From: a virus
Lineage: Duplodnaviria > Heunggongvirae > Uroviricota > Caudoviricetes
Length of the DNA: 64,000 bases
Strand: one strand, 5' to 3'
IMG/VR virus record: IMGVR_UViG_3300006143_000348
Shown here: positions 1 to 64,000 of the stretch, in pieces
Position numbering within the stretch: position 1 is the first letter of the stretch
How the letters are laid out: each line of letters begins with the position of its first letter
The notes under the pieces: model-generated
What the model was told of the DNA's origin: nothing
Seen by the model: the letters and a program-made list of their open reading frames with translations, nothing else
The model's database searches: none
Position numbers and translations under genes: made by a program

Positions 1-781
1 TGTTGTCCCTATGGATGCTGTCGTTTTTGTTTTGGATTGTCCGGGCGTGGTTCCCGTATGTCATGTATACGGTTGTTTCCTGGACACTGGCGTGCAGGGA
101 ACAGACAGCCTGCGCGAGTATCTCAGACACCTGCATGAGCTGGTCACACACCAATTCTTCCGATGCGACCCTTGCCCCGACATGGATGGAGCCGTGGATT
201 AAGTCTCCAAGAATAAGGATGTGCAGTTTTCTGCACGTATTCAGTTCAATGCGCTGTTTTGCCTTCTGGACAATATCCTGTACGCGCTGCTTGCACACTT
301 CTGTATTGTACGAGTTGAATATGTTGGACGTTACCATCCCATAATGCCAGTCACTGAACACAAGGATGGCCTCATTGTCTGAATATTCTATATATGCGCT
401 ATCAGGGGAGCTGAAATCCAGTGTCCCGATGCTGTCTGATAAGTTATTGGCGGCTACAGCCAGTGAGTCGTATAGGTGTTCGCGCCGCCCTTCCCGCGAC
501 ACCAGCTTGTTGTATTCGCGCCTCTGGTCGTAGAACTTCTGGCGTTCCCGTTGCAGTTCCTCGATTTTTGCGTCCATCTCAGACAGGATGCTGCTGTCCT
601 GGGAGCTGGTGCGCTCCATATCCATGAGTTCCAGGGTGCGCCTGCTGCCGTACATCATACGGCGTGCTACGTCACTGGAGTATGTCTGGCCGTAGACCAG
701 TTCAGAAAGTTCTGTGTAATCCATATCGGCGAGCGTGCGGTCGACCAGCTTGCCGTAAACGAGCCTCTTATGGTAATCCAT
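1..781 (-). CDS. Calcineurin-like metallophosphoesterase (partial; 3' end lies beyond window start)
   Basis: Minus-strand translation from the ATG at 781 gives MDYHKRLVYGKLVDR... with motifs 'ILVFSDWHYG', 'LILGDLIHG' and 'GNHA', as in the calcineurin-like phosphoesterase fold. A GGAGAG RBS lies 6 nt upstream. The frame stays open to the window edge. The plus-strand track ORFs 3..344 and 476..856 are W/C-rich and implausible. Confidence 0.6.
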   Translation of the reverse strand, partial: MDYHKRLVYGKLVDRTLADMDYTELSELVYGQTYSSDVARRMMYGSRRTLELMDMERTSSQDSSILSEMDAKIEELQRERQKFYDQRREYNKLVSREGRREHLYDSLAVAANNLSDSIGTLDFSSPDSAYIEYSDNEAILVFSDWHYGMVTSNIFNSYNTEVCKQRVQDIVQKAKQRIELNTCRKLHILILGDLIHGSIHVGARVASEELVCDQLMQVSEILAQAVCSLHASVQETTVYMTYGNHARTIQNKNDSIHRDN

Positions 782-815
782 AAGAGACTCTCCGCATTGT
801 CGTTGTATATTCAAT

Positions 816-980
816 TCAGGCACCTGCTTTCCGGCGTTTCAGCAGAAAGTCCATGACTGCTGGAGACTCTTCGCAATAGTAGCGGTGTCTTTTCGACCGC
901 TGGTTCATGGTTCGCCTTATATGCGTGCCTGGGCAGTTCTGAAGCAAAGCTTCTTTTTCGGACTTCGTGATTTTAATCAT
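816..980 (-). CDS. Small basic protein (54 aa), hypothetical
   Basis: Minus-strand ORF MIKITKSEKEALLQNCPGTHIRRTMNQRSKRHRYYCEE.... An AAGGAAG RBS lies 8 nt upstream of the ATG at 980. It lies between two co-oriented genes. Confidence 0.3.
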   Translation of the reverse strand: MIKITKSEKEALLQNCPGTHIRRTMNQRSKRHRYYCEESPAVMDFLLKRRKAGA

Positions 981-1082
981 GGTTGTCGCTTCCTTCCGTT
1001 ATTGGCTTATGTATTTTGGCAAATACGGATTTCGTTCCGTATATTTCCCTCCGTATTTTAAATCCATCATATCACCTGAAAA

Positions 1083-1898
1083 TCACTGTGTAACAGTTGA
1101 TTTATGTATATCTGAAAACTCAACGCTATGTACTTTTTTAGCAGAATTTCTTTTACGTAGTACCGAATTTATACGGTGTTGTAAGTCAATTTCTTCCGCA
1201 CATGCTTTACAATACTTCTGTTTCCGGCCTTTTTGTGGGTTGTTATATTTTACGGTGATGCCACAGTTTACGCATTCAAAGTATGGTTCCCCGACATATT
1301 TTAAATATTGGTATCCAAGATTTCGGAAATCAGTTATCTCAAGGGCAGTCTCACCTTCCTCTGCAAAGCATACCCGGACATTTGTGTTGTCAATGCGCTT
1401 GGAGAAACGAAGCACCCCTAGTTCTTTCAGCGCGCCGAACATAGCACACTGTCTTTTGATGGATGTGTTGATATTCGCCATAGCCATGATTTCATTATCC
1501 CTGTTCTTTACCCAATAATCGGTGACAGGGGATACGGCATACCAGTATTTGGCGAGGCACAGCAAAGTAAACGCCAACCTCCTGAGTTGCCTGCCGCCGA
1601 TGGAGTCGATTCTGTCCATTTCGGGCTTTGTTATGATGATGCTTTGGATATCTATGGCTCCGTACTTTAAAGCGCGTTTTAGGGCATTATCCAGCGTCTC
1701 AGACCATGTGGTTAATGACGCGGACGGGTCGCACTGGATGAGGAATATGTCTAGTCTCTTACGAACTTCTGTTTTGGAATATCCAGAATCAAGGTAATAC
1801 CTTGCGACGCGGTAGAGCGTCTGATATGGCTTTTTGCCGAGCGACCTGTCTTGAATCATCTTTTCAGCCCATTCGTTTTCTTTTAATATAATATTCAT
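1083..1898 (-). CDS. Hypothetical protein with C-terminal Zn-ribbon (CVNCG...CKAC); possible DNA-binding/replication accessory
   Basis: 271-aa ORF. Its stop overlaps the start of the upstream 914-aa gene (ATGA overlap at 1895-1898). C-terminal motif CxxC-x17-CxxC. Confidence 0.65.
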   Translation of the reverse strand: MNIILKENEWAEKMIQDRSLGKKPYQTLYRVARYYLDSGYSKTEVRKRLDIFLIQCDPSASLTTWSETLDNALKRALKYGAIDIQSIIITKPEMDRIDSIGGRQLRRLAFTLLCLAKYWYAVSPVTDYWVKNRDNEIMAMANINTSIKRQCAMFGALKELGVLRFSKRIDNTNVRVCFAEEGETALEITDFRNLGYQYLKYVGEPYFECVNCGITVKYNNPQKGRKQKYCKACAEEIDLQHRINSVLRKRNSAKKVHSVEFSDIHKSTVTQ

Positions 1899-4639
1899 TC
1901 GTCCACCTCAATTTCTTTTGATATCATTTTGAATTTGCTGCCGCGGTAACAGATGTCCCCACTATTGTCCCTCGTAGGGAATGACAGCGTATGGTTATTG
2001 TTTGCAAGTAAGTTATGGATAATTTCTGTGCCGCATATATTCCATGCGAAGTTTTTCGTGGCGCTTTTGGTATAACATAGGTCGAGTAGGATATCGCATA
2101 AGGAATATTTATTTTGACAGATAATATCACATTCTTTTCTAAAGTTATCGTTCATATCCAATAATTGTACGTGTGAAGCAAATTTATCCATGCGCCTGTA
2201 CTCTGCGGAAACAGAATACTCCTGCAGTTTTTTATTGTAATTTGTGTACAGCTTCTGGATTGCCTTATATTGGGCGGCGGTGTAAGAAGCCCCGCTCTTC
2301 ATAATTGTGTAGTCAAATTTAGATTCTGCATTATGTTTACCGACATATCCATCAAATTCCTGCTCGAATCTCCTGCAAATCCGGTTCATCACACAGTCGC
2401 TGGTGCCGACGGGCATCCGGTATTCATAGTATTGGAGGAAGTCGGCCTGACGTTCAGTCAGCTCTTCGGGCGGAATCTGCTGAAGCTCACTTACGGTCAT
2501 CTGGAACTCACGGAGGGCATTCTTGTCCGTGCTCTTAACGTATTGGCTGTACTGCTTCATCAGGGAAGGGTATATGTACCGCATAAAGTACGGCTTCTTG
2601 TCGGCTACGATACTCCTGCAGAATTCACGCTGAGCATCGTCCTCTATCTTGTTTACAGCGTGGAGGTCGTGCCATGTCTTTGGCATCGGCTTGCAGATGA
2701 TGCCCTTAGCCTTGTCGATGGCGTTCTGCTGGTAGAGCTGGCCGCAGCAGATGCGGTAGGAGAGGGTTTCGTATTCAAGGCTTCCTTTTTCGAACCTGGA
2801 GCGAACCTCGAACATGGAAGTAATCCAGTTCGTAGTCTGCCCGATGTCGTTCCCGAAGCTCCCGATATTCGACTCGATGAAATCTTGCTCCGTGGGGATT
2901 GATTTGGCCGCTTTCCGCTGGGCGCACATCAGGGAGGGGAGCTGCTGGAGCTTTTCAACCAATACGCGGTTGTCGGTAAGCATGACTAAGTCTCCGTCGA
3001 AATCCATGCCGTTTAACGCGGCTGTGGCGGTGTCCCATGCATTGAAGACGGTGCATGTCTTCAAATGTTTATACCAGTAGCGTATCTCCTCCGTATCGGC
3101 TGGATGCACGAGGCGGATGTTGTTGTGGCACGTCATGGGCGCACGGTAGCAGGCAAGCCTGTCGGCACCCTCGTCTGCCCAGTACTGGTTGTATATCTCC
3201 CCTGGCCTCAAAAGCCCGGTTACGTCTAGGCCGAACATGCTCTGGCATAACGCATAGGGGTCTCCAGATACGATGGAGTAGTTGCCGTGAACCTTCAAGA
3301 CGCCGACTTTGGCTTCCTTGATGCGGGTTTTAATGAGCCGGTAGATGCTGCTTTGGATGAACGGGTCTTCAATCATGCGCTGGTCGGCCATGATAGCCTT
3401 TATGTAGTCATCCTCCAGGCTATTGATATTGGACTCGTTCAGCCCCATGCCGCGCAGGAACAGGATGGTCTTGCGCCAGTCCCCGCCCAGGACGTCCCTG
3501 ATTTCGTCCATCGTGGGGGCAATCAGCTCCTCTATGTCATCGTCGTCCAGGTCATAACTCTGGATGAATTGGTAGTTCAGGGAGCGCTCGTTTTCCAATG
3601 CCTTCGGGCATGTCTTTGCAATCCCGAAGGTATAGCCGTTGCGCAGCGAGTTCTGTACGTAGTCCTCGCAGCTTTTGTAACTATCCCAGAGCTTGACCAT
3701 AGACGTGGTAAGAATCAGCTCCACATTGCGCACGTCGACCTCATCCCCCCAGGCATCGCGGATGGTGTAGTTCCCTCCAGCGACCTTATCGGCGAAATCC
3801 AGGAAATCAAAGGTGATGGCCATGCCCTTTTCGAAAGAGAAGCGGGTGTTGGCTCCGCTGACCACATAGCCAAGCCCCAGCTCCCGGCTCCAGCGCTCGG
3901 CAAGGGAGGGGAGCATGATACCGTAGCCGTCTGATGCGTCCATGTCAATTTTCTCGGATTTTCTGGGCTGCATCAGTGGCTCATCCTCGCATTCATCCGT
4001 CAGGTACACGATATCCGACAGGAAGCTGGTATTGCAGTCATCCACGACGGCGATGCCTTTCGGGAACGATACAGGGACGGAGGCGCTGCACGTAAGGGCT
4101 TGGTACGCTTCGAGCTTTGCCGTCACCATTTCCTTCTGCATGTCGCGCCCATTAGCTATGCGGCGCTTCAGTTCATCAGCAATGGCGCTGTTTACGAACA
4201 CGATGGTGCTGTTTTTGATGCCGCCATTTGTCCCAAGGAGCCTTTTGTAATGGATGCCGTTGATGGAAAAGCCCTTGCACGCCCTGTAGTAATCCTTCTT
4301 CCTGTCTATTATCAGGCAGACATAATCGGGCTTGTATTGCAGCCGGTCAAGCTCTGCGTACAGGGATTTCATCATCCGGCGGCTCTTAATGCTGTTCGCC
4401 TCGGCTCTGAGTTGGCGGATGTCAGATTTTATCTGGCGTGCTTTCGCGTCAGAATCAGGGGTTTCATTTATGGAGTCAATCCAGCGGAGCATCTGGCTGT
4501 CAGCCAGGGAGATTACTTCGTTGTTCCTGCGCGCTTCTTCGATTGGGAGGGTAAGTTTCCATTTTTCTTTGCGCAGGCGGCTGCTGTGCAGCTTATAAAT
4601 GTATTTTTGGCAGGTTAATTGCTTACTGATAAAAGTCAC
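1895..4639 (-). CDS. Large (914 aa) protein with 'GMDFDGDLVML' motif; candidate single-chain two-barrel RNA polymerase (YonO/QDE-1-like). Tentative.
   Basis: Long uninterrupted ORF in an operon with the ATPase and Zn-ribbon genes. The central motif GMDFDGD resembles the NADFDGD/DxDGD Mg-binding loop of beta' and of YonO/QDE-1 DPBB polymerases. No family A/B DNA-polymerase motifs were seen. Confidence 0.7.
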   Translation of the reverse strand: MTFISKQLTCQKYIYKLHSSRLRKEKWKLTLPIEEARRNNEVISLADSQMLRWIDSINETPDSDAKARQIKSDIRQLRAEANSIKSRRMMKSLYAELDRLQYKPDYVCLIIDRKKDYYRACKGFSINGIHYKRLLGTNGGIKNSTIVFVNSAIADELKRRIANGRDMQKEMVTAKLEAYQALTCSASVPVSFPKGIAVVDDCNTSFLSDIVYLTDECEDEPLMQPRKSEKIDMDASDGYGIMLPSLAERWSRELGLGYVVSGANTRFSFEKGMAITFDFLDFADKVAGGNYTIRDAWGDEVDVRNVELILTTSMVKLWDSYKSCEDYVQNSLRNGYTFGIAKTCPKALENERSLNYQFIQSYDLDDDDIEELIAPTMDEIRDVLGGDWRKTILFLRGMGLNESNINSLEDDYIKAIMADQRMIEDPFIQSSIYRLIKTRIKEAKVGVLKVHGNYSIVSGDPYALCQSMFGLDVTGLLRPGEIYNQYWADEGADRLACYRAPMTCHNNIRLVHPADTEEIRYWYKHLKTCTVFNAWDTATAALNGMDFDGDLVMLTDNRVLVEKLQQLPSLMCAQRKAAKSIPTEQDFIESNIGSFGNDIGQTTNWITSMFEVRSRFEKGSLEYETLSYRICCGQLYQQNAIDKAKGIICKPMPKTWHDLHAVNKIEDDAQREFCRSIVADKKPYFMRYIYPSLMKQYSQYVKSTDKNALREFQMTVSELQQIPPEELTERQADFLQYYEYRMPVGTSDCVMNRICRRFEQEFDGYVGKHNAESKFDYTIMKSGASYTAAQYKAIQKLYTNYNKKLQEYSVSAEYRRMDKFASHVQLLDMNDNFRKECDIICQNKYSLCDILLDLCYTKSATKNFAWNICGTEIIHNLLANNNHTLSFPTRDNSGDICYRGSKFKMISKEIEVDE

Positions 4640-4681
4640 CTCACTTAATGAATTATTTAATTAACATGATATAGTAAAAAT

Positions 4682-4858
4682 TAATCCTCGTACTGGGATA
4701 TGTATGGATGCCATTCCTCATAAAACTCCTGGCGGCGGCGTTCGATGAGCGCCTCTGGAGCTGAATCGTCCAGGCCGTTATTCAAGGGGGAATAGTACTG
4801 GCATGGCGTGTTTTCAGGGCAGCAGTTATTGTAGTAGCAGTTTGAACATTTAAGTTTC
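4682..4858 (-). CDS. Cys-rich micro-protein (58 aa), MKLKCSNCYYNNCCPENTPCQYY...
   Basis: Not in the ORF track (under 60 aa). RBS ggaggtatct precedes the ATG at 4858. The start overlaps the stop of the upstream ATPase gene by 9 nt. Five Cys sit in the first 20 residues, followed by an acidic/basic tail. Confidence 0.4.
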
Positions 4859-6103
4859 ATAGATACCTCCTTTGCTTACTTCATTTATCCAGTTGATAAG
4901 TAATGTCCTCATCCGGCGGCTTGGTATGTAGATGCTGATTTCCTTCCCATCCCGTATGGCAGAGCGCCAAATCCATTGAATCATGGTTGAGAGGGCATAT
5001 CGTTCCTGGTCTAATACCAGCCCCTTGTCATAGTAGTATGTTACAATCCCAGTGTTGGGGAATAAATTTACCGGATAAACAAGGGCTGTTTTCTCACGGT
5101 AGTCGTTTGTGGATTTTTTGTTAAAGGCAAGCTTGCTGTTCCAATATCCTTTATTGCGTATCTTTGACCAAGTTCCGGCTTCTGAGTAAGTGCCGCAAAG
5201 CCTCTGGGAAGCGCTTACATGCACTTTGTGCTTGAAATAATTGCTGATGCAGCAGCGCAATTCGTCTACTTTATCGGGGTTCTTCTCGTACCAGTTCATT
5301 GACAGGGCATTCCTGTTCTTCCCAATGGCGTTTAGCTTTTCATCGTCGAATATATGTATCTTTTCAGATAAGGAGTTTATATAAGCGGGCATATCTCCGG
5401 GTTTGTCTGTTAGGGCGTAGGAAGAGTCTCCGCGGCGCTCCACGCCGATATACTGGTATTTGATGCCACACATCTGGAAAAACAAGTCCATCTCTGAGCC
5501 TTTGAACAGATAAGTCAGCAGTATGACCTCATTGGCGCACTCAAGGAAGTCCTTTGGGTATATCCAATACCATAAGCTGGCATTGCCTTCGGAACTTCCG
5601 ATGTTTAGGAGCGGCCTGGTTTCCATGATGCGGAACATCTTGCGGAATACAGTCCCGGTGTATTCCTTGTCTGTTTTGGTATAACAGCCGTTTTTGGATT
5701 CCTGCAGATATCCAGCATCAATCAATAGTCTGATATCCCCGTCGGAGACGTCGGCTCCTTTTTCAAAGACTGTAATTTCCTCGTCTATGATGATGGTATA
5801 GTTTTTCTCGCGGAGCATATCCAGGGTATCCTGCGTGTAGTAAAGCACGGCCTGGTGTGTGCTCGCGATGTTGTGCCCGGCTTCTATTAGAGCCATTGTG
5901 TGCCTTGCCTTGCTGAATCCATATTCTTTAATTTTGCAGCTCGGCTCCATGAAATGGGCGCTAGGGCATGATTTGTTGATTCTTGCGGCTTCATCCAGAT
6001 AGGGTGTGATGTATAGGAACCTTTTTTCTGGATGGGCATTGATGTGTGAAATAACGGCGCTCGTCTTGCCGCCGCCCATGATAGTATCGCAAACTTTAAT
6101 CAT
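4850..6103 (-). CDS. P-loop NTPase (Walker A 'GGGKTS', Walker B 'IIIDEE'); putative helicase/replication-type ATPase
   Basis: 417-aa ORF, the first gene of the leftward operon. Starts MIKVCDTIMGGGKTSAV, with a DE-type Walker B motif. Confidence 0.75.
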   Translation of the reverse strand: MIKVCDTIMGGGKTSAVISHINAHPEKRFLYITPYLDEAARINKSCPSAHFMEPSCKIKEYGFSKARHTMALIEAGHNIASTHQAVLYYTQDTLDMLREKNYTIIIDEEITVFEKGADVSDGDIRLLIDAGYLQESKNGCYTKTDKEYTGTVFRKMFRIMETRPLLNIGSSEGNASLWYWIYPKDFLECANEVILLTYLFKGSEMDLFFQMCGIKYQYIGVERRGDSSYALTDKPGDMPAYINSLSEKIHIFDDEKLNAIGKNRNALSMNWYEKNPDKVDELRCCISNYFKHKVHVSASQRLCGTYSEAGTWSKIRNKGYWNSKLAFNKKSTNDYREKTALVYPVNLFPNTGIVTYYYDKGLVLDQERYALSTMIQWIWRSAIRDGKEISIYIPSRRMRTLLINWINEVSKGGIYET

Positions 6104-6966
6104 TTATATTGTCCTCCTGATATGGTGATTACTTGGTGGATAGTTACGGGTGGGTACAGATGGATACGGAGGGGAATTACGGGCGTAGCCCAGTGCAGTT
6201 CCTTCTATATTAGATGTCAAAAAGTAGTTTGGCACGACCTAGGTTCCAAGAGGTATTTCGCAGACCGGCGAAAACGCCTGTGGGGCAACGTGTTTTTGGA
6301 TATTTTCGGAGTGCGGTCTTTTTAAAGAAACAATCTTAAATATATATTTATAGAGCATACATTGTTTTCACGTCGTTTTCCATGCTATGTTGTTTCCCTC
6401 CTTTTCGTGTTCTTTGTTTCAATCATTCGTTCGGTCACAGAGCTGTTGTTTTCTAAAAGGACTCGCACCTTTAAAGCAACGTCGTATTCCTGACAGGCTC
6501 GGACACACTATCCGAACTCATTCCCCTACTTGAATTACCTGGACAAACATCTTATTTAGTTAGCAAGATAATCCAAAAAGAAAAGATGTAAAACACCTTA
6601 TTTTATTATCTTTATTATATCATGGGAAAACATGTATGTCAACGCAATAAATATCCAGGAATGAGATTAAAATACAGGTAATTCACTGCTGGGTAAAGCA
6701 ACGTTGATTACCGTTGTTTTTGTATTGGATAAATATTTAATTAATTGAGTATAAATTATTGGAGAATCAGTAATTATCGTGAAAATAGAAAGAGAATAAT
6801 GGACGGGGTTGAATAAAGTTAGTATGTGGGAGATGGAGTGACCATAAACAAATGTTCGGAATACGCGTTCGATAATACCATAACTATGGGGCGTTCTATG
6901 TTAAATAGTGTGAAAAGTGAACATAGGGTTCTGGAATAGTAATCATGATAGTGTCTGAAAACTCAC

Positions 6967-6980
6967 GATGTTTCACGTGA
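6967..6980. promoter_or_regulatory. Perfect 14-bp palindrome GTTTCACGTGAAAC in the divergent control region (candidate operator)
   Basis: Seen directly in the sequence. It lies in an AT-rich stretch of about 1 kb between the leftward operon and the rightward regulator gene. Confidence 0.3.
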
Positions 6981-7001
6981 AACTTTTTTAAAAAAAGTAC
7001 T

Positions 7002-7030
7002 TGACATACAGTTGATATAGTGCTATCATA
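7002..7030 (+). promoter_or_regulatory. Sigma-70-like promoter TTGACA-N17-TATCAT
   Basis: TTGACAtacagttgatatagtgcTATCAT, about 150 nt upstream of the regulator gene. Confidence 0.35.
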
Positions 7031-7175
7031 GGACTTGTCAAACACAAGGACAGGCAAACATAACCAATACAGACACAATCAATCATTAAACCCGGTCCAG
7101 TGTTGACACACACAACAATATGACATGTCCGTACTGCAATATGGACGCAACTAAGAAAAAATGGAGGACAGTAAC

Positions 7176-8147
7176 ATGAAAAACAAAGAAATGAGAGAAG
7201 CAAGGACAGCAACTACAAACAACGCCTTTACAGAAACCCTTAGACGTTTCGAATCCACCTATCGCTTGAACAAAGATTCTAAAGCATACGCCGAAGCACT
7301 GAATAGCTTAGCAACCGCAGTAGCCTATAGCGTACTGAAAAAGTGTATCGACGTTTCCCAGAACCCACAACTGAAAGAAGTCAGAGCTAGCATTGCAAGG
7401 GACACGGCACGATTAGAAGCTATTAGGTACAGCGGTGCACATGCGTTCGAGACAGTGTTCACTAGTGACGGGGACATGGCACGCAAGACAGTTGATTCCA
7501 GTATGAGGGACGCACAAGACAAGTTAGCAAGTGAGTGCTTAGGTGACGGACTCGACCTTGTAAATACGGCTATCATCTCCATCCTGGGAGAGACAGCGAA
7601 AGCAATCGAGCGTGGCGAACTGGACAGCGACTTTTTGGAGAAACCCTACACCGTGCGGCGGCTTAAGAAAAAGGTTTGGATTAAGTCAGAGGACAGCGTC
7701 GGGGGCTGGGAAACGGCAGAGACAACGCCTATACAGGAGGTGTATAAGGAAGTTCGCCGGGCGATTGACGCAAGCCGGGCGATGAGCACGGACGCAAGAA
7801 ACGGTTACTCTTACTTGGAAGAGTTATCCTATGACGCTGAGTCGGACGCAGAGTCAGTCATCTATCGTAGGCTGTCCAAGTATGCAGACTTAGGCGGATA
7901 CGCTACAGATTTCAATGGAGCGTGCACACTGTACAGCGCAGACAGCCAGACAGCGGATGACATGGACACACTCATTGAACTTTTGGAGTTGACAGCAAGA
8001 CAAGCGCAGGTGCTCAAGTTAAGGCTGGCAGGGCATGGCTACAAGTCAGTAGCTACCTATCTAGGTGTTGATGTTCGGGCAGTAAAGGACGTATTAAAGA
8101 ACATCCAGCAAAAAGCACTAAAGGCAGGACTCAAACCAAGATTCTAA
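7176..8147 (+). CDS. Sigma-70 region-4-like HTH regulator (possible phage sigma factor)
   Basis: C-terminal 'LTARQAQVLKLRLAGHGYKSVATYLGVDVRAVKDVLKNIQQK' is a sigma region 4 / LuxR-type HTH. The start at ATG 7176 is preferred over 7161, because GGAGG at 7163-7167 is followed by the ATG after 8 nt. Confidence 0.7.
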   Translation: MKNKEMREARTATTNNAFTETLRRFESTYRLNKDSKAYAEALNSLATAVAYSVLKKCIDVSQNPQLKEVRASIARDTARLEAIRYSGAHAFETVFTSDGDMARKTVDSSMRDAQDKLASECLGDGLDLVNTAIISILGETAKAIERGELDSDFLEKPYTVRRLKKKVWIKSEDSVGGWETAETTPIQEVYKEVRRAIDASRAMSTDARNGYSYLEELSYDAESDAESVIYRRLSKYADLGGYATDFNGACTLYSADSQTADDMDTLIELLELTARQAQVLKLRLAGHGYKSVATYLGVDVRAVKDVLKNIQQKALKAGLKPRF

Positions 8148-8156
8148 ACCCAAAGA

Positions 8157-8183
8157 GGGACGGCGGAAGCCGTCCTTTTTTTG
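8157..8183 (+). terminator. Rho-independent terminator (GGACGGC-GGAA-GCCGTCC followed by T7)
   Basis: Perfect 7-bp stem with a GNRA-like loop and a T-run, immediately after the regulator's stop codon. Confidence 0.8.
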
Positions 8184-8221
8184 TTGGACAAAATCAGATA
8201 TGAACATTTGTTTATCTGTCC

Positions 8222-9430
8222 CTTTACGGCAGAGAGTGGATGTAAGGCGGGCTGGATGAGAGAGGATGAGAAAAAGGATAGCAAACATATGTTTACCCCC
8301 CTTTTTGCGGTAGAGTGTGGGAGCAGTAGCCCGCTGAAGCCCGCACGTCCTGTCAGACGCCATAAAACGCCCGTATACGCCGCTGGACAGCGTAGGCTAT
8401 GGATAGTAGCCCTCACATGGAAAGAATGCAATGCGGGCTGGATAAGCCGTCTACAGGGGCAGAGTTGTACCTTTGCGGTAGAGAGTGAGGGCAAGCCAAA
8501 CGCCCCCGCCAGAACGAGCTGGGAAACCGGGACGCGAACGACTGTTCAGGGTAGCCACTTTACGGTAGAGAGTGAGGGCAAACCAAACGCCCTCGCCAGA
8601 ACGAGCTGGGAAGCCGGGACACGAACGGTTGTTTACTCCCCCCTTTGCGGTAGAGAGTGAGGGCAAACCAAACGCCCCCGCCAGCACGAACTGGGAAGCC
8701 GGGACACGAACGGTTGTTTACTCCCCCCCTTTGCGGTAGAGAGTGAGGGAAACCGAGCGACTCCCGCCAGCACGAACTGGGAAGCCGGAACACGAACGGT
8801 TGTTTACTCCCCCCTTTGCGGTAGAGAGTGAGGGAAACCGAGCGACTCCCGCCAGCACGAACTGGGAAGCCGGGACACGAACGGTTGTTTACTCCCCCCT
8901 TTGCGGTAGAGAGTGAGGGCAAACCAAACGCCCCGCCAGCACGAACTGGGAAGCCGGGACACGAACGGTTGTTTACTCCCCCCTTTGCGGTAGAGAGTGA
9001 GGGAAACCGAGCGACTCCCGCCAGCACGAGCTGGGAAGCCGGGGGACGAACGGTTGTTCCGGTTGTACCTTTGCGGTAGAGAGTGAGGGCAAGCCAAACG
9101 CCCCCGCCAGCACGAACTGGGAAGCCGGGATACGAACAGTTGTTTGCCTGCCCCTTTGCGGTAGAGAGTGAGGGCGAACCAAACGCCCCCGCCAGTGCGA
9201 GCTGGGAAGCCGGGGGAACACGAACGGATGTTCAGGGTCACTACTTTGCGGTAGAGAGTGAGGGCAAGCCAAACGCCCCCGCCAGAGTGAACCGGGAAGC
9301 TGGGGGACACAAACGGTTGTTTGCCCCCCCTTTGCGGTAGAGAGTGAGGGCAAGCCAAACGCCCCCCGCCAGCACGAGCTGGGAAGCCGGGGGAACGAAC
9401 GGTTGTTTACTCCCCCCTTTACGGTACAAG
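8222..9430. repeat. Tandem array of about 14 units of about 86 bp. Unit consensus: CTTTGCGGTAGAGAGTGAGGGCAAACCAAACGCCCCCGCCAGCACGAACTGGGAAGCCGGGACACGAACGGTTGTTTACTCCCCC
   Basis: The unit starts (GCGGTAGAGAGTG) recur at about 8226, 8307, 8475, 8562, 8647, 8733, 8818, 8903, 8987, 9073, 9158, 9248, 9334 and 9421. Spacing is 84-90 bp. The first two or three units are degenerate. Each unit contains the hairpin GGGC-AAACCAAAC-GCCC. Confidence 0.9.
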
Positions 9431-9936
9431 GTGGAAGCCCTTAAACCGACTCGATAGCGGTTTTAAAAGATACTATCGCTCTGAGTAATCAGTGCACGAG
9501 CGGTTATCCGCCTGTGAGAGTACATCTGCTACCAGATGCGTCGCTGGGTGCGTAGGAAGTAAGCCTATGGTTCGGATAGTGAAAACCCCCAGAGTTACAC
9601 CCAATTAGATGTGAAAAGAGGTCGCATCTGCCTGAATGCGTCACCATGAGGGACTTCACCTTGAAAATCTTCGAGGGCGTCCAACGCAACGATATCAGTG
9701 CCCGAGGGCACATCGGCTATGTTCCGAGGAATTAAATGCCGGATTGTTTCTGGACGTCTGAAAAGACAGAGTAAAGGGAAGACAATAGAATATTGAGACA
9801 GCCGCCCTCCGGGGCGGTTGATGAGCATATATAGAGCATCCGAGACTTTAGTTATGAATCTGGCTACGCGGCATCGTTTCGGGTGTTCTGTTATGGGCTT
9901 ATCCATAAAAATAAATAGCCGAAAGGAGAAAACGAT

Positions 9937-10695
9937 ATGGCAAACACAACAGTAGAAAAGAAGGTATTAAGCAAGGCGGAACTAAGGGAAAGAGTGGAAG
10001 CGCAGGTAAAAGAGTTTAACGATTTTGTCCAGAATAGCGATTTCGAAGAAGCGGCAAAACTTAACGACGCTATCAGCGCTGACGTGAACGAGTATACATC
10101 TATCGCCCGCAAAGAGGTTTTCGACGCCCTTAAAGCGTCTGAAAATCCGATGCTAGAAGCGGTAAAGCAGTTGACATACCCGACTATCCGTGTGAGGGAC
10201 ACGAAAGAGGGCGAAGAGAAGATTCCTGTCCGCGTAGTTGAGGATATCGAACGCCCTATCGACTTACTGAAGCTTCATAAGCACGTAGGCGGCGACGGAA
10301 TCGGCGCTGACAAACAGTGGGTGTATATGGCGGAGAAGTTTAATATGCTTATGACCGCGCAGAAAGCGGTCGACCTCGGTATCGACCCGAAAGCGGTAAA
10401 CGACAGTTATGCTATGAGTGATATCAGCAAGGAAATTGACATGGGGAAAACGCCGACGAGCAAAACGAACATCCTGAAAACCTTAAATTCGGTAGTCCAG
10501 GCAATGGTAGGCGAGGAATATAAGGCGAAATCCCATGACGTGAACTTCCTGATATCCGTATACAGCCGGAAAGGGCGGAAAGCCTTAACCGTCACCTGCG
10601 CGAACCATAAGTTCATGCGGCAGTATCTCGCGGAAATCTGCCACCGTGTTGTGCTGAATAAGGCGTATGGGATTGAGTTCAAGGCGAGCAAATAA
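9937..10695 (+). CDS. Hypothetical protein (252 aa)
   Basis: An AAAGGAG RBS lies 7 nt upstream. Clean ORF with no recognisable motif. Confidence 0.8.
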   Translation: MANTTVEKKVLSKAELRERVEAQVKEFNDFVQNSDFEEAAKLNDAISADVNEYTSIARKEVFDALKASENPMLEAVKQLTYPTIRVRDTKEGEEKIPVRVVEDIERPIDLLKLHKHVGGDGIGADKQWVYMAEKFNMLMTAQKAVDLGIDPKAVNDSYAMSDISKEIDMGKTPTSKTNILKTLNSVVQAMVGEEYKAKSHDVNFLISVYSRKGRKALTVTCANHKFMRQYLAEICHRVVLNKAYGIEFKASK

Positions 10696-10735
10696 GCCCG
10701 CGATAAGGCTGGTTTTTCAGTTTTGTTTTGGATGA

Positions 10736-10813
10736 GGGGAAGAACGGCGGGCGGTAGCTGGTTTTCCTGGGGTTTTTGGGTTTTCCAGAATCCCAGGGAA
10801 TCCCGCCCGCCCT
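10736..10813 (+). terminator. Terminator-like structure: 9-bp GC stem GGCGGGCGG/CCGCCCGCC with a long structured loop, then T6
   Basis: Seen in the sequence after the stop of the 9937 gene. The loop contains a nested CCTGGG/CCCAGG stem. Confidence 0.5.
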
Positions 10814-10913
10814 GAGGTTTTTTAGATTTGGAGCAACGTAGGGTTTTTATCATTATCCCTGGAATGTCCAACGGGATTTCTTGGGTTAGCGAATTGTAAT
10901 TATTATATGGAAG

Positions 10914-11678
10914 GTGGTAAGTATGAGAGCGGAGGTAAAAGAGATTCCGTTTAGCGGAGGTACGATGTTGGGAGTTAGAACACCAGATGGGAAAGTTTGG
11001 CTGGCTGTTAAGAAAGTGTGCCTTGATATTGGACTGTCAGAAGGGCAGGCAAAAAAGGAAATAAGAAGGATTGAATCATCTATTCTCTTTAAGGGCAACT
11101 GGATCAAATTTGATCCAGTTCAAAAAGAGGGAAGTAGAGATGTAAGGCGTAATATTATTGTAATTGCTGAAAAGTTTGTACCTATGTGGCTTGCCCAAAT
11201 CAATATAACTCCAACCATGCAAAGGGAAAATCCAGAGGCAGCGCAGAAGCTCCTCTCGTATCAGCTAGAAGCCGCAGACGTGCTTCACAAGGCATTTTAC
11301 GAGACAGACGAACAGAAGTCTGCGTTTGATGCAAGAATGGGTTTGGAAGGCAAAATAGAAACTATGTGCGAGCAGATAAGTAATGTAGAATCCATGATGC
11401 AGGAACAGTCAGGGAAATTAAACCAGGTAGTAGACAACATGACCTTAACCACCAGACAGCAACAGAGAATTTACAAGGCTGCAAAAGATAGGATTAACCA
11501 CCTGCTAGGCGGCGCACATTCTGAGGAATATAAGAGCCGCTCCAAAAGCTACTTCATTAACTTATGGAATGGGTTAAAAGCGGAGTTTGAGTGCGGCGGT
11601 TCGTATAAGGACTTGAACCCTGTCTACTTTGATGCCGCGCTGGGATATATCGGGTCGTGGCGGTATGTAGAAACATAG
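10914..11678 (+). CDS. Phage antirepressor-like protein, Rha-like N-terminus + ORF6C C-terminal domain
   Basis: N-terminus 'GVRTPDGKVWLAVKKVCLDIGLSEG' is Rha-like. The C-terminus 'TTRQQQRIYKAAKDRINHLLGG...YKDLNPVYFDAALGYIGSWRY' is shared with five other paralogs in the window (ORF6C-type). The last roughly 300 nt are about 90% identical to 21470-21770. Confidence 0.8.
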   Translation: MVSMRAEVKEIPFSGGTMLGVRTPDGKVWLAVKKVCLDIGLSEGQAKKEIRRIESSILFKGNWIKFDPVQKEGSRDVRRNIIVIAEKFVPMWLAQINITPTMQRENPEAAQKLLSYQLEAADVLHKAFYETDEQKSAFDARMGLEGKIETMCEQISNVESMMQEQSGKLNQVVDNMTLTTRQQQRIYKAAKDRINHLLGGAHSEEYKSRSKSYFINLWNGLKAEFECGGSYKDLNPVYFDAALGYIGSWRYVET

Positions 11679-11713
11679 TCGGGAAATTGAGAACATTTGT
11701 ACGATGTTAGTAT

Positions 11714-11742
11714 TGACATTGCGTGAGGTTTGTGGTAGGATA
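11714..11742 (+). promoter_or_regulatory. Promoter TTGACA-N17-TAGGAT (duplicated at 21805-21833)
   Basis: Near-consensus -35 with 17-nt spacing. Conserved in both copies of the segmental duplication. Confidence 0.55.
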
Positions 11743-11744
11743 GT

Positions 11745-12018
11745 GCAAACAGATGTTTGAAATGGTTTTTGAGAAAAAAAGTACAGCCGAGTTGCAGCTC
11801 GACTGTACGGGTATTACTATTTAGTCGGAAACCATTCCGACTCACATCAAGAAATAGAGGCTGCATAAAACAACAACCACAATTTTTTTGGTGAACAAGC
11901 ACAATCAAACTTGTTCGTATCTAGTATGCCACGAAATGCACAGAAAGTCAACAGGGAAATTGTAATTTTTTGATTTGTGAATTTGAACGAAGAAAGTCCA
12001 CTGTAAGGTGGGCTTTTT
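11745..12018 (+). ncRNA. Candidate structured RNA / long leader (copy A) ending in a rho-independent terminator (GTCCAC-tgtaag-GTGGGC then T5 at 11996-12018)
   Basis: Promoter plus about 270 nt plus terminator. Hairpins: GTACAGCCGAG-ttgcag-CTCGACTGTAC, AGTCGGAA-acca-TTCCGACT, GAACAAG-N10-CTTGTTC. Contains only a 15-codon ORF (MPRNAQKVNREIVIF). The same architecture recurs at 21836-22102 and, in part, upstream of the 44455 gene. Confidence 0.35.
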
Positions 12019-12268
12019 AGTATATATGTATAAAAATGGAGGGAGGGACAGTAAGAAATACGGGGTTTGTCCGTTTTTCGGACGAACCCCAAATGGAGTC
12101 ACGAATCATGACGCCATATCAAGATAAAAAATCGAGATGTGAGAATTTTCACGAGTTAAACCAAGAGGGTGAAATCTGCCCGCTTGGTTTAGAAATGTCG
12201 TAGGGTAAAACGCGGAAAAGGGTATTTGACTGGGAACTAACGAAAATAATTTAGGAGGGAAAGCGGAT

Positions 12269-12721
12269 TTGGAAGGGATTGAGATTTTCAGCAACGAGGA
12301 ATTTGGTGAAATTAGGACGGTGGTTATTGATGGTGAGCCTTGGTTAGTTGGGAAAGACGTGGCGGTTGCGCTGGGGTATAAGGATACAGTAAATTCCTTG
12401 AAAGCCCATATTGACGAAGAAGATAAAAGGGGGTGGCGAATCACCACCCCTAGAGGAGAGCAGACAATGACGATAATTAACGAATCCGGCCTATACTCCC
12501 TCATCTTCGGCAGCAAGCTGGAATCCGCGAAGCGTTTCAAGCACTGGGTAACATCCGAGGTTCTTCCTGCAATTCGCAAAACAGGCAGGTATATTGCACC
12601 ATCTGAGGGCACGATGGAATCTATGTTTGAAGCTATGAGCTGCGATATGAAAATGGTTTATGAGCGGATGAGCAATATAGAATCTATGATGCAAGAACAA
12701 GCAAGGGGTAACGATTCGTGA
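12269..12721 (+). CDS. Bro-N domain antirepressor paralog, C-terminally truncated (lacks ORF6C domain)
   Basis: 'MEGIEIFSNEEFGEIRTVVIDGEPWLVGKDVAVALGY' is Bro-N. Compared with the copy-B paralog 22319..23023, the ORF stops right after the 'NIESMMQEQ' linker. An AGGAGGG RBS is present. Confidence 0.7.
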   Translation: MEGIEIFSNEEFGEIRTVVIDGEPWLVGKDVAVALGYKDTVNSLKAHIDEEDKRGWRITTPRGEQTMTIINESGLYSLIFGSKLESAKRFKHWVTSEVLPAIRKTGRYIAPSEGTMESMFEAMSCDMKMVYERMSNIESMMQEQARGNDS

Positions 12722-12911
12722 CCCCTTATCAAGATAAAAAGGAATATGGGGGGGGGCAAAACGCCCCCTCATCTTGGAACATTAAAATGATAAGCAGGGA
12801 TTTTGCATTATAGAAGCGATAGGGGAATTGCTTCTCAGGTGTTGCTAATCTGGCAACACCTCAAATGGCAAATGGGGTCGCGATTTGCGCTCCTATCAAG
12901 ATAAAAATAAA

Positions 12912-13628
12912 ATGAAAGAGGTATTCACAGTGGAAAATGTAGCATTAATTCAGGGGACGGAATTACAGGTCAAAGAGTATCAGGGGAACAGGGTTGTGAC
13001 GTTCAAGGATGTTGACAGGGTACATCAGAGGCCGGACGGGACAGCAAGAAGGCGGTTCAACGATAATAGGAGGCGATTTCTTGAGGGGACGGATTTCTTT
13101 AAAATAACGCCGTCCGAATTTCGGACAGCGATTGGGGATATGGACTTGCGGCAGCAGAATAACGTAACCCTTCTTACCGAAAGCGGCTATCTCATGTTAG
13201 TAAAGTCTTTTACTGACGACTTAGCCTGGAAAGTCCAGAGGGATTTGGTGAACACATACTTCAAGATGAAAGAAGTAGTGGAATCCGCTACCCCGGAAGA
13301 AACAGGGATGGTTCTTACGCAAGAGGGTTTTGCAGATGCAGTCCATGCACTGACCGGGTGTGCAAGCATATTCCAGTCGATGCTCGACTACTCCACAATC
13401 AACTATAAGCAACAGCAGGAACTTTTGCAGGCGGCAAGGCGGCGGGTCAGCCAGCTTCTTGGCGGGGCGCATTCAGACAGGTACAAACAGTCGTCCAGAA
13501 CATACTTCAGGAATCTCTGGCAGGATTTCTGCGAGTACTTCTCTTGCGGCTCGTACCGGGATTTAAACCCGCAGTACATGGTAGATGACGCTGCGGCAAG
13601 GTGGATTTCAGAGTGGTCATATGGCTGA
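12912..13628 (+). CDS. ORF6N(KilA-N-like)-ORF6C antirepressor-like protein
   Basis: 'VTFKDVDRVHQRPDGTARRRFNDNRRRFLEGTDFF' is an ORF6N-type N-terminus. C-terminus 'NYKQQQELLQAARRRVSQLLGGAHSDRY...YRDLNPQYMVDDAAARWISEW'. The track ORF starts at 12885. ATG 12912 matches the start of the near-identical copy-B gene at 23100. GTG 12930 is an alternative start. Confidence 0.8.
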   Translation: MKEVFTVENVALIQGTELQVKEYQGNRVVTFKDVDRVHQRPDGTARRRFNDNRRRFLEGTDFFKITPSEFRTAIGDMDLRQQNNVTLLTESGYLMLVKSFTDDLAWKVQRDLVNTYFKMKEVVESATPEETGMVLTQEGFADAVHALTGCASIFQSMLDYSTINYKQQQELLQAARRRVSQLLGGAHSDRYKQSSRTYFRNLWQDFCEYFSCGSYRDLNPQYMVDDAAARWISEWSYG

Positions 13629-13902
13629 TAATGCAAGGGCTGGGCGCTTAGATATCCAGGGAGATAACAGGAGGGTTTTTGTGGGCAGAAGAGAATATGC
13701 AAAACGCAGCAAGCGGGGTAAACGCCTCAGGATGTTAAAGCAGCGGCTTGTGGCGATAGAAATATTGCTTATATGCGTGCTTATCACTGTGTGGGAGTTC
13801 GAGGGCAACAACGGAATCCCCTGCGACATGTGCGGGATTATCTTCATCGCGGTGCTTGCTTTGTACTTGCTTTTTACGAAGGAGTGCTGGGTTTACGACT
13901 GA
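13621..13902 (+). CDS. Small membrane protein (two predicted TM helices), basic N-terminus
   Basis: Two hydrophobic stretches are evident by eye: 'LVAIEILLICVLITVW' and 'IIFIAVLALYLLF'. The start is uncertain. ATG 13621 overlaps the upstream stop (ATGGCTGA). GTG 13681 has an AGGAGGG RBS. The protein is about 98% identical to 23812..24093. Confidence 0.5.
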   Translation: MADNARAGRLDIQGDNRRVFVGRREYAKRSKRGKRLRMLKQRLVAIEILLICVLITVWEFEGNNGIPCDMCGIIFIAVLALYLLFTKECWVYD

Positions 13903-14065
13903 TGGGAAAGATACCGTCGTGAATCGCGGCGGTAATCACACATAGTTGATGTCGAAGATAGGATTAATTCTAAAGCTCAAGGTCAAAATGCCCCTGAGTT
14001 TTGGCAACGCGGCAGCATTATCTGAAGTGGAAGCATAAAATTAGGGAATCCAGGAGGGTAAAAGG

Positions 14066-14503
14066 ATGGGAAAAGGTATAAAAAGGCTGATATTGATGGT
14101 AATAGCGGTTCTTGCAATGCTGCTGCTGGTTTCGCAGACAGCACATGCGTCATCGGACAGGCAGTATAAAACCTGCAGGCAGGCAAGGCGGGCGATTAGT
14201 AAAAAGTTTAGTAAGTATGGAAAAGTGAAGTTCATCCAGACGAAGAACCTGACGAACCGGATGCTCCTACGCAGAAAAGGCTCCGGGGAAATCATCGTCG
14301 AGGTTTGCAAAGGCAAGGTCATGAACCGGAATGGAGACGGCAAGGTTTTCAATACCGGGAAAGAACATGGCTACTACATGAACTACAGCGGGCTGAAGGG
14401 AATCCGCAAGGGTTCCAGGGTGACAACGTACTGTGTCTACGAATGGGGCAACAACTACACGGATGCAGTCGGCTGGCGGTACGATGTAGTTACGAAATAC
14501 TGA
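14066..14503 (+). CDS. Secreted hypothetical protein with N-terminal signal peptide
   Basis: 'MGKGIKRLILMVIAVLAMLLLVSQTAHASS' is typical n-h-c signal peptide architecture. An AGGAGGG RBS is present. Confidence 0.8.
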   Translation: MGKGIKRLILMVIAVLAMLLLVSQTAHASSDRQYKTCRQARRAISKKFSKYGKVKFIQTKNLTNRMLLRRKGSGEIIVEVCKGKVMNRNGDGKVFNTGKEHGYYMNYSGLKGIRKGSRVTTYCVYEWGNNYTDAVGWRYDVVTKY

Positions 14504-14552
14504 AAACATAAAAAAGGTTACTGACTATTTTTGGAACCTCCTTTCTTAATGG

Positions 14553-14590
14553 CTCTGACACTGATTGTTTGCCCAGTGTCAGAGCCGGTT
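14553..14590. promoter_or_regulatory. Perfect 13-bp inverted repeat GGCTCTGACACTG-N12-CAGTGTCAGAGCC (terminator-like, no T-tract)
   Basis: Seen in the sequence after the secreted-protein gene. Confidence 0.35.
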
Positions 14591-14712
14591 GTGTAAATAG
14601 GGGAAATCCAGAAGGTTTTAGATAAATAAAAGCGAGCAACAAGTACACGGACGGGCTGCGGGGCGCTGAGCCTCCGCAGCAGTTCAAGAATATAAAACGA
14701 GGAGGGATGAGA

Positions 14713-15009
14713 TTGAATAAGGAAGATATGGTTCGTAAGGTTTCTAAGGACACCAAGTACAGCCCTGATGTAGTGAGGGAAATCACGGAGTCGCTGCTGG
14801 GAAACGTCGTGTCGGCCACGGCGGGTGGTGAAAAGGTATCCATTTCCGGGTTCGGGACATTTGAGCCAGTGGAAAAGAAAGCGAGAACAGGAAGGAACAT
14901 ATGTGCAGGAAGGCCGGTGCATATCCCGGCACATGTTGCCCCGGTTTTCAGGCCGGCAAAAGCATTTAAAGAAGCTGTATACAGAGAGGTGAAGCCATGC
15001 AGAACATAG
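14713..15009 (+). CDS. hup: HU/IHF-family DNA-binding protein
   Basis: 'VSISGFGTFEPVEKKARTGRNICAGRPVHIPAHVAPVFRPAKAFKEAV' matches the HU beta-arm region (GFGxFE...ARxGRNP...IP...P.FKPGKALK). A TTG start at 14713 is proposed, because GGAGGG at 14699-14704 lies 8 nt upstream. The track start ATG 14707 abuts the SD sequence. Confidence 0.8.
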   Translation: MNKEDMVRKVSKDTKYSPDVVREITESLLGNVVSATAGGEKVSISGFGTFEPVEKKARTGRNICAGRPVHIPAHVAPVFRPAKAFKEAVYREVKPCRT

Positions 15010-15569
15010 CAATACAGCCACATGAATTATGGGATTATTACAAAGAGAAAAAAGACGACCTTAGAACGTCGATGCACAGGGTCGCGAGCAATTCTGACTA
15101 CGGTGTGGAAATCTATATAACGGTAGGGGACGAGTGGCCGGAGATAGTGGTGTATGTCGACGGCGAAGAGGAATTCAGTGAAATCCTCGTGGGAAGTTCC
15201 TATTGTTGGAAAACAGCAGAGGAGATTTACGAAAAGTTCCTGACATCCAAAGCAATGGACATCTTTGGTGATGATGAGTCCCAGGAAGAGGATGAACTCA
15301 TCGCAATCGAGGAGAGGGAGCAGGAACTGGATGATGCGGTTCGCCAGTTTTACCTGGCGGTCATTGGGGGCGAGCCGTATTACGATGGCGATGACATGGA
15401 GGAGATGCTTGAGGACTTGAAAGAGCGTTTCCTGGAATATATGGCACGGGAATGGGAAGTTCCGATATTCCGTCCAATGAGGATGGAAGATGTAGAAACC
15501 GGTGAGGAATTCTACGAAGAATACCCATACGAGTGCATGGAATTCGAGGATGGAAAAGCCCATGTATAA
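14997..15569 (+). CDS. Acidic hypothetical protein (190 aa)
   Basis: Clean ORF, D/E-rich. Its last roughly 55 nt are duplicated at 16914-16966. Confidence 0.7.
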   Translation: MQNIAIQPHELWDYYKEKKDDLRTSMHRVASNSDYGVEIYITVGDEWPEIVVYVDGEEEFSEILVGSSYCWKTAEEIYEKFLTSKAMDIFGDDESQEEDELIAIEEREQELDDAVRQFYLAVIGGEPYYDGDDMEEMLEDLKERFLEYMAREWEVPIFRPMRMEDVETGEEFYEEYPYECMEFEDGKAHV

Positions 15570-15709
15570 CCTTTCTTTCTATAAGCCGGCGGGTTTTAGG
15601 TTTAGCCTGCCGGTATGTTCACTGATGCTCGGCTTCCGGGAATGCCATCCCAAGCGTGAACGGGTAACGCAAACGGAGTAAATATAAAATAAAAAAGGAG
15701 AACAAAATT

Positions 15710-16102
15710 ATGGCAAAAATCACAATCGCAGGACAGGCAGTAGTAGTAACCAGCACACTGAAACTGGAGGATATCAAGATGGTTAAGAAGTACCGTCCGG
15801 ATGCACTCACCCTGAGAGGCGGGGAAGATGGGAAGGAGCCTATCTTTGCCCTGGGAGTAGGGGAAGGCGGAATCAATAAGTTCGGTGCTTCCTTCCAGAT
15901 GGAAACACGGGATGAGGAGAAGCTGGCGGTTCTGACGATGACTACAGGGTATGACGGCGACGATATCGAGGAGTTCGTAGCAGACGAGCTTGGTGCGGCA
16001 ATCGTCAACTTAGGCAAGCTGGAAGAGAAACTTCCGGGGGTTATTGATGAGATTAAGGCTGAGAGACAGGCAATCATGTCCAACATCACTGTTGCGCAGT
16101 AG
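15710..16102 (+). CDS. Hypothetical protein (130 aa)
   Basis: AAAAGGAGAA RBS. A hairpin terminator GGCTGCCG-tgaaaatg-CGGCAGCC follows at 16112-16137. Confidence 0.75.
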   Translation: MAKITIAGQAVVVTSTLKLEDIKMVKKYRPDALTLRGGEDGKEPIFALGVGEGGINKFGASFQMETRDEEKLAVLTMTTGYDGDDIEEFVADELGAAIVNLGKLEEKLPGVIDEIKAERQAIMSNITVAQ

Positions 16103-16202
16103 GATGTACATCGGCTGCCGTGAAAATGCGGCAGCCCAAATTGACAACTGAATATAGGATTCCATAAACCAAAATAAAACGTAGAAGAAAAGGAGATAGA
16201 GT

Positions 16203-16424
16203 ATGATTCAGGTTACAGTAGGAAATAACGTAAAGAGAGAAAAAATGATTGTGGATGCTAACAGGACTCTGCGCAGCGTGCTGGAAGAGGCAGGGATTGA
16301 CTATACAAGGGGTGTGATGCACCTGGATGGCGCTTCGGTGAATCCGGGTGACCTCGATAAGACCTTTGCAAGCTTCGGGATTGCTGAAAAATGTTTCCTG
16401 TTAAGCGTAGTTAAAGCGGATTGA
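16203..16424 (+). CDS. Small beta-grasp (ThiS/MoaD/ubiquitin-like) protein, 73 aa, no terminal GG
   Basis: The pattern 'MIQVTV...VDANRTLRSVLEEAGID...VMHLDGASVNPGDLDKT...FLLSVVK' parallels ThiS 'V.LNG..V......L.DGD.I.I...V.GG'. It ends ...VVKAD rather than GG. AAAAGGAGA RBS. Confidence 0.55.
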   Translation: MIQVTVGNNVKREKMIVDANRTLRSVLEEAGIDYTRGVMHLDGASVNPGDLDKTFASFGIAEKCFLLSVVKAD

Positions 16425-16861
16425 CTAGCAGGCAATGCTAAATAGTCCCATGTGAGAGTAATTTCACATGCAAATCTATCGAATTGCTGGGAACCCCTAA
16501 AGCTCGCAATACCACAACGTAAGAATGAAAGAAATCTAAGCGTGACGGTAACGAAAGTAGAAAGAAATTGCGAGATGGCGCAAGGTTAAATCCTAAACGC
16601 TTTTGCAATGGGCAATCAGCAGCGAAGCTCCGAACAGGAGAACGTTCAACGACTATCCCGTAAGGGAGTAGGGCGCAAGCGGTCGGTGTCCGAAGTGGTA
16701 GACACCCTGAGAAAAAGGGCGATGATATAGTCTGTACTGTAGGGAAACTTACAGAAATCTCTTTGGAGGCAGCATGGAACAGCGAGCCATGCTGAACATA
16801 ATAGAATGCATAGGAGCTTGTAGCACAGTGGCAAGCGGGTTAGGCAACTAGCCCGCTTGTT

Positions 16862-16900
16862 CTTTTAGGTGGGTGAAACTTGGCAGCACCCCGTTTTTTT
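16862..16900 (+). terminator. Rho-independent terminator (GGGTG...CACCC + T10) closing a roughly 430-nt ORF-free structured region (16430-16900)
   Basis: Stem GGTGGGTG/CACCCC followed by TTTTTTTTTT. Upstream is an 8-bp hairpin CAAGCGGG/CCCGCTTG. The region has no ORF longer than 62 aa and is GC-balanced with many hairpins. Confidence 0.6.
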
Positions 16901-17001
16901 TTTCATCCAGTACGGTGAGGAATTCTACAAAGAATACCCATACGAGTGCATGGAATTTGGAGATGGCTGGGATAGGAGCCGGAGGAAAGTGAACAGGGTG
17001 C

Positions 17002-17026
17002 ATGGGTTCAATTCCCATATTCACCA
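17002..17026 (+). other. tRNA 3'-end-like fragment (T-arm ATGGG-TTCAATT-CCCAT + 7-nt acceptor-like strand); candidate att-core remnant
   Basis: GGGTTCAATTCCC is a canonical T-loop. No matching 5' half could be found, so this is not a tRNA gene. Confidence 0.35.
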
Positions 17027-17054
17027 TTAAATAATTTTAGAAGGAGGAATTCAA

Positions 17055-18569
17055 ATGTTTAGACAGGTTGTAAGAGGAACAGCATTAACGACAGCAGAGG
17101 CGGACGCATATTTCGGGCGTATTCACGGAGAGTCTTTTTCAGATGACGTCACATTTCTGTCCACATTAAGGGCGTTGGTTGCACCAAGGATGCAGGAGGG
17201 AGAAAAAGTTTGTGTGAGGTTTATAAATTCGAGCTATGAGGAACGCTCCGTCCAGGGTGCAGGTTCTGATGCAGTGGTCAGGGCTGTTTATAATGCGCAG
17301 TATTTTAATGACGGCTCTGTTACAATCCATGATTTCCGAGGGAGAAAAGAAGATGTCCGTGCGAATTTCGAGGTAATTGAGTCATCTTTTTGCGACGTAT
17401 ACCAGGGATGGCAACGTCTTGAAAAAGTAACGGATTTTTTCCGAAGGACATTTTACTGTGTGTGTTTTGTGAACCCGGAGAGAAGGAGGGTTGTGATTTT
17501 CACAGACCCTCTGAACATGCAGAAAATGCACTACCTGCAGTGTGCAATCTTTGCTTTCATGCCGTGGTATTTCAACCCGGAAGATGGCGTGAAAACGGAG
17601 GAAATGGAACTCATCCAGTCGCTTAGGGGAAAAGACGTTGATGAATATCTGAAATGCATAGCAAAAATTGCATCACAGTATGATTTCAGGAGCGATTACA
17701 TCCGTAAAGCATTGGCAGGTTTTGAAGCCAACTTTGAGAAAAGAGAGCGAGAAGAAGAGAAAGATAAGATTAGAGATTTAATGCTTGACATTGAGCGTTT
17801 CCAGAATAAGTTGGCAGATACTTTGCGAATTAAGCGCAACCATGAAATTAAATTGCTTGGATTGGAAACGAAAATCGCACAGAGCACAGAGGGCGATTCT
17901 GAAATTATGGAATATTTCTTGTGCAACCGGAACCTTTCTTTAAGGGATGTAACGGAGAATATATTGTGCTTTGTTGCGAAAGGGTATGTAACTTACTATG
18001 ACGAGGACATGGCGAAGGCGATGGTTGATAATGAGAACAGCTACGTATATCGGCTTCGTGGATACGATTGCAACAGCCGCATTGAGAAACAGGATATGAA
18101 ACGGCTGATGTATGCGATTTTTATCGACCAGACTCTGAAGCTCAAGTTTTGCGCTGCGTATAAATTTGAGTTCGGGGTGAGGGTGTATGCAATTAGCGGA
18201 TATGAATATAACGAAGAATTTTCTGACTGTATGCCAAACCCCCACATTGACGAGTATAGCTGTATGGGAGATTACGAACGGACAATGAACGAATGCATCG
18301 GGAGTAGTGATTACATTGGCGCTTTAGAGCAGGGCGTTGCTTCCTGCAAGAGCCTGAACTTTGGCGACAGCACAGTTATGCAGGAATTCATGAAACGCAT
18401 GTACGGGTTCGGAGACCGCCCATATCATTGTATTGAACTTCCGGACGGACAGATTGTAACACCTGAAGAGGCCATTCGGTGGATGAAAAAGGAAGATAGA
18501 ATCCAGGAAGAGGATGCAAAAGCAGGGGTAGATGAAACGCAGAAAAGAGGAGGTAGCGGCGATGAGTAA
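17055..18569 (+). CDS. Hypothetical protein (504 aa), translationally coupled to the downstream JAB protease
   Basis: AGGAGGAAT RBS. Its 3' end overlaps the JAB gene start by 8 nt. It contains a 'MPNPHIDEYSC' segment faintly reminiscent of the E2 HPN-Cys region, which is weak evidence. Confidence 0.8.
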   Translation: MFRQVVRGTALTTAEADAYFGRIHGESFSDDVTFLSTLRALVAPRMQEGEKVCVRFINSSYEERSVQGAGSDAVVRAVYNAQYFNDGSVTIHDFRGRKEDVRANFEVIESSFCDVYQGWQRLEKVTDFFRRTFYCVCFVNPERRRVVIFTDPLNMQKMHYLQCAIFAFMPWYFNPEDGVKTEEMELIQSLRGKDVDEYLKCIAKIASQYDFRSDYIRKALAGFEANFEKREREEEKDKIRDLMLDIERFQNKLADTLRIKRNHEIKLLGLETKIAQSTEGDSEIMEYFLCNRNLSLRDVTENILCFVAKGYVTYYDEDMAKAMVDNENSYVYRLRGYDCNSRIEKQDMKRLMYAIFIDQTLKLKFCAAYKFEFGVRVYAISGYEYNEEFSDCMPNPHIDEYSCMGDYERTMNECIGSSDYIGALEQGVASCKSLNFGDSTVMQEFMKRMYGFGDRPYHCIELPDGQIVTPEEAIRWMKKEDRIQEEDAKAGVDETQKRGGSGDE

Positions 18570-19491
18570 GATGGTAAAAATAACCCAGGAGTGCTTAGAA
18601 CAGTGCCAGAAAGAGTTTATGGAAGCGCTGTCCGGGGGCAAGTTCCCGGACGGGAAGGTAACATTTACGAAAACCCTGGGGACGCTGAATAGGAAAGCAC
18701 GGGTACTTTTTAAGGAATTGGCGTGGCTGAAAATGCAGACGCTGATTCGCGAGTTCGATAAGGAAGTGGCATGGCATGGCATAGCTTGCCGGGGAGACGA
18801 ACCGGACACCTATTATATCACAGATATCCTGGTGTATCCGCAGGAAGTTACGGGCGCGACGGTCACAACAGACCAGGAAAAATACCAGATGTGGCTTATG
18901 GGGCACGACGACGACATCTTCAACAACATCAGGATGCAGGGGCATTCCCATGTGAATATGGGTGTTTCGCCTTCGTCTGTGGATACTTCCCTGTATGACC
19001 GTCTGCTTGAACAGCTTGATGACGACATGTTCTATATCTTCATGATTTGGAACAAGAGGAAAGACAGGATGGTTAAGATTTATGACCTGAAAACCAATGT
19101 GCTTTTTGAGACGGAGGACGTAAGCATCGAAGTAGTAGCTGACGAAGACGGGATTGAAAAGTTCCTTAAAAATGCGCGGGAGATGGTGGTAAACAGGCCT
19201 GTGGTCAGCTATGGGCATGGATACCCTGCGAACTTATCGAGATACGATACGCGGTATGGCTTACATTCCGGGGCGTTCGCAGGTTCTCCAAAAAACGGGG
19301 GCAGCACGCCGGGAAAAACGCAAGCCCTTACGGAGTCCAAAGATAAAAAGAAAAAAGGGAGACGTAAGGGCAGGCGTAAAGATGGGTACGGGAAGAATAG
19401 CAACGTAGGCAAGGCAGGCATCTGTACGGACGATGTGGATGTGCTGGACGAGCAGCTCTATGAAAGCCTGTACATGCGTGACTATCATTAA
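18562..19491 (+). CDS. JAB/MPN (JAMM) metalloprotease-domain protein
   Basis: 'GHSHVNMGVSPSSVD' fits the JAMM signature HxH-x7-S-x2-D, with an upstream Glu. The start at ATG 18562 has GAGGAGG 7 nt upstream. The track ORF starts at 18532. Lys/Arg-rich C-terminal tail. Confidence 0.8.
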   Translation: MSKMVKITQECLEQCQKEFMEALSGGKFPDGKVTFTKTLGTLNRKARVLFKELAWLKMQTLIREFDKEVAWHGIACRGDEPDTYYITDILVYPQEVTGATVTTDQEKYQMWLMGHDDDIFNNIRMQGHSHVNMGVSPSSVDTSLYDRLLEQLDDDMFYIFMIWNKRKDRMVKIYDLKTNVLFETEDVSIEVVADEDGIEKFLKNAREMVVNRPVVSYGHGYPANLSRYDTRYGLHSGAFAGSPKNGGSTPGKTQALTESKDKKKKGRRKGRRKDGYGKNSNVGKAGICTDDVDVLDEQLYESLYMRDYH

Positions 19492-19507
19492 AATATAAGG
19501 GTGGGTG

Positions 19508-20017
19508 ATGTATATGACGAGAGAAGCATTTCTTGAAGTGGTTAATACATGGTCGGAATTGATAAGCCTGTGCGAAGAATATGACTGTGATGAGTGCGCC
19601 CGTGTCCGTGATACAGAGATGTACGATGATTATATGAACAGTGAGCTGTTCAATAGAGTAAGAGACGAGATTGACTGGGAAGATATAAAATCATGGCTTG
19701 AGGACGCTCCACAGGGATACGATTATTACGATTACGATGAAGTATATGACCGGTTTAGTGGCTTAGACGAGGAGGATTTTAGGAGGTATAAAGGATATGT
19801 GCTTAGCTGGATGGAAAATGAGGGGGTGTTTGAAGAAGAGGAGGATGAATATGACGAGGAAACCGATGATGAAGCCGATGAGGATACGTCCCTCCAAGAA
19901 TATGAACCAGATTATGAGTGTGAGCCGCCAGAAGAGCCGGTTTCCATTGGGGAATTGTTCAGGTTGTGCAACGCTGAGATGGCGGAGGCAGGCATGAGAG
20001 CCGTGAAAACCAATTAG
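19508..20017 (+). CDS. Highly acidic hypothetical protein (about 169 aa; possible DNA-mimic/anti-restriction-type)
   Basis: Runs such as 'EEEEDEYDEETDDEADED'. D/E residues are abundant by eye. The start is ambiguous among GTG 19505, ATG 19508 and ATG 19514. Confidence 0.65.
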   Translation: MYMTREAFLEVVNTWSELISLCEEYDCDECARVRDTEMYDDYMNSELFNRVRDEIDWEDIKSWLEDAPQGYDYYDYDEVYDRFSGLDEEDFRRYKGYVLSWMENEGVFEEEEDEYDEETDDEADEDTSLQEYEPDYECEPPEEPVSIGELFRLCNAEMAEAGMRAVKTN

Positions 20018-20035
20018 GTGTGTAAGCGGAAAGCT

Positions 20036-20098
20036 GAGGGTCAAATTTGACCCTCAGGCCTAAGAAACGTTTGTGATTGCTGGTAGGGGTCACTAAAA
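20036..20098. terminator. Two strong hairpins: CTGAGGGTCAAA/TTTGACCCTCAG (12-bp palindrome) and GGGGTCAC-N8-GTGACCCC. Likely a bidirectional terminator or binding sites.
   Basis: Seen in the sequence between the acidic protein gene and the Uma2 gene. Confidence 0.45.
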
Positions 20099-20176
20099 TG
20101 GTGACCCCCTGGCGGAAAATGATTCTTCCTAAATTCAGCGAAATATGATATAGTGGCAAATAAGGAGGTGCTTAGT

Positions 20177-20731
20177 ATGGGATTAGCTGAATTTGAACGA
20201 AGAAAAGATGAAAAAATTGACGGAGTGATATATGATATGTCACCATCTCCAGGATATCGGCATTGCATTATCAATGGTAATATTTATACTATAATTAGGC
20301 AAGGATTAAAAAGCAGCATATGCCTTGTGTCTATGGAAAACTTGGATTTTAAATACCATCCTGATATAAATGATGATTACTTATGTCCAGATATCATGGT
20401 TATGTGCGACCGGAAACATTTAAAGGGCGGAGCCTACAGTGGCGTCCCCAAGTTCATCGCTGAAACATTAAGCCATTCGACAGCGAAGAGAGACAGGACG
20501 GAAAAGAAAGATATCTATGAAAAGGCGGGCGTGGAAGAATACTGGATTGTTTCGCCGCAGGGGTCTTTAGAAATCTATTTCTTGCAGGATGGGAAATATA
20601 TACTGGAACAGAACTATATGCTCCAAAACGACAAGGAAGACGATGAGTATAATGCAGAGATAGAAATATGTCTCAGGGAATTCCCACATATCAAGATGAC
20701 ATTAGGAGAAATTTTTGAGGGAATCGAATAA
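20177..20731 (+). CDS. Uma2-family (DUF820) PD-(D/E)xK endonuclease
   Basis: 'MSPSPGYRHCII', 'PDIMVM', 'FIAETLSHSTAKRDRTEKKDIYEKAGVEEYWIVSP' match the Uma2 family signature. The start at ATG 20177 has AAGGAGG 7 nt upstream. The track start 20153 contains the SD sequence. Confidence 0.85.
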   Translation: MGLAEFERRKDEKIDGVIYDMSPSPGYRHCIINGNIYTIIRQGLKSSICLVSMENLDFKYHPDINDDYLCPDIMVMCDRKHLKGGAYSGVPKFIAETLSHSTAKRDRTEKKDIYEKAGVEEYWIVSPQGSLEIYFLQDGKYILEQNYMLQNDKEDDEYNAEIEICLREFPHIKMTLGEIFEGIE

Positions 20732-20794
20732 AATACAATTCCTGAATTAGTAAGAAGGTATTGCTTAATCATCTATTTTGATGGTTTTGCAATG

Positions 20795-20945
20795 CCTTTT
20801 TTATGAATGAAGGATTGAGGTTGTCATCAGCCTAAAAAGATATATCTACCGTTGGAACGACGGAAAGTTACGCCTGTGGAGATGGAGGTTACGAAGTCGA
20901 TGAAGCAGGAATCTCACGACTTCATTCGTGAGAGGTTCAATTTGC
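20795..20945 (+). repeat. About 150-bp conserved non-coding element (copy 1 of 3; others at 38238-38390 and, partially, 38850-38920)
   Basis: About 90% identical to 38238-38385. Contains GGTTACGAAGTCGATGAAGCAGGAA followed by a hairpin (CTCACGA-cttcat-TCGTGAG). In the third copy the hairpin sequence differs but base-pairing is kept (CCCACCGAGC-ttta-GCTCGTGGG). Confidence 0.6.
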
Positions 20946-21047
20946 GGAAAATTTGATTCAGGGTAAGAAACTGGCAGGTCATGCAGACATGGTGCCCAGA
21001 CTGGGGAATTAACGAAAAATGAAAATAATACAAGGGGAAAGGTAGAT

Positions 21048-21770
21048 TTGGAAGAGATTAATATTTTTAGTAATGAGGAGTTTGGTGAAATTAGGACGGT
21101 AATTATTGATGGAGAGCCGTGGCTTGTAGGAAAGGATGTAGCGTTGGCGTTGGGATATTCTGAGCCGAGAAGTGCTGTTTCAAAAAGAGTAGATAAAGAA
21201 GATAGAGGTGTTGCCAAAACGGCAACACCATCGGGGATACAGGAAATGACCATCATTAATGAATCTGGTTTGTACGCCCTTATCTTTGGAAGCAGGCTTG
21301 AATCCGCGAAGCGTTTCAAGCACTGGGTGACATCCGAAGTTCTCCCTGCAATCCGCAAAACAGGCAGGTATATTGCACCATCTGAGGGCACGATGGAATC
21401 TATGTTCGAAGCCATGAGCTGTGATATGAAAATGGTTTATGAGCAGATGAACAAATTTGATGAGCGGATGGAAAGCGTAGAATCCATGATGCAGGAACAG
21501 TCAGGGAAATTAAACCAGGTAGTAGACAATATGACTCTGACAACCAGACAGCAACAGCGGATTTATAAAGCAGCGAAAGATAGAATCAACCATCTGCTCG
21601 GCGGCGCACATTCTGAGGAATATAAAAGCCGTTCTAAAAGCTACTTCATTAACTTATGGAACGGTCTAAAAGCAGAGTTCGAGTGCGGCGGGTCGTATAA
21701 GGACTTGAATCATGTCTATTTCGATGCTGCGCTGGGGTATATTGGGTCGTGGCGGTATGTAGAAACATAG
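21048..21770 (+). CDS. Bro-N + ORF6C antirepressor paralog
   Basis: 'MEEINIFSNEEFGEIRTVIIDGEPWLVGKDVALALGY' is Bro-N. The C-terminal ORF6C region is near-identical to 10914..11678. Confidence 0.85.
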   Translation: MEEINIFSNEEFGEIRTVIIDGEPWLVGKDVALALGYSEPRSAVSKRVDKEDRGVAKTATPSGIQEMTIINESGLYALIFGSRLESAKRFKHWVTSEVLPAIRKTGRYIAPSEGTMESMFEAMSCDMKMVYEQMNKFDERMESVESMMQEQSGKLNQVVDNMTLTTRQQQRIYKAAKDRINHLLGGAHSEEYKSRSKSYFINLWNGLKAEFECGGSYKDLNHVYFDAALGYIGSWRYVET

Positions 21771-21835
21771 TCGGGAATTTAAGAACATTTGTACGATATT
21801 GGTATTGACATAGCACGGGGGTTGTGGTAGGATAG

Positions 21836-22102
21836 TGCAAACGGATGTTTGAAATGGTTTTTTGAAAAAAAGTACAGCCGAGCTGCAACTCGACTGTACG
21901 GGTATTACTAATTAGTCGGCAATCACTCCGACTCACACTAAGAAAAAATGAGGTTGCATGAACAACAACCACAACTTTATTCAATGAACAAGCACAAACA
22001 AACTTGTTCGTATCTAGTATGCCACGAAATGCACAGAAAGTCAACAGGGAAATTCTGAAAATATCAAGTTGATTTTAAAAGCTCACCGCAAGGTGGGCTT
22101 TT
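21836..22102 (+). ncRNA. Candidate structured RNA / long leader (copy B), downstream of the promoter at 21805-21833 (TTGACA-N17-TAGGAT), with terminator GCTCACC-GCAA-GGTGGGC + T4 at 22081-22102
   Basis: Same hairpin set as copy A, with loop and sequence differences that preserve the stems. Confidence 0.35.
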
Positions 22103-22143
22103 GATATATATGTACAGAATAAAAGGAAATTGTAGAATCGAAC

Positions 22144-22179
22144 TGTCGCAAATTTGCGACATATTTCAAGATAAAAAAA
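22144..22179. promoter_or_regulatory. 16-bp perfect palindrome GTCGCAAATTTGCGAC followed by the 'TTCAAGATAAAAAAA' motif (candidate operator/promoter element of the antirepressor genes)
   Basis: Related palindromes sit at 23060-23082 (GGGGGTCGCAAATCGCGACCCCC) and 12871-12890. The TCAAGATAAAAA motif recurs at 12120, 12729, 12896, 22165, 23084 and 46033. Confidence 0.4.
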
Positions 22180-22318
22180 TTTGGGATGTGAGAATTTTCG
22201 CGAGTTAAACCAAGAGGGTGAAATCCGCCCGCTTGGTTTAGAAATGTCGTAGGGTAAAACATGGCAAAAGGGTATTTGGCTGGGAACTAACGAAAATAAT
22301 TTAGGAGGGAAAGTAGAT

Positions 22319-23023
22319 TTGGAAGGGATTGAGATTTTTAGCAACCAGGAATTTGGTGAAATTAGAACGGTGGTTATTGATGGTGAGCCGTGGTTTGTGG
22401 GGAAGGATGTAGCGTTGGCGTTGGGGTATGAGAAGCCGAGAAATGCCATAGCTACACATGTTGATGTAGAGGATAAAAAGGGAGCCCCGATTCAGGGCTC
22501 CCCTGGGGGAACACAGGAAATGATTGTCATTAACGAATCTGGAATGTACGCTCTGATTTTTGGAAGCAAACTTGAATCCGCGAAACGTTTCAAGCACTGG
22601 GTGACATCCGAAGTTCTCCCTGCAATCCGTAAAACAGGCAGGTATATTGCACCATCTGAGGGTACGATGGAATCTATGTTTGAAGCTATGAGCTGCGATA
22701 TGAAAATGGTTTATGAACAGATGGGCAATATAGAATCTATGATGCAAGAACAGTCAGGAAAATTGAACCAGGTAGTAGACAACATGACTCTGACAACCAG
22801 ACAGCAACAGCGGATTTATAAAGCAGCGAAAGACAGAATCAACCATCTGCTCGGCGGCGCACATTCTGAGGAATATAAGAGCTGTTCTAAAAGTTACTTC
22901 ATTAACTTATGGAATGGGTTAAAAGCAGAGTTTGACTGTGGCGGTTCGTATAAGGACTTAAACCCTGTCTATTTCGATGCCGCGCTGGGGTACATCGGGT
23001 CGTGGCGGTATGTGGAAACATAG
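22319..23023 (+). CDS. Bro-N + ORF6C antirepressor paralog
   Basis: Full-length counterpart of the truncated 12269..12721. AGGAGGG RBS. Confidence 0.85.
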   Translation: MEGIEIFSNQEFGEIRTVVIDGEPWFVGKDVALALGYEKPRNAIATHVDVEDKKGAPIQGSPGGTQEMIVINESGMYALIFGSKLESAKRFKHWVTSEVLPAIRKTGRYIAPSEGTMESMFEAMSCDMKMVYEQMGNIESMMQEQSGKLNQVVDNMTLTTRQQQRIYKAAKDRINHLLGGAHSEEYKSCSKSYFINLWNGLKAEFDCGGSYKDLNPVYFDAALGYIGSWRYVET

Positions 23024-23099
23024 TCGGGAAATAACTTAATTTCAGTCTGAGTAGCAAAGGGGGTCGCAAATCGCGACCCCCTTTCAAGATAAAAATAAA

Positions 23100-23819
23100 A
23101 TGAAAGAGGTATTCACAGTGGAAAATGTAGCATTAATTCAGGGGACGGAATTACAGATTAAAGAGTATCAGGGGAACAGGGTTGTGACGTTTAAGGATGT
23201 TGACAGAGTTCACCAGAGGCCGGATGGGACGGCAAGAAGGCGGTTCAACGATAATAGGAGGCGATTTCTTGAGGGGACTGATTACTTTAAAGTTTGTGCG
23301 TCCGAAATTCGGACGCACAACATTATGGACATATCAAGCAAAGCACATGAAGATATGACCCTCCTTACTGAAAGCGGCTATCTCATGTTAGTAAAGTCTT
23401 TTACTGACGACTTAGCTTGGAAAGTCCAGAGGGATTTGGTGAACACATACTTCAAGATGAAAGAAGTAGTAGAATCCGCCACCCCGGAGGAAACAGGAAT
23501 GGTTCTCACGCAAGAGGGTTTTGCAGATGCAGTCCATGCACTGACTGGGTGTGCAAGCATATTCCAGTCGATGCTCGACTACTCCACAATCAACTATAAG
23601 CAACAGCAGGAACTTTTACAGGCGGCAAGGCGGCGGGTAAGCCACCTTCTCGGCGGGGCACATTCGGACAGGTACAGGCAGTCGTCCAGGATATACTTCA
23701 GGAATCTCTGGCAGGATTTCTGCGAGTACTTCTCTTGCGGCTCCTACCGGGATTTAAACCCGCAGTATATGGTAGATGACGCTGCGGCAAGGTGGATTTC
23801 GGAGTGGTCATATGGCTGA
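23100..23819 (+). CDS. ORF6N(KilA-N-like)-ORF6C antirepressor-like protein (copy B of 12912..13628)
   Basis: Near-identical to copy A except for a divergent segment ('FKVCASEIRTHNIMDISSKAHEDMT' vs 'FKITPSEFRTAIGDMDLRQQNNVT'). Confidence 0.85.
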   Translation: MKEVFTVENVALIQGTELQIKEYQGNRVVTFKDVDRVHQRPDGTARRRFNDNRRRFLEGTDYFKVCASEIRTHNIMDISSKAHEDMTLLTESGYLMLVKSFTDDLAWKVQRDLVNTYFKMKEVVESATPEETGMVLTQEGFADAVHALTGCASIFQSMLDYSTINYKQQQELLQAARRRVSHLLGGAHSDRYRQSSRIYFRNLWQDFCEYFSCGSYRDLNPQYMVDDAAARWISEWSYG

Positions 23820-24093
23820 TAATGCAAGGGCTGGGTGCTTAGATATCCAGGGAGATAACAGGAGGGTTTTTGTGGGCAGAAGAGAATATGCAAAACGCAG
23901 CAAGCGGGGTAAACGCCTCAGGATGTTAAAGCAGCGGCTTGTGGCGATAGAAATATTGCTTATATGCGTGCTTATCACTGTGTGGGAGTTCGAGGGCAAC
24001 AACGGAATCCCCTGCGACATGTGCGGGACTATCCTCATCGCGGTGCTTGCTTTGTACTTGCTTTTTACGAAGGAGTGCTGGGTTTATGACTGA
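23812..24093 (+). CDS. Small membrane protein (copy B of 13621..13902)
   Basis: Same two hydrophobic helices. The start overlaps the upstream stop. GTG 23872 is an alternative start. Confidence 0.5.
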   Translation: MADNARAGCLDIQGDNRRVFVGRREYAKRSKRGKRLRMLKQRLVAIEILLICVLITVWEFEGNNGIPCDMCGTILIAVLALYLLFTKECWVYD

Positions 24094-24210
24094 GGGAAAT
24101 GACTGCTATAAGCGATGAGGGAGTCCATTCGGTGGACATCCCCTTTGGAGCACAGAAACGACAATTATGGACGAGCTACGGAAACATTATTGCTTAGAGA
24201 GGAGAAATTA

Positions 24211-24980
24211 GTGGAAGTAATTGAGATTTTTTTTAGCAATGAAAAATTCGGGGAAATCAGGGCGGTAATCACCGATGGCGAGCCGTGGTTTGTGGGGAAA
24301 GATGTGGCGACGGCGTTGGGATATAAAGACGCAAAAAAGCTTTAAAAGTTCATGTTGATGAAGAGGATAGACAGTTAATCCAAAGGGGGCAAACCGCCCC
24401 CTTAGAAATCCCGAATCGTGGAATGACCATCATTAACGAATCTGGCTTGTATGCCCTTATATTTGGAAGCAAACTTGAATCTGCTAGGCGTTTCAAACAC
24501 TGGGTAACATCCGAAGTTCTCCCTGCAATCCGCAAAACAGGCAGGTATATTGCACCATCTGAGGGGACGATGGAATCTATGTTTGAAGCTATGAGCTGTG
24601 ATATGAAAATGGTTTATGAACGAATGAGCAATATAGAAAGTAAAATTGATGAGCGGATGGAAAGCGTAGAATCCATGATGCAGGAACAGTCAGCTATGAT
24701 GCAGGAACAGTCAGGAAAATTGAACCAGGTAGTAGACAACATGACTCTGACAACCAGACAGCAACAGCGGATTTATAAAGCAGCGAAAGACAGAATCAAC
24801 CATCTGCTCGGCGGCGCACATTCTGAGGAATATAAGAGCTGTTCTAAAAGTTACTTCATTAACTTATGGAATGGGTTAAAAGCAGAGTTTGACTGTGGCG
24901 GTTCGTATAAGGACTTAAACCCTGTCTATTTCGATGCCGCGCTGGGGTACATCGGGTCGTGGCGATATGTAGAAACATAA
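24211..24980 (+). pseudogene. Bro-N + ORF6C antirepressor paralog disrupted by a frameshift (track ORFs 24115..24345 and 24423..24980)
   Basis: The N-terminal part (VEVIEIFFSNEKFGEIRAVITDGEPWFVGKDVATALGYKD) ends at 'AKKL*' inside an A-run. The +1 frame then continues KVHVDEEDRQLIQRGQTAPLEIPNRGMTIINESGLY.... Intact paralogs read straight through. Confidence 0.6.
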
Positions 24981-25062
24981 GAGGAAAATAGAGACAACGA
25001 ATTTCGTCCCATCAAACGTGTAAAATAATTCACTTAGGAATCATAAAGGAGGATGTAAAATT

Positions 25063-25734
25063 ATGGATTTAAGCAAATCATATGAGTTTTTCCAGCCAGA
25101 AAAGGACAATGCGAGGATACATATCGTGGGGTGTGGTTCGGTCGGTTCCACGATTGCTGAAAACCTGGCGCGCTGCGGTGTAACAAAGATGACACTGTGG
25201 GACTTCGATAAGGTGGAAAACCACAATATCGTGAACCAGATGTTTAACCAGAATGATGTAGGGAAGCTTAAAGTCGAGGCGCTGAAAGATATGCTGGTAG
25301 ACATCAATCCAGAAATAGCGGATGGCATTGATATGAAGCCGGAGGGATGGCAGGGGAAAATGATGTCCGGCTATATCTTCCTGTGTGTGGACAGCATCGA
25401 ACTGCGCAGGGAAATTGTTGAAAAGCATATGGACAGCCCATATGTGAAAGCGGTCTTTGACTTCAGGACGCTCTTGGAAAGCGCACAGCACTATGCCGCT
25501 GACTGGTCAGACTATAAGATGAAGAAAGACCTGCTGAACTCCATGCAGTTCTCCCATGATGAAGCGAAGGAGGAAACCCCGGTGTCTGCCTGCGGAGTGA
25601 CGCTTGGCGTGGCTACGACAGTCCGTCTGGTCTGTGCGCTTGGAGTAAACAACTACATCAATTTTGTCAAAGGCAACGGTATTAAGAAGCTGGTTTTAAT
25701 AGACGGATTTGGTTTTGATTTGATGGCGTTTTAG
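25063..25734 (+). CDS. E1-like / ThiF-MoeB-family adenylyltransferase (Rossmann nucleotide-binding domain only, 223 aa)
   Basis: 'IHIVGCGSVGSTIAENLARCGVTKMTLWDFDKVENHNIVNQ' matches the ThiF/E1 GxGxxG plus 'D.D.V..SNL.RQ' signature. AAAGGAGGA RBS. No CxxC Zn motif. Confidence 0.85.
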   Translation: MDLSKSYEFFQPEKDNARIHIVGCGSVGSTIAENLARCGVTKMTLWDFDKVENHNIVNQMFNQNDVGKLKVEALKDMLVDINPEIADGIDMKPEGWQGKMMSGYIFLCVDSIELRREIVEKHMDSPYVKAVFDFRTLLESAQHYAADWSDYKMKKDLLNSMQFSHDEAKEETPVSACGVTLGVATTVRLVCALGVNNYINFVKGNGIKKLVLIDGFGFDLMAF

Positions 25735-26080
25735 GGGATGGGCGCTTAAAGCGCCCTCACATAAGCATGTAATGAAATTTATCTCCAAGAGGTAGCTCCT
25801 TACTGTTAGTGGGAGTAACAATTTGATAGAAAGGCCAGGGAGGTATCCCACGGCTGCCAAAAGGGTTTTAAATCCTGGTACAAGATTGGCAGGTGGTTCA
25901 AAAAAAAATCCGACAGTAGCGAATGAGTAAGCAGCTTGATTGGTAAAAGTACTGTCCCACAGTCTTTCTTATCATCAAATCATTTCGGAGCCTCTACCCT
26001 CCCCAGGGTGACCGAAGGGTTCCAAAGACATCATCATAATACATGAGATTACATGCTTTTCATAGAAAGGAAGGTGCAGT
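25735..26080 (+). other. 346-nt ORF-free leader upstream of the reverse transcriptase; candidate ncRNA (retron msr/msd-like or DRT ncRNA)
   Basis: Contains hairpin CTCC-ttACTGTTAGTG-GGAG with the 'GTAACAATTTGATAGAAAGG' motif. There is an imperfect long-range inverted repeat, ACTGT..TGGGA (about 25800) against TCCCA.CAGT (about 25950). Related motif copies sit at 27300-27330 and 28245-28262. Confidence 0.35.
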
Positions 26081-27220
26081 ATGTTCTATATTACAGTTAA
26101 GCAGTCGCCAATGTATCATCAAATGACATTGGAAGAGTTTCTGTTTAATACAGAAGTTAAAAGTACATGTATTAATCCAAATATGACCAATACACGTACA
26201 TACGAAATAGCGGAAATCAGTGAAAGGTTTTTAGGGACGGTAGATGTAAGGAAATTGATAGCAAAGCTTGTCCAGTTCAATGATTCCGTCGCAGAATTAA
26301 AGAGCGCTCCAAGACATGAGCTTTACCATACGTTCCATATCCCGAAGAAGAGCGGAGGGTTAAGGAAGATTGACGCCCCGAATGCAGAATTAATGGATGC
26401 GCTGAGACGGCTGAAAACCATTTTCGAGGAAGATTTCAAAGCCTTGTACCATACGTCCGCATTCGCATATGTGAAACACCGCAGCACCTTAGATGCTGTG
26501 AAGAGACACCAGGCGAATGCAAGCAGGTGGTTTGGGAAATACGACCTTTCCAATTTCTTCGGGAGCACGACTCTGGAATATGTAATGCATATGCTCGGGA
26601 TGGTTTTCCCATTTTCGGAGGTACTGAAGCAGGGGATTGGGAGAAGCGCATTAAGCGATGCACTGGAGCTTGCATTCCTTGATGGGGCTTTGCCGCAGGG
26701 GACGCCATTATCCCCGCTGCTTACTAACATCATAATGATTCCGGTGGATTTCAAGCTGGCAAACACATTAAGGGAATATAATCATCAGCGGTTTGTTTAT
26801 ACAAGGTACGCTGATGATTTTTTAGTTTCATCCAGATACCAGTTCAGCTTCCGGGAGATTGAGGCACTGATAATATCGACGCTCGCTGATTTTGGCGCGC
26901 CGTTTACCATTAATCCAGGGAAGACCCGGTATGGGTCATCCGCGGGTTCAAACTGGAACCTTGGAGTGATGCTGAACAAAGACAATCAGATTACCGTGGG
27001 ATACAAAAAGAAACGGCAGTTCCAGGCGATGCTGGCATCGTATGTCATGGACAGGAGGAATGGGACGCCCTGGGATAAGACGGACATCCGGGTAATGGAA
27101 GGATACAGGAACTACTATAGGATGATTGAGAAAGAAACCATTGACGCTATGGTAAAACATGTTGGCGATAAATTTGGCGTTGATATCGTGGCGTTAATTA
27201 AGACAGATTTGAAAATCTGA
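26081..27220 (+). CDS. Reverse transcriptase (retron/Abi/DRT-type, 379 aa)
   Basis: RT motifs: 'IPKKSGGLRKI' (motifs 1/2), 'FGKYDLSNFFGS' (A), 'LPQGTPLSPLLTNI' (B), 'YTRYADDFLV' (C, YADD). No maturase or endonuclease domain. AAAGGAAGG RBS. Confidence 0.9.
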   Translation: MFYITVKQSPMYHQMTLEEFLFNTEVKSTCINPNMTNTRTYEIAEISERFLGTVDVRKLIAKLVQFNDSVAELKSAPRHELYHTFHIPKKSGGLRKIDAPNAELMDALRRLKTIFEEDFKALYHTSAFAYVKHRSTLDAVKRHQANASRWFGKYDLSNFFGSTTLEYVMHMLGMVFPFSEVLKQGIGRSALSDALELAFLDGALPQGTPLSPLLTNIIMIPVDFKLANTLREYNHQRFVYTRYADDFLVSSRYQFSFREIEALIISTLADFGAPFTINPGKTRYGSSAGSNWNLGVMLNKDNQITVGYKKKRQFQAMLASYVMDRRNGTPWDKTDIRVMEGYRNYYRMIEKETIDAMVKHVGDKFGVDIVALIKTDLKI

Positions 27221-27565
27221 GTTCGCGATATATAAGAACTTTAAAGAATCGAAGAGTCTTCCGCTGCAATGATATTATATCTGTTTTTGGATATGCTCCT
27301 AGCTGTCAGCGGGATGTAACAATTTGATGAAAAGGGAAATAAGCAGCCTAGGGAACCGAGTCCGGTGTAAGGTCATGGCAACAGATGCCGAAATCCACGG
27401 AAATTTGATTAAAACGCAGTATATTAGACTGAAAGGTACTGTATTACAAAGGTTGCAGAAGATAGTAATCAGCAGAAACGTCAGCTAAGTCAGGCTGCTC
27501 GCCTCCAGATTGGCCTTTTACTAAAGTAGTATTCCCCACTAGATTGCTTGGAGGACTCTGAAAAA

Positions 27566-28129
27566 ATGAAAAGGGAGGAAATTAGAATGAGTTTTACGAT
27601 GAACATATCTGATATTAAAATTCCCGAAGGCTTTGCAAAAAGCGTTCCGGGAAAAGCAAAAATGGATAGGTGCAGGAGATATTACAGCAAGAATGGGTGC
27701 CTTGACAGGGATATTGTGGTTGACAAAAACGGTTACTTGCAAGATGGCTATATCGGCTATCTTGTTTTAGTAGAAAACGGAGCAACGCACACAGAGGTTA
27801 TCCAGAAAGGGTATGACAGGGAATATAGAAACAGCTTTGCCCCACAGGTTGGTGACTGGGTAAAAATCCGCGACTGGGAGGATATGGAAGAGGAGTTTGG
27901 GGTATCTGAGAACGGATGGATTGAGTGCCGTTTCCGTTTTACTAAAGAAATGCAGAGCGGTATAGGAGGTCTTGAATTTGAAATTACGGAAATTAAGTAT
28001 GACGAGTATCTCGGACATGATTCCGAGTGGAAGATATCAAAAGATATGCTGATGCCAGCAGGTGATATGTATGTTGATTCGGACGAGGTTGATAAATTTT
28101 TGGAATCAATTAAAGTCGTAGACCAATAG
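27566..28129 (+). CDS. Hypothetical protein (about 187 aa) between the RT and the AAA+ ATPase
   Basis: Clean ORF. Alternative starts are ATG 27548 (track) and ATG 27587 (GGGAGG 8 nt upstream). A 327-nt leader precedes it. Confidence 0.7.
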   Translation: MKREEIRMSFTMNISDIKIPEGFAKSVPGKAKMDRCRRYYSKNGCLDRDIVVDKNGYLQDGYIGYLVLVENGATHTEVIQKGYDREYRNSFAPQVGDWVKIRDWEDMEEEFGVSENGWIECRFRFTKEMQSGIGGLEFEITEIKYDEYLGHDSEWKISKDMLMPAGDMYVDSDEVDKFLESIKVVDQ

Positions 28130-28393
28130 GTTTGATATTAAATGCGCATGTCGCATCTTGATTAAACCCCACAATGTAAATGAATTACCTTTCCAGTACA
28201 AATGTGTATGTGGCGATAAAGCCATATAGGAATTGTAATAACTCTCGACTGTTAGTGAGAGGTTCGCAAAGCTAGCTTGCACTCATAAATGAGTGGCAGG
28301 TTTTCGCATAAGCTACTTTCCTTCCACAATGAAAGTAGCTTACGGATTGTGGGAATAGTCACAATTAAATAACAATATAACAAGGAGAAGATT

Positions 28394-29503
28394 ATGAAAG
28401 CAATTAGCCAGGGAAACAATACGTATGACATTTTTGATGATTCACTGCAGGTATATGAACAGCTGCCTGCACAGTTCTATGTAGTGAGGTTCAGCGAAAA
28501 CAGGGGATTTTCCCTTGTGAAGAGTCCAGAAATGGAAATTAAAGAGCCGAAAGTGTATGGCGTACATGACGAAAAGGTACAGAAAGTTATGAAAGCATTT
28601 ACTACAATGAACCGTAGCCTGGGAGTGATTTTGAGCGGTGATAAAGGTATCGGCAAGTCGCTGCTTGCAAAGATGCTTGCGGTAACTTCTATTAAAGGCG
28701 GTATGCCAGTTATCATAGTGGACACATATTATCCAGGAATTGCCTCTTATATCGAAGATATCGAACAGGAGGTAATGATTTTGTTTGACGAATTTGATAA
28801 GACCTTCGGCACTGTAAGAGCAAAGGATGGGGACGCATCCCCACAAACACAGATGCTGTCCTTGTTTGACGGGATTTCTGTTGGGAAGAAGCTGTTTGTA
28901 GTTACATGCAATGAGCTTGCGAACTTGAGTGATTACTTGGTAAACAGGCCGGGGCGGTTCCATTACCATTTCCGGTTTGAGTATCCATCGGTGCAGGAAG
29001 TCAGACAGTACCTGAGAGATAAACTGCCGGAGAAATACCACGGGGAGATTGAAGACGTGGTTTCTTTTTCCGGAAAGGTAAACCTGAACTACGACTGCCT
29101 GCGCGCAATTGCATTTGAGTTGCAGATGGGTTCTGCATTTGGCGAGGCGATTAAAGACTTAAATATCATCAATATTGAGAAGGTGTACTATATAGTCACT
29201 TTGAAATACGCGAATGGATTCACAGCGGTGAATAGGAGAGTACAGCTGGATATGTTCGGAGGGGAGGAAAGGGAGACCGTATACTTATACGATAATAACG
29301 AGGGCAATTTCGTTGATGTCGAGTTTACACCGACGGACGCGGTGTTTGACACTTCCATGTGTGCCCATGTAATAACGCCTGACAAGTTCAGCCTCGACTA
29401 TATAGAGTCGTATGTAGAGTCTTGCAAAGCAGCAAAAGCAAGTGAGCCGGAGTGCTTGGTTATTACCCGAAAGATGGACAAAAATATCCACTACTTGGCA
29501 TAG
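28394..29503 (+). CDS. AAA+ ATPase
   Basis: Walker A 'GDKGIGKS', Walker B 'ILFDEFDK', sensor-2/Arg region 'NRPGRFHYH'. CAAGGAGAAG RBS. Confidence 0.85.
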   Translation: MKAISQGNNTYDIFDDSLQVYEQLPAQFYVVRFSENRGFSLVKSPEMEIKEPKVYGVHDEKVQKVMKAFTTMNRSLGVILSGDKGIGKSLLAKMLAVTSIKGGMPVIIVDTYYPGIASYIEDIEQEVMILFDEFDKTFGTVRAKDGDASPQTQMLSLFDGISVGKKLFVVTCNELANLSDYLVNRPGRFHYHFRFEYPSVQEVRQYLRDKLPEKYHGEIEDVVSFSGKVNLNYDCLRAIAFELQMGSAFGEAIKDLNIINIEKVYYIVTLKYANGFTAVNRRVQLDMFGGEERETVYLYDNNEGNFVDVEFTPTDAVFDTSMCAHVITPDKFSLDYIESYVESCKAAKASEPECLVITRKMDKNIHYLA

Positions 29504-29509
29504 CATTCT

Positions 29510-31250
29510 GGTGATATGTCAAGAACTTTTTGAAAAAGATTTTGATATGTTTTTCAGAAAAAAGGGTAACTTTAACAGACCTTCGGTATATTTTACGAAA
29601 AACCGAAGGTCAGTTCGACTCGATATTATATTCGGTGTCCAGCTTTTCGCCGGTGTACAGTTGGTTTTTGACCAGCAATCCAAAAACGAGTCGTACAAAT
29701 TTACGAGATGTAAGCGCGAGTGCTCTTTTGTGCTGATGTCTGGTTACCTCAGCATATTTTCTGGCATAAAAATCAGCATATTGAGGGATGTGCTTCCTGA
29801 CGCTGTTTGCCGCTTCGCCAAGATAGTAGCGAAGATAGGGATTTCCGGCTTTCGACATGTTGTTGTCCTCAGAAGTGAAATCTCCGGAATCACCTTTAGG
29901 CCAGTAAAGCCCGGCATATTTGGCAAGGGCATCGGACGAATGAAATGCTGTTATATCGCCTATTTCTGACAGGATCCCGGATGCCCATACTGGACCTATT
30001 CCAGGTATGGACCTGAGGATGATCAGGGCATTAGGGTTCATTCCGTTGATGCATTTCCCAATCGCCTGCTCTATCAGCCTGATTTCTTTCTGATAGGCAT
30101 GGATGCAGTTAAACGAGCTTGCCAGTGATATGTTCAGTGGTTCGTACATGCACTTGTCTAACCGGTAGGAATCCCTGGCTGCCTTCCGCAGAAGTTCGGA
30201 AGTTTTGGATATGTCAGAGATGCGGTTCCTGCTCTTTTCCGCAAGAAAAGCAAGCAGATCCTCTTCCGGCATATCAATGATCTCCTGTGGTGACAGAAAT
30301 TCTGTCAGGACAGCTGAGGACGTGGCGCCATAGAGACTGCCAAAAGGCTTATCATCACCTTCAAGGAGCTGAAGCTCACTAAACTTCAGATAAAGATTAG
30401 ACACCATATAAGTCTTCTCCCTGGTGATGCACTCAGAAAGGTGCATACGGTGCCTTGTAAGGCGTTTCAGGGCTATGAACTGCCCGCCGTGCCATGGCTC
30501 CAGTTTTTTCGTGCGGCCTACCCTGCCAAAGTCTGCAATGAGATATGCATCTGTGGGATCAGTCTTCTCCATTCCGATATAGGACTTTCGGTAATTGGAA
30601 GTGGTCTTTGGGTTTACACAGAAGACGTAAGGTCTGTAGGGCATGAGAACCTCACTGGTCGACAGGAAGTTGGAAATATGCACGCTGTACACAGAAGTGG
30701 ATTCCAACACGATAAGAAGGGTATCCAGGTTTTGATGCTTCTGCATACACTCCGCAATCATATCCACAAGCTGATCGGCACCCGGCTGATTATTGCCAAA
30801 CGATGATGAGATGTATTTGTTTTCCTCAAAGTCCATCGCATAGACAGCATTGGTCTTTGAGCTTACATCAATACCTACAAACAAGGTGGACATATAGTTG
30901 ATCTTTAACATGATATCACCTCCGTTCTGATCGGGATTTGTGAAGCCTGAAGCAAAAGGGTTATCCTGTGCTGCATACGGTGACCGAAACCTCGCGCAAT
31001 GAGCATGCACCCAGTCAGCCTTTCTTGCTGGGGCTAACGGCTGGGGATGAAAATTCTGTGTCAGCGGAATATGCCGTATGTGCCAGGCTGAATGCTATCG
31101 AAGCAGTCTCGGACTAAGCCGGCTGAAAGGAGGAACAGCAGTGCCTTCGGACATCAGACTCTGCCTGATATCATACCACAGGATAAACAATTATGAAACT
31201 GGGTTGTACAGGTGATGAAAGGGTGGGAGGGGAATCCTCCTGATTGCCTT
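29510..31250 (-). mobile_element. IS110-family insertion sequence (approximate boundaries)
   Basis: Contains the IS110-type transposase gene plus about 300 nt of non-coding left end and about 90 nt of right end. It sits between the AAA+ gene stop (29503) and the SPFH operon. IS110 elements lack terminal inverted repeats, so the ends are estimated. Confidence 0.5.
29610..30911 (-). CDS. IS110-family transposase (DEDD-type N-terminus + IS110 C-terminal domain)
   Basis: 'MSTLFVGIDVSSKTNAVYAM' at the N-terminus. C-terminal 'IPGIGPVWASGILSEIGDITAFHSSDALAKYAGLYWPKGDSGDF' is the IS110/IS116/IS902 signature. The start is set at MLKINYMSTLF (ATG 30911, GGAGGTGA RBS) rather than the track's upstream extension. 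Confidence 0.85.
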   Translation of the reverse strand: MLKINYMSTLFVGIDVSSKTNAVYAMDFEENKYISSSFGNNQPGADQLVDMIAECMQKHQNLDTLLIVLESTSVYSVHISNFLSTSEVLMPYRPYVFCVNPKTTSNYRKSYIGMEKTDPTDAYLIADFGRVGRTKKLEPWHGGQFIALKRLTRHRMHLSECITREKTYMVSNLYLKFSELQLLEGDDKPFGSLYGATSSAVLTEFLSPQEIIDMPEEDLLAFLAEKSRNRISDISKTSELLRKAARDSYRLDKCMYEPLNISLASSFNCIHAYQKEIRLIEQAIGKCINGMNPNALIILRSIPGIGPVWASGILSEIGDITAFHSSDALAKYAGLYWPKGDSGDFTSEDNNMSKAGNPYLRYYLGEAANSVRKHIPQYADFYARKYAEVTRHQHKRALALTSRKFVRLVFGLLVKNQLYTGEKLDTEYNIESN

Positions 31251-31418
31251 CACCTATATCATTAAGAAAGGATTATCAAAGTAACTGTTGACAGTATAGA
31301 TGGGATAGGATATGGGGAAGATTCTCCTTCTGAATTATCCTTCATCTATATCACAAAAAAGAATAAGTCCATAGCCTGTTTTGATTGGCTATAAACTTAT
31401 TATACGAGGAGGGAAGTG

Positions 31419-31586
31419 ATGAATTTAGTATTTTGGTTATTTGTGGCGGGTGACGCCTTTCTTTTTTGGCTTGCGGTTTCTTTCGTGTTCATTCCAATTG
31501 GCAGAGCCGTTGTGAAAATAACGAGGGAAATTTCAAATATTATAAAATATGAAGAAACAGAGGAAAAGGAGAAGAAGTCGAGATGA
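31419..31586 (+). CDS. Micro membrane protein (55 aa), translationally coupled (ATGA overlap) to the SPFH gene
   Basis: MNLVFWLFVAGDAFLFWLAVSFVFIPIGRAVVK.... A GAGGAGGG RBS lies 5 nt upstream. Not in the track (under 60 aa). Confidence 0.5.
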   Translation: MNLVFWLFVAGDAFLFWLAVSFVFIPIGRAVVKITREISNIIKYEETEEKEKKSR

Positions 31587-32452
31587 AAAAGAACGGTTTA
31601 GTGGGAGCAGTAGTAACAGCAATTATTATTTTTGGGGCATTGTTTTGCCTAATAGGGTGCATCGAAAAGGTGCCGGTTGGGTACGAAGCGGTTGTGTACA
31701 ACATGAACGGAGGCGTATCCGGGGAAACGCTGACCCAGGGCTGGCATATTGTTGCACCGACAAAGAAAGTCAAGGAATTTACGGTTAGCAACGAGCAGCT
31801 TATTCTGTCCAAAGATAGCAGGGAGGGTAGCGAAGGCGATGATTCTTTCAAAGTATCTACATCGGATGATGCTATGCTGTCAATTAGCTTCCAGATGTCC
31901 TATAGGTACAGGCCGGAAACATTGGTGGAAACCTATAAGAAATTCAAAGGCATGGATGGAGAGGCGATTATTGAGAGCCGTGTGAAGACAGTTCTGAAAT
32001 CTAAGGTTTCAGAGGTTACGACGGATTACTCCATGATGGATATTTATTCTGGAAATAGGAGCGAGATTAATAATAAGCTCACCGCGTACTTAGATGATGC
32101 GTTTTCTACGGCATACGGCATCAATGTCTTGGATGCAAGTATTATTGACGTACATCCAGATAAAAAGCTGAAAGCATCTATCGACAATAGGGTTACAGCA
32201 TTACAACAGAAGCAGCAGGCGGAAGTTGAACAAGAAACCGCAAGGGTTCAGGCAGAAACGGCGCTGATTAGAGCCAAGAATGAGGCGGAAATCAGGATAA
32301 CTGAGGCTGAGGCAGAAGCGAAAGCAAACCGACTGAAGGCTTCGAGCATCACGCCAGAGCTGATTCAGATGAAAGAAGCGGAAGCGCGGCTGACGCATGG
32401 CTGGGTGACAGTCCAAGGGACTGGGACGGCGGTAGTTGGCACGGGTAAATAA
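31583..32452 (+). CDS. SPFH/band-7 (prohibitin/HflC-like) membrane protein
   Basis: N-terminal TM, then 'IEKVPVGYEAVVYNMNGGVSGETLTQGWHIVAP..KVKEFTV' (SPFH core) and a C-terminal Ala/Glu-rich coiled coil. Confidence 0.85.
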   Translation: MKKNGLVGAVVTAIIIFGALFCLIGCIEKVPVGYEAVVYNMNGGVSGETLTQGWHIVAPTKKVKEFTVSNEQLILSKDSREGSEGDDSFKVSTSDDAMLSISFQMSYRYRPETLVETYKKFKGMDGEAIIESRVKTVLKSKVSEVTTDYSMMDIYSGNRSEINNKLTAYLDDAFSTAYGINVLDASIIDVHPDKKLKASIDNRVTALQQKQQAEVEQETARVQAETALIRAKNEAEIRITEAEAEAKANRLKASSITPELIQMKEAEARLTHGWVTVQGTGTAVVGTGK

Positions 32453-32855
32453 GTAAAATGGTGGTCTGGGCTGGTTATAGGAACAATGCATGTAGCATTG
32501 CCGCAAGCAAAACGGCTGGTTCCGGCCACCACATAAGAATAGTATTTTGCCTATAATGATATGACTGCATTGCAGTGCTTCTAACTGTTAGTAGAAGTTT
32601 CATGAAGGTAGCAGGGGGAAAGGAGAAGGAACACGCGATGACACTAGGAAAAAAGTTCCCTATATCAAGATGTTCATCCTAAAAGTGGGCGTTAAACTAA
32701 CTGTTGCACAGTACGAAAAACACAAGCATCGCGCTGCCAGAAAGAAGACGACCCTGCTGAGGCTCCTGATTTTAATAGCTTTTTGTATAATGGATTATAG
32801 GTAAAAGGGGTGACTGTAAATTGGGCTTGTAAGAAAGTATATATGAGGAGGGTAT

Positions 32856-33182
32856 ATGAACAGAGAGCAGAAAAGAAAATTTGTGAAGAAGGCAAAATCC
32901 AAAGGAATTCCAGAAGAATACATAGAAGCTTACATCGTGATGCTTGAGGCGGGCACGACCATTCCGGTGATTCCGGAGGGTGCAAAAGTCCGCTTGGATG
33001 TAGAGAAGATTAAAGCGGGAAAGAATTACGTGAGGATGAATCCAGAATATAAGGAGTTTGTGGAATCATCAGAAGGCATGGTTTTTACGTCACATGTCGA
33101 GGAGGGATGTTTTGTTAGCTTGAAGGAAAATCCCAAATGGCTGTTCTGGAGCGGAGATTTGAGTAGGGTGGAAGATGTGTGA
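32856..33182 (+). CDS. Hypothetical protein (108 aa)
   Basis: GAGGAGGG RBS. Confidence 0.7.
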   Translation: MNREQKRKFVKKAKSKGIPEEYIEAYIVMLEAGTTIPVIPEGAKVRLDVEKIKAGKNYVRMNPEYKEFVESSEGMVFTSHVEEGCFVSLKENPKWLFWSGDLSRVEDV

Positions 33183-33403
33183 CAATTGAGAAAAGTGTTG
33201 TAATGCAGAAGATTTCAAAAAGAAGACCTCTTCGCGTTTTTGATGTATTTGCTCCGACCCGCACAAAAGACGAAATCAATGGTCTGAGCCATGACGAAAC
33301 TGTAAAATGGAAATTAACAGGTTGGATGCTAAGAAAATCAGCGTCAACACTTCGTATGTACTCATGTAGCCACCTCCTTCGTCCGCGAAGAGGTTTCCTA
33401 TAA
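33179..33403 (+). CDS. Hypothetical basic protein (74 aa), GTG start overlapping the upstream stop
   Basis: GTGTGA overlap. K/R-rich. Weakly supported. Confidence 0.3.
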   Translation: MTIEKSVVMQKISKRRPLRVFDVFAPTRTKDEINGLSHDETVKWKLTGWMLRKSASTLRMYSCSHLLRPRRGFL

Positions 33404-33561
33404 AATATATCATACACTACATATAAATACAAGAAATATTTGAGAATTAGATATAGATTATATGACGTATCGAGGATAGATGATAGAGGCGAGCGTATAA
33501 TAAGAAATTAGCTGTGTAAGGCTGGTATTGGGTAAGAAAATAGTAAAAGTAACAAGGCAGC

Positions 33562-33756
33562 TTACGCTGCCTTGTCGTGGAGGTCTATTTCGGATTGAAC
33601 AGACGTCCCATGAAACGTTGCATGAATGCAGTTATATGTACTAATTGCTTTGTATATGAAAAATATTACAATGACAATTGTAATGCATATTAAAGCTACA
33701 CAGATTAGTCCATATAAACTACTACATGATACTGCTGACTGAAAAATCTTATCCAA
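33562..33756 (-). CDS. Small hydrophobic membrane protein (64 aa), TTG start
   Basis: A strong AAGGAGGA RBS lies 7 nt upstream of the TTG. A single long TM segment ('LYGLICVALICITIVIVIFFIY'). A perfect 9-bp hairpin CAAGGCAGC-ttac-GCTGCCTTG at 33552-33573 followed by a T-rich stretch serves as terminator on the minus strand. Confidence 0.5.
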   Translation of the reverse strand: MDKIFQSAVSCSSLYGLICVALICITIVIVIFFIYKAISTYNCIHATFHGTSVQSEIDLHDKAA

Positions 33757-33934
33757 TACTTATTCCTCCTTAAAAAATGAAAAACTAAGTTTCATTAGTG
33801 TATTTGCAGAAGGTTTGGGGATTCGATTTATCAAATCAGTATAATAATTATAATACATTGCATATATCGTGTCAATATAATAGAAAGAATAATTGATAAT
33901 TTCTGAAATGATATTATAGAATAAGGTGAGGAAT

Positions 33935-34183
33935 ATGCGGAATTCGTTTTGGAAGAATATACAGGATAAATTCCATACCAAGTGTCAAAGGAAGGTGGGT
34001 GTTTATTGCGGATTTTTTAGAAATACAATAGTCAAATTAAGGCCAGCGGTTTGTAAAGATGTTGTCTTCGAAATACCATGCCTTGAGTGTGCCGGAAGTG
34101 GAGTTTTCCGATGTAGCATTCACGATAGGGATGGTATTTGTATATGCTGCAAAGGAACCGGGAAGCAATTCATCGGGTTGTAG
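33935..34183 (+). CDS. Small Cys-rich protein with two DnaJ-type CxxCxGxG zinc-finger motifs
   Basis: 'CLECAGSG' and 'CICCKGTG'. The start at ATG 33935 has AAGGTGAGGA upstream. Confidence 0.6.
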   Translation: MRNSFWKNIQDKFHTKCQRKVGVYCGFFRNTIVKLRPAVCKDVVFEIPCLECAGSGVFRCSIHDRDGICICCKGTGKQFIGL

Positions 34184-34258
34184 AAGTGCAGGTGATAAAT
34201 TCAAAATGCAAGGAACCCCTAAGTAGAAATAGTGAAGTATGTGCAGAGAGGAGAAGAA

Positions 34259-34729
34259 ATGATTAAGGAAATAGGAAAATATAATGTTGATTTTGAAGGG
34301 ATTTCTTACGATGGGAAAATCCCATATGAGATGGTAATCATAGAAGAATTTGCTGAGGGCAAGCCGGTAAAAGGAAGCAAGAAGACTCTATATTTCCGGG
34401 GAGAAAAGAACTACATTATGCCGGTATTTAGTACGGAGGAAGCGGTCGAGATGTATCTGCAATATGCTAATAATACAAAACTCCAGATATGCAGCAAGGT
34501 TGTAGTGGAAGAAGTACATAACTCCGGGCGGAGGACTCGTACAAGGGGCAATTCTGTCCAAGAAGCTATGAAGGTATTGAGGGCTGAGTTATTGCGGCAT
34601 GGAGATTTGTACAACGGGTTTCAGGCAAGCATCGAAAGCTCAGTAAAAGAGCAGCAGGTATTATCGCAGCACAGAAATTCTGACACCATTGCAAAAGGGA
34701 TTTTGCGACGAATTATTGGGGAGGAATAG
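34259..34729 (+). CDS. Hypothetical protein
   Basis: The start at ATG 34259 has AGAGGAGAAG upstream. The track start is 34232. Confidence 0.65.
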   Translation: MIKEIGKYNVDFEGISYDGKIPYEMVIIEEFAEGKPVKGSKKTLYFRGEKNYIMPVFSTEEAVEMYLQYANNTKLQICSKVVVEEVHNSGRRTRTRGNSVQEAMKVLRAELLRHGDLYNGFQASIESSVKEQQVLSQHRNSDTIAKGILRRIIGEE

Positions 34730-34736
34730 GGAGAAT

Positions 34737-35084
34737 ATGAGGGATATAGAAAAAGATTTGATGGAAATTGAATGTATGATGAAAAGACAAAAGAAAGAAG
34801 GCGATGCGTTTGCTTGTTCTATGTTGCAAAGATGCCATAAATTGGTGTCGGAACTAAAACAGTACCGGGAATTAGAGGAACAAGGGAAACTGCTGAGACT
34901 GCCCTGCAAAATTGGCGGGACAGTTTACGTCATAATGAACCAAAGGGACAATTTCAGTGATGCTTTGTATAAAATAGTGACTGCTGCATTCTTCAGGTAC
35001 AACATGATAAAAGATGTTGGGAAAACTGTTTTCCTTACTAAAAAAGAGGCAGAGGAAGCATTAGAAAGTATGTTGGGGCTGTAA
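34737..35084 (+). CDS. Hypothetical protein
   Basis: The start at ATG 34737 follows GGGGAGGAATAGGGAG. The track ORF 34689 would overlap the upstream gene. Confidence 0.6.
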   Translation: MRDIEKDLMEIECMMKRQKKEGDAFACSMLQRCHKLVSELKQYRELEEQGKLLRLPCKIGGTVYVIMNQRDNFSDALYKIVTAAFFRYNMIKDVGKTVFLTKKEAEEALESMLGL

Positions 35085-35345
35085 GTGGATTGGCAAAACA
35101 TCAATACTATGATTCGCCAGAGTGATGTAATCATCAAAGCTCAAACAAGCGCAATCAGGCGAATGCTATTGCCCTGTTTGTTGCACCGAAATACTCCCAG
35201 ATGCCGCTGGTAAGAGTTGAGGTTGAGAACAAGCGGAATCCATAGCGGTTCTCTGTATACAGTAGGTCGCGGAACAGAGTGGTGGGTAAGGTTGACATAT
35301 CCCGTGACGGCGTAAAAGTTCATAGTAAGTAATGTTTTTTTAAGC

Positions 35346-35370
35346 AGGGGTTCGATTCCCTCAGCTCCAT
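35346..35370 (+). other. tRNA 3'-end-like fragment (AGGGG-TTCGATT-CCCTC + AGCTCCA), about 350 bp upstream of the tyrosine recombinase gene; candidate att core
   Basis: Canonical T-loop GGTTCGATTCC. There is no cognate 5' half, and the upstream sequence contains a T8 run. Confidence 0.35.
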
Positions 35371-35430
35371 TCTGGAAATCATTGATTTTCGGGAATTAAA
35401 AATAGCAAGAATGTAAAGGAGAAGAAAATC

Positions 35431-35673
35431 ATGTGTAAAGTTTTGTTGGATTCAATTGAGAAAGTAAGGAAATTCGTAAGCATTACCTCCAGATTTGATA
35501 CGGAAGTAAGCCTGAAAGCTGGCAGGTATATTGTTGACGCGAAGTCCATTATGGGGATTTTCAGCGTTGACCTGACAAAGCCAATGGAGTTGCAATTCGA
35601 AACCAATGGGAAGGCTGACAGTGCGTGCATTGCAAAGTACATAGAGCAGGTCGATGAATTTGTTGTTGCGTAA
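35431..35673 (+). CDS. HPr-like domain protein (lacks the His15 region)
   Basis: 'FVSITSRFDTEVSLKAGRYIVDAKSIMGIFSVDLTKPMELQFETNGKADSACIAKYIEQ' parallels HPr '[60 protein letters not shown]'. AAAGGAGAAG RBS. Confidence 0.6.
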   Translation: MCKVLLDSIEKVRKFVSITSRFDTEVSLKAGRYIVDAKSIMGIFSVDLTKPMELQFETNGKADSACIAKYIEQVDEFVVA

Positions 35674-35715
35674 GCTATATAGGAGCGGTAAATGATAATC
35701 TAGGGGAGGCAGCGG

Positions 35716-36531
35716 ATGGGGAAAATAATAAGCATAGGGGATATTAAGGCAAAGACAATTGATGTGCAGGCACTGCAGAAGGGCAGTGCCCAGTCTGCCG
35801 CAGGCCTTATTGCCCCGGCGACAGAAGAAGTCCGTTGCGAGCTGGCACCAGAACATGCGGCAGAGCCGATTAAGAACCTGGATGATATCTATACAGTGTC
35901 AGAGTTTCTTATCCAAAATGGGAGATATAGGGATAACATGCTGTTTATCGTCGGAATTAACTTTGGGCTACGGGTGAGCGATTTGAGGATGTTGCGTTTT
36001 TCCAATTTGATAAACGAAAACTTCACATACCGCGACAGTTTCCCGGTATTTGAAAAGAAAACAAGGAACACAAGAAAAAGAAAGAAGAACCGGTATATTA
36101 CCATCAACACGGCGGTAATAGAAGCGGTCACTTTGTATTTGAAGAATACGCCGGGGGTAGCGTTAAGTGATTATATGTTCCGAAGCGAGTCAAATCGCGG
36201 CGGGAACACGAACACCCCGCTTTCTGTTCAGTCAATTGACCGGATTTTAAAGGGAATTGCGAAGGATTTAAGCTTGAACGTAAAGGTGTCAACACATACG
36301 CTGCGGAAGACATTTTGCTACCACCAGATGCTGATGTCCCATAATGACAGCAGGAAGCTGCTTCTGCTCCAGAAAATGCTGAACCACTCATCGCCTGCGC
36401 AGACATTGGATTATATCGGAATTACGTCGGAAGAGATTGAGGAAGCCTACCGGAATCTGAATTTAGGTGGGATGCGCAGGAATTATCTCATGGATAGCAG
36501 TATCGTAGAAGTAGAAAGCCAGACAGGGTAG
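35716..36531 (+). CDS. Tyrosine site-specific recombinase / phage integrase-family protein (small, XerD-like)
   Basis: Catalytic-domain motifs: 'GLRVSDL' (box I Arg region), 'HTLRKTF' (box II HxLRHT-like), 'LLQKMLNHSSPAQTLDYIGIT' (nucleophile Tyr region). AGGGGAGG RBS. Confidence 0.8.
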   Translation: MGKIISIGDIKAKTIDVQALQKGSAQSAAGLIAPATEEVRCELAPEHAAEPIKNLDDIYTVSEFLIQNGRYRDNMLFIVGINFGLRVSDLRMLRFSNLINENFTYRDSFPVFEKKTRNTRKRKKNRYITINTAVIEAVTLYLKNTPGVALSDYMFRSESNRGGNTNTPLSVQSIDRILKGIAKDLSLNVKVSTHTLRKTFCYHQMLMSHNDSRKLLLLQKMLNHSSPAQTLDYIGITSEEIEEAYRNLNLGGMRRNYLMDSSIVEVESQTG

Positions 36532-36742
36532 GTGATGTGATGAGCCTAAATAAAGCGATAAAGCATGGGAAGGAGCGGCGGAAGAACAAATGAAAGAATT
36601 TGTGGAACTGGATTAAATTTGTTCCAGTTCGGGAGGAAGATAGGTGAAAAAGAAAATTTGGTGGCTTTTATGATGAGCAAATGGTATAATGTCAAGGAAG
36701 GAAATGGACGGGTAATATTGGCAAATATCGGAGGGGAATGCT

Positions 36743-37015
36743 ATGATGTATCCATATATGACACTTGACGATGACACAGAGATTACACATTCTGAAATGA
36801 AGCCGGACGGAAGAGTAAAAGTATATATGGAAACGCCGGATGAAAAGGTGTGTTTTCGACATGCTACTTGCTGGCTTCCCGGATATAAATGGGAAGACGT
36901 ATATGCATATTCAGATGCGGATATCCAGCGTTTTCAGGAAATCATTGAGTCAACGGCTCATCTAATTTTGGAATTTTCGCAGGAAGGGGGATTTGATAAT
37001 GCCTCGAATTTTTAG
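36743..37015 (+). CDS. Hypothetical protein (90 aa)
   Basis: GGAGGGG RBS. Confidence 0.6.
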   Translation: MMYPYMTLDDDTEITHSEMKPDGRVKVYMETPDEKVCFRHATCWLPGYKWEDVYAYSDADIQRFQEIIESTAHLILEFSQEGGFDNASNF

Positions 37016-37097
37016 GTTTGGCTCGTACTGGGTTTATTTTTGGACAAATGAGAATAAGCCACTAGAGCCAATACATGTTCATATATCAAGTAGTTGA
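36999..37097 (+). pseudogene. DUF4160-like fragment (MPRIFRFGSYWVYFWTNENKPLEPIHVHISSS*), truncated
   Basis: The N-terminal 'MPRI.RF.G..I.FY..dH.P.H.H' pattern is typical of DUF4160. The ORF stops after 32 codons. Confidence 0.35.
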
Positions 37098-37405
37098 GCT
37101 ATGGGATACAAATATGGATTAATCTATTGACAATGACATAGATTTGTTTTAAAATAGTGAGCATAGAAAGAAATTTACTATTAAAACAGGCAATTATCCG
37201 TTAGATGCTTGTGAGCCAAAGAGGTTTTGACGGCTATAGAATTAATTATACTATAACACATTAATGACCGGATTTTGGTGAGCGGCGGTCATGGAAGTCA
37301 TTTCTATTTAGCAAGGTACTACCTAGAGCAGAATGGTTTGCCTTGAAAAATTACTATGTTACAATACTAAGAAAGTAACTGTTCAGTTTACCAGGCTGAG
37401 GACAG

Positions 37406-37516
37406 TTACTTTCTTGCATTCTTACCAATCTCATAACCTAATTTGTATGCAGCACCACATAAAATACTGGCAATACCTAACGTGTAATAAATAGATTGTA
37501 GCGAAATTGTTATCAT
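37406..37516 (-). CDS. Type I toxin-like small hydrophobic peptide (36 aa: MITISLQSIYYTLGIASILCGAAYKLGYEIGKNARK)
   Basis: A strong minus-strand promoter (TTGACA-N17-TAGAAT, at plus coordinates about 37637-37665), a structured 5' UTR of about 120 nt, an AGGAGGA RBS and a bidirectional terminator hairpin AGTAACTG-N21-CAGTTACT at 37374-37409. One TM helix with a basic C-terminus. Confidence 0.5.
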   Translation of the reverse strand: MITISLQSIYYTLGIASILCGAAYKLGYEIGKNARK

Positions 37517-37736
37517 ATGCAAAGTGTCCTCCTTTCGTAGATTCCTCGAAAGGTTTCTATGTAAACAGAGCTTGTTCTCGCTGATGGAAGACAAACCGTC
37601 CTACCGTGCTTAGGTAGAACCTATGTACATTCTACAAAACATTCCATATATTGTCAATTTATTATTTGAAGGAACAAAAAATGTCTAGCTCTAATTGGTT
37701 CGGAACAGTAAAGTAGATAAGAGAGGAGAGTCTGTC

Positions 37737-38096
37737 ATGAATGAATATACTATTATCAAAACTAGTGGCGAAGGATATGGCAGACTAATTCTGTGTCTTT
37801 CATTTGAAAGTCTGCTAACCTATATCAATAATATCGAGCATGTACTTGTTCAGGACGGAGTTAATGAAAAAGTCTTAATTGACCAGCTATTGATAACTGG
37901 TGATGGAGCAAATAGATTTATGAGCAGTGATTTTACGCAGGGAAAACTCGATTTCAGAACAGCACAAATAGTACAACCAGCGGAGTATTTCAGAAGAAAA
38001 ACTAATGAATGGCTACATGATAACTATTCATTAGTCGAAAATTCAATATTAACCGAGCAACAACGTCAGAAGATTAAAGATAAAATAGTCTTTTAG
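37737..38096 (+). CDS. Hypothetical protein (about 119 aa)
   Basis: The start at ATG 37737 has AGAGGAGAG upstream. The track start is 37695. Confidence 0.7.
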   Translation: MNEYTIIKTSGEGYGRLILCLSFESLLTYINNIEHVLVQDGVNEKVLIDQLLITGDGANRFMSSDFTQGKLDFRTAQIVQPAEYFRRKTNEWLHDNYSLVENSILTEQQRQKIKDKIVF

Positions 38097-38162
38097 AATG
38101 GGAAAGTTCCTTATCACTGGATTCGTTTCGGTGGTGGGGGACTTTTTTTGTTTTCTATGGCT

Positions 38163-38205
38163 CAGTTTACTAGGTTGAGGACAGTTACTTTTTGCATTTT
38201 ATGAA
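38163..38205. repeat. Direct repeat of 37383-37425 (CAGTTTACyAGGyTGAGGACAGTTACTTTyTTGCATT) flanking an insert of about 780 bp
   Basis: About 36 of 40 positions are identical. The first copy is the terminator of the toxin-like ORF. The second is an orphan half-copy. Confidence 0.7.
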
Positions 38206-38237
38206 GTATGTCAAGAATACTCGTGGCTTTAGACATG

Positions 38238-38390
38238 AAGGATTGAGGTTGTCATCAGTCTAAAAAATATATCTACCGTTGGAATGACGGAAAGTTACGC
38301 CTGTGGAGATGGAGGTTACGAAGTCGATGAAGCAGGAATCTTACGACTTCAGTCGTGAGAGGGTCAATTTGATAAGGATAATTTTTTGAT
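38238..38390 (+). repeat. About 150-bp conserved non-coding element (copy 2; see 20795-20945)
   Basis: About 90% identical to 20795-20945. Immediately upstream of the antitoxin-sRNA promoter. Confidence 0.6.
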
Positions 38391-38434
38391 AAGGGCATAT
38401 TGAAAAAGGTTTTCACATATGCTATAATGCCAAT

Positions 38435-38528
38435 AGGCAAAAAGAGATAAAAAGTCCATGTGGGCAAAAGAAACGAATCCCCAGATTGGTATGGCAGTAC
38501 CGTCTGAGGATTCTTCTTTTCTTTTATA
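38435..38528 (+). ncRNA. Candidate type I antitoxin sRNA 1 (about 95 nt)
   Basis: Promoter TTGAAA(38400)-N17-TATAAT(38423-38428) with an extended -10 TGc. Terminator hairpin GAATCCCCAGA/TCTGAGGATTC at 38475-38513 plus T-run. The 5' segment CAAAAAGAGATAAAAAGTCCATG (38437-38460) is a direct repeat of 38623-38647, so it is complementary to the toxin mRNA across its start codon. Confidence 0.6.
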
Positions 38529-38548
38529 GTGGCAAAGCACCCACTAGG

Positions 38549-38647
38549 CTATTTGTTGCTTTTGCCGTCACCGTCTAACCATTTGATGATGTAGTGGCAG
38601 GCTACACCTCCCAAAACGGTAACTAAAAAAGAGATAAAAAATTCCAT
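38549..38647 (-). CDS. Fst-like type I toxin 1 (32 aa: MEFFISFLVTVLGGVACHYIIKWLDGDGKSNK)
   Basis: Minus strand. A GGAGGAGG RBS lies 8 nt upstream of the ATG. A hydrophobic helix plus charged tail. Its mRNA converges on the sRNA terminator. Upstream are an extended -10 promoter (TGtTATAAT) and a 5' hairpin CGTTGC/GCAACG next to the SD sequence. Confidence 0.6.
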   Translation of the reverse strand: MEFFISFLVTVLGGVACHYIIKWLDGDGKSNK

Positions 38648-38958
38648 GCAAGCACCTCCTCCCCGTTGCGGGTATCGGTGAGCAACGAAAAAATTATAAC
38701 ATATTATCCGACAAACTTCTATAATTAATTCATACGAAAAAATGTAGAGGGGATTATGGCTACAAGAATCCGATGCTCGCTATCTCTATAGGACACTATC
38801 TCTGTGGACATCTCAAATAATCAATTTTTGTGTAACGATATCCTTATAGTAGGTTACGAGGTCGATGAAGCAGGAAACCCACCGAGCTTTAGCTCGTGGG
38901 TAGTTCACATTGCCAAAAGTATATTGAAAAAAGTTTTTGCATATGCTATAATGCCAAT

Positions 38959-39047
38959 AGGCAAAAAAGATGCAAAAGTTCCATGTGAACAAAGAACGAA
39001 TCCCCGAACCGTGTTGCACCACAGTTCGGGGATTCTTCTTTTCTTTT
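38959..39047 (+). ncRNA. Candidate type I antitoxin sRNA 2
   Basis: Promoter TTGAAA(38924)-N17-TATAAT(38947-38952). A 12-bp terminator hairpin GAATCCCCGAAC/GTTCGGGGATTC at 38998-39035 plus T-run. The 5' segment AAAAAAGATGCAAAAGTTCCATGTGAAC is repeated at about 39142-39172, which makes it complementary to the toxin-2 start region. Confidence 0.6.
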
Positions 39048-39070
39048 ATAGTGGCAAAGCACCCACTAGG

Positions 39071-39169
39071 TTATTTGTTGCTCCTGTCGTCTCCGTCTAA
39101 CCATTTGATGATGCAGTGGCAAGTTACACCAGCCGCGACAGCGATTAAAAAAGATGCAAAGAACTCCAT
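39071..39169 (-). CDS. Fst-like type I toxin 2 (32 aa: MEFFASFLIAVAAGVTCHCIIKWLDGDDRSNK)
   Basis: Paralog of toxin 1, with the same architecture: GGAGGAGG RBS and a 5' hairpin. Confidence 0.6.
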   Translation of the reverse strand: MEFFASFLIAVAAGVTCHCIIKWLDGDDRSNK

Positions 39170-39464
39170 GTGAACACCTCCTCCCTGTTGCCGGGTATCG
39201 GTGAGCAACAGGGAAATTATAACATATTATTTGGTGACTTGCTATCTTTTTCCAAAATCGCTTGTAACGGGGATTGCAATTGACATAACCCGACACCCGC
39301 TATTTCAGTGGACATTGCCACAAAGCGATTCTCGTGCAGTTAATACTCATAATTTTTGTTTACACAAATAGGAAAAGTTTAGCCTGAGTTTACACGCTCA
39401 GGCATTTTTATTTTTCAAGAAACTGCCGAGGCACGAATTCAAGAAAAAACGAGGAGGAGTTAAT

Positions 39465-40631
39465 GTGATTTACTTAGATAATGCAGCAACCACTAAAATC
39501 TATCCAGAAGTCCTGGAAGCAATGATGCCGTATTTAACAGAGGAATATGGCAACGCCGGGACAATCTATGGGCTTGGCAGGAATGCGGCGGACGCTGTAA
39601 TGAACGCCCGACAGCAGGTGGCTGATTTCATCGGTGCGATGCCAGAGCAAATTATTTTCACATCCGGCGGCAGCGAAGCAAACAATACGGCTTTAAAGGG
39701 CGCTGCCCCTTATTTGAAAGCAATAGGGAAGAAGCATGTCGTAGTGTCTGCTGTGGAACACGACTCCGTGTTAAAAGCGGCAAAGTCGTTGGAAAAAGCG
39801 GAGGGAGATTTTTGCATACATACTTTAGGAGTTAATGGGAATTGTGTAGTCAAAACACAGGAACTCCAGAAGATAATTGACAACAAGGAGGTTGGATTTG
39901 TATCGGTAATGTATGTGAATAACGAGACTGGTGCTGTGAACCCTGTGCGGGAGATAGGGAAGATGTGCGGGGAGCGGGGAATCTTGTTCCACACGGACTG
40001 CGTACAAGCCGCCGGATGCCAGGAGATAAATGTAGATGATATCCAATGTGACTTTCTGTCGCTGTCATCCCATAAGATACATGGGGCAAAAGGAGCAGGG
40101 GCTTTGTATGTGAGGGATAATAGCGTGCTTACTCCTTTGATTTGCGGAGGGGGAGAGCAGGAATATGGATTACGTGGCGGCACTGAAAACGTGGCCGGGA
40201 TTGTAGGGTTTGGGAAAGCCTGCGAACTCCAGAAGAAATACGCTAAAGAAAACCTGGAAGCGATATCCAGTCTGAGAAGCCTGTTTTACAGTCAATTGAC
40301 AAAGGAACTTCGTAAATCTGGGATGGATAATATGATGTCTGTTAATGGCGCATATCCAGGGGGAAGCGCGAAAGTGCTTAATCTGTGCTTTGAAGGCATA
40401 GATGGGGAAACGTTGCTGCTTATGCTTGATGCAAGCGGTGTCTGCGTTTCGGCCGGGTCTGCGTGCAGAAGCCATGAGTCTGAGCCGAGCCATGTGCTTT
40501 TGGCAATGGGAGTCACGCCGGAAAAGGCGAGGAGTTCGGTCAGGGTGTCATTTTCAGCAATGAATACAGTAGAGGAGGTGATACAAAGTGCGGAAATAAT
40601 CGCTAGATGTGTAAGTGCTTTGTGTAGATAA
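39465..40631 (+). CDS. nifS: Cysteine desulfurase (NifS/IscS class V aminotransferase)
   Basis: 'MIYLDNAATT', the PLP-Lys region 'SLSSHKIHGAKGAGALYVR' and a C-terminal 'SAGSAC' active-site Cys loop. A GTG start follows GAGGAGG. Confidence 0.9.
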   Translation: MIYLDNAATTKIYPEVLEAMMPYLTEEYGNAGTIYGLGRNAADAVMNARQQVADFIGAMPEQIIFTSGGSEANNTALKGAAPYLKAIGKKHVVVSAVEHDSVLKAAKSLEKAEGDFCIHTLGVNGNCVVKTQELQKIIDNKEVGFVSVMYVNNETGAVNPVREIGKMCGERGILFHTDCVQAAGCQEINVDDIQCDFLSLSSHKIHGAKGAGALYVRDNSVLTPLICGGGEQEYGLRGGTENVAGIVGFGKACELQKKYAKENLEAISSLRSLFYSQLTKELRKSGMDNMMSVNGAYPGGSAKVLNLCFEGIDGETLLLMLDASGVCVSAGSACRSHESEPSHVLLAMGVTPEKARSSVRVSFSAMNTVEEVIQSAEIIARCVSALCR

Positions 40632-40962
40632 ATATGGTGAGTTAGCGCAGGCTCTAAAATCACATTGGATTTTGAATTTTTAAGAATCGGAAACACAATA
40701 AGCGGCAGGGATAACCGGATTACCGTATTCCTCCTATGCGGGCTGAAAATGTGGTATTTCCCGGTTGTTAAGAACTTTCCAACATAGATTAAGAAAACTT
40801 GTACGGGCTGCCCGGAGCGGTATAGGTTCGTTTACATTCCAGCAGTTCGTGTCGGATTCTGAAATATTCATGCATTTCAGTGTAAAAATTAAAAGAAAAA
40901 TCATTGATATTTACATGAATATATGCTATGTTATAGTCATCATTTTCACGGAGGGCGGATTG

Positions 40963-42258
40963 ATGTATAGAAAAATTATGGGATTCTTGGAAGCGTGGAA
41001 AGAAAGCGAGCGCCGCAAGCCCCTTATTTTGCAGGGAGCGAGGCAGGTTGGCAAGACCTATTCCATTCTGGAGTTTGGGCGCACCCATTATGAAAATGTG
41101 GCGTATTTCAACTTTGAAACCAATCCCAAGCTGAATGAAACCTTTGAGGAAAACATCAGCCCGGATTATTTGATACCGATTTTATCCCATATCGCAGGAC
41201 AGACGATTGTCAGGGGAAAGACGCTGATTGTCTTTGATGAGGTACAGCTTTGTGAAAGGGCGTTGACTTCGTTGAAATATTTTTGTGAGGATGCTCCCGA
41301 GTATCACATTATCGTGGCGGGCAGTCTGCTCGGCGTGGCGGTGAATAGGGCAAGATTCTCTTTCCCTGTCGGAAAGGTGGATATGAAAACCCTGTACCCG
41401 ATGGACATGGAGGAATTCATGCTTGCAATGGGCGAGGACGCCCTTGTGGAGCAGATTAAAAAGTGCTTTGCTGCCGACACGCCGCTGCCCTCAGCGCTCC
41501 ATGATGCGGCGATGCAGCTTTACCGCCAGTACCTCATTGTGGGCGGTATGCCAGAGTGTGTAACACAGTTTGCCGAAACAAAGGACTATATCCTCGTCCG
41601 CCACACGCAGGACACTATCCTTGCAAGCTACCTCAACGATATGAGCAAGTATAATAATTTGAATGAAATCAAAAAGACAAGGTTTACCTACGATAACATT
41701 ACCGTGCAGCTTTCAAAGAAAAACACCCGTTTTCAGTATAAGCTGATTAAAAAAGGCGGGCGGGCTTCGGAGTTTGAAAATGCCATTGAATGGCTCTGCC
41801 TGTCGGGTATCGTGTCACAGGTCTACAAGGTGGAGCAGATTAAAAAGCCCCTTGAAAATTATCGCGACATTGATGCGTTCAAGATTTATGTATCAGACTT
41901 GGGGCTGCTTTGTGCCAAGAAAGACTTAGCTGCAAACGACATCCTCTATATGGTGGAGGAGCTGAACGACTTTAAAGGGGGCATGGCGGAAAACTATGTG
42001 AATGTGCAGCTTACCATAGGAGGATATAACACCTACTATTGGCAGTCCGAGCGTGGAGCTGAAATTGATTTTGTCATTCAGCGTGAGGGCAAACTTATCC
42101 CGATTGAGGTCAAATCCGCTGACAACACCAGAGCCAAAAGCTTAAAGGTCTATATGGAATCCTACAAACCTGATTATGCCATCAAGCTCTCTGCAAAAAA
42201 TTTTGGCTTTGAGGACGGGAAAAAGACAGTTCCTCTTTATGCCGCGTTTTGTATCTGA
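40963..42258 (+). CDS. AAA-family ATPase (COG1373/DUF4143-type)
   Basis: 'MYRKIMGFLEAWKESERRKPLILQGARQVGKTYSILEF' is the typical N-terminus of this family. The start at ATG 40963 follows GGAGGGCGG. The track ORF starts at 40765. Confidence 0.85.
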   Translation: MYRKIMGFLEAWKESERRKPLILQGARQVGKTYSILEFGRTHYENVAYFNFETNPKLNETFEENISPDYLIPILSHIAGQTIVRGKTLIVFDEVQLCERALTSLKYFCEDAPEYHIIVAGSLLGVAVNRARFSFPVGKVDMKTLYPMDMEEFMLAMGEDALVEQIKKCFAADTPLPSALHDAAMQLYRQYLIVGGMPECVTQFAETKDYILVRHTQDTILASYLNDMSKYNNLNEIKKTRFTYDNITVQLSKKNTRFQYKLIKKGGRASEFENAIEWLCLSGIVSQVYKVEQIKKPLENYRDIDAFKIYVSDLGLLCAKKDLAANDILYMVEELNDFKGGMAENYVNVQLTIGGYNTYYWQSERGAEIDFVIQREGKLIPIEVKSADNTRAKSLKVYMESYKPDYAIKLSAKNFGFEDGKKTVPLYAAFCI

Positions 42259-42488
42259 CCCAGGAACTGGGAATGTAACGCTCGCTTGGTATAGCGGGCG
42301 TTATTTATTTTTATTCGGACATGCAGTACCTCTGCTTTAGCCGTGGGGAGCATCAAAGGGAATGGCAGTTTGCAGGAAAGGCAAGGCTGGAATCCGTAAA
42401 TATGACGAAGGGATGGTGATATAATTACAAATTACATAGTATTATTGCACGAAATGATGTATAATTACGCTAGAAAGGAGCGGTGAAT

Positions 42489-42875
42489 ATGAGTTTAGAA
42501 AACAAAGTATTAAACACAGATTTTATGTCAACAGAAGAGGCGGAGGTTTTTGCACGCACTGTAGATGAACAGGTGCAGAAAGCTCCAGATGCAGTTCCAG
42601 AGCGTGTCCGTGAGGTTTTGTACGCATACAACTTACTCCGGGCACTGGCGGGCGGCAAAGAAGCAAAGGTGTCCTATGAGCTTTTCAGCCCGTCTAGCAG
42701 CCTGGGCGTAGTAAGCGTAGTAGGCAGCAGGCTTTCGTTCGGGAAGCCAGAGCTGTTTATGAGGGCGGTGAACTTAGCAACAAACTTCGAGGTATACCCG
42801 AAGACGGATGGAACGGTACAGATGAACTTTACGTTCCACGGCCTGAAAAATAAGGAACAGGGAGGTGAGCAGTAA
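42489..42875 (+). CDS. Hypothetical protein
   Basis: AAAGGAG RBS, ATG 42489. Confidence 0.7.
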   Translation: MSLENKVLNTDFMSTEEAEVFARTVDEQVQKAPDAVPERVREVLYAYNLLRALAGGKEAKVSYELFSPSSSLGVVSVVGSRLSFGKPELFMRAVNLATNFEVYPKTDGTVQMNFTFHGLKNKEQGGEQ

Positions 42876-43225
42876 TGAAGGTTAAGACGTTTGATGTGGC
42901 ATCATCTGTAATTGAGGAAGCGAACAAAAGATTTTCTGCTCTGTGGCAGCCAGACGGAGAAAAGTATAAAATCTTCGAGGAATATTGCGGTGCGATAGAC
43001 GGGCTTATCGAGGAGTTCGGTGGGGAGTCCGTGGAGGTCGAAGTGGATGAAACCAATATGGGAATCCGTATCCAGATAGAGGTTTCGGATATGACAATTG
43101 AATCTCCGCAGCACAAGTATTTTGCGCTCGCACAGCGTGCGGTTTCGTTCGGCTTTGCTGCAACTGAAAGCGGTGCGATGGCGGCGGAGTTTGTGTTCCC
43201 AAGCATTTGGGAAAGAAAAGCATAG
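42875..43225 (+). CDS. Hypothetical protein, translationally coupled (TAATG)
   Basis: The start overlaps the upstream stop. Confidence 0.7.
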   Translation: MKVKTFDVASSVIEEANKRFSALWQPDGEKYKIFEEYCGAIDGLIEEFGGESVEVEVDETNMGIRIQIEVSDMTIESPQHKYFALAQRAVSFGFAATESGAMAAEFVFPSIWERKA

Positions 43226-43237
43226 CAGGGGTACTGT

Positions 43238-43468
43238 GTGAATAGGCAGAGGCGCGCACTTTTGCATAATGCTGCAGGTCTTCTGCGGGAAGTTTCCGGC
43301 ATGTTATCAAAGGCACTTGACGATGAGCAAGATTGTCTGGATAATATGCCGGAAAATCTTTTATATAGCGAAAAGTGTGAGAAAATGGAAGATGCGATAA
43401 ATAAATTAGAGGAAGCGGTTGAGCAGGTTGATTTTGCAAAGGAGTGCATTGAGGCTGCTACGGCGTAG
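43238..43468 (+). CDS. Hypothetical small protein (start uncertain)
   Basis: GTG start with a weak RBS. Alpha-helical and acidic. Confidence 0.35.
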   Translation: MNRQRRALLHNAAGLLREVSGMLSKALDDEQDCLDNMPENLLYSEKCEKMEDAINKLEEAVEQVDFAKECIEAATA

Positions 43469-43476
43469 GAGGGAAT

Positions 43477-44085
43477 ATGTGGAACTTTTTCTTTTTGTTT
43501 TTGATAGGGGTATATCTTCTTATTAAGTATACGGAAGATAAAGCGGATGACAATGCTAATAAGGCACGGGAGAAGCTGATAGCGGAAACTGAGCTTAAAA
43601 TAAGAGCAACATATGGGATGGAAACGAAATTAGAAGAAGCGTTGGTGAAGGAAGATACGAGATGGAAAACGTTGGACTATATCAGTGATGAATTGCGCGA
43701 GGTTTACGGCGATGAGTGGAAGAGCAGGTTCCGGGAAGATGCGGTTGTAGAGTCCATTAGTGTAGATATACTTTGTATTTCCAGACCATACGGAGTTGCG
43801 TTCAACATATTGTTGGCGAAACATGGGAAAATACCGAACTTAACATTTCAATATGACCTGGGTGGGGTTCGTGAGGTAGAATTTGCGGTTAAAGGGTGCC
43901 AGATTGTAGAAAGATGTATGCAGGAAATGTATCCCGATATGAAAATGGTATACAGGCCGGGGAGCAAGATAAATGGGAAATTAAAGGAATATTACCCAGA
44001 AGTACATAGGGGGAAGATATATTGGGAGTATAACGCTCCGCGTTACGCCCGGGGGTTTGAGCCACCGATTACCCGCCTATGGTAA
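43477..44085 (+). CDS. Hypothetical protein with N-terminal TM anchor
   Basis: AGGAGGGAAT RBS. 'MWNFFFLFLIGVYLLI' is a TM segment. Confidence 0.7.
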   Translation: MWNFFFLFLIGVYLLIKYTEDKADDNANKAREKLIAETELKIRATYGMETKLEEALVKEDTRWKTLDYISDELREVYGDEWKSRFREDAVVESISVDILCISRPYGVAFNILLAKHGKIPNLTFQYDLGGVREVEFAVKGCQIVERCMQEMYPDMKMVYRPGSKINGKLKEYYPEVHRGKIYWEYNAPRYARGFEPPITRLW

Positions 44086-44100
44086 TCAATAAAAATACTA

Positions 44101-44129
44101 TTGACATCATACATACTTTTGTGATAATA
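44101..44129 (+). promoter_or_regulatory. Promoter TTGACA-N17-ATAATA followed by a structured leader of about 320 nt
   Basis: The leader contains AGCCGAG-ttgccg-CTCGGCT and the 'AGTATGCCAC..AAAGTCAA.GGAGGG' block. These are also present in the duplicated leaders at 11745-12018 and 21836-22102. Confidence 0.4.
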
Positions 44130-44454
44130 TAAAAAAAGCAAACAAATGTTCCTTAAATTGACAAGGCAGTTTGGGGAATAAGAAGAAAGTGTAGCCGGGG
44201 TGCCGCCCAGCTACACAAGAAAAGGTTGCAACTGAGTGACAGCTCAATTGCAATAACTGCTTTATAGCCGGGTATCATTCCCGGCAACATCCAAAATGGA
44301 ATCAACAGCCGAGTTGCCGCTCGGCTAAAGACAAAACATACGTAACGACCAAGCAACAAGCCGCTACAATGTAAATAAGTGATAGAAGTAAAACACTTAT
44401 TCATATTGTAGTATGCCACAACATAAACAAAAAGTCAATGGAGGGATACTACCA

Positions 44455-44829
44455 ATGAACCAGAAAAAGACGAGGTTAAAGCTGTCTCTGAAAGAATTTA
44501 AGGAATATTGTGCGGGAAAAGAGTTTTACAGGTATGTCTTTGAGATACGAAACCAGAAATGGTTTGCTCCGAGCTGCACAATTAGGACAACTGCAACGTA
44601 TTACCACATGAGAATTAGCTTTAACCCAAACAGGATATGTATATACAATGACAACTCTGAGAAGAATACGAAGTATAGGCAAAACTGGCTTGAATTTGAC
44701 AGTATAAAGCATATTTTTATAGAAAAGACAGTATTAGGTGACCTTTTCACTGTTGTATGCGAGAGCAGAGACGAGACTGGTGATGATACATATACCATCA
44801 TTGCTCAGGAGAAAATCGACGTTAGATAG
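44455..44829 (+). CDS. Hypothetical protein (124 aa)
   Basis: The start at ATG 44455 has GGAGGG 9 nt upstream. The track start 44413 (MPQHKQKVNGG...) shares its first residues with the 15-codon ORF in the duplicated leaders. Confidence 0.6.
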   Translation: MNQKKTRLKLSLKEFKEYCAGKEFYRYVFEIRNQKWFAPSCTIRTTATYYHMRISFNPNRICIYNDNSEKNTKYRQNWLEFDSIKHIFIEKTVLGDLFTVVCESRDETGDDTYTIIAQEKIDVR

Positions 44830-45034
44830 CCTAAAAGCGGATTTTAGAATTATCTTGACAAGTGGATGGAAGTGTGTTATTTTGTAGGAAAGAACATACA
44901 GGAACTGAGCTTTTGGAGCGTCTATCTGCTGGCATTGCCAGCGGTTTCTTGTATAAAGCCAGAGTTGCTTATGTCTAAAACGGAAAGGGCAATATTAAGA
45001 TATAACAGCCCATTACGCGGAGGGGAGGCCTTAT

Positions 45035-45994
45035 ATGTACAATGCGGAATTGAAAAAGAATTTTATCCGGGAACAGATTACAAGCATATCTACAGCTCTT
45101 GTATGTGAGACGATTTTTAATGCTATAGCGCCGGTAGAGGAAGAATGGGGTGCGGATTTATGCACGAAGAGTAAGGAAGAGTTACAGCCCGTCATTGATA
45201 GGATTGTGGGACTGAGAGTTCGGAGCAAATGGATGCGCTTAATTATCCTAAAGGACTATGTGAGATGGTGCATTGGAAGGAACGTGCCAGGGGCATGTGA
45301 CGGGATGCTGAATATCACGGATGTTGGGTTGGAAAAAGTAAGGGAGCAGACAGTATCAAGTCCTAAACATCTTCAGAATTATTTGGATGCGATATGTGAG
45401 CCGGAAGGAAAAGGTGGAACAGATAATATATACAGATGTTTCTACTGGCTGGCATATGCAGGGGTTGAAGAAAAGGATATACTGGACATTAAGTGTTCGG
45501 ATGTTGATTTCCGGAATATGGTTGTGAACTATCCTCAGAAGAATACAGTAGTCCAAATGTATCCAGAGTCGTTACAGGCATTCCATAACTGTGTGGAGCT
45601 TGAGCAGTTTTTGTTTAATCATCCTAATTATACAAAGACAGTATGGAAGGACAGGGTGGCAGGAGATACGTTGGTGAGGGGCGTCAGGGCGCTGCCAACA
45701 GTAAGCTCTATCAGGACAGAACTTTCAAGGAGGTCTAGGGGGAAAAGCGACAAGACGCCGTTAAAGCTAAGCTACTTCAGAGTATGGATGTCCGGATTGT
45801 TTTACCGGGCGTATGAGGAAGAGCTATGCGGGAGAACTCCGGACTTTAACCCGATTGTCATTCAACAGATGGAAGGAAAGACATACGAGCTGGGGCAAGG
45901 GAGAAGAACCTTAGGCGCAAAACAGCGACAGCTTGTGAAGGACTACGAAGAAGACTACCAGAGATGGAAGCTTGCGTGGATTTACAAAGGGTAA
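45035..45994 (+). CDS. Hypothetical protein (319 aa)
   Basis: AGGGGAGG RBS. No confident motif. Not obviously a tyrosine recombinase. Confidence 0.75.
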   Translation: MYNAELKKNFIREQITSISTALVCETIFNAIAPVEEEWGADLCTKSKEELQPVIDRIVGLRVRSKWMRLIILKDYVRWCIGRNVPGACDGMLNITDVGLEKVREQTVSSPKHLQNYLDAICEPEGKGGTDNIYRCFYWLAYAGVEEKDILDIKCSDVDFRNMVVNYPQKNTVVQMYPESLQAFHNCVELEQFLFNHPNYTKTVWKDRVAGDTLVRGVRALPTVSSIRTELSRRSRGKSDKTPLKLSYFRVWMSGLFYRAYEEELCGRTPDFNPIVIQQMEGKTYELGQGRRTLGAKQRQLVKDYEEDYQRWKLAWIYKG

Positions 45995-46239
45995 AAAAGA
46001 GCCTGCTATATGGCGGGCTTTCAATTACACAAATCAAGATAAAAAAATAATTCGCAAAGAGAGGGTTTTGATAGCTGCACCCTAGATTTAGGGTGCAGGT
46101 GAAAAGAGAAACACCGGGAAAGTTTCTATAATAAAGCCAAGATTTGGCTGATTTGGTTTCCACAACTTTCGCCAATAAAAGAAAATCGTTTAGCTAAAAA
46201 AACAGATAACTAATATGCAAATAGGAGGATTTAGAGAAA

Positions 46240-46991
46240 TGGGTAATTTAGTAGTGACAGAGTATAAGAATATTCGGGTATTGACGACGAAACAGATTGC
46301 AGAAGCATATGAAACTGAGACGCAGGTCGTTATAAACAATTTTAATCGCAATAAGGATAGGTACGAAGAAGGAGAGCACTTTATTTGTTTGACTGGGAAG
46401 GAATTAAGGGAATTCAGGGCAAAAAATCAAAATGATGTTTTGCCAAATGCCAATAAGTTCTACCTTTGGACAGAGAAAGGCGCATTCCTTCATGCCAAGT
46501 CCCTGAATACCGATAAAGCTTGGGAAGTATATGGCCACTTGGTGGATACATATTTTCGGATAAGGAGGCCGCTCACCCAGTTGGAAATTATTCAGCAGTC
46601 GGTGGAAGTTCTGAACCGTCACGATGCAGAAATCAAGCAGATGGACACACGCATCAACAGATTAGAATTTGACATCCCTCTGTATGGTTCCGAAGCGGAT
46701 GAGCTTTCAAATCACGTAAAAAGGAAAGGGGTCGCGGTTCTTGGCGGGAAGCAGTCAGAAGCCTACAAAGACACGAATATCCGCTCAAAGGTTTACCGCG
46801 ATATTTACGACCAGATTAGACGTGAGTTTGGGTTATACGCAGAGGATGGGAGGCCGAAATCTTACAAGGCTCTGAAAAGAAGATACATTTGTGCGGCGCA
46901 TGAGGCTGTGAATGCGTACGAGGTTCCATTGTATCTGGAAGAGATGATTAAAGATGCTAATACCCATATGAGGTTAAGTAAAGTAAGCTGA
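46240..46991 (+). CDS. ORF6N(KilA-N-like)-ORF6C antirepressor-like paralog
   Basis: 'LTTKQIAEAYETETQVVINNFNRNKDRYEEGEHFICLTGKELREFRA' is ORF6N-like. A C-terminal 'AYKDTNIRSKVYRDIYDQIRREFG' ORF6C-like region. Preceded by a TCAAGATAAAAAAA motif and the hairpin CTGCACCCTA/TAGGGTGCAG. Confidence 0.8.
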
Positions 46992-47037
46992 TGGCTTAGA
47001 CATTGTAGTTGCCCCATCGTGGGCAACTGCCAATAAC

Positions 47038-47098
47038 ATGGATGCATTGGTGCGTATCAGGGTTTCTGATAATGCCGGTTCGATTCCGGCTATCCATG
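47038..47098 (+). other. tRNA-like element lacking a D-arm (acceptor ATGGATG/TATCCAT, T-arm GCCGG-TTCGATT-CCGGC); likely att-site remnant rather than a functional tRNA
   Basis: The acceptor pairs 7/7 with one G-U. The T-arm is canonical. Only about 27 nt lie between the acceptor and the T-arm, so no cloverleaf is possible. Confidence 0.35.
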
Positions 47099-47141
47099 CT
47101 CGGACGCAAGTCCAAAAATAGGAAAGAAAGGAGGGACTCTA

Positions 47142-47732
47142 ATGACTGATGAGAAAAGAACAGCGAATCATGACAGATTCGTTTTGCTGCTTACGACAGT
47201 CCAGCGTGATGGTATAGATGAGCTGGTGAAATGGCTGGAAGATACGGATTTCTTCGAAGCACCTGCGTCAAGGGCATATCATGGGAATTACCGGGGTGGA
47301 TTGTGTGAGCATTCACTGAATGTGTATGACGAATTTGTTCGGCTTTTGGCAGCATATCCAGAAGTAAAATCACAAGATGAAAGTGTAATCATCGCCGCAT
47401 TGCTCCATGATTTGTGCAAAGTCAATTATTATATTGTCGAGAAACGGAACAGGAAAAATGAGCAGGGGCAATGGGAGAGCTATGATGCATATAAAGTAAG
47501 CGAAAAATTCTGTTTTGGCGGGCATGGAAGCAAATCGGTATTTTTAGCGCAACATTTCATCAGGCTAACACCAGAAGAAGCTGTGGCAATTAATTGCCAT
47601 ATGAGCTGTTGGGATGGCAATAAGGATGTAGGAAACGTATATGAGCAGTTGCCGTTTGCATGGTTGCTGCATGTAGCAGACGAAAGTGCGACGTATATAA
47701 AAGAAGGGAAGAAATCTGATGGAAAAGAATGA
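47142..47732 (+). CDS. HD-domain phosphohydrolase
   Basis: 'RAYHGNYRGGLCEHSLNV' and 'AALLHDLCK' fit the H..H...HD...D arrangement. AAGGAGGGA RBS. Confidence 0.85.
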   Translation: MTDEKRTANHDRFVLLLTTVQRDGIDELVKWLEDTDFFEAPASRAYHGNYRGGLCEHSLNVYDEFVRLLAAYPEVKSQDESVIIAALLHDLCKVNYYIVEKRNRKNEQGQWESYDAYKVSEKFCFGGHGSKSVFLAQHFIRLTPEEAVAINCHMSCWDGNKDVGNVYEQLPFAWLLHVADESATYIKEGKKSDGKE

Positions 47733-48486
47733 AGTGAAAATTTTTAGCAATGAAGAATTTGGAGATGTTAGAACAGTGAACATTGATGGTGAGCCGTGGT
47801 TTGTGGGGAGAGATGTGGCAACGGCGTTAGGATACCAGAATGGAAGTAGAGATATTAATCGACATGTTGTCGAGGAAGACAGGCAAAACTACCAAAACGG
47901 TACTTTTGAATCTCCAAGAGGGATGACGGTTATTAACGAGTCTGGAATGTATGCTTTGATTTTTGGAAGCAGGCTTGAATCAGCTAGGAGGTTCAAACAT
48001 TGGGTGACAAACGAAGTCTTACCGTCAGTTCGTAAGTACGGAGGATATATAGACGGGCAGGAAAAAATGTCGGATGAAGAGCTTGTGGCTAAAGCACTGA
48101 TGATTGCCCAGAAGCAGATTGAAGAGAAAGATTCTCTTATTCAGGAGAAAGAGAAACAGTTGGTAGAACAGAAGCCGCTTGTAGATTTTGCTTTGCAGGT
48201 ATCGCAGGGGTCAGACACGATTGATATGGAAGAAATGGCTAAGGTTCTGAATGACGAGAATATCAGGATTGGAAGAAACAGGCTCATTAGATGGCTGAAG
48301 CAGAGCGGGATTCTCAAAGAAAACAGGATGCCGTACCAGGAATACATTAACCGTGGGTATTTTGATGTAGCCGAGGTTAAAAAAGATACGGCGTATGGTA
48401 CAAGGGTGTTCCCTAAGACAGTCATTACCGGGAAAGGGCAGGTATGGATTATGGGGAAACTCCGGGAGAAATACCGTGCGGCGTAA
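47719..48486 (+). CDS. Bro-N + KilAC antirepressor
   Basis: 'FSNEEFGDVRTVNIDGEPWFVGRDVATALGY' is Bro-N. C-terminal 'LVDFALQVSQGSDTIDMEEMAKVLNDENIRIGRNRLIRWLKQSGIL' is KilAC-like. The start overlaps the stop of the HD gene. Confidence 0.85.
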   Translation: MEKNEVKIFSNEEFGDVRTVNIDGEPWFVGRDVATALGYQNGSRDINRHVVEEDRQNYQNGTFESPRGMTVINESGMYALIFGSRLESARRFKHWVTNEVLPSVRKYGGYIDGQEKMSDEELVAKALMIAQKQIEEKDSLIQEKEKQLVEQKPLVDFALQVSQGSDTIDMEEMAKVLNDENIRIGRNRLIRWLKQSGILKENRMPYQEYINRGYFDVAEVKKDTAYGTRVFPKTVITGKGQVWIMGKLREKYRAA

Positions 48487-48501
48487 AGAAAGGATAAGAT
48501 T

Positions 48502-49197
48502 ATGGAAGAAAAGTTGAATTTAGTACAGAAGCTTGCAAAAATCCGTGCGATATCGGATGTGGTATCTAAGGAAAAACGTGGGTATAACTATACCTATGCG
48601 GATATTACATCAATTTTGGCGAAGATAACAGCGGGGATGAAGAAATATGGGGTTTCCCTAATTCCACAGATTGTCCCAGGGACTGCAAAGGTATGCCAGA
48701 ATGTGACCGTTAATACGAAGTTTGATAAGACAGGGAAGGCTTATGACAGCACCACGACAGAAATGCTGGCTACGGCGGATATGGTATTTCGGTGGGTTAA
48801 TGACGATAACCCGGAAGAGTTCATCGACGTGCCGTGGTTTGTCACTGGCGCACAGGGAGACCCTTCACAGGCATTCGGTTCAGGGCTTACATATTGTACA
48901 AGGTATTTCCTGACATCGTATTTCCAGATTGCCCAGGCTGATTCGGATGTAGATGCATACAGGAGCAAGCAGAAAGTTGCGGCAGAATCGGAAGACAGGG
49001 CGATTGCAGAAGAGATTACTGCGGAATTTGACGGCATTATCAAACAGTTCCTGGCGGACAATCAGGACAAGGCTGACGAGGTAAAGAAGTTTGTCAGCAA
49101 GTATGCAAAAAATGCAAATTACCTTGCAATCAAGGAGCCGGCATTGGCAGCTAAGCTTCTGGAAGATTTCAATACTAAATATATAAAAGGAGAGTAA
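48502..49197 (+). CDS. ERF-family single-strand annealing protein (tentative)
   Basis: 'GDPSQAFGSGLTYCTRYFLTSYFQI' resembles the ERF core (G.SQ..GSA.TY.RRY.L...F.I). It sits with SSB and an exonuclease, as expected for a recombination module. Confidence 0.65.
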   Translation: MEEKLNLVQKLAKIRAISDVVSKEKRGYNYTYADITSILAKITAGMKKYGVSLIPQIVPGTAKVCQNVTVNTKFDKTGKAYDSTTTEMLATADMVFRWVNDDNPEEFIDVPWFVTGAQGDPSQAFGSGLTYCTRYFLTSYFQIAQADSDVDAYRSKQKVAAESEDRAIAEEITAEFDGIIKQFLADNQDKADEVKKFVSKYAKNANYLAIKEPALAAKLLEDFNTKYIKGE

Positions 49198-49201
49198 GAT
49201 T

Positions 49202-49594
49202 ATGGGATTCAGGACAGGGAGCTATGCAACAGTTTGGAGTGTAGAAGCAGCATCGGATATGAGAACCAAGGCGCGTATTTCTATTAGTAAGCGTAACAAG
49301 CAGTCAGGCGAATATGAGACGGATTTTTCAGGGTTTGTTGACTTTATCGGGACAGCAGTTGCCAGGAAAGCCTCGATGCTGAAAGAGAAGGATAAAATCC
49401 GACTTGGGGATGTGGATGTGTCCACCAAGTATGTCAAAGAAAAAAACGTTACCTATACGAATTTTAAGGTATTCAGCTTCGAAACGAAGGCGGAGATTGA
49501 TGCCGGGGGTTCTGGTTCATCTAACGGGTTTTTTCAGGAGCCAAGCAGTCCTGTTGACAGTGGGGAGGTTGAAGATTCCCTCCTGCCTTTCTAA
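49202..49594 (+). CDS. ssb: Single-stranded DNA-binding protein (short phage SSB)
   Basis: The acidic C-terminal tail 'GEVEDSLLPF' is the SSB 'DDDIPF' equivalent. A Gly/Ser linker precedes it. Confidence 0.7.
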   Translation: MGFRTGSYATVWSVEAASDMRTKARISISKRNKQSGEYETDFSGFVDFIGTAVARKASMLKEKDKIRLGDVDVSTKYVKEKNVTYTNFKVFSFETKAEIDAGGSGSSNGFFQEPSSPVDSGEVEDSLLPF

Positions 49595-49618
49595 GATAGC
49601 ATAGCTTGAGGTTAAAGG

Positions 49619-50425
49619 ATGGGAGAATCTATATACCGTGAGCTAATTAAGGACATGACCTGGAGTTATAGCAGGCTTGAAGCGTTTGATAGCTGTCCTT
49701 ACCGATGGTATTTGCAGTATATCCACTATCCAAAACTTATGAAAGAGGATAAGTTCTATGCAGTATACGGCCTGTTCATGCATGAGCTGCTTGAAAGCTA
49801 CTATACCGCAAAAATGGCAAAGGATGAGGTCATGTTGGCATTCCTGACGCAGTTTCCAGAGAGGACGCAGGGAGCCGGGAGGCCAAACCCAGGTACTGTC
49901 AGGAAATATTTCCAGAGCGGCAAGGAGTATATAAGGAATTTAAAGCCGCTGCGCTTTGATATGGTGTCCGTCGAAGAAAAGATTGATTTCCACATCGGCG
50001 GGATGTTATTTACTGGGCGTATAGATTACTTGGGGACAGAGGATGGGGAGTATGTGATTGTGGATAACAAGTCGAGGGATTTGAAGCCGCGGAGCGGAAG
50101 GGCAAAGCCTACGCTCAAGGATAAAGAACTGGATATCATGTTGCGGCAGCTTTACATTTATGCGGAAGCGGTACGGCAAAAATATGGGAAATTGCCAAAG
50201 CTGTTATGCTTTAACTGCTTCAAGACAGGGATGCTCATCGAAGAACCATTTAGGGAGGATGCTTACCACGAAGCCCTGTTGTGGGCAGAGGGGAAAATCC
50301 GAGAGATATTAGATGTGGATGAATTTCCGCCTAATATAGAATTTTTTGGATGCAGGTATATTTGCAGTTACAGTAGCCATTGCTGCTATTGGAAGGGTGG
50401 TGGTGCGTATGACCAGTGTGGATGA
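49619..50425 (+). CDS. PD-(D/E)xK exonuclease, Cas4/RecB-like, with C-terminal 4-Cys cluster
   Basis: 'SYSRLEAFDSCPYRWYLQY' at the N-terminus. 'GRIDYL...YVIVDNKS' is the D/ExK core. 'CRYIC...HCCYWKG' provides the Cys cluster. Confidence 0.8.
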   Translation: MGESIYRELIKDMTWSYSRLEAFDSCPYRWYLQYIHYPKLMKEDKFYAVYGLFMHELLESYYTAKMAKDEVMLAFLTQFPERTQGAGRPNPGTVRKYFQSGKEYIRNLKPLRFDMVSVEEKIDFHIGGMLFTGRIDYLGTEDGEYVIVDNKSRDLKPRSGRAKPTLKDKELDIMLRQLYIYAEAVRQKYGKLPKLLCFNCFKTGMLIEEPFREDAYHEALLWAEGKIREILDVDEFPPNIEFFGCRYICSYSSHCCYWKGGGAYDQCG

Positions 50426-51740
50426 TATTAACAGCTTGGAGAGCGAGGCGGGCATTATCGCATCGCTGATACACAAGCCGGAATTTATATTTTATTCGGA
50501 GCATTTACTGCCGAACCATTTCACGAATAAAGAGAACCGCTGTGTGTATACGGCAATAGGCGACCTTGTGAGGCGCGGGATTATGACAATTGACTCGTAC
50601 AATATTATAGAGAGCCTAAATGCGTCAGAAGCGACAAGGAAGTATGCAGATGAGCTGACGATTGAAAAATTAAACGAGTTTATGGAAATGAGCGATATTC
50701 TGGCGAGGAATTCTGTTGAAGAGTATAAGATGCTTGTAGATAATGTGATGGATGCGGCCTTCCGGCGGGATACATTCCAGAGGCTCAAGGAATGCCAGGC
50801 ACTATGCTATAACAGGAGCGAAGCAGACATAGAGCAGAAGATTTACTCCATCATTGATGATGTAATGACAGAGTTTTCTACAGCGAATGATGTCCCGGCG
50901 TATAGTGAAGTCATTGATGGGTGCTGGGAAGAAATTAAATCCAGGCAGGGATGCGGTTATTCCGGCATACAGTTTAAGTTCAGTGCTTTAAATGAATATG
51001 CCACCATAGAACCGGGTGAATTATTCATATTTGCGGCAGAAGCGAAGCAGGGAAAGTCCATGATGCTTTTGAATTGCGCAGTTGATTTGCTGAAGAAAGA
51101 CCTTGCGGTTTTATATCTGGACAGTGAGCTGAACACAAGGCTGTTTACGGCCAGGATACTGGCGCATCTGTCAGGGGTAGAGTATAAGCGGCTGACTGCA
51201 GGAAATTACAATGACGAAGAAGCGGAAAAGATTTCGCAGGCAATGGCTTGGCTGAAGACCCGGAAGTTCACGCATATCTACATACCGATGTTTGACCAGC
51301 AGACGATTTACACGGCAGTCAAAAAGGTGAAGCATACGATGGGGCTTGACGTACTGATTGTGGATTATTTTAAAGGTTCCGGGGATGGGGATGCATTTGA
51401 TTCTTACCAGGAGCTGGGGCGTTTTGTAGATATGGTGAAGAACAAAATATGCGGCGATATGGGAATTTGCGGTGTGGGCGCAGCGCAGGCTACGAATACA
51501 GGGAAGGTTGCAGATTCAGCTAAGATAGGAAGAAATGCAAGCACAATCGCTATCATTCAAGACAAAACCCCGGAAGAAGTAGCAAATGACGGCGCTGAAT
51601 GCGGCAATAAAAAGCTGAGGGTCATCCTGAACCGGAATGGTATGCAGCACGCAGCGGGGGAGTACATAGACCTGCAGTTTAACGGGAACCTGATATCATA
51701 CGAACAGGCAAAGCAACATATTCCTAATGTTCCATATTAG
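50407..51740 (+). CDS. dnaB: DnaB-family replicative helicase
   Basis: N-terminal 'ESEAGIIASLI' is the DnaB N-domain signature. RecA-fold Walker A 'AAEAKQGKS', Walker B 'VLIVDY'. The start at ATG 50407 follows GGTGGTGG. The track start 50346 overlaps the upstream gene. Confidence 0.85.
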
Positions 51741-51784
51741 CCAGTCAAGATAATTAAATAATTAGCAAAAAGGGGGAAGCGGCG

Positions 51785-52765
51785 GTGGAACTTGAAGAGT
51801 TAATAAATTGCATAGATATTGTTGAATATATATCCCAATTTGTGGAGCTTGAAGAGAAAAACGGTGAGCATTGGGGGTTAAGCCCTTTCTCATCAGAAAA
51901 AACGCCGTCGTTCTCTGTGCGGGGGGAAACGAAGAGTTTCTATTGTTTCTCCAGCGGCATTGGCGGGAATGTGTTTACGTTCGTGAAGTTCTACAACAAA
52001 TGCAGTGCGAAAAAGGCTGTAGACATCCTGAAAGAGTATGCGGGATATGACGGGGAGATACGTCCAAGCCAGAAAATGGCGGCGACGGCGGCTTGTAGGA
52101 AGTATTTGCATAAAAAGTCAGGAAGAAAAGCATCCAAAGCAAAAGCATTTCCGGATAATTATATGGAGAGATACGAAAAACGCAGAGAGAAGCTTGCGGT
52201 TTGGGAATCTGAGGGGATTTCAAAGGAAGCCCTCGATAGGTTCCAAGTGTACTACGATGGGTTTTCGAACCGCTTGGTATATCCTATCTATAATATGGAA
52301 GGGCAGATGGTAAACATCGGCGGCAGGACGCTCGACCCGGGATGGAAAGAAAAAGACCTGCGCAAATACACGTACTTTTCTTCATGGGGGGAAATGGATG
52401 TAATATACGGACTGTTCGAGAATATGGAAGAAATACTGGCAAAACATGAAGTTATCCTGTTCGAAGGATGCAAATCAGTATTGCTGGCGTACTCATGGGG
52501 AATCCGAAATACCGGGGCATTGTTGACATCGCACTTAAATCCAGCACAGATGAAGGTGCTTGCGAGGCTTGGCGTGAGGGTGGTATTTGCGCTTGATAAG
52601 GACGTTCAGATAAGAAAAGACCATAATATCAGACGGCTGAAGCAATACGTCAATGTTGAGTATCTTTGGGATAAGGATAATCTGTTGTATGAAAAAGATG
52701 CGCCAGTTGATAAAGGGTTGAATGTATTTGAGACACTTTACAGGCAGAGGCTGAGATATAGATAA
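51785..52765 (+). CDS. dnaG: DnaG-type primase (degenerate CHC2 zinc-binding region + TOPRIM)
   Basis: 'HWGLSPFSSEKTPSFSV...FYCFSSGIGGNVFTFV' matches the zinc-binding domain consensus but has Ser where Cys is expected. TOPRIM 'VILFEGCKSVLLA...VVFALDKD'. The GTG start follows AAGGGGGAAG. Confidence 0.85.
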   Translation: MELEELINCIDIVEYISQFVELEEKNGEHWGLSPFSSEKTPSFSVRGETKSFYCFSSGIGGNVFTFVKFYNKCSAKKAVDILKEYAGYDGEIRPSQKMAATAACRKYLHKKSGRKASKAKAFPDNYMERYEKRREKLAVWESEGISKEALDRFQVYYDGFSNRLVYPIYNMEGQMVNIGGRTLDPGWKEKDLRKYTYFSSWGEMDVIYGLFENMEEILAKHEVILFEGCKSVLLAYSWGIRNTGALLTSHLNPAQMKVLARLGVRVVFALDKDVQIRKDHNIRRLKQYVNVEYLWDKDNLLYEKDAPVDKGLNVFETLYRQRLRYR

Positions 52766-52872
52766 GATTTAGCGTTTTGCAAAGGTGTTGCAAATTTGCA
52801 ATACCTTGTGTGGAAGTTTTACGGATTTACGCCCAATCAAATCAGGGGATAAAAATAGCGGGAGGTGATGCG

Positions 52873-55800
52873 GTGGATTCAAATAGCAGGTGGTATGAAA
52901 TGTATCATTGCCATACAGAATTGAGCCTGCTTGATAGCTGTACAAAGTACCAGGATTATATTGAGTTAGCAGTAGCAAATGGCCAGAAGACGTTATCCAT
53001 ATCTGAGCATGGGAAGCCGTTGGACTGGACGGAAAAGTGGGGGGCATGTAAGGCGGCGGGGTTAAGGTACATCCATTCGGTAGAGATTTATTTAACGGAA
53101 TCGCTGGAACCAAAAGTACGTGACAACTACCATACGGTGCTGATGGCAAGGAATATGGAAGGTGTAATGGAACTGAATAAGCTGGTCAGCCTGTCGTGTA
53201 ATAAGGAGCATTCTTATTATACCAATAGGATTACGTTTGATGAATTTCTGGGCATTTCAGATAACATCATATCGACAAGTGCCTGTCTTGCATCACCGCT
53301 GAATAAGCTGCCGGAAGACCATCCAAGATATATGGAATTGGCAAGAAAGTATGATTTTTTCGAAATACAACCACATAACCATCCAGACCAGGTTGCGTTT
53401 AACAGGCGGCTTCTGAAACTTTCACGAGATATTGGGACGCCATTAATAGCTGGCACAGACACGCATAGCTCATCAAAGTATAAGGCAGAATGCCGCTCGG
53501 TGCTGATATCTGCAAAAGGTAAGTCGTATGGGGATGAGGATGCCTTTGACTTGAGCTATAAAACGTATGATGAGCTTGTGGAGATGTTTAGGGCACAGAA
53601 CGCTTTGCCAGAAGATGAATACATGCAGGCGATTTCCAATACGCGTCTTTTATATGATATGACGGAAGATATCGAACTTGATACTTCTATCAAATATCCG
53701 ATTCTGTATGGAACAAGGAAGGCGGATTCAAAGATATTTACAGAAACGGCGCATCGGAAACTGGACGAAAAGCTTGAGGCCGGAATTATTCCGAGAAGTC
53801 AGGAGGCAGCGTTCAGGACGGCAATAGAAGAAGAGATGCGTGTATTCAGGAAACTGGAGATGGATGGTTTCATGCTTTCCATGTCTGAACTGATTTCGTG
53901 GTGCAAGGAGCAGGGAATGGCAATCGGGACGGCCAGAGGCTCGGTTGGCGGCTCAAGGGTAGCATATGTAATGGATATTATCGACCTAAACCCTGAAACA
54001 TGGAACACGGTATTCTCGCGGTTTTGTAATGAAGACCGTATAGAGATTGGGGATATTGATATTGATTGCGTTGAGTCTGACCGGCCTGCGATTTTTGAAC
54101 ATATCGTCAAGCGGTTTGGACGGGATAGGACAGCCCGCGTAGCATCGTTTGGGACGCTGCAGGATAAAGGTGTTATTGATGAAGTGGGGCGGTATCTGGC
54201 AAAGAAATGGAACGCAGAGCACTATAATGGCGAAAAAGTATGGGATACCCATGAAGGGAGATACTTTGATAAAGAAGTCCCAAATAACCCCTGGTCGTTA
54301 AAGGATATCGCCAGGATTAAAGATGAGTATGCAGCTGACCCTGACAAGACAAAACAGAAGTACCCGGAACTTTTCTATTACTTTGACGGGCTTCTAGGGA
54401 CAAAGATTTCTCAATCCGTACATCCAGCAGGCATGGTAATCAGCCCTATTACACTAAATGATAACTTCGGGGTATTTGAGAAGGACGGTGAGATTTGCCT
54501 GATGCTGGATATGGAAAATGTCCATGATTATACTGGGCTTGCGAAGTATGACTTCCTTATATTAAAGACAGTACAGGTAATCCGGGACACATGCCGTTAT
54601 CTGGGCAAGCCATATCCAAAGACACATGAGGTAGACTGGTGCGACAAAAGGGTGTGGGAAAGCATGGTTCGGAACCCATCTGGCATATTTCAGTTTGAAG
54701 GGGTTTTTGCGTTTGAGTGTTTAAAGCGGTTTGCGCCGAAGAGCATATTTGATATGTCCATTGTTACAGCGTGTATCAGGCCTTCCGGGACATCGTATAG
54801 GGATGCGTTATTGGCAAGACAGCCGCATAAGAATCCATCTGCGATAATCGACGAGCTGCTGAAGGATAACCTTGGTTATCTGATTTACCAGGAGGACACG
54901 ATTAAATTCCTACAGGAAATTTGTGGTCTGTCTGGAAGCGAGGCTGATAATATCCGGCGGGCAATTGGAAGAAAGCAGAAAGATAGGTTAGATGCGGCAA
55001 TGCCGTCTATCCTTGAAGGGTATTGTAATAAGTCGCCTCAGCCGCGGGAGATTGCAGAAAGCGAAGCAAAAGAATTTTTACAAATTATTGAAGATAGTGC
55101 AAGCTATCAGTTTGGCTATAATCATAGCATTGCTTACTGCCTGTTGGGTTATCTTTGTGCATATTACCGATACTATTTTCCGCTGGAGTTTATTACAGCA
55201 TTCCTAAACAATGCCGCAAATGATGATGATATCAAGAGCGGAACATCATACGCTAATAAAATTGGCATCCAGGTCACAATGCCTAAGTGGGGAGTGTCGA
55301 AAGGGGAATATTTCTTTGATAAGGACAGGAATATCATAGCAAAAGGGATTTCTTCTATTAAATATATGAGTTCAGGGGTGGCAGAAGAGATATTCCGTAT
55401 AGCACACGAGGGAAAATACACCAGGTTTGTGGATGTGCTTACCGCTATTGACACAAAATCTTCACTAAACACAAGGCAGTTGGATATTCTCATTAAAATT
55501 GACTTTTTCTCTGAATTTGGCAACCAAAGGGAGCTGATAAGGATTGCGGACTTGTTCTACGGGATGTTCAAGAAAGGGCAGGCGAAGAAAATCAATAAGG
55601 AAAAGGTCGATGGGACGGCTTTAGAGCCAATTGTATCAAAGTATGCTGTCGGTATGACGAAATCTGGAGGTGTAGCGAAAAGTTATACACTGTTGGATGT
55701 CGAATCTATACTACGTGAGACAGAGGATGCTATAAAAGCTATGCATATGGAAGATTTAAGCCTTTTGCTCAAGGTACAGAATTTTGAAGAAGTTATGGGA

Positions 55801-56073
55801 TATGCGGGGTATGTTTCTGGCAAAGAGGAGGACAGGCCGAAGCTATATGTACTTGATGTGTATGTGCTTGTACGTAAGAAAGATAAAAAGCAGTTTGGTT
55901 TTTCGGTAGTTACAAAATCCATCGGAAGCGGAATAGAGAGCAGATTTACTGTATTGAACAGGGTATATGACAAAGAGCCGGTGAAAAAAGGCGATATCAT
56001 ATATTGTAAAAACTATGAAATAGATGGGCAATATTTCCGCATGACGAGTTACGCAAAGATGTTTCAAACGTGA
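52873..56073 (+). CDS. dnaE: DNA polymerase III alpha subunit (DnaE-type, PHP N-terminus)
   Basis: PHP signature 'YEMYHCHTELSLLDSC...ISEHG'. About 1060 aa. The start is GTG 52873 or ATG 52900, both with SD sequences. The track start 52777 is unlikely. Confidence 0.85.
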   Translation: MDSNSRWYEMYHCHTELSLLDSCTKYQDYIELAVANGQKTLSISEHGKPLDWTEKWGACKAAGLRYIHSVEIYLTESLEPKVRDNYHTVLMARNMEGVMELNKLVSLSCNKEHSYYTNRITFDEFLGISDNIISTSACLASPLNKLPEDHPRYMELARKYDFFEIQPHNHPDQVAFNRRLLKLSRDIGTPLIAGTDTHSSSKYKAECRSVLISAKGKSYGDEDAFDLSYKTYDELVEMFRAQNALPEDEYMQAISNTRLLYDMTEDIELDTSIKYPILYGTRKADSKIFTETAHRKLDEKLEAGIIPRSQEAAFRTAIEEEMRVFRKLEMDGFMLSMSELISWCKEQGMAIGTARGSVGGSRVAYVMDIIDLNPETWNTVFSRFCNEDRIEIGDIDIDCVESDRPAIFEHIVKRFGRDRTARVASFGTLQDKGVIDEVGRYLAKKWNAEHYNGEKVWDTHEGRYFDKEVPNNPWSLKDIARIKDEYAADPDKTKQKYPELFYYFDGLLGTKISQSVHPAGMVISPITLNDNFGVFEKDGEICLMLDMENVHDYTGLAKYDFLILKTVQVIRDTCRYLGKPYPKTHEVDWCDKRVWESMVRNPSGIFQFEGVFAFECLKRFAPKSIFDMSIVTACIRPSGTSYRDALLARQPHKNPSAIIDELLKDNLGYLIYQEDTIKFLQEICGLSGSEADNIRRAIGRKQKDRLDAAMPSILEGYCNKSPQPREIAESEAKEFLQIIEDSASYQFGYNHSIAYCLLGYLCAYYRYYFPLEFITAFLNNAANDDDIKSGTSYANKIGIQVTMPKWGVSKGEYFFDKDRNIIAKGISSIKYMSSGVAEEIFRIAHEGKYTRFVDVLTAIDTKSSLNTRQLDILIKIDFFSEFGNQRELIRIADLFYGMFKKGQAKKINKEKVDGTALEPIVSKYAVGMTKSGGVAKSYTLLDVESILRETEDAIKAMHMEDLSLLLKVQNFEEVMGYAGYVSGKEEDRPKLYVLDVYVLVRKKDKKQFGFSVVTKSIGSGIESRFTVLNRVYDKEPVKKGDIIYCKNYEIDGQYFRMTSYAKMFQT

Positions 56074-56109
56074 AATAAAGATAATTAAATAATTCAAAAG
56101 GAGAAAGAG

Positions 56110-56679
56110 ATGAAACTTGAGATATTAAAACATCCAACAGAAGAAGATTGGGCATTATGCAAGACATGTACATTAGTTACGGTGTCAAAAACGGGGGTGG
56201 CTCCGCCGAGCCATGACTGGAAAGTGAAACTGTTAAAATCCGGCCATTCACCGATTCGTGTCCTGCAGTTCTGCTTTAAGCTGACGGACATCCCATATTG
56301 GGTTTCTGTCCATCTTGCACGGCATGTACATGCGACTCCGTTTGTTTCTACCCAGAGGGTGGACAGGCAGGATAAATATGACAGGAACACCGCGCCGCAA
56401 AACGCCCCGGTAACGATGTGCTGGTATATGAATGCAGAGGAGCTTATTACAGTCGCGCATAAAAGACTGTGTATGCAGGCTTCAGAAGAAACAAGAGAAA
56501 TCGTGCAGATGATATGTGACGAGGTGGTTAAAGCGAGTCCTGAATTTGAGGGACTGCTTGTTCCTAACTGTGTATACCGGGGCGGTTTATGTGATGAGTT
56601 TAACTGCTGTGGGATGAACCGTGCATATTGTGGCGTCAGCGGAGAGAAATCTGTAGCCCAAAATGAAAAGGGGGTGTAG
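56110..56679 (+). CDS. ThyX-like flavin-dependent thymidylate synthase (short; tentative)
   Basis: 'HLARHVHATPFVSTQRVDR' approximates the ThyX RHRx7SxR motif. The context among nucleotide-metabolism genes fits. AAAAGGAGAAAGAG RBS. Confidence 0.5.
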   Translation: MKLEILKHPTEEDWALCKTCTLVTVSKTGVAPPSHDWKVKLLKSGHSPIRVLQFCFKLTDIPYWVSVHLARHVHATPFVSTQRVDRQDKYDRNTAPQNAPVTMCWYMNAEELITVAHKRLCMQASEETREIVQMICDEVVKASPEFEGLLVPNCVYRGGLCDEFNCCGMNRAYCGVSGEKSVAQNEKGV

Positions 56680-56682
56680 AAA

Positions 56683-57054
56683 ATGGGGGGACAGACAAAC
56701 CTCGATGACAGCGGAGAACGTATGTCGTATGGGGAAGGGATGGCAGTCAGGGAACCAAATGCAGGTAAGGGAAGATATGACCTTGTGTCGCCTTTTGCAA
56801 TGAGGCGTCTGGCGCAGCATTACGAAGAGGGTGCAAAAAAATATGCCGACCGTAACTGGGAAAAGGGTATGCCATTTTCAAGGTATGTAGATTCAGCGAA
56901 ACGGCATCTCGACAAATATGTAATGGGCATGACAGATGAAGACCACTTGGCTGCTACGGCGTGGAATATCTTTGCGATTATGCACCATCAGGAACTTGGG
57001 CAGCTTGAACTGGATGATATGCCGCACTATGAATATGGATGCGGGCACGAATAG
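56683..57054 (+). CDS. DUF550-like dATP/dGTP pyrophosphohydrolase N-domain protein (tentative)
   Basis: 'RYDLVSPFAMRRLAQHYEEGAKKYADRNWEKG...DSAKRHLDKY..G..DEDHLAATAWNIFAIM' fits the phage dNTP-PPase (DUF550) pattern. Confidence 0.5.
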   Translation: MGGQTNLDDSGERMSYGEGMAVREPNAGKGRYDLVSPFAMRRLAQHYEEGAKKYADRNWEKGMPFSRYVDSAKRHLDKYVMGMTDEDHLAATAWNIFAIMHHQELGQLELDDMPHYEYGCGHE

Positions 57055-57067
57055 GAGGATGAAAATT

Positions 57068-57709
57068 ATGAAAAGAGATAACAGGGGCTATTATGACATT
57101 GATATTACATTGGATGAGATTCTTACTTCGGGAGGGATGGTCGAGGAACTGTTTTACTTAAAAGACCTGAAGCAGAGGAAATTGTTCCTGGATACGGACG
57201 TTGAACAGATTTCCGCCGGGAATATCGCGAAGCATATTATGCAGTACAATGCAGAGGACAAAGGGAAATCTATAGAAGAGCGCAAACCGATTATCCTTTA
57301 TGTCGCATCCAATGGCGGAGAAATAGACGCAGGGTTTGAGCTGATTGATGTTATTAGAGGGAGCAAGACCCCGGTGTACACGGTCAATCTCGGATATCAG
57401 TATAGCATGGGATTCCTTATCGGGCTTGCAGGGCATAAGCGGTTTGCAGTTCCGAATGCGAAGTTCCTTATGCATGATGGTTCGAACTTCATTTGGGATT
57501 CAGGGGCGAAAGCACAGGACAAGATGGAATTCCAGAAGAAAGTAGAAGCCCGCATCCGGCAGTACGTGGTTGAGCGTAGCCATATTACAGAAGAGGAATA
57601 CGACAGCAAACTTCGTGTGGAGTGGTATCTCTTTGCGGATGAGGCAAAGGAGAAAGGTTTCTGCGATTACATTTTGGGTGTAGACTGCGACATGGATGAC
57701 ATAGTTTAA
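57068..57709 (+). CDS. ClpP-family serine peptidase
   Basis: 'ILYVASNGGEIDAGFELIDVIRGSKTPVYTVNLGYQYSMGFLIGLAGHKRFAVPNAKFLMHD' matches the ClpP core, with the Ser in GYQYSMG and the His in MHD. The start at ATG 57068 follows ATAGGAGGATG. The track start 56936 is upstream. Confidence 0.8.
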   Translation: MKRDNRGYYDIDITLDEILTSGGMVEELFYLKDLKQRKLFLDTDVEQISAGNIAKHIMQYNAEDKGKSIEERKPIILYVASNGGEIDAGFELIDVIRGSKTPVYTVNLGYQYSMGFLIGLAGHKRFAVPNAKFLMHDGSNFIWDSGAKAQDKMEFQKKVEARIRQYVVERSHITEEEYDSKLRVEWYLFADEAKEKGFCDYILGVDCDMDDIV

Positions 57710-57719
57710 GGAGGCTTTT

Positions 57720-58547
57720 ATGGGCGAGTATCTTGGCTTTAAAAATATGAAAGTATCCGGGGATGAGGTCAATGACCTCTACCTCCCGGAATCAAACAAC
57801 ACATTTGGCTGTATCCAGAACGAATACATGATAGCCGTGGATGAAAATGAAAACTTAATTGATATGTTCAAATGCGATGGGTATGGGATGAGGAGGATTC
57901 CTTACAAAACAATCCAGACGCATTTCATGGGGAAGGTCAAACCCAGGAACCTTCAGCAGCATCTTGCCATCGACATGCTGTATGACGACTATATGACTGT
58001 CAAGATTATTGCGGGGAAATTTGGCACAGGCAAGGATTTTCTGATGTGCGCAGCAGCAATTGACCTCATAGAGCAGGAGAGATTTGAGAAAATCGTATAT
58101 GTGAGGAACAATATTGAGGTGAAAGATTCAAAACCCATCGGATTTCTGCCGGGGTCATATAATGAGAAACTTCTTCCTTTTGCCATGCCGCTTGCTGACC
58201 ATCTGGGCGGGGTTGACGGGTTAAGCTTCATGATAAGCCAGGGGAAAATTGACATTGTGCATCTCGGATTTATCCGGGGGCGCGATATTAAGAACTCCAT
58301 TATCATCTGCTCGGAATGTGAGAATATGACGAAAGAACATATCCAGTTGCTGCTTGGTCGTGTTGGGGATGGTTCGGCCTTATGGCTTAATGGTGATTTC
58401 AGACAGTGCGATGCGGATGTATTCAGGAAGAACAGCGGGCTTATGGAAGCAGTAGACAGATTGAAGGGACATCCACGTTTCGGATATGTGAAGCTGCTCA
58501 AGACAGAACGTAGCGAGACAGCGGAGATGGCTGATTTGTTGGATTAG
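57720..58547 (+). CDS. phoH: PhoH-family ATPase
   Basis: Walker A 'GKFGTGKDFL'. 'ICSECENMTKEHIQLLLGRVGDGSALWLNGDFRQCD' matches the PhoH signature (DEAQN.T....K..LTR.G..S...v.GD..Q.D). Confidence 0.85.
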   Translation: MGEYLGFKNMKVSGDEVNDLYLPESNNTFGCIQNEYMIAVDENENLIDMFKCDGYGMRRIPYKTIQTHFMGKVKPRNLQQHLAIDMLYDDYMTVKIIAGKFGTGKDFLMCAAAIDLIEQERFEKIVYVRNNIEVKDSKPIGFLPGSYNEKLLPFAMPLADHLGGVDGLSFMISQGKIDIVHLGFIRGRDIKNSIIICSECENMTKEHIQLLLGRVGDGSALWLNGDFRQCDADVFRKNSGLMEAVDRLKGHPRFGYVKLLKTERSETAEMADLLD

Positions 58548-58558
58548 GGGGTGTTGGA

Positions 58559-59125
58559 TTGACAATTCTTGTAGATATGGACGAGACAATCAGCGGGCTT
58601 TTGGATGCATGGACAGGATGCCTTAAAGGCAGGTATGGTATAGGTGTATGCCGGGATGATATTAAAGACTGGGACATGCAGAAAGCTTACCCTGAATTAT
58701 CGAAAGAGCAGATATATGCCCCGCTGTTAGAAGAATCTTTGTGGGAAAGTGTGGAGCCTCTGCCCGGCGCGGCACATTACATTAAGAAATTAATGGATGA
58801 AGGGCACGATATAGTGATTGTGACCGCATCGCATTATGACAGCATCAGGATGAAAATGAGGAACGTGTTGCTGAGGCATTTCCCATTTGTTCCATATGAA
58901 AATGTGATAATAACTTCGAGAAAGCAAATGGTCATGGGGGACGTCCTGGTTGACGACTATCCGGGGAATCTTATCGGTGGCAGTTACAGGGGAATTTTGT
59001 TTGATGTCCCGCATAACCGCAAGTTCGAGGAAGAGAAATATGGAATTATCAGGGCAAAATCATGGGATGATGTTTACAGTATTTTGAAGAGCATAGAAAA
59101 GGAGATACAGGATGATTGTAATTAA
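58559..59125 (+). CDS. HAD-family 5'(3')-deoxyribonucleotidase
   Basis: HAD motif I 'ILVDMDETI' lies at the N-terminus. A TTG start follows GGGGGTG. Sits among nucleotide-metabolism genes. Confidence 0.75.
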   Translation: MTILVDMDETISGLLDAWTGCLKGRYGIGVCRDDIKDWDMQKAYPELSKEQIYAPLLEESLWESVEPLPGAAHYIKKLMDEGHDIVIVTASHYDSIRMKMRNVLLRHFPFVPYENVIITSRKQMVMGDVLVDDYPGNLIGGSYRGILFDVPHNRKFEEEKYGIIRAKSWDDVYSILKSIEKEIQDDCN

Positions 59126-61367
59126 AAGAAATGGCCAGGAAGAGCGGTATAAGAAATGTAAAATACAAACTGCAGTTGAGAAGGCGGTAAAAGAAGTGAC
59201 TGGCGACAGCGGGTATCAAAATATTGCCGTATTAGTGTCCGATAGGCTGGATGCGCGGTACAGGGAAAGGAGCCAGGCACTGTCTGTTGAGGAAATCCAG
59301 GATGATGTTGAGATGGAACTTATGGTGGAACAGGCGTATGATATCGCGAAGGCGTACATCCGGTACAGGCACGAACATGAAATGATGAGGAACAGCAGTA
59401 CGATAGACGGGAAGATTCTGACATTGGTTGATGGTGTGAATGAGGTTGCCATTCAGGAGAATTCCAACAAAAATCCAGCCATCCAGTCGACACAGAGGGA
59501 CTATATCGCTGGGGAGGTAAGCCGTGATATGACAGCCCGCCTTTTGCTCCCAAAGGATATCCGCCATGCGGATGATGAGGGAATCATCCACTTCCACGAC
59601 TCAGATTACTTTGTGCAGCGCATGTTTAACTGCTGCCTGATTAATCTTGAGGATATGCTCCAGAATGGGACAGTCATCTCAGATACGATGATTGAAAAGC
59701 CCCACAGTTTCAGCACCGCCTGCAATGTGGCTACGCAGATTGTGGCACAGGTGGCATCGAACCAGTATGGCGGGCAGTCCATCAGCCTTGCGCACTTAGC
59801 GCCGTTTGTTGATATAAGCCGCCAGAAAATTAAGCAACAGGTAATGGAAGAATACATTGCGTTCACTGGGTGCGAACCTCAGGGTGAGGCTGAACTATCG
59901 GAATACATGAATATAGTTGATGCAAGGCTGCGGGAGGAAATACGCAAAGGGGTACAGACTATACAGTACCAGGTTGTCACGCTGATGACCACAAATGGGC
60001 AGGCACCATTCATTACGGTATTTATGTATCTTAATGAAGTCCGGGATGAGCAGACGAAAAATGACCTCGCTATGATTATTGAGGAAGTGGTAAGACAGCG
60101 GTATGAGGGCGTAAAGAATGAGAAGGGTGTATGGATTACCCCGGCATTTCCGAAGCTGATTTATGTTTTGGAAGAAGATAATATTACGCCGGACAGCAAG
60201 TATTGGTATCTGACCCAGTTGTGTGCAAAGTGTTCTGCAAAGAGGCTAGTGCCGGATTACATTTCAGAGAAAATCATGCTCCAGAATAAAGTTGACAAGA
60301 ATGGTGAGGGGCATTGTTATACCTGTATGGGATGCAGGTCATTCCTGACCCCGTATGTAGATGAAAATGGGAAACCTAAATATTATGGCCGCTTTAATCA
60401 GGGCGTTGTAACAATCAACCTTCCGGATGTAGCGCTGTCTGCCATACAGAGGATGGCTACAGACGGGGGTGCATATGTGGACGATGAACAGTGGGCGGAT
60501 GCGAGGGAAGAAATTTTCTGGAGGATTTTTGAGGAAAGGCTGGAGCTGTGCCACAGGGCATTGCGCCTTAGGCATGAAAGGCTGCTTGGGACGTTATCAG
60601 ATGCATCGCCAATCCATTGGCAGAATGGTGCGTTGGCAAGGCTGAAAAAGGGAGAGACGATTGACAGGCTGCTCTACGGCGGATATTCTACCATTTCTCT
60701 TGGATATGCCGGACTGTACGAATGCGTAAAGGCTATGACCGGGAAGAGTCACACGGACGAAGAGGCAAAACCGTTTGCGTTGCGTGTTATGCAGTATATG
60801 AATGATAAATGCCGGGAATGGAAAGCGGCAGAGAATATCGACTATTCTCTGTATGGGACTCCGCTGGAGTCCACAACATATAAGTTTGCAAAGAGCCTGC
60901 AGAAACGTTTTGGGGTAATTGAGGGTATTACGGATAAAGGATATATCACGAATTCTTACCATGTGCATGTGGCGGAGCATATCAATGCTTTTGAAAAGTT
61001 GGCATTTGAGGCAGAGTTTCAGTTGTTAAGCCCTGGAGGAGCAATCTCTTATATTGAAACATCGAATTTGAATGGAAATGTTGATGCTGTACTCGCGGTT
61101 ATGCAGTACATATATGAGCATATCATGTATGCAGAACTGAATACAAAGTCTGATTATTGCCAGGTATGCGGGTATGACGGGGAGATTTCCATTGTTGAGA
61201 ATGAGGATGGGAAACTTATATGGGAGTGTCCCTATTGCCGGAATAGAGACAAAAGTAAAATGAATATCGCACGCAGGACTTGCGGGTATATCGGCACGAA
61301 TGACTGGAACCAGGGAAGGACGCAGGAAATCAAAGAACGTTACGTGCATCTTGGGGGCGGTGAGTAA
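59112..61367 (+). CDS. nrdD: Anaerobic ribonucleoside-triphosphate reductase (class III RNR)
   Basis: An ATP-cone N-terminus (VIKRNGQEERYKKCKIQTAVEKA). A C-terminal Zn ribbon 'CQVCGYDGE...CPYC'. The glycyl-radical loop 'RTCGYIG' sits near the C-terminus. Confidence 0.9.
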   Translation: MIVIKRNGQEERYKKCKIQTAVEKAVKEVTGDSGYQNIAVLVSDRLDARYRERSQALSVEEIQDDVEMELMVEQAYDIAKAYIRYRHEHEMMRNSSTIDGKILTLVDGVNEVAIQENSNKNPAIQSTQRDYIAGEVSRDMTARLLLPKDIRHADDEGIIHFHDSDYFVQRMFNCCLINLEDMLQNGTVISDTMIEKPHSFSTACNVATQIVAQVASNQYGGQSISLAHLAPFVDISRQKIKQQVMEEYIAFTGCEPQGEAELSEYMNIVDARLREEIRKGVQTIQYQVVTLMTTNGQAPFITVFMYLNEVRDEQTKNDLAMIIEEVVRQRYEGVKNEKGVWITPAFPKLIYVLEEDNITPDSKYWYLTQLCAKCSAKRLVPDYISEKIMLQNKVDKNGEGHCYTCMGCRSFLTPYVDENGKPKYYGRFNQGVVTINLPDVALSAIQRMATDGGAYVDDEQWADAREEIFWRIFEERLELCHRALRLRHERLLGTLSDASPIHWQNGALARLKKGETIDRLLYGGYSTISLGYAGLYECVKAMTGKSHTDEEAKPFALRVMQYMNDKCREWKAAENIDYSLYGTPLESTTYKFAKSLQKRFGVIEGITDKGYITNSYHVHVAEHINAFEKLAFEAEFQLLSPGGAISYIETSNLNGNVDAVLAVMQYIYEHIMYAELNTKSDYCQVCGYDGEISIVENEDGKLIWECPYCRNRDKSKMNIARRTCGYIGTNDWNQGRTQEIKERYVHLGGGE

Positions 61368-61368
61368 A

Positions 61369-61917
61369 TTGTATTATGGGAAGATAGCAGACCTTGACAT
61401 TGCAAATGGGGCGGGCATCCGGGTATCACTTTTTGTATCAGGATGCAGGAATCATTGTAAGAATTGTTTTCAGCCGGAGACATGGAATTTTCAGTATGGG
61501 ACATTGTTTACGAAGGAAACGCAAGAACATATTATGGAACTGTTATCCAGACCATATATCCAAGGGATAACTTTACTGGGAGGAGAGCCAATGGAGCCAG
61601 AGAACCAGCCCGTGCTCCTGCGGCTGCTTCGCCGCATCAGGAGTACATACCCGGATAAAGATGTATGGTGCTATACAGGATATACACTTGAAAAGTTGCT
61701 GGATGATAAAGAACACTGCCGATGCGGGACTACAGATGACTTCCTGGGGATGATAGACGTGCTTGTGGAAGGAAAATATATAGATGAGCTGGCGGATATT
61801 ATGTTGAAGTTCCGGGGGTCATCAAATCAGAGGATAATTAATATGGATAAGACTAGAAAGGCTGGCAGGATTATATTATGGGAGGACGGGAATAGGTGGG
61901 AAAGTGTCCATTCCTGA
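61369..61917 (+). CDS. nrdG: Anaerobic RNR activating protein (radical SAM)
   Basis: 'LFVSGCRNHCKNCFQPETW' is the CxxxCxxC radical-SAM cluster typical of NrdG. A TTG start at 61369 is proposed (SD GGTGAG 5 nt upstream). The track start 61300 overlaps nrdD. Confidence 0.8.
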   Translation: MYYGKIADLDIANGAGIRVSLFVSGCRNHCKNCFQPETWNFQYGTLFTKETQEHIMELLSRPYIQGITLLGGEPMEPENQPVLLRLLRRIRSTYPDKDVWCYTGYTLEKLLDDKEHCRCGTTDDFLGMIDVLVEGKYIDELADIMLKFRGSSNQRIINMDKTRKAGRIILWEDGNRWESVHS

Positions 61918-62410
61918 CAAGCATGGCTGTAAAATGAATTGAATCACTTTTCGGACGAACTTTAGGACTATTTCAGGATTTCGCTTCATAAGTTAGAGAA
62001 ACGCAAAGGGGCAGTAAAAGGGAGGTGGCCGCTATTTCTAAAAAGAAAAAGTTGAATTATCGTTTTCATAATCCAAATACGCCAGAAGTCACGGCTGATT
62101 ACATAATCAAGGTACTGATGGAGGCGAATAAAAAGAAGCTTGAACAGGCCTTGAAAGAAGAGGTATTGAAGTGCGCCTGTAATGAATAAATGAAAAGATA
62201 GGAAGCCGCTGCAGGAGTGTAGCGGCTTTCGGTGTAATATGCGTTTCTGAAGGAATAGAAAAGAAGACAAAGATATTAAGTTTTATGAATGTTGTGTTAG
62301 TAATATAAAAACCAGAAGCCTGTTGATTTACTATCATCTTAGTGATATTATAATATTATGGAAAAGATTTTATAGCTTTAAAATGTTGCTTTTAGATGAA
62401 GGGGGTTAAA

Positions 62411-63742
62411 GTGGAAGAAAAGAGTTTAACGGTTTACGTTGCTAAATTAAAAAAGTTGAGAATACATGAGGTGCTTTTAGTTTTATTGGAAATTATTGCT
62501 ATGGGTGTTTGTACCATATATGTTTTTATGAGTACATTTAGTTCTAATGAAAAAATTTGTTTTTGGAATATAACACCTTCAATGATTGAATTAGTTGTAT
62601 TTATGCTGTCAGTTATCATGGCTTTAATTAATTCTGAAAGTACTAGGAAAAAAAAGAACATAGTTAAAGATTATTTGTCTGCATTAAATGATGAATCACC
62701 TTCAGAAATTGTAAATGGATATAAAATTAAGGCAGAGCAATTAATATCTCCGCTGGATATATACAAAGATAATATCAAAAGAGGAAAGAGGGTTACCCTT
62801 CATAATAAAAGAGAGGTCATTAGAAGTTATATATTATTTATTGGGGCACTAGTTATGGTTAGCGTTGCTGTTATTATTTTGTTTATATGCAATTTGAATT
62901 TTCCCATATTATTAGCGTGGGAATCATTGATTCTTTATTTTTTTATAATGTTAGATTTTTTTGCTTATCAAATAATTGTAAATAAGAGTGGTTCCAACGT
63001 TTTTTCGGAAAGGCATAAAAGTAAAATTTCTTTTGATAAAGTAAAGCGGTTAGAAGACATGAGATATTTACAGAAAATTTTATATATGCATCGCGATAGA
63101 TATGAGAATTATTTATTAACTTTGAAAATCTCTACCATTACGACAAATATATTATCAATTATTATTACAATTATTATTGAGGGGGATAATGAGAAAATAA
63201 AATACTGGTTTGGACTTAAAGATTCGCCTAAAATAATTCCAGTGATATTTGCTATCACTACAATTATTTTATATGTTATTAGCTTGATTTTTGGAAATAT
63301 AATGGATAAAAAAATTAATGACATGGGGGTATACATTTCGGCGTCGTATAATAAAAAAAATTATGAGAGTTTAAAACGAAAATTTCCAGATTTGTTAGAA
63401 TATAAAAACATATTAGATGGACATTCACTTGATATAGCAAGAGGAACATATGAGTATAATGTAGAAATAATAAACGACAGAGAAAAGCGAACTATAAATT
63501 ATACACATATATTTAGAGTAAAACAAAGGATTGTAAATAATATACCTAGAGTCAAATTAACTTCTGGAATTGCTTTCATTTTTTCAGCTTCTATTTTAGT
63601 ATGGTATAAAATGAACATTTTTAATATGGTATATGTTTGTATAATAACATTTATTGCATTTCTGTCTGCATATTTTGGTATGGTATTTTATAATCGTATA
63701 AAGTTTAATGATTGGGAAGCCTTCGTAAATCAAGAAAAATAA
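62411..63742 (+). CDS. Large multi-pass membrane protein, low-GC (hypothetical)
   Basis: Visibly AT-rich with Ile/Lys/Asn-rich codon usage. Several hydrophobic segments. A GTG start at 62411 follows AAGGGGG (the track's ATG 62396 lacks an SD sequence). GC composition drops sharply from about 62.3 kb onward. Confidence 0.65.
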   Translation: MEEKSLTVYVAKLKKLRIHEVLLVLLEIIAMGVCTIYVFMSTFSSNEKICFWNITPSMIELVVFMLSVIMALINSESTRKKKNIVKDYLSALNDESPSEIVNGYKIKAEQLISPLDIYKDNIKRGKRVTLHNKREVIRSYILFIGALVMVSVAVIILFICNLNFPILLAWESLILYFFIMLDFFAYQIIVNKSGSNVFSERHKSKISFDKVKRLEDMRYLQKILYMHRDRYENYLLTLKISTITTNILSIIITIIIEGDNEKIKYWFGLKDSPKIIPVIFAITTIILYVISLIFGNIMDKKINDMGVYISASYNKKNYESLKRKFPDLLEYKNILDGHSLDIARGTYEYNVEIINDREKRTINYTHIFRVKQRIVNNIPRVKLTSGIAFIFSASILVWYKMNIFNMVYVCIITFIAFLSAYFGMVFYNRIKFNDWEAFVNQEK

Positions 63743-63779
63743 ATTAGTAAAGTGTTGTTTTTTTATAATGGGGAATGAG

Positions 63780-64000
63780 ATGAATATTAATCCTGATAAA
63801 GTAAAAGAATTGATAATGCTGTTTTCAAAATTGGATGATGATTATCAAAAAGAATTAATGGGGAAAGCGTATGAACTATGTTTAAAGCAATCTCAAAAGA
63901 ATTTGATTAAACAAGAAGGTAAAAAATTTAAAAGTGAAGAAGAGTACAAAAAGGAAATCGAAGAAAGAAGTAGCGAAAGAGCTAAAGAATCACTGGAGTT
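63780..64000 (+). CDS. Hypothetical protein (partial, continues past window end), low-GC
   Basis: ATG 63780 follows GGGGAATGAG. The frame stays open to position 64000. Confidence 0.45.
   Translation, partial: MNINPDKVKELIMLFSKLDDDYQKELMGKAYELCLKQSQKNLIKQEGKKFKSEEEYKKEIEERSSERAKESLE

Follow-up and report, generated by a model that had tools for sequence, protein, structure and literature searches.

Does the 914-aa protein encoded in a 64,000-nt stretch of DNA from a Caudoviricetes virus (IMG/VR record IMGVR_UViG_3300006143_000348; hereafter, the window) represent a single-chain RNA polymerase of the YonO/QDE-1 type, and do the genes beside it belong to the same enzyme system? The YonO polymerase family has been known since 2003, and YonO has been discussed as a model of the ancestral single-chain cellular RNA polymerase. 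YonO, which was biochemically characterised in 2017 (Forrest et al., PMC5467207), is the sole characterised bacterial-virus member of a branch that also holds the eukaryotic silencing RdRPs, and that study left open how the enzyme finds its promoters (PMC5467207).

The original prediction of a four-ORF operon was borne out, and all four ORFs, encoding proteins of 417, 59, 914 and 271 aa, lie on the minus strand (Table 1). The ORF of the ATPase shares 11 nt with that of the micro-protein, a gap of 41 nt separates the micro-protein from the polymerase gene, and the stop codon of the latter overlaps the start codon of the 271-aa gene as ATGA. The gene order is that of the SPbeta yon cluster, with a yonV-like ATPase, a small ORF, yonO and, cut off by the edge of the window, the first part of a yonJ-like gene. 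This YonJ-like gene, with which the late/structural arm begins, remains open for 260 codons from the ATG at 781; its orthologue in L007, a complete relative, encodes 392 aa with a Metallophos match and is followed by genes for HU, YonG (YonG_N/YonG_C), the terminase TerL and YonD (YonD_N). The 54-aa ORF preceding the YonJ-like gene showed no family match, and L007 has the same gene among its called ORFs. As a whole, the window represents the early/replication arm of a large phage of the SPbeta type, and the part adjoining the operon carries genes for DnaB, Pol III alpha and NrdD. The window itself cannot tell whether the phage was a prophage, as had been predicted; its relatives were found as 60–125 kb viral contigs and also within 265–359 kb MAG contigs. 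The operon had no nucleotide-level match in a phage collection (megablast), and the four proteins had no match in NCBIfam or PADLOC, leaving a reading as a defence system unsupported.

Table 1. Positions of genes, motifs and putative control elements of the polymerase operon and its surroundings in the window
Feature	Position (nt)	Strand	Remarks
YonJ-like metallophosphoesterase gene	1..781	(-)	5' part only; runs off the left window end
54-aa ORF	816..980	(-)	yonK position of SPbeta; first gene past the polymerase operon
Clade-conserved element, candidate late promoter	1035..1071	(-)	weak copy; consensus TTGATGrGrTGC..TATGAAGGGAATATA; nhmmer
Candidate partner protein, 271 aa	1083..1898	(-)	winged-helix/Zn-ribbon
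Cys4 Zn ribbon of the 271-aa protein	1200..1274	(-)	C209, C212, C230, C233
Predicted YonO-family two-barrel RNA polymerase, 914 aa	1895..4639	(-)	GTG start
GMDFDGD, metal-binding Asp triad D546/D548/D550	2990..3010	(-)	equivalent to QDE-1 DYDGD 1007–1011 and the beta' NADFDGD loop
R499-A-P501 of the second (beta'-like) barrel	3137..3145	(-)	equivalent to QDE-1 R962/P964 and Rpb1 R446/P448
Catalytic segment of the first (beta-like) barrel, D237-G238...R266...K271-G272	3824..3931	(-)	equivalent to QDE-1 D709, R738, K743
Micro-protein, 59 aa	4681..4860	(-)
YonV-like P-loop ATPase, 417 aa	4850..6103	(-)
Walker B IIIDEE of the ATPase	5777..5794	(-)	aa 104–109
Walker A MGGGKTS of the ATPase	6059..6079	(-)	aa 9–15
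Likely sigma-A (sigma-70) promoter	6614..6642	(-)	TTGACA-17-TATAAT with TG extension; 12/12, consensus scan

The identity of the 914-aa protein had been guessed from one motif, and the guess is supported by a Pfam match, similarity to YonO, eight catalytic residues and a structural comparison. The protein matched Pfam RdRP (PF05183) over aa 120–572 with an E-value of 1.5e-16 (60.7 bits; gathering score 23.8), the same domain is precomputed on most of its 120 closest homologues, and phrog_25339, phrog_8308 and phrog_35857 were its PHROG matches. It aligned with YonO over aa 122–610 (blastp, E 4e-26, 25.7% identity), and tblastn against SPbeta, phi3T and Goe12 gave E-values of about 2e-17 to 2e-21. 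In a multiple alignment, the protein and YonO are co-linear to the C-terminal helical domain, with K862, W866 and G870 invariant. The ORF is far beyond chance, as it has more than 4,000 metagenomic homologues at E ≤ 1e-5 and as D546, D548 and D550 are invariant in an alignment of 146 sequences.

The motif that suggested a polymerase, NGMDFDGDLVMLTDN, is real, and its GMDFDGD core occupies aa 544–550. In YonO, the catalytic site was tested by changing the equivalent three Asp to Asn (PMC5467207). The invariant set of QDE-1 consists of D709, R738, K743, R962, P964, D1007, D1009 and D1011, the equivalents of which are D837, K979 and K987 in Rpb2 and R446, P448, D479, D481 and D483 in Rpb1 (PMC2919709). 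All eight corresponding residues of the 914-aa protein (D237, R266, K271, R499, P501, D546, D548 and D550) are invariant in the 146 sequences. D237, R266 and K271 align with QDE-1 gap-free at equal spacings of 29 and 5 residues; R499 and P501, the segment of which lies outside the HMMER alignment to QDE-1, were assigned by the RxP motif, invariance and spacing, with 47 residues from R499 to the first Asp of the triad compared with 45 in QDE-1.

The AlphaFold and Foldseek comparison proposed together with the original prediction returned only QDE-1 and plant RDR2 as significant matches. With the AlphaFold model (pLDDT 87.6, pTM 0.83), the top 21 matches in the PDB were all QDE-1 or RDR2 (probability 1.00, E 2.5e-17 to 2e-13), and their alignments, with TM scores of 0.38–0.53 and 775–975 aligned columns, extended over the whole length of the model. 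No helicase or primase fold was found for the protein, and beta', Rpb1 and poxvirus chains appeared only at E-values of about 1. Judged from this whole-model match, the protein is predicted to fold into two double-psi beta-barrels as QDE-1 does. A fold search of BFVD matched only uncharacterised proteins of the same family, the automatic names of which are unreliable. A single-sequence search of the sequences of solved structures with the polymerase, with YonO and with profiles of the ATPase gave nothing meaningful, indicating that no YonO structure is available. On its sequence features, the 914-aa protein is a two-barrel RNA polymerase of the YonO/QDE-1 branch with an intact active site. This assignment adds no new kind of biology, since the family is already known and large; its members are numerous, and often they already carry the label 'RNA dependent RNA polymerase'.

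That label corresponds to an alternative reading in which the enzyme copies phage or host RNA, for example into antisense or double-stranded RNA, instead of transcribing DNA. In its favour, Pfam calls the family RdRP, every significant structural match is to an RNA-dependent polymerase of eukaryotes, and the annotations of PMBT24, TR-TP1, Perkons and many Bacillaceae genomes describe their homologues as RNA-dependent. However, these descriptions were taken over from the Pfam name, and there are crystal structures of QDE-1 with DNA templates in addition to RNA templates (entry titles 7y7r, 7y7s and 7y7t). Furthermore, YonO, the one bacterial or phage member that has been characterised, is a processive DNA-dependent RNA polymerase needed for late-gene mRNA (PMC5467207), and the gene analysed here stands in the yonO position at the head of the late cluster of a dsDNA phage. 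We regard copying of RNA as improbable and DNA-dependent transcription as the likely function of the 914-aa protein.

The predicted Walker A/B ATPase was confirmed through MGGGKTS and IIIDEE, and a motif-VI-like QWIWRSAIRDG is located near its C-terminus; Walker A, Walker B and the motif-VI-like QxxWRSxIRDG are all invariant in the family. The ATPase shares 34% identity over 416 aa, its full length, with the 405-aa product of Goe12_c00610 (E 2e-68), a gene of phage Goe12 that lies 2 kb ahead of yonO, bears no annotation beyond 'hypothetical' and is taken by us to be yonV. A protein of L007 that is 100% identical to the ATPase carries a precomputed match to Pfam PF27199 (YonV_C), and the ATPase also matches phrog_2467. 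By these similarities, the ATPase is a homologue of SPbeta-type YonV, including the C-terminal domain. It is probably SF2-helicase-like: Pfam DEAD was found in four of 12 family members, always below threshold (best E 4.5e-4), and ResIII in one, with no match among the sequences of solved structures. The description of the accessory genes as undescribed thus holds only in part, as the ATPase has a counterpart in YonV and the yon cluster of SPbeta shows the same order of genes.

The proximity of this ATPase bears on the possibility that the two-barrel enzyme was recruited for another polymerising job, such as the priming of replication together with an adjacent helicase. Co-transcription with an SF2-helicase-like ATPase and the replication genes in the neighbouring arm of the window agree with such a role. 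The linkage between polymerase and ATPase is, however, not conserved. Though 64 of 65 close relatives have the ATPase gene upstream of the polymerase gene, it is missing from this position in the PMBT24, Paenibacillus and Halobacillus loci, and in these three and in SPbeta-like loci the two genes share no operon. PMBT24, a close relative, moreover has its own DNA primase and DnaB, and the polymerase gene is syntenic with late genes in the manner of yonO. A priming function is thus very unlikely, and we continue with the reading of the enzyme as a late-gene transcriber.

The small ORF between ATPase and polymerase had been predicted as a 58-aa Cys-rich peptide missed by ORF callers. The peptide is present, though with 59 aa, and it is called in the public contigs L007 and L008–L010. 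It has an N-terminal Cys cluster (CxxC-x4-C-x5/6-C) and a conserved acidic/aromatic C-terminal helix (..IERRRQEFYEEWHPYISQYED). The cysteines are missing from several lineages, and the conserved feature is instead the helix motif [DE]x[YF]IExxRxEFxxEWxxY. In most related loci, an ORF of similar size separates the ATPase gene from the polymerase gene; of 66 distinct sequences, about 60 have lengths of 53–79 aa, a count that takes in a few low-complexity or unrelated sequences. The micro-protein matched no Pfam, PHROG or PADLOC family.

The Zn-ribbon protein of the prediction was identified as the 271-aa product, which consists of an N-terminal helical domain (aa 7–78), a predicted winged helix (about aa 87–190), a Cys4 ribbon and, at the C-terminal end, a long basic helix. 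Its gene lies directly 3' of the polymerase gene in 79 of 79 close relatives, and significant homologues follow it just as directly in six further lineages of phages or prophages from Bacilli and Clostridia; the partner is found in this place in phages or prophages of Clostridium, Enterocloster, Bacillus, Paenibacillus and Halobacillus. The two genes overlap in this window and in two Bacilli prophages. The pairing is kept in lineages with polymerases only about 30–40% identical, while the neighbouring genes change. A partner gene that is both constant and translationally coupled points to a possible two-component enzyme. A sigma-70 assignment of the partner was rejected on the criterion of sigma regions 2 and 4. 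The protein was also compared with winged-helix initiation factors of multisubunit RNA polymerases, namely TFE/TFIIE-alpha and RPC62, of which TFE also has a Zn ribbon. The 271-aa protein is a candidate initiation factor of the polymerase.

SPbeta YonO, which has no such gene behind it, may retain a trace of the partner. The partner-family motif SN[KR]xK[YF]CxxC is matched by the C-terminal Zn ribbon of YonO; the YonO C-terminus scored weakly against the partner profile (11.6 bits, E 5.8 for a database of 1e6) and showed 33% identity over 66 aa with BUCT082 in pairwise BLAST. The ribbon could instead correspond to the beta-hairpin at aa 884–909 of the 914-aa protein. The annotation of phage c-st implies that the C-terminal part of YonO is homologous to the whole partner; we rejected this, as the Zn-ribbon stretch alone aligns and the remainder of the YonO C-terminus aligns with the C-terminal helical domain of the polymerase itself.

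The main competing explanation is that the polymerase acts alone and its three neighbours are merely syntenic. The 271-aa protein would then be an independent winged-helix DNA-binder, such as a late regulator acting on the host RNA polymerase, a replication initiator or a packaging-site binder, the ATPase would have its task in the replication, recombination or packaging of DNA, and the micro-protein would have no relation to the polymerase. YonO elongation complexes are stable and processive without other proteins (PMC5467207), and since the enzyme elongates in vitro unaided, a partner is expected to be dispensable for catalysis. A separate partner gene is lacking in SPbeta, and the ATPase gene, found on the opposite strand at a distance of 2 kb in Goe12, is absent from the operon in four other lineages. 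There were also no polymerase–partner (Rosetta-stone) fusions among the best 150 of 1,292 family representatives; the longer partner-family proteins are GIY-YIG or Bro-N/antirepressor fusions, including one homologue fused to a Bro-N/antirepressor-type N-terminus, recognised by eye, rather than to a polymerase. Mere synteny, however, accounts poorly for a partner gene that directly follows the polymerase gene in every close relative and in distant lineages with changing neighbours, or for the SNKxKYC motif of the partner family in the Zn ribbon of YonO. We consider independent action somewhat doubtful though well worth weighing, and prefer the reading of the 271-aa protein as a partner of the polymerase.

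Two elements suggest how transcription may be divided between host and phage enzymes. About 510 nt upstream of the ATPase start, a sequence matches the sigma-A consensus in full and is likely the promoter from which the host RNA polymerase transcribes the operon. Of 70 distinct relatives, 24 have a promoter scoring 11–12/12 at a distance of 128–540 nt (mostly about 285–450 nt) upstream of the ATPase gene, compared with none of 134 coding control windows. The second element sits in the stretch that separates the partner gene from the first ORF of the late arm downstream. In about 58 loci there is one site per locus at the same position (nhmmer, E 2.5e-7 to about 8, approximately half below 0.01), with almost no matches elsewhere in about 1.1 Mb; the copy in the window reached only 11.7 bits (E 0.23), and the c-st, PMBT24, BUCT082, Goe12 and TR-TP1 loci gave no match. 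In most relatives, the boundary between the operon and the late genes has a terminator-like hairpin together with this non-sigma-A element, whereas the window and its clade are without the hairpin. SPbeta late genes are transcribed from a start upstream of yonK (PMC5467207), and by analogy with this YonO promoter the element is a candidate late promoter. Its core TATGARGG occurs once, as TATGAGGG (NC_001884, about 60434–60441; L104 1893–1900), in the 193-nt SPbeta interval between the published P_YonO primer-extension primers; this link was drawn post hoc, and only the short core is common to both.

Considering these results, we think it quite probable that the 914-aa protein is an orthologue-level relative of YonO in an SPbeta-like phage or prophage of gut Clostridia of about 100–120 kb, serving as its late-gene transcriber with the 271-aa protein as DNA-binding partner. 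The host sigma-A RNA polymerase would transcribe the four-gene operon from the near-perfect upstream promoter. The phage polymerase, through D546, D548 and D550 along with D237, R266 and K271, would then transcribe the late packaging, structural and lysis genes, which would begin immediately downstream of its own operon, at a boundary that is marked in relatives by hairpin and element and here by a weak element alone. We infer that the translationally coupled 271-aa protein would interact with the polymerase as its DNA-binding or promoter-specificity partner, and the ATPase and micro-protein may be auxiliary factors.

A broader proposal, which we put forward only tentatively and as speculation, is that most YonO-family polymerases are two-component enzymes, made up of a catalytic chain and a dedicated winged-helix/Zn-ribbon initiation factor. 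Analogous to sigma, TFB and TFE, this factor would guide the polymerase to a family-specific TATGARGG-like late promoter. SPbeta YonO would be a derived form that lost the winged-helix part and kept the Zn ribbon as a C-terminal fusion, and the micro-protein and the YonV-like ATPase might be further accessories. The enzyme is widespread in large gut-Clostridia phages, being represented by hundreds of IMG/VR contigs and by protein clusters numbering in the thousands. The comparison yields two leads on initiation, namely the winged-helix/Zn-ribbon protein that constantly accompanies the polymerase and the conserved element heading the late genes, and a constant DNA-binding partner gene may help explain how YonO-type polymerases find their promoters.

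Among known systems, the virion RNA polymerase of crAss-like phages and the multisubunit RNA polymerases of AR9/phiKZ-like jumbo phages use the same double-psi beta-barrel catalytic principle and are likewise phage-encoded and host-independent. They differ from the 914-aa protein in architecture and subunit composition, and neither group gave a significant sequence or Foldseek match to it. Neurospora QDE-1 (2J7N) and plant RDR2 (7W82, 7ROZ), the best structural matches with TM scores of 0.40–0.53 over 775–975 aligned columns, belong to the same Pfam family, and the D709/R738/K743, R962/P964 and DYDGD segments of QDE-1 are co-linear with the 914-aa protein. Sequence identity to QDE-1 and RDR2 is, however, about 13%, and the eukaryotic RdRPs copy RNA (QDE-1 also ssDNA) in silencing pathways, with different accessory domains and partners.

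Closer counterparts occur in Clostridium phage c-st (CST179/178(/177)), Enterocloster phages PMBT24 and CB457P1–CB473P3 and Bacillus phage BUCT082, all of about 90–185 kb, the polymerases of which are 31–44% identical over the full length. In each, the polymerase and partner pair is followed by an HU-type gene; the upstream ATPase is missing in PMBT24. The polymerase gene is uninterrupted in the window, whereas it is annotated as two or three separate ORFs in c-st and the CB phages. Group I intron matches below the Rfam gathering score in one c-st gap and in the second of two CB457P1 gaps suggest that these genes are interrupted by introns rather than split, and argue against a true subunit split of YonO.

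The nearest characterised system remains YonO of SPbeta. The 914-aa protein shares its eight catalytic residues, and its gene likewise follows a small ORF near a yonV-type ATPase gene and precedes the HU, yonK-position and yonJ genes at the front of the late cluster. However, the protein is larger than YonO (914 versus 839 aa), is only about 25% identical to it and ends in a Cys-less beta-hairpin in place of a Cys4 Zn ribbon. The ATPase gene is part of the polymerase operon here and divergent in SPbeta-like phages, and the hosts are gut Clostridia instead of Bacillus. Finally, the polymerase gene here is translationally coupled to a separate 271-aa gene that SPbeta does not have.

Four closely packed ORFs occupy positions 1083-6103 on the minus strand of the window (table below), with the GMDFDGD motif at residues 544-550 of the 914-aa protein (nt 2990-3010) and a GAGGTG 5' of the ATG start of the 271-aa protein. 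The ORFs and the motif were described correctly, save for details, in the original prediction, which tentatively took the 914-aa protein for a single-chain RNA polymerase of the type of YonO (phage SPbeta) and QDE-1 (Neurospora).

Features of the polymerase operon and of the flanking early arm (window positions)
Feature	Position	Strand	Remarks
Late element, window copy	1071-1035	-	weak, 11.7 bits
271-aa partner protein	1083-1898	-	start ATG and polymerase TGA overlap as ATGA
914-aa polymerase	1895-4639	-	GTG start, 41 nt past micro-ORF
59-aa micro-protein	4681-4860	-	11-nt overlap with ATPase ORF
417-aa ATPase	4850-6103	-	Walker A MGGGKTS, Walker B IIIDEE
Probable operon promoter	6642-6614	-	sigma-A 12/12 with TG extension, about 510 nt upstream of ATPase start
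Sigma-A-like promoter	7001-7029	+	11/12, 5' of 328-aa gene
328-aa protein gene	7161-8147	+	divergent from operon
85-bp tandem repeat	8470-9426	+	about 11 copies, 85% matches
RAGATH-16 RNA	9523-9594	+	75.1 bits, gathering score 65.6
Direct repeat, ~700 bp	about 13190-13890 and about 23380-24080	+	92-100% identity, 192-bp exact block
105-aa ORF, two copies	13585-13902 and 23776-24093		hydrophobic C-terminus
Group I catalytic intron	16430-16754	+	Rfam RF00028, 82.5 bits, E 1.8e-19
379-aa reverse transcriptase	26081-27220	+	Pfam RVT_1 63.8 bits; phrog_2825
IS110-family transposase	29610-31010	-	DEDD_Tnp_IS110 and Transposase_20
Low-GC region	62001-64000		GC 28.5%, about 45% elsewhere
448-aa ORF	62396-63742		in low-GC region

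Pfam RdRP (PF05183) matched residues 120-572 of the 914-aa protein with E 1.5e-16 and a score of 60.7 bits, where the cut-off is 23.8 bits. In tblastn searches, 40 phage-genome records were matched, among them Clostridium phage c-st at 40% identity, six Enterocloster phages at 38% and Bacillus phage BUCT082 at 31%. The SPbeta group was also among them, with 25.5% identity over aa 122-610 (E 1e-17 to 1e-21), and some of its records label the match yonO, DNA-directed RNA polymerase. YonO of the SPbeta-like phage Goe12 was matched by blastp at E 3.8e-26, and in a multiple alignment the protein was co-linear with its homologues as far as the C-terminal helical domain. Eight residues are invariant across all two-barrel polymerases, namely D709, R738, K743, R962, P964, D1007, D1009 and D1011 in QDE-1 (Ruprich-Robert and Thuriaux, PMC2919709). 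When a profile of 146 family members was aligned to QDE-1, the D237-R266-K271 segment needed no gaps and kept the 29- and 5-residue spacings exactly; the Asp triad aligned as well, and R499/P501 precede it by 47 residues in the 914-aa protein and 45 in QDE-1. All eight catalytic residues were invariant in 146/146 family sequences. The AlphaFold model built from the same family alignment was confident (mean pLDDT 87.6, pTM 0.83), and its only significant PDB matches were 21 chains of QDE-1 and the plant enzyme RDR2 (E 2.5e-17 to 2e-13; TM 0.38-0.53; 775-975 aligned columns). Subsequent PDB matches, including Rpb1, bacterial beta' and poxvirus RNAP chains, appeared only at E about 1, and a sequence search of the PDB found no YonO structure. 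Neither a missing barrel fold nor a confident match to another family was seen, and profile, alignment, catalytic residues and predicted structure all support the predicted assignment, so that the 914-aa protein almost certainly belongs to the YonO/QDE-1 family.

In several relatives, the polymerase gene was broken by group I intron-like sequences (L101, 4638-4916; L103, 4901-5204; L005, 2755-3053; and L002, the phage c-st locus, 7662-7958), with Rfam scores of 25-47 bits, under the gathering score of 50, and E values from 2e-10 to 2e-4. Insertion points included one at about codon 546, where the DFDGD triad is encoded, and one at about codon 634. Introns thus probably account for the 'split' YonO homologues in the annotations of c-st and the CB457/CB473 phages.

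The ATPase gene preceded the polymerase gene in 64/65 close relatives, and was not found 5' of the polymerase in the loci of Enterocloster phage PMBT24, Paenibacillus and Halobacillus. Goe12 carries, 2 kb upstream of yonO, a 405-aa gene with 34% identity to the whole ATPase (E 2e-68), which we take to be yonV though its record says hypothetical only; this homologue lies on the opposite strand to yonO, whereas in the window both genes share a strand. Pfam YonV_C matched a protein identical to the ATPase in a related public contig, and the invariant motifs of the family were GxGK[ST], ITPYLDE, DE, TH and QxIWRSxIRDG. Sub-threshold matches to Pfam DEAD in 4/12 family members point to, but do not prove, an SF2-helicase-like enzyme. 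Between ATPase and polymerase, most relatives held an ORF of micro-protein size (about 60/66 distinct sequences of 53-79 aa, a few of the gap ORFs being low-complexity or unrelated sequences), in which the conserved portion was a C-terminal helix, [DE]x[YF]IExxRxEFxxEWxxY. The Cys cluster of the predicted Cys-rich micro-protein was absent from several lineages; the micro-protein has 59 aa rather than 58 and, far from being overlooked by ORF callers, is annotated in public contigs. The L086/L087 lineage has, in place of the micro-protein gene, a genuine sigma-70 family gene with a 177-aa product (Sigma70_r2 35.7 bits and Sigma70_r4 29.6 bits, both exceeding cut-offs).

In every one of 79 close relatives, the gene for the 271-aa protein lay immediately 3' of that for the polymerase. 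A profile made from the window's clade only (database size set to 1e6) recovered the proteins coded just after the polymerase in other lineages, namely those of c-st (E 2e-29), BUCT082 (1e-17), Paenibacillus (1e-11), Halobacillus (5e-11), and PMBT24 and CB457P1 (1e-10); TR-TP1 gp4 is a probable homologue lacking the ribbon (E 3.6e-4). The family comprised 1,292 representatives at 50% clustering, nearly all stand-alone proteins of 240-300 aa. AlphaFold (pLDDT 89.6) predicted a helical N-domain, a winged helix, a Cys4 ribbon with invariant cysteines (C209/C212/C230/C233) and a long basic helix, and only same-family proteins were matched in BFVD. Some homologues had 373-387 aa (P0250, P0273, P0280, P0306, P0350 and others), several with a GIY-YIG domain (PF01541), and P0502 and P0482 had an N-terminus of Bro-N/antirepressor type, judged by eye; these forms look like homing-endonuclease and regulator fusions, not polymerase fusions. 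SPbeta, unlike the window, has no gene for the 271-aa protein, and the C-terminus of its YonO matched the family motif (BUCT082, KIKSNKTKYCSSC; Paenibacillus, HITSNRKKYCVDC; Halobacillus, RVTSNRTKFCTDC), which together suggest, as a lead and not a result, a deletion-fusion of the family ribbon onto YonO in the SPbeta lineage. The YonO C-terminus scored just 11.6 bits against the clade profile, and the 914-aa protein itself ends in a Cys-less beta-hairpin, which could instead be the counterpart of the YonO ribbon.

Sigma-A promoters of 11-12/12 were present 128-540 nt (mostly about 285-450 nt) upstream of the ATPase gene in 24/70 distinct relatives and in 0/134 coding control windows; the operon is most likely transcribed by the host RNAP. 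Most relatives had, 3' of the partner gene, a hairpin in which TTG...CAA is conserved and the outer pairs covary, with a T-run; it is followed by an element, TTGATGrGrTGC..TATGAAGGGAATATA, 5' of the small ORF opening the late arm. A profile of this late element found one site per locus, at this position, in about 58 loci, and nearly no match elsewhere in about 1.1 Mb. We propose the following scenario. Host RNAP would express the operon, and the phage polymerase would then transcribe the late genes; DNA-dependent late transcription by the 914-aa polymerase is likely. If the polymerase has a partner that recognises promoters or binds DNA, the winged-helix/Zn-ribbon 271-aa protein is the best candidate, though such a partnership is put forward only tentatively.

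Positions 7161-64000 (plus strand) form an early/replication arm coding for DnaB, a Pol III alpha-type polymerase, NrdD, antirepressor-type proteins, a reverse transcriptase, AAA ATPases and the IS110 transposase, which has its neighbours on the other strand and probably marks an insertion sequence within the phage. The C-terminal HTH of the 328-aa protein, at whose position contigs L007-L010 hold a 321-326-aa gene, matched Sigma70_r4_2/GerE below threshold (23.2 bits; cut-off 25.7). The 85-bp repeats lie downstream of this gene, and about 100 nt past them is the RAGATH-16 RNA; phage c-st has a RAGATH-18 RNA (L002, 11965-12025; 64.3 bits) just 5' of its HU gene, downstream of the polymerase cluster, so that RAGATH-class RNAs occur near the polymerase module in two distant phages. 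The 105-aa ORF is duplicated by the direct repeat, and the 448-aa ORF had no PHROG or Pfam match.

More than 4,000 homologues of the 914-aa protein were found at E<=1e-5, the 120 closest with 70-98% identity. At least 560 IMG/VR contigs, of up to about 125 kb, code for a relative, as do 13 species-representative MAGs, mostly Clostridia (Ruminococcus, Oscillospiraceae, Acutalibacteraceae, Tyzzerella and Eubacteriales), some on contigs of 265-359 kb, a length suggesting integrated prophages. NCBI and UniRef already name Bacillaceae and Paenibacillus homologues 'RNA dependent RNA polymerase', and the genome paper of PMBT24 does not discuss its polymerase of this type. Iyer et al. (2003) pointed out YonO-like proteins in Firmicute prophages, and a survey of them followed in 2010. 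Work published in 2017 showed that YonO is a DNA-dependent RNAP, that it is processive and that the SPbeta late operon is transcribed by it (PMC5467207). The 914-aa polymerase thus adds to a known family, and it is the comparative leads on initiation, not the polymerase assignment, that carry interest.

In SPbeta, (T)CATTTATGARGGT occurs twice in the yonN-yonK spacer (1736-1743 and 1893-1900 of the SPBc2 locus L104, NC_001884). The published primer-extension primers for P_YonO enclose a 193-nt interval with one TATGARGG (GTCATTTATGAGGGTG), the core of the late element, and the second copy lies 157 nt upstream; the probability of one such core in the interval by chance is about 0.006, in a comparison made post hoc, both sequences having been seen first. 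The (T)CATTTATGARGGT copy inside the interval is a possible YonO promoter core. The window's left end falls within a yonJ-like gene, and in contigs running beyond it the operon is followed 3' by a small ORF, a YonJ-like metallophosphoesterase, HU, YonG_N/YonG_C, the large terminase and YonD_N, the order of operon and contigs together being that of yonV...yonP-yonO-yonN-yonK-yonJ...yonG-yonF in SPbeta.

Follow-up and report, generated by a model that had tools for sequence, protein, structure and literature searches.

Organization of the locus

The window, that is, the whole 64,000-nucleotide stretch of phage DNA analysed here, contains a tandem repeat array that lies between the gene of a putative regulator, R, and a second gene, gpD. 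The repeated element is a site, S, of ~35 bp, which is oriented and comprises a lineage-specific left box, the core (C/T)TT(G/A)CGGT and the right box N4-RGTG-N-GG. The locus is arranged as follows.

7001-7029, plus strand: early promoter of R, of the sigma-70 type (TTGACA-17-TATCAT, matching the consensus at 11 of 12 positions, plus an upstream TG)
7161-8147, plus strand: R, 328 aa, with a C-terminal helix-turn-helix (HTH) of the sigma-4/LuxR-GerE type; the proposed reader of the array
8158-8182, plus strand: intrinsic terminator of R (GGACGGC-GGAA-GCCGTCC, then a T run)
8205-8240, plus strand: isolated degenerate copy of S, left box TTGTTTATCTGTCC and core CTTTACGGCAGAGAGTG (core start 8223, one mismatch to the core)
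8286-8321, plus strand: second isolated degenerate copy of S, TGTTTACCCCCC with core TTTTGCGGTAGAGTGTG (core start 8304)
8322-8469, plus strand: unique, non-repeated spacer of ~150 nt that separates the isolated copies from the tandem array
8470-9417, plus strand: tandem array of 11 head-to-tail units of 84-90 bp, starting at 8470, 8557, 8642, 8728, 8813, 8898, 8982, 9068, 9153, 9243 and 9329
9418-9433, plus strand: truncated terminal core copy TTTACGGTACAAGGTG, with the majority left box in front
9434-9936, plus strand: conserved non-coding leader from the array to gpD, with blocks that align between phages
9523-9594, plus strand: RAGATH-16 RNA motif (RF03047), within the leader and outside the repeat (75.1 bits; gathering score 65.6)
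9937-10695, plus strand: gpD, 252 aa, highly conserved, the first gene after array and leader

Across the window and its relatives, R ranges from 328 to 418 aa and carries extra domains. Its Pfam matches (Sigma70_r4_2, GerE and HTH) are all sub-threshold, PHROGs gives no match, neither collection assigns it to a RinA or ArpU family, and comparison with PDB sequences yielded nothing useful. The protein appears sigma-like, the sigma-4 HTH being the one sigma domain identified in it. The preliminary description of this DNA had placed the array downstream of the terminator of a sigma-70 region-4-type gene, and both elements are found there: the HTH is of the Sigma70_r4_2/GerE type, and the terminator (~8158-8182) lies ~290 nt ahead of the first unit. 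An equivalent terminator immediately precedes the array in all relatives.

Judging by the layout of the open reading frames, gpD opens a co-directional gene set that extends to the end of the window, and the genes beyond it include antirepressor, replication and accessory genes. The protein is 55-77% identical in related viral and metagenome contigs, one of which is identical to the window. It has no Pfam, PHROG or PDB assignment, a scan of species genomes with gpD for a host or prophage gave no match, and tblastn of R and gpD against GenBank phages retrieved no relatives. The leader contains no strong sigma-70 promoter, only a weak one at 9763-9791; RAGATH-16 occupies the equivalent position in seven relatives. 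An Rfam search of the window returned RAGATH-16 and a group I intron only, and in one relative a hammerhead-like sequence follows gpD. A scan for tRNA and tmRNA genes found none.

The array neighbours are YonV_C-like and YonO-like proteins, and HU-like genes also occur in this phage group. The YonO-type single-chain RNA polymerase is encoded on the minus strand at 1895-4639, and in the window and the relatives alike its gene lies at most 4 kb from the array locus. A neighbouring protein of 417 aa has no match among PDB sequences. The transcription strand switch is ~2 kb from the array, and the replication genes are ~40 kb off.

Anatomy of the array

Tandem Repeats Finder, the check that had been proposed for the region, reports a single array (8470-9426) with a period of 85, 11.1 copies and 85% matches. 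Each unit has an invariant core, CTTTGCGGTAGAGAGTGAGGG, and a variable internal segment, and ends in the hypervariable left box, which forms its 3' end and directly abuts the following core. The array of ~14 tandem 86-bp units that had been described is real, with 11 of these units in tandem and the other three being isolated or truncated copies of the core. Both isolated copies are degenerate, have unique sequence between them and are also kept in a 95%-identical relative (L132). The spacer that follows them includes one of the two arms, 8240-8260 and 8426-8446, of a direct repeat of 21 nt.

The units had also been called near-identical, which overstates their similarity: mean pairwise identity is 82% (range 67-99%), with 42 of 91 alignment columns variable. 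Within this divergence CGGTAGAGAGTGAGGG is unchanged in 11/11 units, and a run of that length arose in 11 of 20,000 column shuffles; the invariant core stretch measures 16-21 nt despite a mean divergence of 18%. The core TTTRCGGTAGAGAGTG occurs 14 times, all within 8223-9433, against a chance expectation of 0.74 in the 64-kb window, and a core-motif scan of the whole window found no further S outside the array region.

Immediately 5' of the invariant core lies the hypervariable box of 10-13 nt, present in 5-6 versions across the window units. The statement that the array lacks unique spacers is thus half right, as each unit does have a variable box. Its versions recur, and it is the only variable part beside ~70 nt of each 85-nt unit that are common to all. 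The exclusion of a CRISPR array holds on this account (~70/85 nt shared per unit), with no cas genes among the annotated neighbours. A repeat protein was likewise rightly set aside: unit lengths in the window (84-90) and in the relatives (42-85 nt) are mostly not multiples of three, so that reading frames break. The hairpin that had been assigned to every unit, GGGC-N9-GCCC, is present in eight; GGGA...TCCC replaces it in the other three, and the RNAalifold consensus makes no use of it. The hairpins at 12741-12757 and 24388-24404, which had been considered related, are without the core motif and are ordinary stem-loops after genes, with no relation to the array.

The site S in related phages

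Relatives were collected via similarity to R or gpD, and are uncultured gut phages with a YonO-type RNA polymerase, as in SPbeta. Searches of GenBank phages by blastn and megablast retrieved none, and a scan of IMG/VR with the exact 16-nt core of the window gave 30 single matches that were judged to be due to chance. No description of RAGATH-16 or of such arrays in SPbeta-like gut phages was found in the literature. In the relatives, from one to at least six units of 42-85 bp lie after the R terminator and before the leader and gpD, and 29 distinct unit types align on the left box, YTTRCGGT and RGTG. Assemblies often break inside the array: among 31 contigs found through gpD, ~20 start within the 0.5-1.1 kb ahead of this gene, and among 45 found through R, 17 stop just past R. 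The possibility that the array is absent from all related phages had been raised, and arrays are present in most lineages of a very diverse family. Copy number varies from 1 to 11 among close relatives (single copies in L035, L032, L100, L119, L122 and L047), and in most assemblies the copies are 100% identical.

A second context for S is found ahead of R. The relatives share the TTGACA promoter of R and have one S copy preceding it; in ~30 of them, including a clade of 31% identity, the left box and core (14-25 nt) recur once, exactly or nearly so, 12-40 nt upstream of the -35 element. The right box is often missing from this upstream copy, and its distance to the sigma-70 promoter is variable. 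An HMM and ungapped scan upstream of R in the window found no S copy, and L132 likewise has none upstream of R. A third, complete S is found at a distance of 41-47 kb, on the other strand, in 10/10 contigs of one group (class A, with left box CAGGGTACACCC) that contain both regions. The distance from this S to the ATG of a downstream gene (155 aa) is 72 nt, an interval without sigma-70 hexamers; a reverse transcriptase, an endolysin and holins are encoded after this gene. The orientation of S agrees with that of the downstream gene in each of the three contexts. S is restricted to 1-3 places per genome, always flanking R.

By inspection, nearly every array copy and ~8 of the 14 upstream copies have the -10-like sequence TGNRRR 16-18 nt past the left-box hexamer, an arrangement in which the conserved core falls in the would-be promoter spacer. 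With the core in this position, upstream copies often without a right box and a variable distance to the promoter, the site does not clearly have the geometry of a textbook sigma promoter.

Several candidate readings of the site were tried and rejected. The core element TTGCGG does not serve as the -35 of a classical sigma-70 promoter, there being no -10 at the right distance; the 12-40 nt between the upstream copy and the -35 show no helical periodicity of the kind that the phasing of a class I activator would produce; and S is not a general promoter motif, the core being absent elsewhere in the 64 kb.

Covariation of the left box with the recognition helix of R

The putative recognition helices of R fall into classes that map one-to-one onto classes of left box. 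The following pairs are found:

TQRA[IV]AKT with GGGTACACCC
RPDSVRD with CCCCACCC
SHQAIAKT with CGGTTGACCC
[ST]xQA[VI]Q[NK] with GGGTTG[CT]xCC
DxxNVxR with GGGTGACCCCCC
KEESVRSV with TTTCCTAGTGG

An identical helix and box can be found in R backbones just 37-45% identical, and backbones that are 69-75% identical can carry a differing helix and box. Moreover, loci retrieved by the DNA site alone and holding R have the TQRA[IV]AKT helix in 14/14 cases. The left box therefore co-varies with the predicted recognition helix even across otherwise dissimilar R proteins, although the coding region of the HTH adjoins the array and the covariation may partly reflect co-inheritance or cassette exchange.

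The majority left box of the window array is TGTTTACTCCCCCC. The minority boxes include GTTGTACC, which matches the box of two relatives (L086 and L100), CAGGGTAGCCAC and CAGGGTCACTAC, which resemble that of class A, and GTTTGCCCCCCC, which resembles class D. Mixed-box arrays occur in other phages too (L169/L183, L165). A mixture of 5-6 left boxes is not obviously needed by a single cognate regulator. Speculatively, and with a low probability, the window array could be multi-specific, the phage responding to, or soaking up, the regulators of co-infecting relatives. If so, mixed-box arrays would represent a cis-acting device of inter-phage competition or cooperation, and could also be a substrate for the evolution of new orthogonal regulator-site pairs.

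Function of the array and alternative explanations

The explanation that best accommodates these data, with a probability of roughly 0.6, is that R controls rightward transcription through its cognate sites, which have been amplified in tandem to form the array. It builds on the demonstrated anatomy of the array, its synteny, the orientation rule and the covariation of protein and site; the binding of R to S, with activation as the outcome, we infer from the sequences. R would be made early from a host sigma-70-type promoter, and its sigma-4/LuxR-type HTH would read the left box of S, its recognition element. Acting there as a sigma-like factor or as an activator, R would start or boost rightward transcription, which would traverse the long leader with RAGATH-16 to reach gpD and the genes after it. 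The S upstream of R in the relatives would provide feedback on R itself, and in class-A phages the further copy would drive the distant operon on the other strand. Extra copies may arise through unequal recombination and, given that a single one suffices in some relatives, presumably raise occupancy and output. The window has neither the upstream S nor any other S in its 64 kb, so the regulon argument rests on the relatives.

One option offered in the preliminary description was an array of sites bound by a protein such as the neighbouring regulator, and comparison of the relatives favours this one, as S recurs at R's own promoter and at a distant operon and its box tracks the helix. Titration, the role which that option assigned to the sites, is not the best-supported one, since S is oriented and located upstream of operons and thus behaves like a promoter or activator site. 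The view that sequence cannot decide among the options was unduly pessimistic, since comparison of related loci does tell them apart.

S could instead be the immunity-specific operator of another phage protein, for example a master repressor of lysogeny, with the array, once bound by the repressor, forming a roadblock or a nucleation centre that separates the early gene R from the rightward genes. SPbeta-type phages do have a repeated operator at early promoters, SPBRE, bound by the repressor MrpR, which has a tyrosine-recombinase fold (PMC10516654), and tyrosine-recombinase-like genes are present in the window (35716-36531) and in a relative (L085, 4412-5224). S is also lineage-specific, as immunity determinants are, and in the relatives one copy sits at the early promoter of R. 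However, the left box tracks the helix of R across unrelated backbones, the gene that S invariably flanks is that of R, no candidate for the repressor gene keeps a neighbouring position throughout, and an operator has no need of the orientation that S displays upstream of operons on both strands. This explanation is therefore unlikely.

It is also rather improbable that the units are tandem promoters of the YonO-type single-chain polymerase, possibly with R as its specificity subunit. The covariation of the variable box is with R and not demonstrably with the polymerase, the downstream genes are antirepressor, replication and accessory genes instead of the structural late genes that YonO serves in SPbeta, and SPbeta itself has no comparable array. 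On the other hand, S does share traits with the promoters of single-subunit polymerases, being compact (~20-35 bp), oriented, composed of a variable upstream and a conserved downstream part and present 1-3 times per genome; the polymerase gene is always within 4 kb; and the layout recalls SPbeta, in which YonO has one promoter before a non-coding RNA and the first late gene (PMC5467207).

The extra copies may have no function, having arisen by neutral satellite expansion of one functional site through slippage or unequal crossing-over tolerated in non-coding DNA. The variation from 1 to 11 copies among close relatives, several of which manage with one, and the complete identity of copies in most assemblies, which indicates recent turnover, would fit such a process. 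Neutrality nevertheless seems very doubtful: arrays occur in most lineages of a very diverse family, and the invariance of 16-21 nt of core in 11/11 window units, amid 18% average divergence, argues that each copy is constrained, or that homogenisation acts continually and only at the core.

A centromere-like partition site, or an iteron-type array for replication or copy control with R as centromere-binding or initiator protein, would account for tandem direct repeats right downstream of a gene for a DNA-binding protein, for the further copy at its promoter and for the proximity of the strand switch (~2 kb), but is highly improbable, as R is sigma-like, the neighbours offer neither a partner of the ParA, ParM or TubZ kind nor a Rep-like fold, the replication genes are ~40 kb away, several phages have a single copy, and a third S, oriented as a promoter would be, precedes an operon. 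No partner genes support the centromere, origin and packaging functions proposed earlier.

Hardly any probability attaches to a role of the units as transcribed RNA, be it as tandem small RNAs, as a protein sponge or through self-processing, an idea prompted by the long non-coding region with RAGATH-16 and other conserved blocks, by the hammerhead-like sequence of one relative and by short local hairpins in the units, and disfavoured by Rfam, folding and covariation tests: the array has no Rfam match at the gathering score nor at E<=10, unit folding energies equal those of shuffles (z +0.8 to -1.1), RNAalifold finds no compensatory pairs on either strand and no consensus structure emerges across the 29 unit types, pairing in the best candidate hairpin reaches 67.6%, as compared with 62.3% for shuffles, and S of the relatives also lies upstream of a promoter, where it would be outside the same transcript.

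Significance

The analysis offers a testable role for a conspicuous repeat that breaks the assemblies of abundant, uncultured SPbeta-like gut phages of ~115 kb, and links it to a family of ~1000 sigma-like regulators, whose members all lack an informative name, whatever the source, and score below the curated cut-off for every Pfam domain. The helix-box pairs found in nature are ready-made candidates for orthogonal regulator-promoter pairs and provide data on the recognition code of sigma-4-type HTH domains. RAGATH-16 is placed in a defined transcriptional context. The locus may also help to show which signals and factors direct the transcription of long operons in YonO-type phages.

Comparison with known systems

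The sopC centromere of F consists of 12 repeats of 43 bp. Like sopC, parC1/parC2 of pB171 and incC-repA-incA of P1, the present system combines a site at a promoter with an array downstream of the gene and a variable copy number. By contrast, it has neither a partition NTPase nor a Rep initiator, its protein R is sigma-like, and an oriented S precedes a distant operon.

ECF sigma factors share with R a sigma-4 HTH helix that sets the specificity for an upstream element, a small regulon, a cognate site upstream of the factor's own gene (seen in the relatives and absent in the window) and the existence of many mutually orthogonal protein-site pairs within one family. Unlike in ECF systems, there is no anti-sigma gene, the best-conserved part of S sits at the position of the would-be promoter spacer, and many but not all sites have a -10-like TGNRRR 16-18 nt past the left box. 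To our knowledge, tandem promoter amplification is not a feature of ECF systems.

SPbeta itself resembles these phages in its YonO-type polymerase, its YonV_C-like and HU-like genes, the very small number of phage-specific transcription signals per genome and a non-coding RNA between signal and first gene. Tblastn detects no homologue of R in it, and near yonO it has no equivalent array. SPBRE is a dispersed 15-bp operator at ~10 SPbeta promoters (PMC10516654), whereas S is confined to a few places around R.

A close parallel is the Ltr superfamily of phage late-transcription activators, which comprises RinA, ArpU, LtrA, LtrB/DUF1492 and LtrC (PMC3753634; PMC3152322). For members such as RinA, ArpU, LtrC and the sigma70_r4-like LtrA, the binding sites are phage-specific direct repeats situated just distal to the activator gene; these proteins turn on one operon and have their specificity in the C-terminal region (PMC3753634). 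Ltr systems have 2-4 short repeats within ~59 nt, whereas the units described here measure 42-90 bp and reach at least 11 copies. R also differs in its size of 328-418 aa with extra domains, in being the first rightward early gene, in the genes downstream of its array, which are not terS or structural genes but gpD and then antirepressors, and in the S copies that relatives have upstream of R and of a distant operon. Common to both are repeats placed right after the regulator gene, few targets per genome and a position at the head of a long operon. As read here, R and its array resemble the RinA/ArpU/Ltr activators and their direct repeats.

Organization of the array

By comparison with its relatives, the array following R, the sigma-4/LuxR-type HTH regulator gene, is interpreted as tandemly amplified, oriented cis-regulatory DNA sites read by R (probability about 0.6); that it consists of DNA-level protein-recognition sites in general appears safer still and is quite probable. 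Tandem Repeats Finder reports one large array at 8470-9426 (period 85, 11.1 copies, 85% matches), with units starting at 8470, 8557, 8642, 8728, 8813, 8898, 8982, 9068, 9153, 9243 and 9329. The tandem arrangement in the preliminary description is real, but these starts give 11 units and not about 14. Its position downstream of the terminator of the sigma-like regulator gene is borne out, as the array follows the intrinsic terminator of 7161-8147, and its GC content is above that of the flanks. The units, earlier called near-identical, are diverged (84-90 nt, mean identity 82%, range 67-99%, 42 of 91 alignment columns variable) and include a hypervariable box. Fourteen matches to the 16-nt core TTTRCGGTAGAGAGTG, with at most 3 mismatches, lie in 8223-9433 (0.74 expected in the 64-kb window), and at that threshold the window has none elsewhere. 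Degenerate and truncated copies are the following:

8223 and 8304: isolated degenerate core copies, with unique sequence between them
9418: truncated core copy ending the array

The run CGGTAGAGAGTGAGGG is invariant in all 11 units, which only 11 of 20000 column shuffles reach. Most of the variation falls in three places: an internal 13-15-nt segment, the loop within a CCAG...CTGG element, and a 10-13-nt box immediately 5' of the next core, found in 5-6 versions. The first of these holds the GGGC...GCCC hairpin ascribed to every unit, which is present but reads GGGA...TCCC in three of them. The GC-rich stem-loops at 12741-12757 and 24388-24404 (GGGGGC-AAAAC-GCCCCC type), once thought akin to the array, lack the core motif and are unrelated; they lie after genes and have no clear T run.

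Probable recognition of the site by R

Alignment of 29 unit types, anchored on the core, gives a site, S, composed of a left box, the core (C/T)TT(G/A)CGGT and, four bases downstream, the right box RGTG-N-GG. The left box varies by lineage (e.g. GGGTACACCC, CCCCACCC, CGGTTGACCC, GGGGGTTGCCCC, TTTCCTAGTGG), and the right box tends to resemble the left, the two forming direct repeats at a distance of about 20 nt (z=3.9, 0 of 500 permutations, relatedness uncorrected). Aligning the HTHs of 36 different R proteins beside their sites separates six recognition-helix classes, each with its own left box.

Recognition-helix classes of R and their left boxes
TQRA[IV]AKT: GGGTACACCC
RPDSVRD: CCCCACCC
SHQAIAKT: CGGTTGACCC
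[ST]xQA[VI]Q[NK]: GGGTTG[CT]xCC
DxxNVxR: GGGTGACCCCCC
KEESVRSV: TTTCCTAGTGG

R proteins otherwise 37-45% identical can share helix and box (contig pairs L120/L123, L085/L108 and L031/L102), and R proteins 69-75% identical elsewhere can differ in both (L109/L114, L100/L115). The TQRA[IV]AKT helix is present in all 14 R-containing loci retrieved by the DNA site of class A, one S/helix class, alone. The recognition helix is also the main difference between the window R and that of a 95%-identical relative, and the first array units of the two bear different boxes. R is thus the likely reader of S. The pairing could also arise by cassette exchange moving the HTH-coding region, which adjoins the array, together with it; such exchange would not account for the matching S copies upstream of R (1.2 kb off) and far away (>40 kb off).

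Recurrence and orientation of the site

The upstream copy is found in about 30 relatives, including a clade with 31% identity in R: a left box plus core of 14-25 nt is repeated once upstream of R, exactly or nearly exactly, 12-40 nt 5' of the -35 hexamer of the R promoter. It is absent in the window and its 95%-identical relative, and no further S lies beyond the array within the window's 64 kb. A scan of IMG/VR with the class-A site GGTACACCCYTTGCGGT returned 75 stretches. A third complete S lies on the opposite strand, 41-47 kb from the array, in 10 of 10 class-A contigs that cover both places. It stands 72 nt ahead of the ATG of a gene for a 155-aa protein, and no sigma-70-like hexamers intervene; genes for a reverse transcriptase, endolysin and holins come next. 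With S in front, the cassette resembles a retroelement, DGR-like or of another kind.

Because in each of the three contexts it points the same way as the gene that follows, S appears to behave as a promoter or promoter-proximal activator site; this dependence is not expected of a symmetric operator, centromere or origin. The S motif family, judged by similarity, extends beyond the locus of R and gpD. Short-period arrays (~24-38 nt) of S-like sites are seen in other viral contigs (L169/L183, ~60-200; L165, L153, L163, L168), where different left boxes stand side by side (e.g. GGGGGTTGCCCCCTTGCGGT, GGGTACACCCCTTGCGGT, GGGTTCCCCCCTTGCGGT), and S-like sites adjoin a tRNA-like 3' end in L154, L160 and L201.

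Coding and RNA properties

The array as a recognisable RNA is disfavoured by Rfam, by folding at the level of shuffles and by the absence of compensatory pairs. Searched up to E<=10, Rfam leaves the array unmatched; RAGATH-16 (9523-9594) is the one family close by, and a tRNA/tmRNA scan finds neither. On either strand, the folding energies of single units do not beat those of dinucleotide shuffles (z +0.8 to -1.1). RNAalifold finds weak consensus energies (-15 and -9 kcal/mol) and no pairs with compensatory change on either strand for the 11 units, and no consensus structure across 29 unit types from related phages. The best hairpin proposable around the core has 67.6% of cells paired, against 62.3% in shuffles. 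A repeat protein, already rejected in the preliminary description, is incompatible with unit lengths that shift the frame at every unit, and the relatives' units (42-85 nt) are mostly not multiples of three.

Conservation of the locus

R homologues number 990 at E<=1e-3, and related loci were collected by two routes, through R and through gpD, a highly conserved downstream protein. The order is the same in all loci: R, terminator, at least one unit, a conserved non-coding leader of 0.5-1.2 kb, and gpD. The relatives' units measure 42-85 bp and their copies are usually 100% identical, with copy numbers in assemblies from 1 (e.g. L035, L032, L100, L119, L122, L047) to 6. These counts are lower bounds and the true numbers are probably higher, because contigs end or carry an N-gap within the array: about 20 of 31 gpD-found contigs begin 0.5-1.1 kb upstream of gpD, and 17 of 45 R-found contigs end just after R. 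Among the short-read assemblies, breaks at the array are seen for example in L045, L049, L054, L056-L079, L086-L124 and L132-L140 and N-gaps in L085 and L139; near-full-length contigs (e.g. 119,280 and 115,998 bp) both start and end within it. SPbeta has no such array.

The leader contains RAGATH-16 (RF03047) in the window (9523-9594) and in many relatives (L039, L040, L042-L044, L046 and L053), flanked by more conserved non-coding blocks (e.g. window 9690-9745, GATATCAGTGCCCGAGGGCACATCGGCTATGTTCCGAGGAATTAAATGCC); within this phage family the motif is always placed there, between array and gpD. As a whole, the leader possibly forms a single large structured RNA or works in the manner of an antiterminator. 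One relative has a hammerhead-like sequence (CTGATGAGTCG...CGAAAC) directly 3' of gpD (L032, 8318-8370), and L046 carries RAGATH-36 and tRNAs further downstream.

Genomic setting

Features around and downstream of R
1895-4639, minus: 914-aa YonO-type single-chain RNA polymerase, Pfam RdRP (PF05183) match
4850-6103, minus: 417-aa YonV_C-like protein
6800-6930 (L031 5630-5745, L036 5680-5790): conserved blocks upstream of the R promoter, common to distant relatives
7001-7029, plus: sigma-70-type promoter serving R, diverging from the 6614-6642 (minus) promoter
16430-16754: group I intron RF00028 (82.5 bits), among short ORFs of the plus-strand cluster
26081-27220, 28394-29503: reverse-transcriptase-like protein (phrog_2825, phrog_1423) and ATPase (phrog_2376), rightward cluster
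35716-36531, 45035-45994: tyrosine-recombinase-like proteins, 271 and 319 aa
L085 4412-5224: tyrosine-recombinase-like protein, 270 aa, adjoining R

The polymerase and YonV_C-like genes are divergent from R and are read from a perfect sigma-70 promoter at 6642-6614 (minus). Among cultured phages, the 914-aa protein has its relatives in the YonO-type polymerases of Clostridium phage c-st (40% identical), Enterocloster phages and SPbeta. These two proteins mark the window as DNA of an SPbeta-like phage; GenBank yielded no close relative. Every gene from R up to 64 kb is plus-strand; antirepressors, replication genes and ribonucleotide reductase are among them. The tyrosine-recombinase-like proteins are candidate integrases or, on the model of SPbeta, MrpR-like repressors.

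The conserved blocks upstream of the R promoter are non-coding (ATGTGGGAGATGRAGYGAC, ACCATAAC) and accompanied by an inverted repeat, CTATGT-N17-ACATAG. Paralogous antirepressor-type cassettes, including ORF6N/ORF6C proteins, form repeated gene modules with near-identical N-termini (MTIINESGLYALIFGSKLESAKRFKHWVTSEVLPAIRKTGRYIAPSEGTM) at 12467-13628, 21246-21770, 22520-23819 and 24423-24980. A putative HU-like gene was annotated at 14707-15009 in the preliminary description, and in Enterocloster phage PMBT24 a histone-like DNA-binding protein is annotated next to the polymerase gene.

Proposed mechanism

R would be produced by the host RNA polymerase from its sigma-70-type promoter, and its HTH would read the left box of S, leaving the conserved core and right box to a different region of R or to a polymerase that R recruits. 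Rightward transcription would thereby be begun or boosted, through the leader into gpD and onward. In relatives, R may also feed back on its own gene and switch on the distant reverse-transcriptase/lysis operon. Tandem copies, presumably gained and lost through unequal recombination, would multiply entry points or the local R concentration. R could act as a true sigma factor, a class-I-like activator or a YonO-type polymerase specificity factor. On inspection, TGNRRR lies 16-18 nt past the left-box hexamer in nearly all array copies and about half of the upstream copies, a spacing suggestive of a -35/-10-like arrangement; for such an arrangement, a conserved core inside the spacer would be unusual. 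This explanation leaves as a residue the mixed left boxes within one array, in the window and some other phages.

Comparison with known systems

In SPbeta, YonO relies on one promoter, which precedes a non-coding RNA; neither that promoter's sequence nor any cofactor has been defined (PMC5467207). SPbeta also has a repeated operator, SPBRE, bound by the repressor MrpR (PMC10516654). These facts motivate two of the rival explanations. F sopC, pB171 parC1/2 and P1 incA have only geometry in common with the array. The closest experimentally defined system, by analogy, is the Ltr superfamily of Gram-positive phage activators (RinA, ArpU, LtrB, LtrC and the sigma70_r4-like LtrA). Each binds direct repeats that differ from phage to phage and lie just past the activator gene itself; specificity resides in the C-terminal region, and a single promoter serves to activate the entire operon (PMC3753634; PMC3152322). 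R and its array would work alike without belonging to this superfamily: R has two to three times the size, matches no Ltr family and heads the rightward cluster, whereas Ltr stands before terS, and the array repeats greatly exceed those of Ltr systems in both length and number. With ECF sigma factors, the common logic is an autoregulated cognate site combined with orthogonal specificity.

Follow-up and report, generated by a model that had tools for sequence, protein, structure and literature searches.

Two tandem clusters of Bro-N, ORF6N and P22_AR_N genes in the 64,000-nt stretch of phage DNA analysed here (the window) appear to be recombining cassettes that share a portable regulatory module, in which a LexA-type promoter, P(+), would be opposed by a convergent antisense RNA and a box of the MrpR type would provide a second lock; we lean, if only slightly, towards this reading as a whole. 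The elements of the module, their conservation and the strand bias described below can be seen directly in the DNA (Table 1). What the first-pass annotation called a structured leader is most likely a DNA-damage-type promoter opposing a small antisense RNA gene. The phage itself is, judging from its sequence, a large, temperate-type phage from an anaerobic Firmicute of the mouse gut and kin to Bacillus phage SPbeta, with which it shares several hallmark genes (YonO-like RNA polymerase, YonV-like protein, MrpR-like integrase-fold repressor). Our comparisons draw on limited diversity, namely five alleles of the A/B type and about three lineages of relatives. As a family, the Bro-N/ORF6C genes are unremarkable; the module that regulates them is of moderate interest, being a novel arrangement of already known control parts and no new type of system.

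Table 1. Features of the cassette clusters and of the related region at 44-52 kb (window coordinates).
Feature	Position	Strand	Evidence or remark
P22_AR_N + ORF6C antirepressor-like gene	10914-11678	+	Pfam; PHROG anti-repressor; blastn
P(+) A, TTGACA-17-TAGGAT, TG upstream	11713-11741	+	promoter scan
Operator-like palindrome CAAACAGATGTTTG, copy A	11746-11759	.	at P(+) A start site
Predicted antisense RNA A, ~140 nt, four hairpins	11774-11917	-	
Intrinsic terminator of antisense RNA A	11781-11808	-	last hairpin, then U7
P(-) A, block TAGTATGCCAC-N11-AAAGTCAA	11922-11951	-	promoter scan
Terminator hairpin + U-run, copy A	11993-12018	+	stem holds G.U pairs on + strand
Imperfect palindrome + TCAAGATAAAAA box	12095-12130	+	~140 nt 5' of truncated Bro-N gene
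Bro-N only, truncated gene	12269-12721	+	Pfam
Gene-less segment, three hairpins inside	12705-12907	+	edges are palindrome+box elements 12705-12740, 12874-12907
ORF6N + ORF6C gene, copy A	12912-13628	+	Pfam; 12885 alternative start coordinate
Small two-segment protein A, 93 aa	13621-13902	+	73 aa from GTG 13681
Bro-N + ORF6C gene	21048-21770	+	Pfam
P(+) B	21805-21833	+	promoter scan
Operator-like palindrome CAAACGGATGTTTG, copy B	21838-21851	.	only central N4 differs from A
Predicted antisense RNA B	21865-22010	-	
Terminator of antisense RNA B	21872-21899	-	then U7
P(-) B	22015-22044	-	promoter scan
Terminator, copy B	22078-22102	+	
Palindrome GTCGCAAATTTGCGAC + box	22145-22177	+	
Bro-N + ORF6C gene	22319-23023	+	Pfam; intact counterpart of 12269
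Hairpin GGGGGTCGC..GCGACCCCC + box	23059-23095	+	
ORF6N + ORF6C gene, copy B	23100-23819	+	Pfam
Small two-segment membrane protein B	23812-24093	+	alternative start GTG 23872
Split Bro-N/ORF6C gene	24211-24980	+	Pfam; parts 24211-24345, 24423-24980
Ancestral-type module C	44101-44454	.	P(+), LexA-type box, antisense RNA, P(-)
P(+) C	44101-44130	+	
Box AAACAAATGTTC (reverse complement GAACATTTGTTT), module C	within 44139-44152		
Predicted antisense RNA C	~44185-44405	-	
P(-) C	44409-44438	-	abuts SD GGAGGG of gene starting 44455
Gene C, 124 aa, mostly beta-strand	44455-44829	+	just 5' of repressor-like gene
MrpR/YopR/SroF-like gene	45035-45994	+	integrase-fold repressor candidate
Sixth exact box copy	46034-46045	+	between repressor-like gene and ORF6N/ORF6C gene at 46215
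ORF6N + ORF6C gene	46215-46991		Pfam
Bro-N + KilAC (Pfam ANT) gene	47719-48486		Pfam
Box variant TCAAGATAATTA	51745		in front of primase gene

Gene cassettes and their exchange

Pfam finds nine Bro-N, ORF6N or P22_AR_N genes, of which eight have ORF6C or KilAC as fusion partner and the ninth is cut back to Bro-N alone. This upholds the domain fusions of a set earlier described as Bro-N, ORF6N or Rha joined to ORF6C; Rha is absent, and the gene at 10914 carries P22_AR_N. The label "antirepressor" comes to these proteins only through PHROG family names. ORF6N/ORF6C copy A more likely starts at GTG 12930, which is preceded by AAAGAGG. The two reported cases of decay are both real: the gene at 12269-12721 is Bro-N alone, its ORF6C half having been replaced (the intact form is found in assembly L136), and a 1-nt deletion (-1 frameshift) in the A-run at ~24333-24338 splits the gene at 24211, which is called in the identical split form in independent assemblies. 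Multigene BRO/KilA-N/ORF6 families of large DNA viruses and phages were reportedly described by Iyer, Koonin and Aravind in 2002, and correspond to Pfam PF02498, PF10543, PF10547, PF10552 and PF03374. There as here, one shared C-terminal module is combined with a changing choice of N-terminal DNA-binding modules, with several paralogues per genome and frequent decay, and the proteins are not unusual in themselves; what is added to that picture is population evidence of continuing cassette gain and loss, together with a co-travelling regulatory module.

The 2.6-kb duplication noted previously is collinear by blastn, with an identity that is not a uniform ~90% but 83% in one block (82.9%, 11385-12699 against 21477-22752) and 93% in the other (92.8%, 12868-13909 against 23054-24099). 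It starts within the ORF6C 3' end of the gene at 10914-11678, and between the two blocks lies a replaced segment of 168 nt in copy A as against 301 nt in copy B. In further assemblies of this SPbeta-like phage from mouse gut, the right-hand cluster holds one to four cassettes: one assembly (L164) carries three consecutive Bro-N/ORF6C genes in that cluster and lacks a truncated copy on the left, in another (L169) the split gene is all that remains on the right, and two (L171, L173) lack the right-hand ORF6N/membrane pair; A/B chimeras occur as short contigs (L003, L007). Because cassette numbers differ among assemblies and such chimeras exist, recombination among cassettes is ongoing, as the first-pass annotation had supposed from paralogue expansion with decay. 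The two clusters would expand, contract and swap parts by homologous recombination at the common ORF6C and Bro-N ends, and the module, present in two copies (A and B), sits between an ORF6C-ending gene and the Bro-N gene that follows.

Each ORF6N gene is followed by a small ORF with two hydrophobic segments, as had been described. Its proposed overlap with the antirepressor stop may vanish, since translation from GTG 13681 / 23872, which is preceded by AGGAGG and gives the 73-aa form chosen by some gene callers, would leave the upstream stop codon clear.

Predicted convergent promoters and the antisense strand

The claimed promoter TTGACA-17-TAGGAT is real at both places (11713-11741, 21805-21833) and also has an upstream TG; with 10/12 matches, P(+) A and B are two of the three top-scoring sites among 28 promoter-like sites, and they have the same hexamers with different spacers. 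The scan also lists P(-) A and P(-) B on the minus strand, on which the conserved block reads as a consensus promoter, TTGACT-17-TGgCATACT. The hexamers and TG of P(-) are invariant across three diverged module types, and the 11-nt spacer occurs in six different versions. In public collections the pattern precedes leftward genes of unrelated genomes, including chromosomal gene promoters of Clostridia, and among 42 unrelated sites a Shine-Dalgarno sequence and ORF lie downstream in 15 in the minus sense versus 6 in the control direction. The block was rightly said to recur near 44395-44440 (at 44409-44438). It is not the start of a real gene there, because an in-frame stop interrupts it in four related sequences, which read ATGCCACAYCACTGCTAA, and the gene starts at ATG 44455; that stop and 1-nt indels between copies argue against a coding block. 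The part of the earlier proposal that does stand is the origin of the leaders, modules A and B being descended from sequence at 44.1-44.45 kb (nhmmer E=1.3e-5).

In the favoured scheme, a strong host-type P(+) with a RAAC-N4-GTTY palindrome at its start would be held by LexA, and ~200 nt downstream a convergent host-type P(-) would yield a ~140-nt, four-hairpin antisense RNA ending at its own terminator, the first "leader hairpin"; in copies A and B only, a + strand terminator would follow ~45 nt past the antisense promoter. Constant antisense transcription and RNA pairing would suppress leaky sense transcripts, whether by collision, duplex cleavage or enhanced termination, and the downstream genes would be expressed only under strong derepression of P(+). 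The TCAAGATAAAAA box before the cassettes would act as the second lock, through an MrpR-like repressor. Here and throughout, we infer the transcripts, the protein-DNA contacts and the roles of the Bro-like proteins.

The hairpin-rich stretch of ~270 nt is present as described, with a + strand terminator hairpin at its end (11993-12018 / 22078-22102); that terminator occurs in copies A and B and is missing from copy C and all relatives. The first hairpin, a G+C-rich stem of 11-12 bp followed by T7, is the intrinsic terminator of the predicted minus-strand RNA, and in relatives one of its pairs has gone from U-A to C-G, a compensatory change. The minus strand, which owns both promoter and terminator, has better support for structure than the + strand to which the leader had been assigned. 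The consensus fold of the A/B-type sequences reaches -45.7 kcal/mol on the minus and -27.3 on the plus strand (G.U cells 12 vs 2, broken 0 vs 2), and that of the related phages -41.0 vs -26.0 kcal/mol (G.U 44 vs 11). Minimum free energies of single sequences are 11-22 kcal/mol lower on the minus strand in 18/18 cases, a difference of -11 kcal/mol being reached by 0.6% of control windows; the bias is partly compositional, with shuffled minus strands also folding ~7 kcal/mol better, and fold z-scores differ little (-5.0 minus, -4.4 plus). Among relatives 97% of stem cells are paired, versus at most 50% with partners slid. Compensatory changes were said to conserve the leader between the copies. 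None of the three hairpins has a double-sided change between A and B, and it is in the relatives that the covariance check finds four pairs changed on both sides.

It is unlikely, although not negligibly so, that the ~270-nt + strand transcript is itself a functional leader that controls the downstream antirepressor gene in cis through its hairpins, as attenuator or riboregulator, with the block as a + strand RNA or peptide element. The fixed ends and free spacer of the block suit a promoter rather than an RNA helix, the small ORFs lack conservation, and an Rfam search gave no match; P(+) is nevertheless near consensus, and + strand folds do beat shuffles (z -3.6 to -6.7). One-sided stem changes among A, B and the variant L107 all give G.U on the minus strand and C.A mismatches on the plus strand, as would the four G.U pairs in the relatives' 12-bp 5' hairpin (A.C if + strand), and on the + strand the consensus fold is less stable by 15-18 kcal/mol, whereas the pairing of the + terminator is preserved by G.U on that strand. 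In L107 the Bro-N gene lies beyond the terminator and has no further promoter, which makes control by read-through plausible there; no alternative (anti-terminator) pairing on which the + terminator could depend was found.

We regard as quite improbable the view that modules A and B are inert remnants of a copied early-promoter region, their hairpins mere intergenic terminators and their conservation recent gene conversion. The gene downstream of the 44.1-kb module has been lost from A and B, the mosaic identity between copies (83% to 95%) fits conversion, and some strains lack the module in one cluster; yet the 113 positions that make up the hexamers, box half-sites, stems and U-tail contain only 1 of the 28 A-vs-B differences, the remaining 129 positions containing 27 (Fisher p=2e-7, with stems taken from a consensus fold that includes A and B), though the P(+) spacer has diverged, and the architecture is retained in distant relatives whose flanking proteins are 25-36% identical.

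Operator-like palindromes and the repeated box

At the P(+) start, GAAC-N4-GTTC is perfect in 14/14 related sequences with a variable N4, copy C has a perfect GAAC-N4-GTTT on the reverse strand, and the A/B box (CAAACAGATGTTTG in copy A) is one mismatch (in the GAAC half-site) from this clostridial LexA form, which may not be the host's. The form serves clostridial lexA, recA and ruvC (PMC4234289), and the SPbeta yopT/sar promoter, which reads TATAAT-N11-AGAACGCACGTTCC, is under LexA control (bioRxiv 10.1101/2025.11.27.690993). As in the sar promoter, the RAAC-N4-GTTY palindrome probably serves as a LexA (SOS) operator. Its count in the window is not above chance after collapsing repeats, so position alone argues for function.

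The GC-rich palindromes put forward as operators vary between copies, one is decayed, and they are absent at 46034 and in L107; the invariant part is the adjacent non-palindromic TCAAGATAAAAA box. This box is recurrent, as reported, with six exact + strand copies and one with 1 mismatch against 0.67 expected, and TCAAGMTAAWWW has 8 matches against 0.26 expected. The promoter of the repressor-like gene, at 44855, is overlapped by a minus-strand variant (TCAAGATAATTC, 44847-44858), and in relatives a version of their own recurs in either orientation, also across the -35 of the promoter ahead of the repressor-like gene. The element bound by SPbeta MrpR is non-palindromic and repeated, occurring in about ten promoter regions (PMC10516654), and the TCAAGATAAAAA box, recurring near promoters, probably forms part of the MrpR-like repressor's operator. 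We give little credence to palindrome and box being sites for other phage proteins (e.g. the sigma-like one, 7161-8147), the box also a promoter element or preferred cassette recombination joint: the palindrome is in each unit of an 85-nt tandem array adjoining the sigma-like gene, the homology break of the truncated gene falls exactly at a palindrome+box element and a box always precedes a cassette, but the arrays of related phages lack the palindrome, the box or its variants also lie off cassettes (ahead of the primase gene and across the promoter of the repressor operon), and the palindrome is positioned as in the LexA-controlled SPbeta sar promoter.

Relation to known switches

Antisense control of antirepressors is established in phage P22 immI, where Pant / sar antisense RNA controls Ant, and in P1/P7, where c4 RNA controls ant. 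As in immI, a small untranslated antisense RNA is predicted here from a promoter inside the antirepressor leader, converging on the antirepressor promoter. P22 sar RNA covers the ant ribosome-binding site, whereas the predicted RNA would start ~40 nt 5' of the Shine-Dalgarno sequence (copy C) or 5' of the terminator (A, B), leaving the ribosome-binding sites of all genes outside its span, and would be longer (~140-220 nt, with at least four hairpins); the two systems are unrelated in sequence, and the present one has a Firmicute host and lacks Arc/Mnt-type repressors. The Gram-positive plasmids pT181 (RNAI/II) and pIP501 (RNAIII) use transcription attenuation by antisense RNA, and copies A and B share their order of sense promoter, antisense RNA gene, intrinsic terminator and regulated gene, their ~300-nt scale and the Firmicute setting; unlike them, the module shows no terminator-conditioning pairing, and copy C and the relatives have no terminator to condition.

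The Sar-SroF (MrpR/YopR) switch of SPbeta/phi3T pairs a LexA-controlled small antirepressor with a repressor of integrase fold whose binding site is a repeated element (bioRxiv 10.1101/2025.11.27.690993; PMC10516654). Besides YonO-like and YonV-like genes, the window encodes an MrpR_N_CB-domain protein, which has no tblastn match to any deposited phage; a GAAC-N4-GTTY box lies just 3' of the -10 of a promoter adjoining the repressor gene, as at yopT, and the box resembles the MrpR element in being non-palindromic and repeated in intergenic regions. Upstream of the repressor gene stands gene C, whose synteny differs from SPbeta and which gave no fold match to Sar/YopT or to anything else and no detectable sequence similarity to YopT or Sar. 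SPbeta has a short 5' UTR and no convergent promoter. The promoter module here also precedes Bro-N/ORF6C genes.

Convergent promoters and a predicted antisense RNA

At the level of sequence, the duplicated regulatory modules (copies A and B) and the module of ancestral type at 44.1 kb (copy C) carry two convergent consensus promoters and strand-biased hairpins, with selection on these parts and, in A and B, a terminator for each strand. From the plus-strand promoter of A and B, P(+), a hairpin-rich sequence of ~270 nt runs onward to a plus-strand terminator hairpin. Within it lies a conserved block that reads TAGTATGCCAC-N11-AAAGTCAA on the plus strand and TTGACTTT-N11-GTGGCATACTA on the minus strand, where it forms a predicted promoter, P(-), of TTGACT, a 17-nt spacer and CATACT with TG before it; both copies were recovered in the promoter scan. 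The ends of the block are invariant in three module types (A/B, C and that of the relatives, syntenic phages of the human gut), and the 11-nt spacer occurs as six different sequences. A scan of public collections for the P(-) pattern returned members of the family and 42 distinct unrelated sites. At many of these, including genes on the chromosomes of Clostridia MAGs, the pattern is followed by a leftward ribosome-binding site with its start codon; a strict test for a Shine-Dalgarno sequence plus open reading frame was passed by 15 of the 42 in the P(-) direction versus 6 in the control direction. As a guide to the host, the scan of public genomes gave unrelated promoters only.

The first hairpin is preceded by A7 on the plus strand, and on the minus strand its 11-12 bp G+C-rich stem followed by T7 is, by sequence, a textbook intrinsic terminator. 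P(-) and this terminator set the bounds of a predicted minus-strand RNA of ~140 nt (Table). The first-pass annotation had described a leader RNA conserved through compensatory changes; among A, B and a third allele (contig L107), every one-sided change in hairpins 1, 2 and 3 instead keeps pairing on the minus strand, as G.U, and breaks it on the plus strand, as C.A. A fourth hairpin (GGUUGU/GCAGCC) exists on the minus strand only. The consensus fold of the A/B type reaches -45.7 kcal/mol on the minus strand versus -27.3 on the plus (G.U cells 12 vs 2, broken cells 0 vs 2), and that of the relatives (seven distinct sequences) -41.0 versus -26.0 kcal/mol (G.U 44 vs 11). The relatives share a 12-bp 5' hairpin with four invariant G.U pairs; 97% of their cells are paired versus at most 50% with the partners slid, and four pairs are changed on both sides. 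The minus-strand fold is the better one in 18 of 18 sequences, by 11-22 kcal/mol, of which ~7 kcal/mol is compositional, with shuffle z-scores that differ only modestly; on average, control windows from the same genome lean towards the plus strand by 6 kcal/mol, and the -11 level is attained by only 0.6% of them. Taken together, the P(-) block, the T7 terminator and the G.U-type substitutions argue that the hairpins belong to a minus-strand RNA rather than to a plus-strand leader, and we consider an antisense-RNA reading of the module modestly probable.

Divergence between the duplicates largely spares the predicted parts. In the interval bounded by the two -35 elements, 28 positions distinguish A from B, one of them among the 113 positions of hexamers, box half-sites, consensus stems and U-tail and 27 among the other 129 (Fisher p=2e-7), a test that is partly circular for the stems, which were derived from sequences including A and B, and not for the promoter and box positions. 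The P(+) spacer has diverged between A and B and the hexamers are identical.

Homology of the A/B modules to the module at 44.1 kb is confirmed by nhmmer (E=1.3e-5). The duplicated modules therefore do derive from that region, as had been suggested; gene C, the gene following copy C, is missing from them, with a terminator in its place. That plus-strand terminator is absent from copy C and from the relatives, and no alternative pairing that would make it conditional was convincing by eye. Nor does the ATG of the block start a gene at 44413, since the same frame reads ATGCCACAYCACTGCTAA in four related sequences; gene C has GGAGG(G/A) properly spaced before the ATG at 44455, from which its 124-aa product aligns with the relatives' proteins.

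Other readings of the module fell away. Two small leader peptides were rejected, MFEMVFEKK... for a frameshift in copy B and MPRNAQKVN... because relatives interrupt it with an in-frame stop. A type I toxin-antitoxin was rejected for want of an encoded hydrophobic peptide, and the minus-strand ORFs that follow P(-) were rejected because they extend across the terminator and differ between copies by 1-nt indels. A trans-acting seed, GUGGUUGUUG, common to several antisense RNAs, was rejected, its complement not being enriched within the window. Rfam searches at gathering and E-value thresholds gave no match in the modules.

Features of the window discussed in the text (copy A or single position, with the copy B or second position where there is one)
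Feature	Position	Second position	Strand
YonO-like RNA polymerase and YonV_C-domain protein genes	1895-6103		-
Sigma-like gene	7161-8147		
Tandem array (partial units from ~8200)	8470-9426		
RAGATH-16 motif	9523-9594		+
Duplication block 1	11385-12699	21477-22752	
ORF downstream of P(-)	11624-11908	21649-22044	-
P(+)	11713-11741	21805-21833	+
Predicted antisense RNA	11917 to 11774	22010 to 21865	-
5' UTR of Bro-N gene	12131-12268	22178-22318	
Truncated Bro-N gene	12269-12721		
Duplication block 2	12868-13909	23054-24099	
Decayed GC-rich palindrome	12874-12893		
GTG start of small ORF (73-aa form)	13681	23872	
54-nt repeat flanking intron	15500-15553	16913-16966	
Group I intron	16430-16754		+
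Uma2-family nuclease gene	20153-20731		+
ThiF/E1-like gene	25063-25734		
Retron-type reverse transcriptase gene	26081-27220		
AAA/nSTAND ATPase gene	28394-29503		
IS110-family transposase gene	29610-31010		-
tmRNA-like match	35075-35372		+
Gene C	44455-44829		+
Box variant over -35 of promoter 44855	44847-44858		-
MrpR-like repressor candidate gene	45035-45994		
Box variant ahead of primase gene	51745		

SOS-type box, gene C and the recurrent box

A palindrome lies just downstream of the P(+) -10, as CAAACAGATGTTTG in copy A, CAAACGGATGTTTG in B and AAACAAATGTTC in C (reverse complement GAACATTTGTTT), and in the 14 distinct related sequences this place is taken without exception by GAAC-N4-GTTC, its N4 occurring in six versions. 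GAAC-N4-GTTC is the SOS box of Bacillus. In Clostridium difficile, GAAC-N4-GTTT is found at lexA, recA and ruvC (PMC4234289). The Firmicute/clostridial form, GAAC-N4-GTT(C/T), is perfect in copy C as in the 14 of 14 related sequences, and A and B have AAAC-N4-GTTT, one mismatch to the SOS box; with repeats collapsed, SOS-type motifs are no more numerous in the window than chance would give. The layout of -10 and box is the same in the SPbeta yopT (sar) promoter, TATAAT-N11-AGAACGCACGTTCC, which is reportedly under LexA control; the small protein made from it inactivates SroF/MrpR, a repressor of integrase fold (bioRxiv 10.1101/2025.11.27.690993). By this analogy, control of P(+) by LexA is plausible, if short of probable.

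Copy C also sits directly upstream of an MrpR-like gene, with gene C in a position relative to the repressor gene unlike that in SPbeta. The MrpR_N_CB domain scores 50.1 bits (cut-off 27) on residues 1-80 only of the repressor-like protein, which PHROG labels an integrase and which had no match in the PDB (phmmer) or in deposited phages (tblastn). Gene C as a Sar/YopT homologue has no backing from sequence or predicted fold: its AlphaFold2 model, usable at pLDDT 74 and with nine strands and one helix, matched nothing in the PDB at E<=0.001, nor was 2DLB among the hits, for a monomer model that may miss an intertwined dimer. A profile search with gene C gave a distant match, P0025, that carries PF02452. 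In seven human-gut relatives (L094, at 6790-7296, and in the same place L091, L097, L098, L131, L134 and L139) the gene C homologue and the MrpR-like gene are separated by an extra gene, absent from the window, that is preceded by a TTGACA-17-TATTCT promoter.

Operators had earlier been assigned to GC-rich palindromes; these vary between copies, and the invariant part is the adjacent box. The palindromes form one related but variable family (D13) and would be weak as terminators, their U-runs being two or three long; a role as operators or sigma-70 promoters was rejected, given a spacing misfit, one decayed copy (Table) and their absence at 46034 and in the L107 variant. The recurrence of the box, on the other hand, holds up: TCAAGATAAAAA occurs in six exact plus-strand copies, 7 matches were found with one mismatch allowed versus 0.67 expected, and a second count gave 8 matches versus 0.26 expected. 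Variants lie ahead of the primase gene and, on the minus strand, over the -35 of the promoter leading to the MrpR-like gene, and the relatives have their own version, TCAAGCTAATAAAATAATTTAC, in orthologous places, at least 3 sites in both orientations. As with an SPBRE-type element, a non-palindromic sequence is thus repeated in several promoter regions, the repressor's own included. The box could be a promoter part or a recombination joint. In SPbeta, MrpR binds an element that is likewise non-palindromic and that recurs in about ten promoter regions (PMC10516654). For this reason we rank an operator of the MrpR-like repressor above a palindromic operator, and we propose the box, tentatively and with some doubt, as a candidate operator of that repressor.

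Antirepressor-like genes, their duplication and turnover

The N-terminal domains of the Bro-N/ORF6N/P22_AR_N genes score 54.9-99.7 bits against Pfam gathering cut-offs of 25.6-30.7, the genes at 46215 and 47719 likewise exceed the gathering threshold, and a C-terminal ORF6C (or KilAC) is present in 8 of the 9 genes, missing from the truncated Bro-N gene. The earlier domain calls stand in Pfam, except that the 10914 gene is P22_AR_N, not Rha. "Antirepressor" is for these proteins only a family name (PHROG 'anti-repressor').

The 2.6-kb duplication is collinear by blastn in two blocks, of 82.9% (block 1) and 92.8% (block 2) identity, but interrupted between them, where copy A lacks the ORF6C half. 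Both reported lesions are real. In the Bro-N gene of copy A the ORF6C half is gone, with homology breaking after ...ATGATGCAAGAACA; beyond the break come a palindrome-and-box element and 130 nt of non-coding DNA rich in hairpins. In L136, a contig from a different sample, the gene is untruncated. A 1-nt deletion in an A-run splits the 24211 gene, for which two ORFs are called in independent assemblies too. Codon differences are 27 synonymous versus 20 non-synonymous in the ORF6N pair and 47 versus 32 in the intact Bro-N pair. Two hydrophobic segments do follow each ORF6N gene, in a small ORF that gene callers make 93 or 73 aa long; the 73-aa form, starting at a GTG behind AGGAGG, does not overlap the upstream stop as had been described, and the protein has no homologue beyond this phage lineage.

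The 5' UTR before the Bro-N genes is the best-conserved part of the first block (95%) and includes a hairpin, AAACCAAGAGGG..CCCGCUUGGUUU; the L136 variant lacks 47 nt spanning this hairpin, which is therefore dispensable.

Active recombination among cassettes, as the first-pass annotation proposed, is supported by their distribution. Cassette content varies among ten assemblies of the same phage: in L164 the left cluster has P22_AR_N-ORF6C followed directly by ORF6N-ORF6C, and the right cluster three Bro-N-ORF6C genes; L173, like L164, is without the truncated Bro-N gene; in L171 and L173 the right cluster stops after two Bro-N genes; and L169 has the split gene alone left on the right. The regulatory module occurs zero, one or two times per cluster, always following an ORF6C 3' end and preceding a Bro-N 5' end, and A-type and B-type flanks are joined in the short contigs L003 and L007. 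The human-gut relatives lack the 46215 and 47719 genes and have a tRNA gene downstream of the repressor-like gene.

Between the two clusters lies a Uma2-family nuclease gene that matches the candidate defence family PDC-S03 (154 bits), so that the antirepressor clusters flank an accessory or defence-like region.

Proposed working, known systems and phage background

Antirepressors decide when prophages leave dormancy, and their control by antisense RNA is classical, as in P22 sar and P1 c4. In the working we propose, LexA would hold P(+), perhaps more weakly in A and B, and a constitutive antisense RNA together with RNA polymerase at P(-) would quench leaky sense transcription, through collision, duplex cleavage or enhanced termination at the plus-strand terminator. 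Strong derepression of P(+) would override this quenching, and the box would add control by the phage repressor. Extended to the whole locus, this would give a portable "two-key" cassette, a LexA-gated P(+) thresholded by convergent antisense RNA plus an operator for an integrase-fold repressor, copied before diversifying antirepressor-like genes; one DNA-damage signal would release several antirepressor-type proteins, possibly against the repressors of rival prophages, recombination would reshuffle the repertoire, and the LexA-box array could titrate LexA. We regard this full scheme as unlikely.

Like P22 sar, the predicted RNA has a promoter on the opposite strand inside the leader, a sequence prediction only, and a defined 3' end with stable structure (T7, G.U bias, stronger consensus fold). 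P22 sar covers the ribosome-binding site of the antirepressor, whereas the RNA predicted here does not: in copy C it would start ~40 nt upstream of GGAGGG, and in A and B, with no gene before the plus-strand terminator, it overlaps no such site. Attenuation of the pT181/pIP501 kind needs, between antisense target and regulated gene, a terminator that alternative pairing makes conditional; a terminator is present there in A and B and absent from C and the relatives. LexA-controlled antirepressors are likewise classical, as in SPbeta Sar, and the expansion of the protein family is itself ordinary, BRO-type gene expansion and domain shuffling being well known. The apparent novelty lies in how the parts are combined: an SOS-type promoter faces a predicted multi-hairpin antisense RNA, itself made from a promoter that abuts a Shine-Dalgarno sequence. 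This combination is conserved across a family of gut phages that are uncultured, has no entry in Rfam and has been copied before unrelated antirepressor-like genes. The SPbeta-type switch, an integrase-fold repressor with a LexA-controlled antirepressor, was elucidated in Bacillus, and only recently. The present locus suggests that in uncultured relatives from the gut the SOS-type promoter carries a further layer, of antisense RNA, and that the module has spread to unrelated antirepressor-like genes, which natural populations gain and lose. Confirmation would make it a compact and testable case of convergent transcription setting a threshold in gut phages and would flag a phage antisense-RNA family absent from Rfam.

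We take the window to belong to a large phage whose host is an anaerobic Firmicute and which has YonO/YonV/MrpR-type genes in common with SPbeta, because contigs from mouse gut (JGI 3300006213 and several from ENA, Logan and NCBI MAGs) encode identical proteins, deposited phages gave no close match beyond the intron core, and there are syntenic human-gut relatives (66-128 kb; protein identity 88% for DnaB and 80% for ERF). Nearly all genes are on the plus strand, G+C is ~45% and the coding strand is rich in purines. Pfam identifies a phage replication set (DNA polymerase III alpha, DnaB, primase, ERF, PD-(D/E)XK nuclease, NrdD and PhoH) and the MrpR_N_CB-domain protein. The SPbeta-type hallmark genes encode a YonO-like single-chain RNA polymerase of 914 aa, which Pfam (RdRP, 60.7 bits) places with the two-barrel polymerases of RdRP type, and a 417-aa neighbour with a YonV_C domain in precomputed matches from other assemblies of the phage.

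Between a sigma-like gene and a RAGATH-16 RNA motif (75.1 bits, E=1e-12, above the Rfam gathering score), which itself lies upstream of the 9937 gene, is a tandem array of 11 units of ~85 nt, each with GAAC-N4-GTT(C/T) of variable N4. Copy number ranges from 1 to 11 across other assemblies of the same phage, and related phages have in the same place arrays of 57-59-nt units that share CGGT..AGTG..GG.AAAC and lack the LexA-type box, which weakens a conserved LexA sponge. A structured RNA was set aside, the consensus fold being weak on both strands, and Rfam gave no match to the array; iterons, a binding-site array or a repeated RNA are possible roles.

Elsewhere, a group I intron (82.5 bits) is flanked by a 54-nt repeat, 93% identical, and a tmRNA-like match is sub-threshold (30 bits, E=2.8e-8, gathering score 47), ARAGORN finding no tmRNA. 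A retron-type reverse transcriptase (PADLOC RT_II-A, 150 bits) lies within a region (25063-29503) bounded by a ThiF/E1-like gene and an AAA/nSTAND ATPase gene, beyond which is an IS110-family transposase gene.
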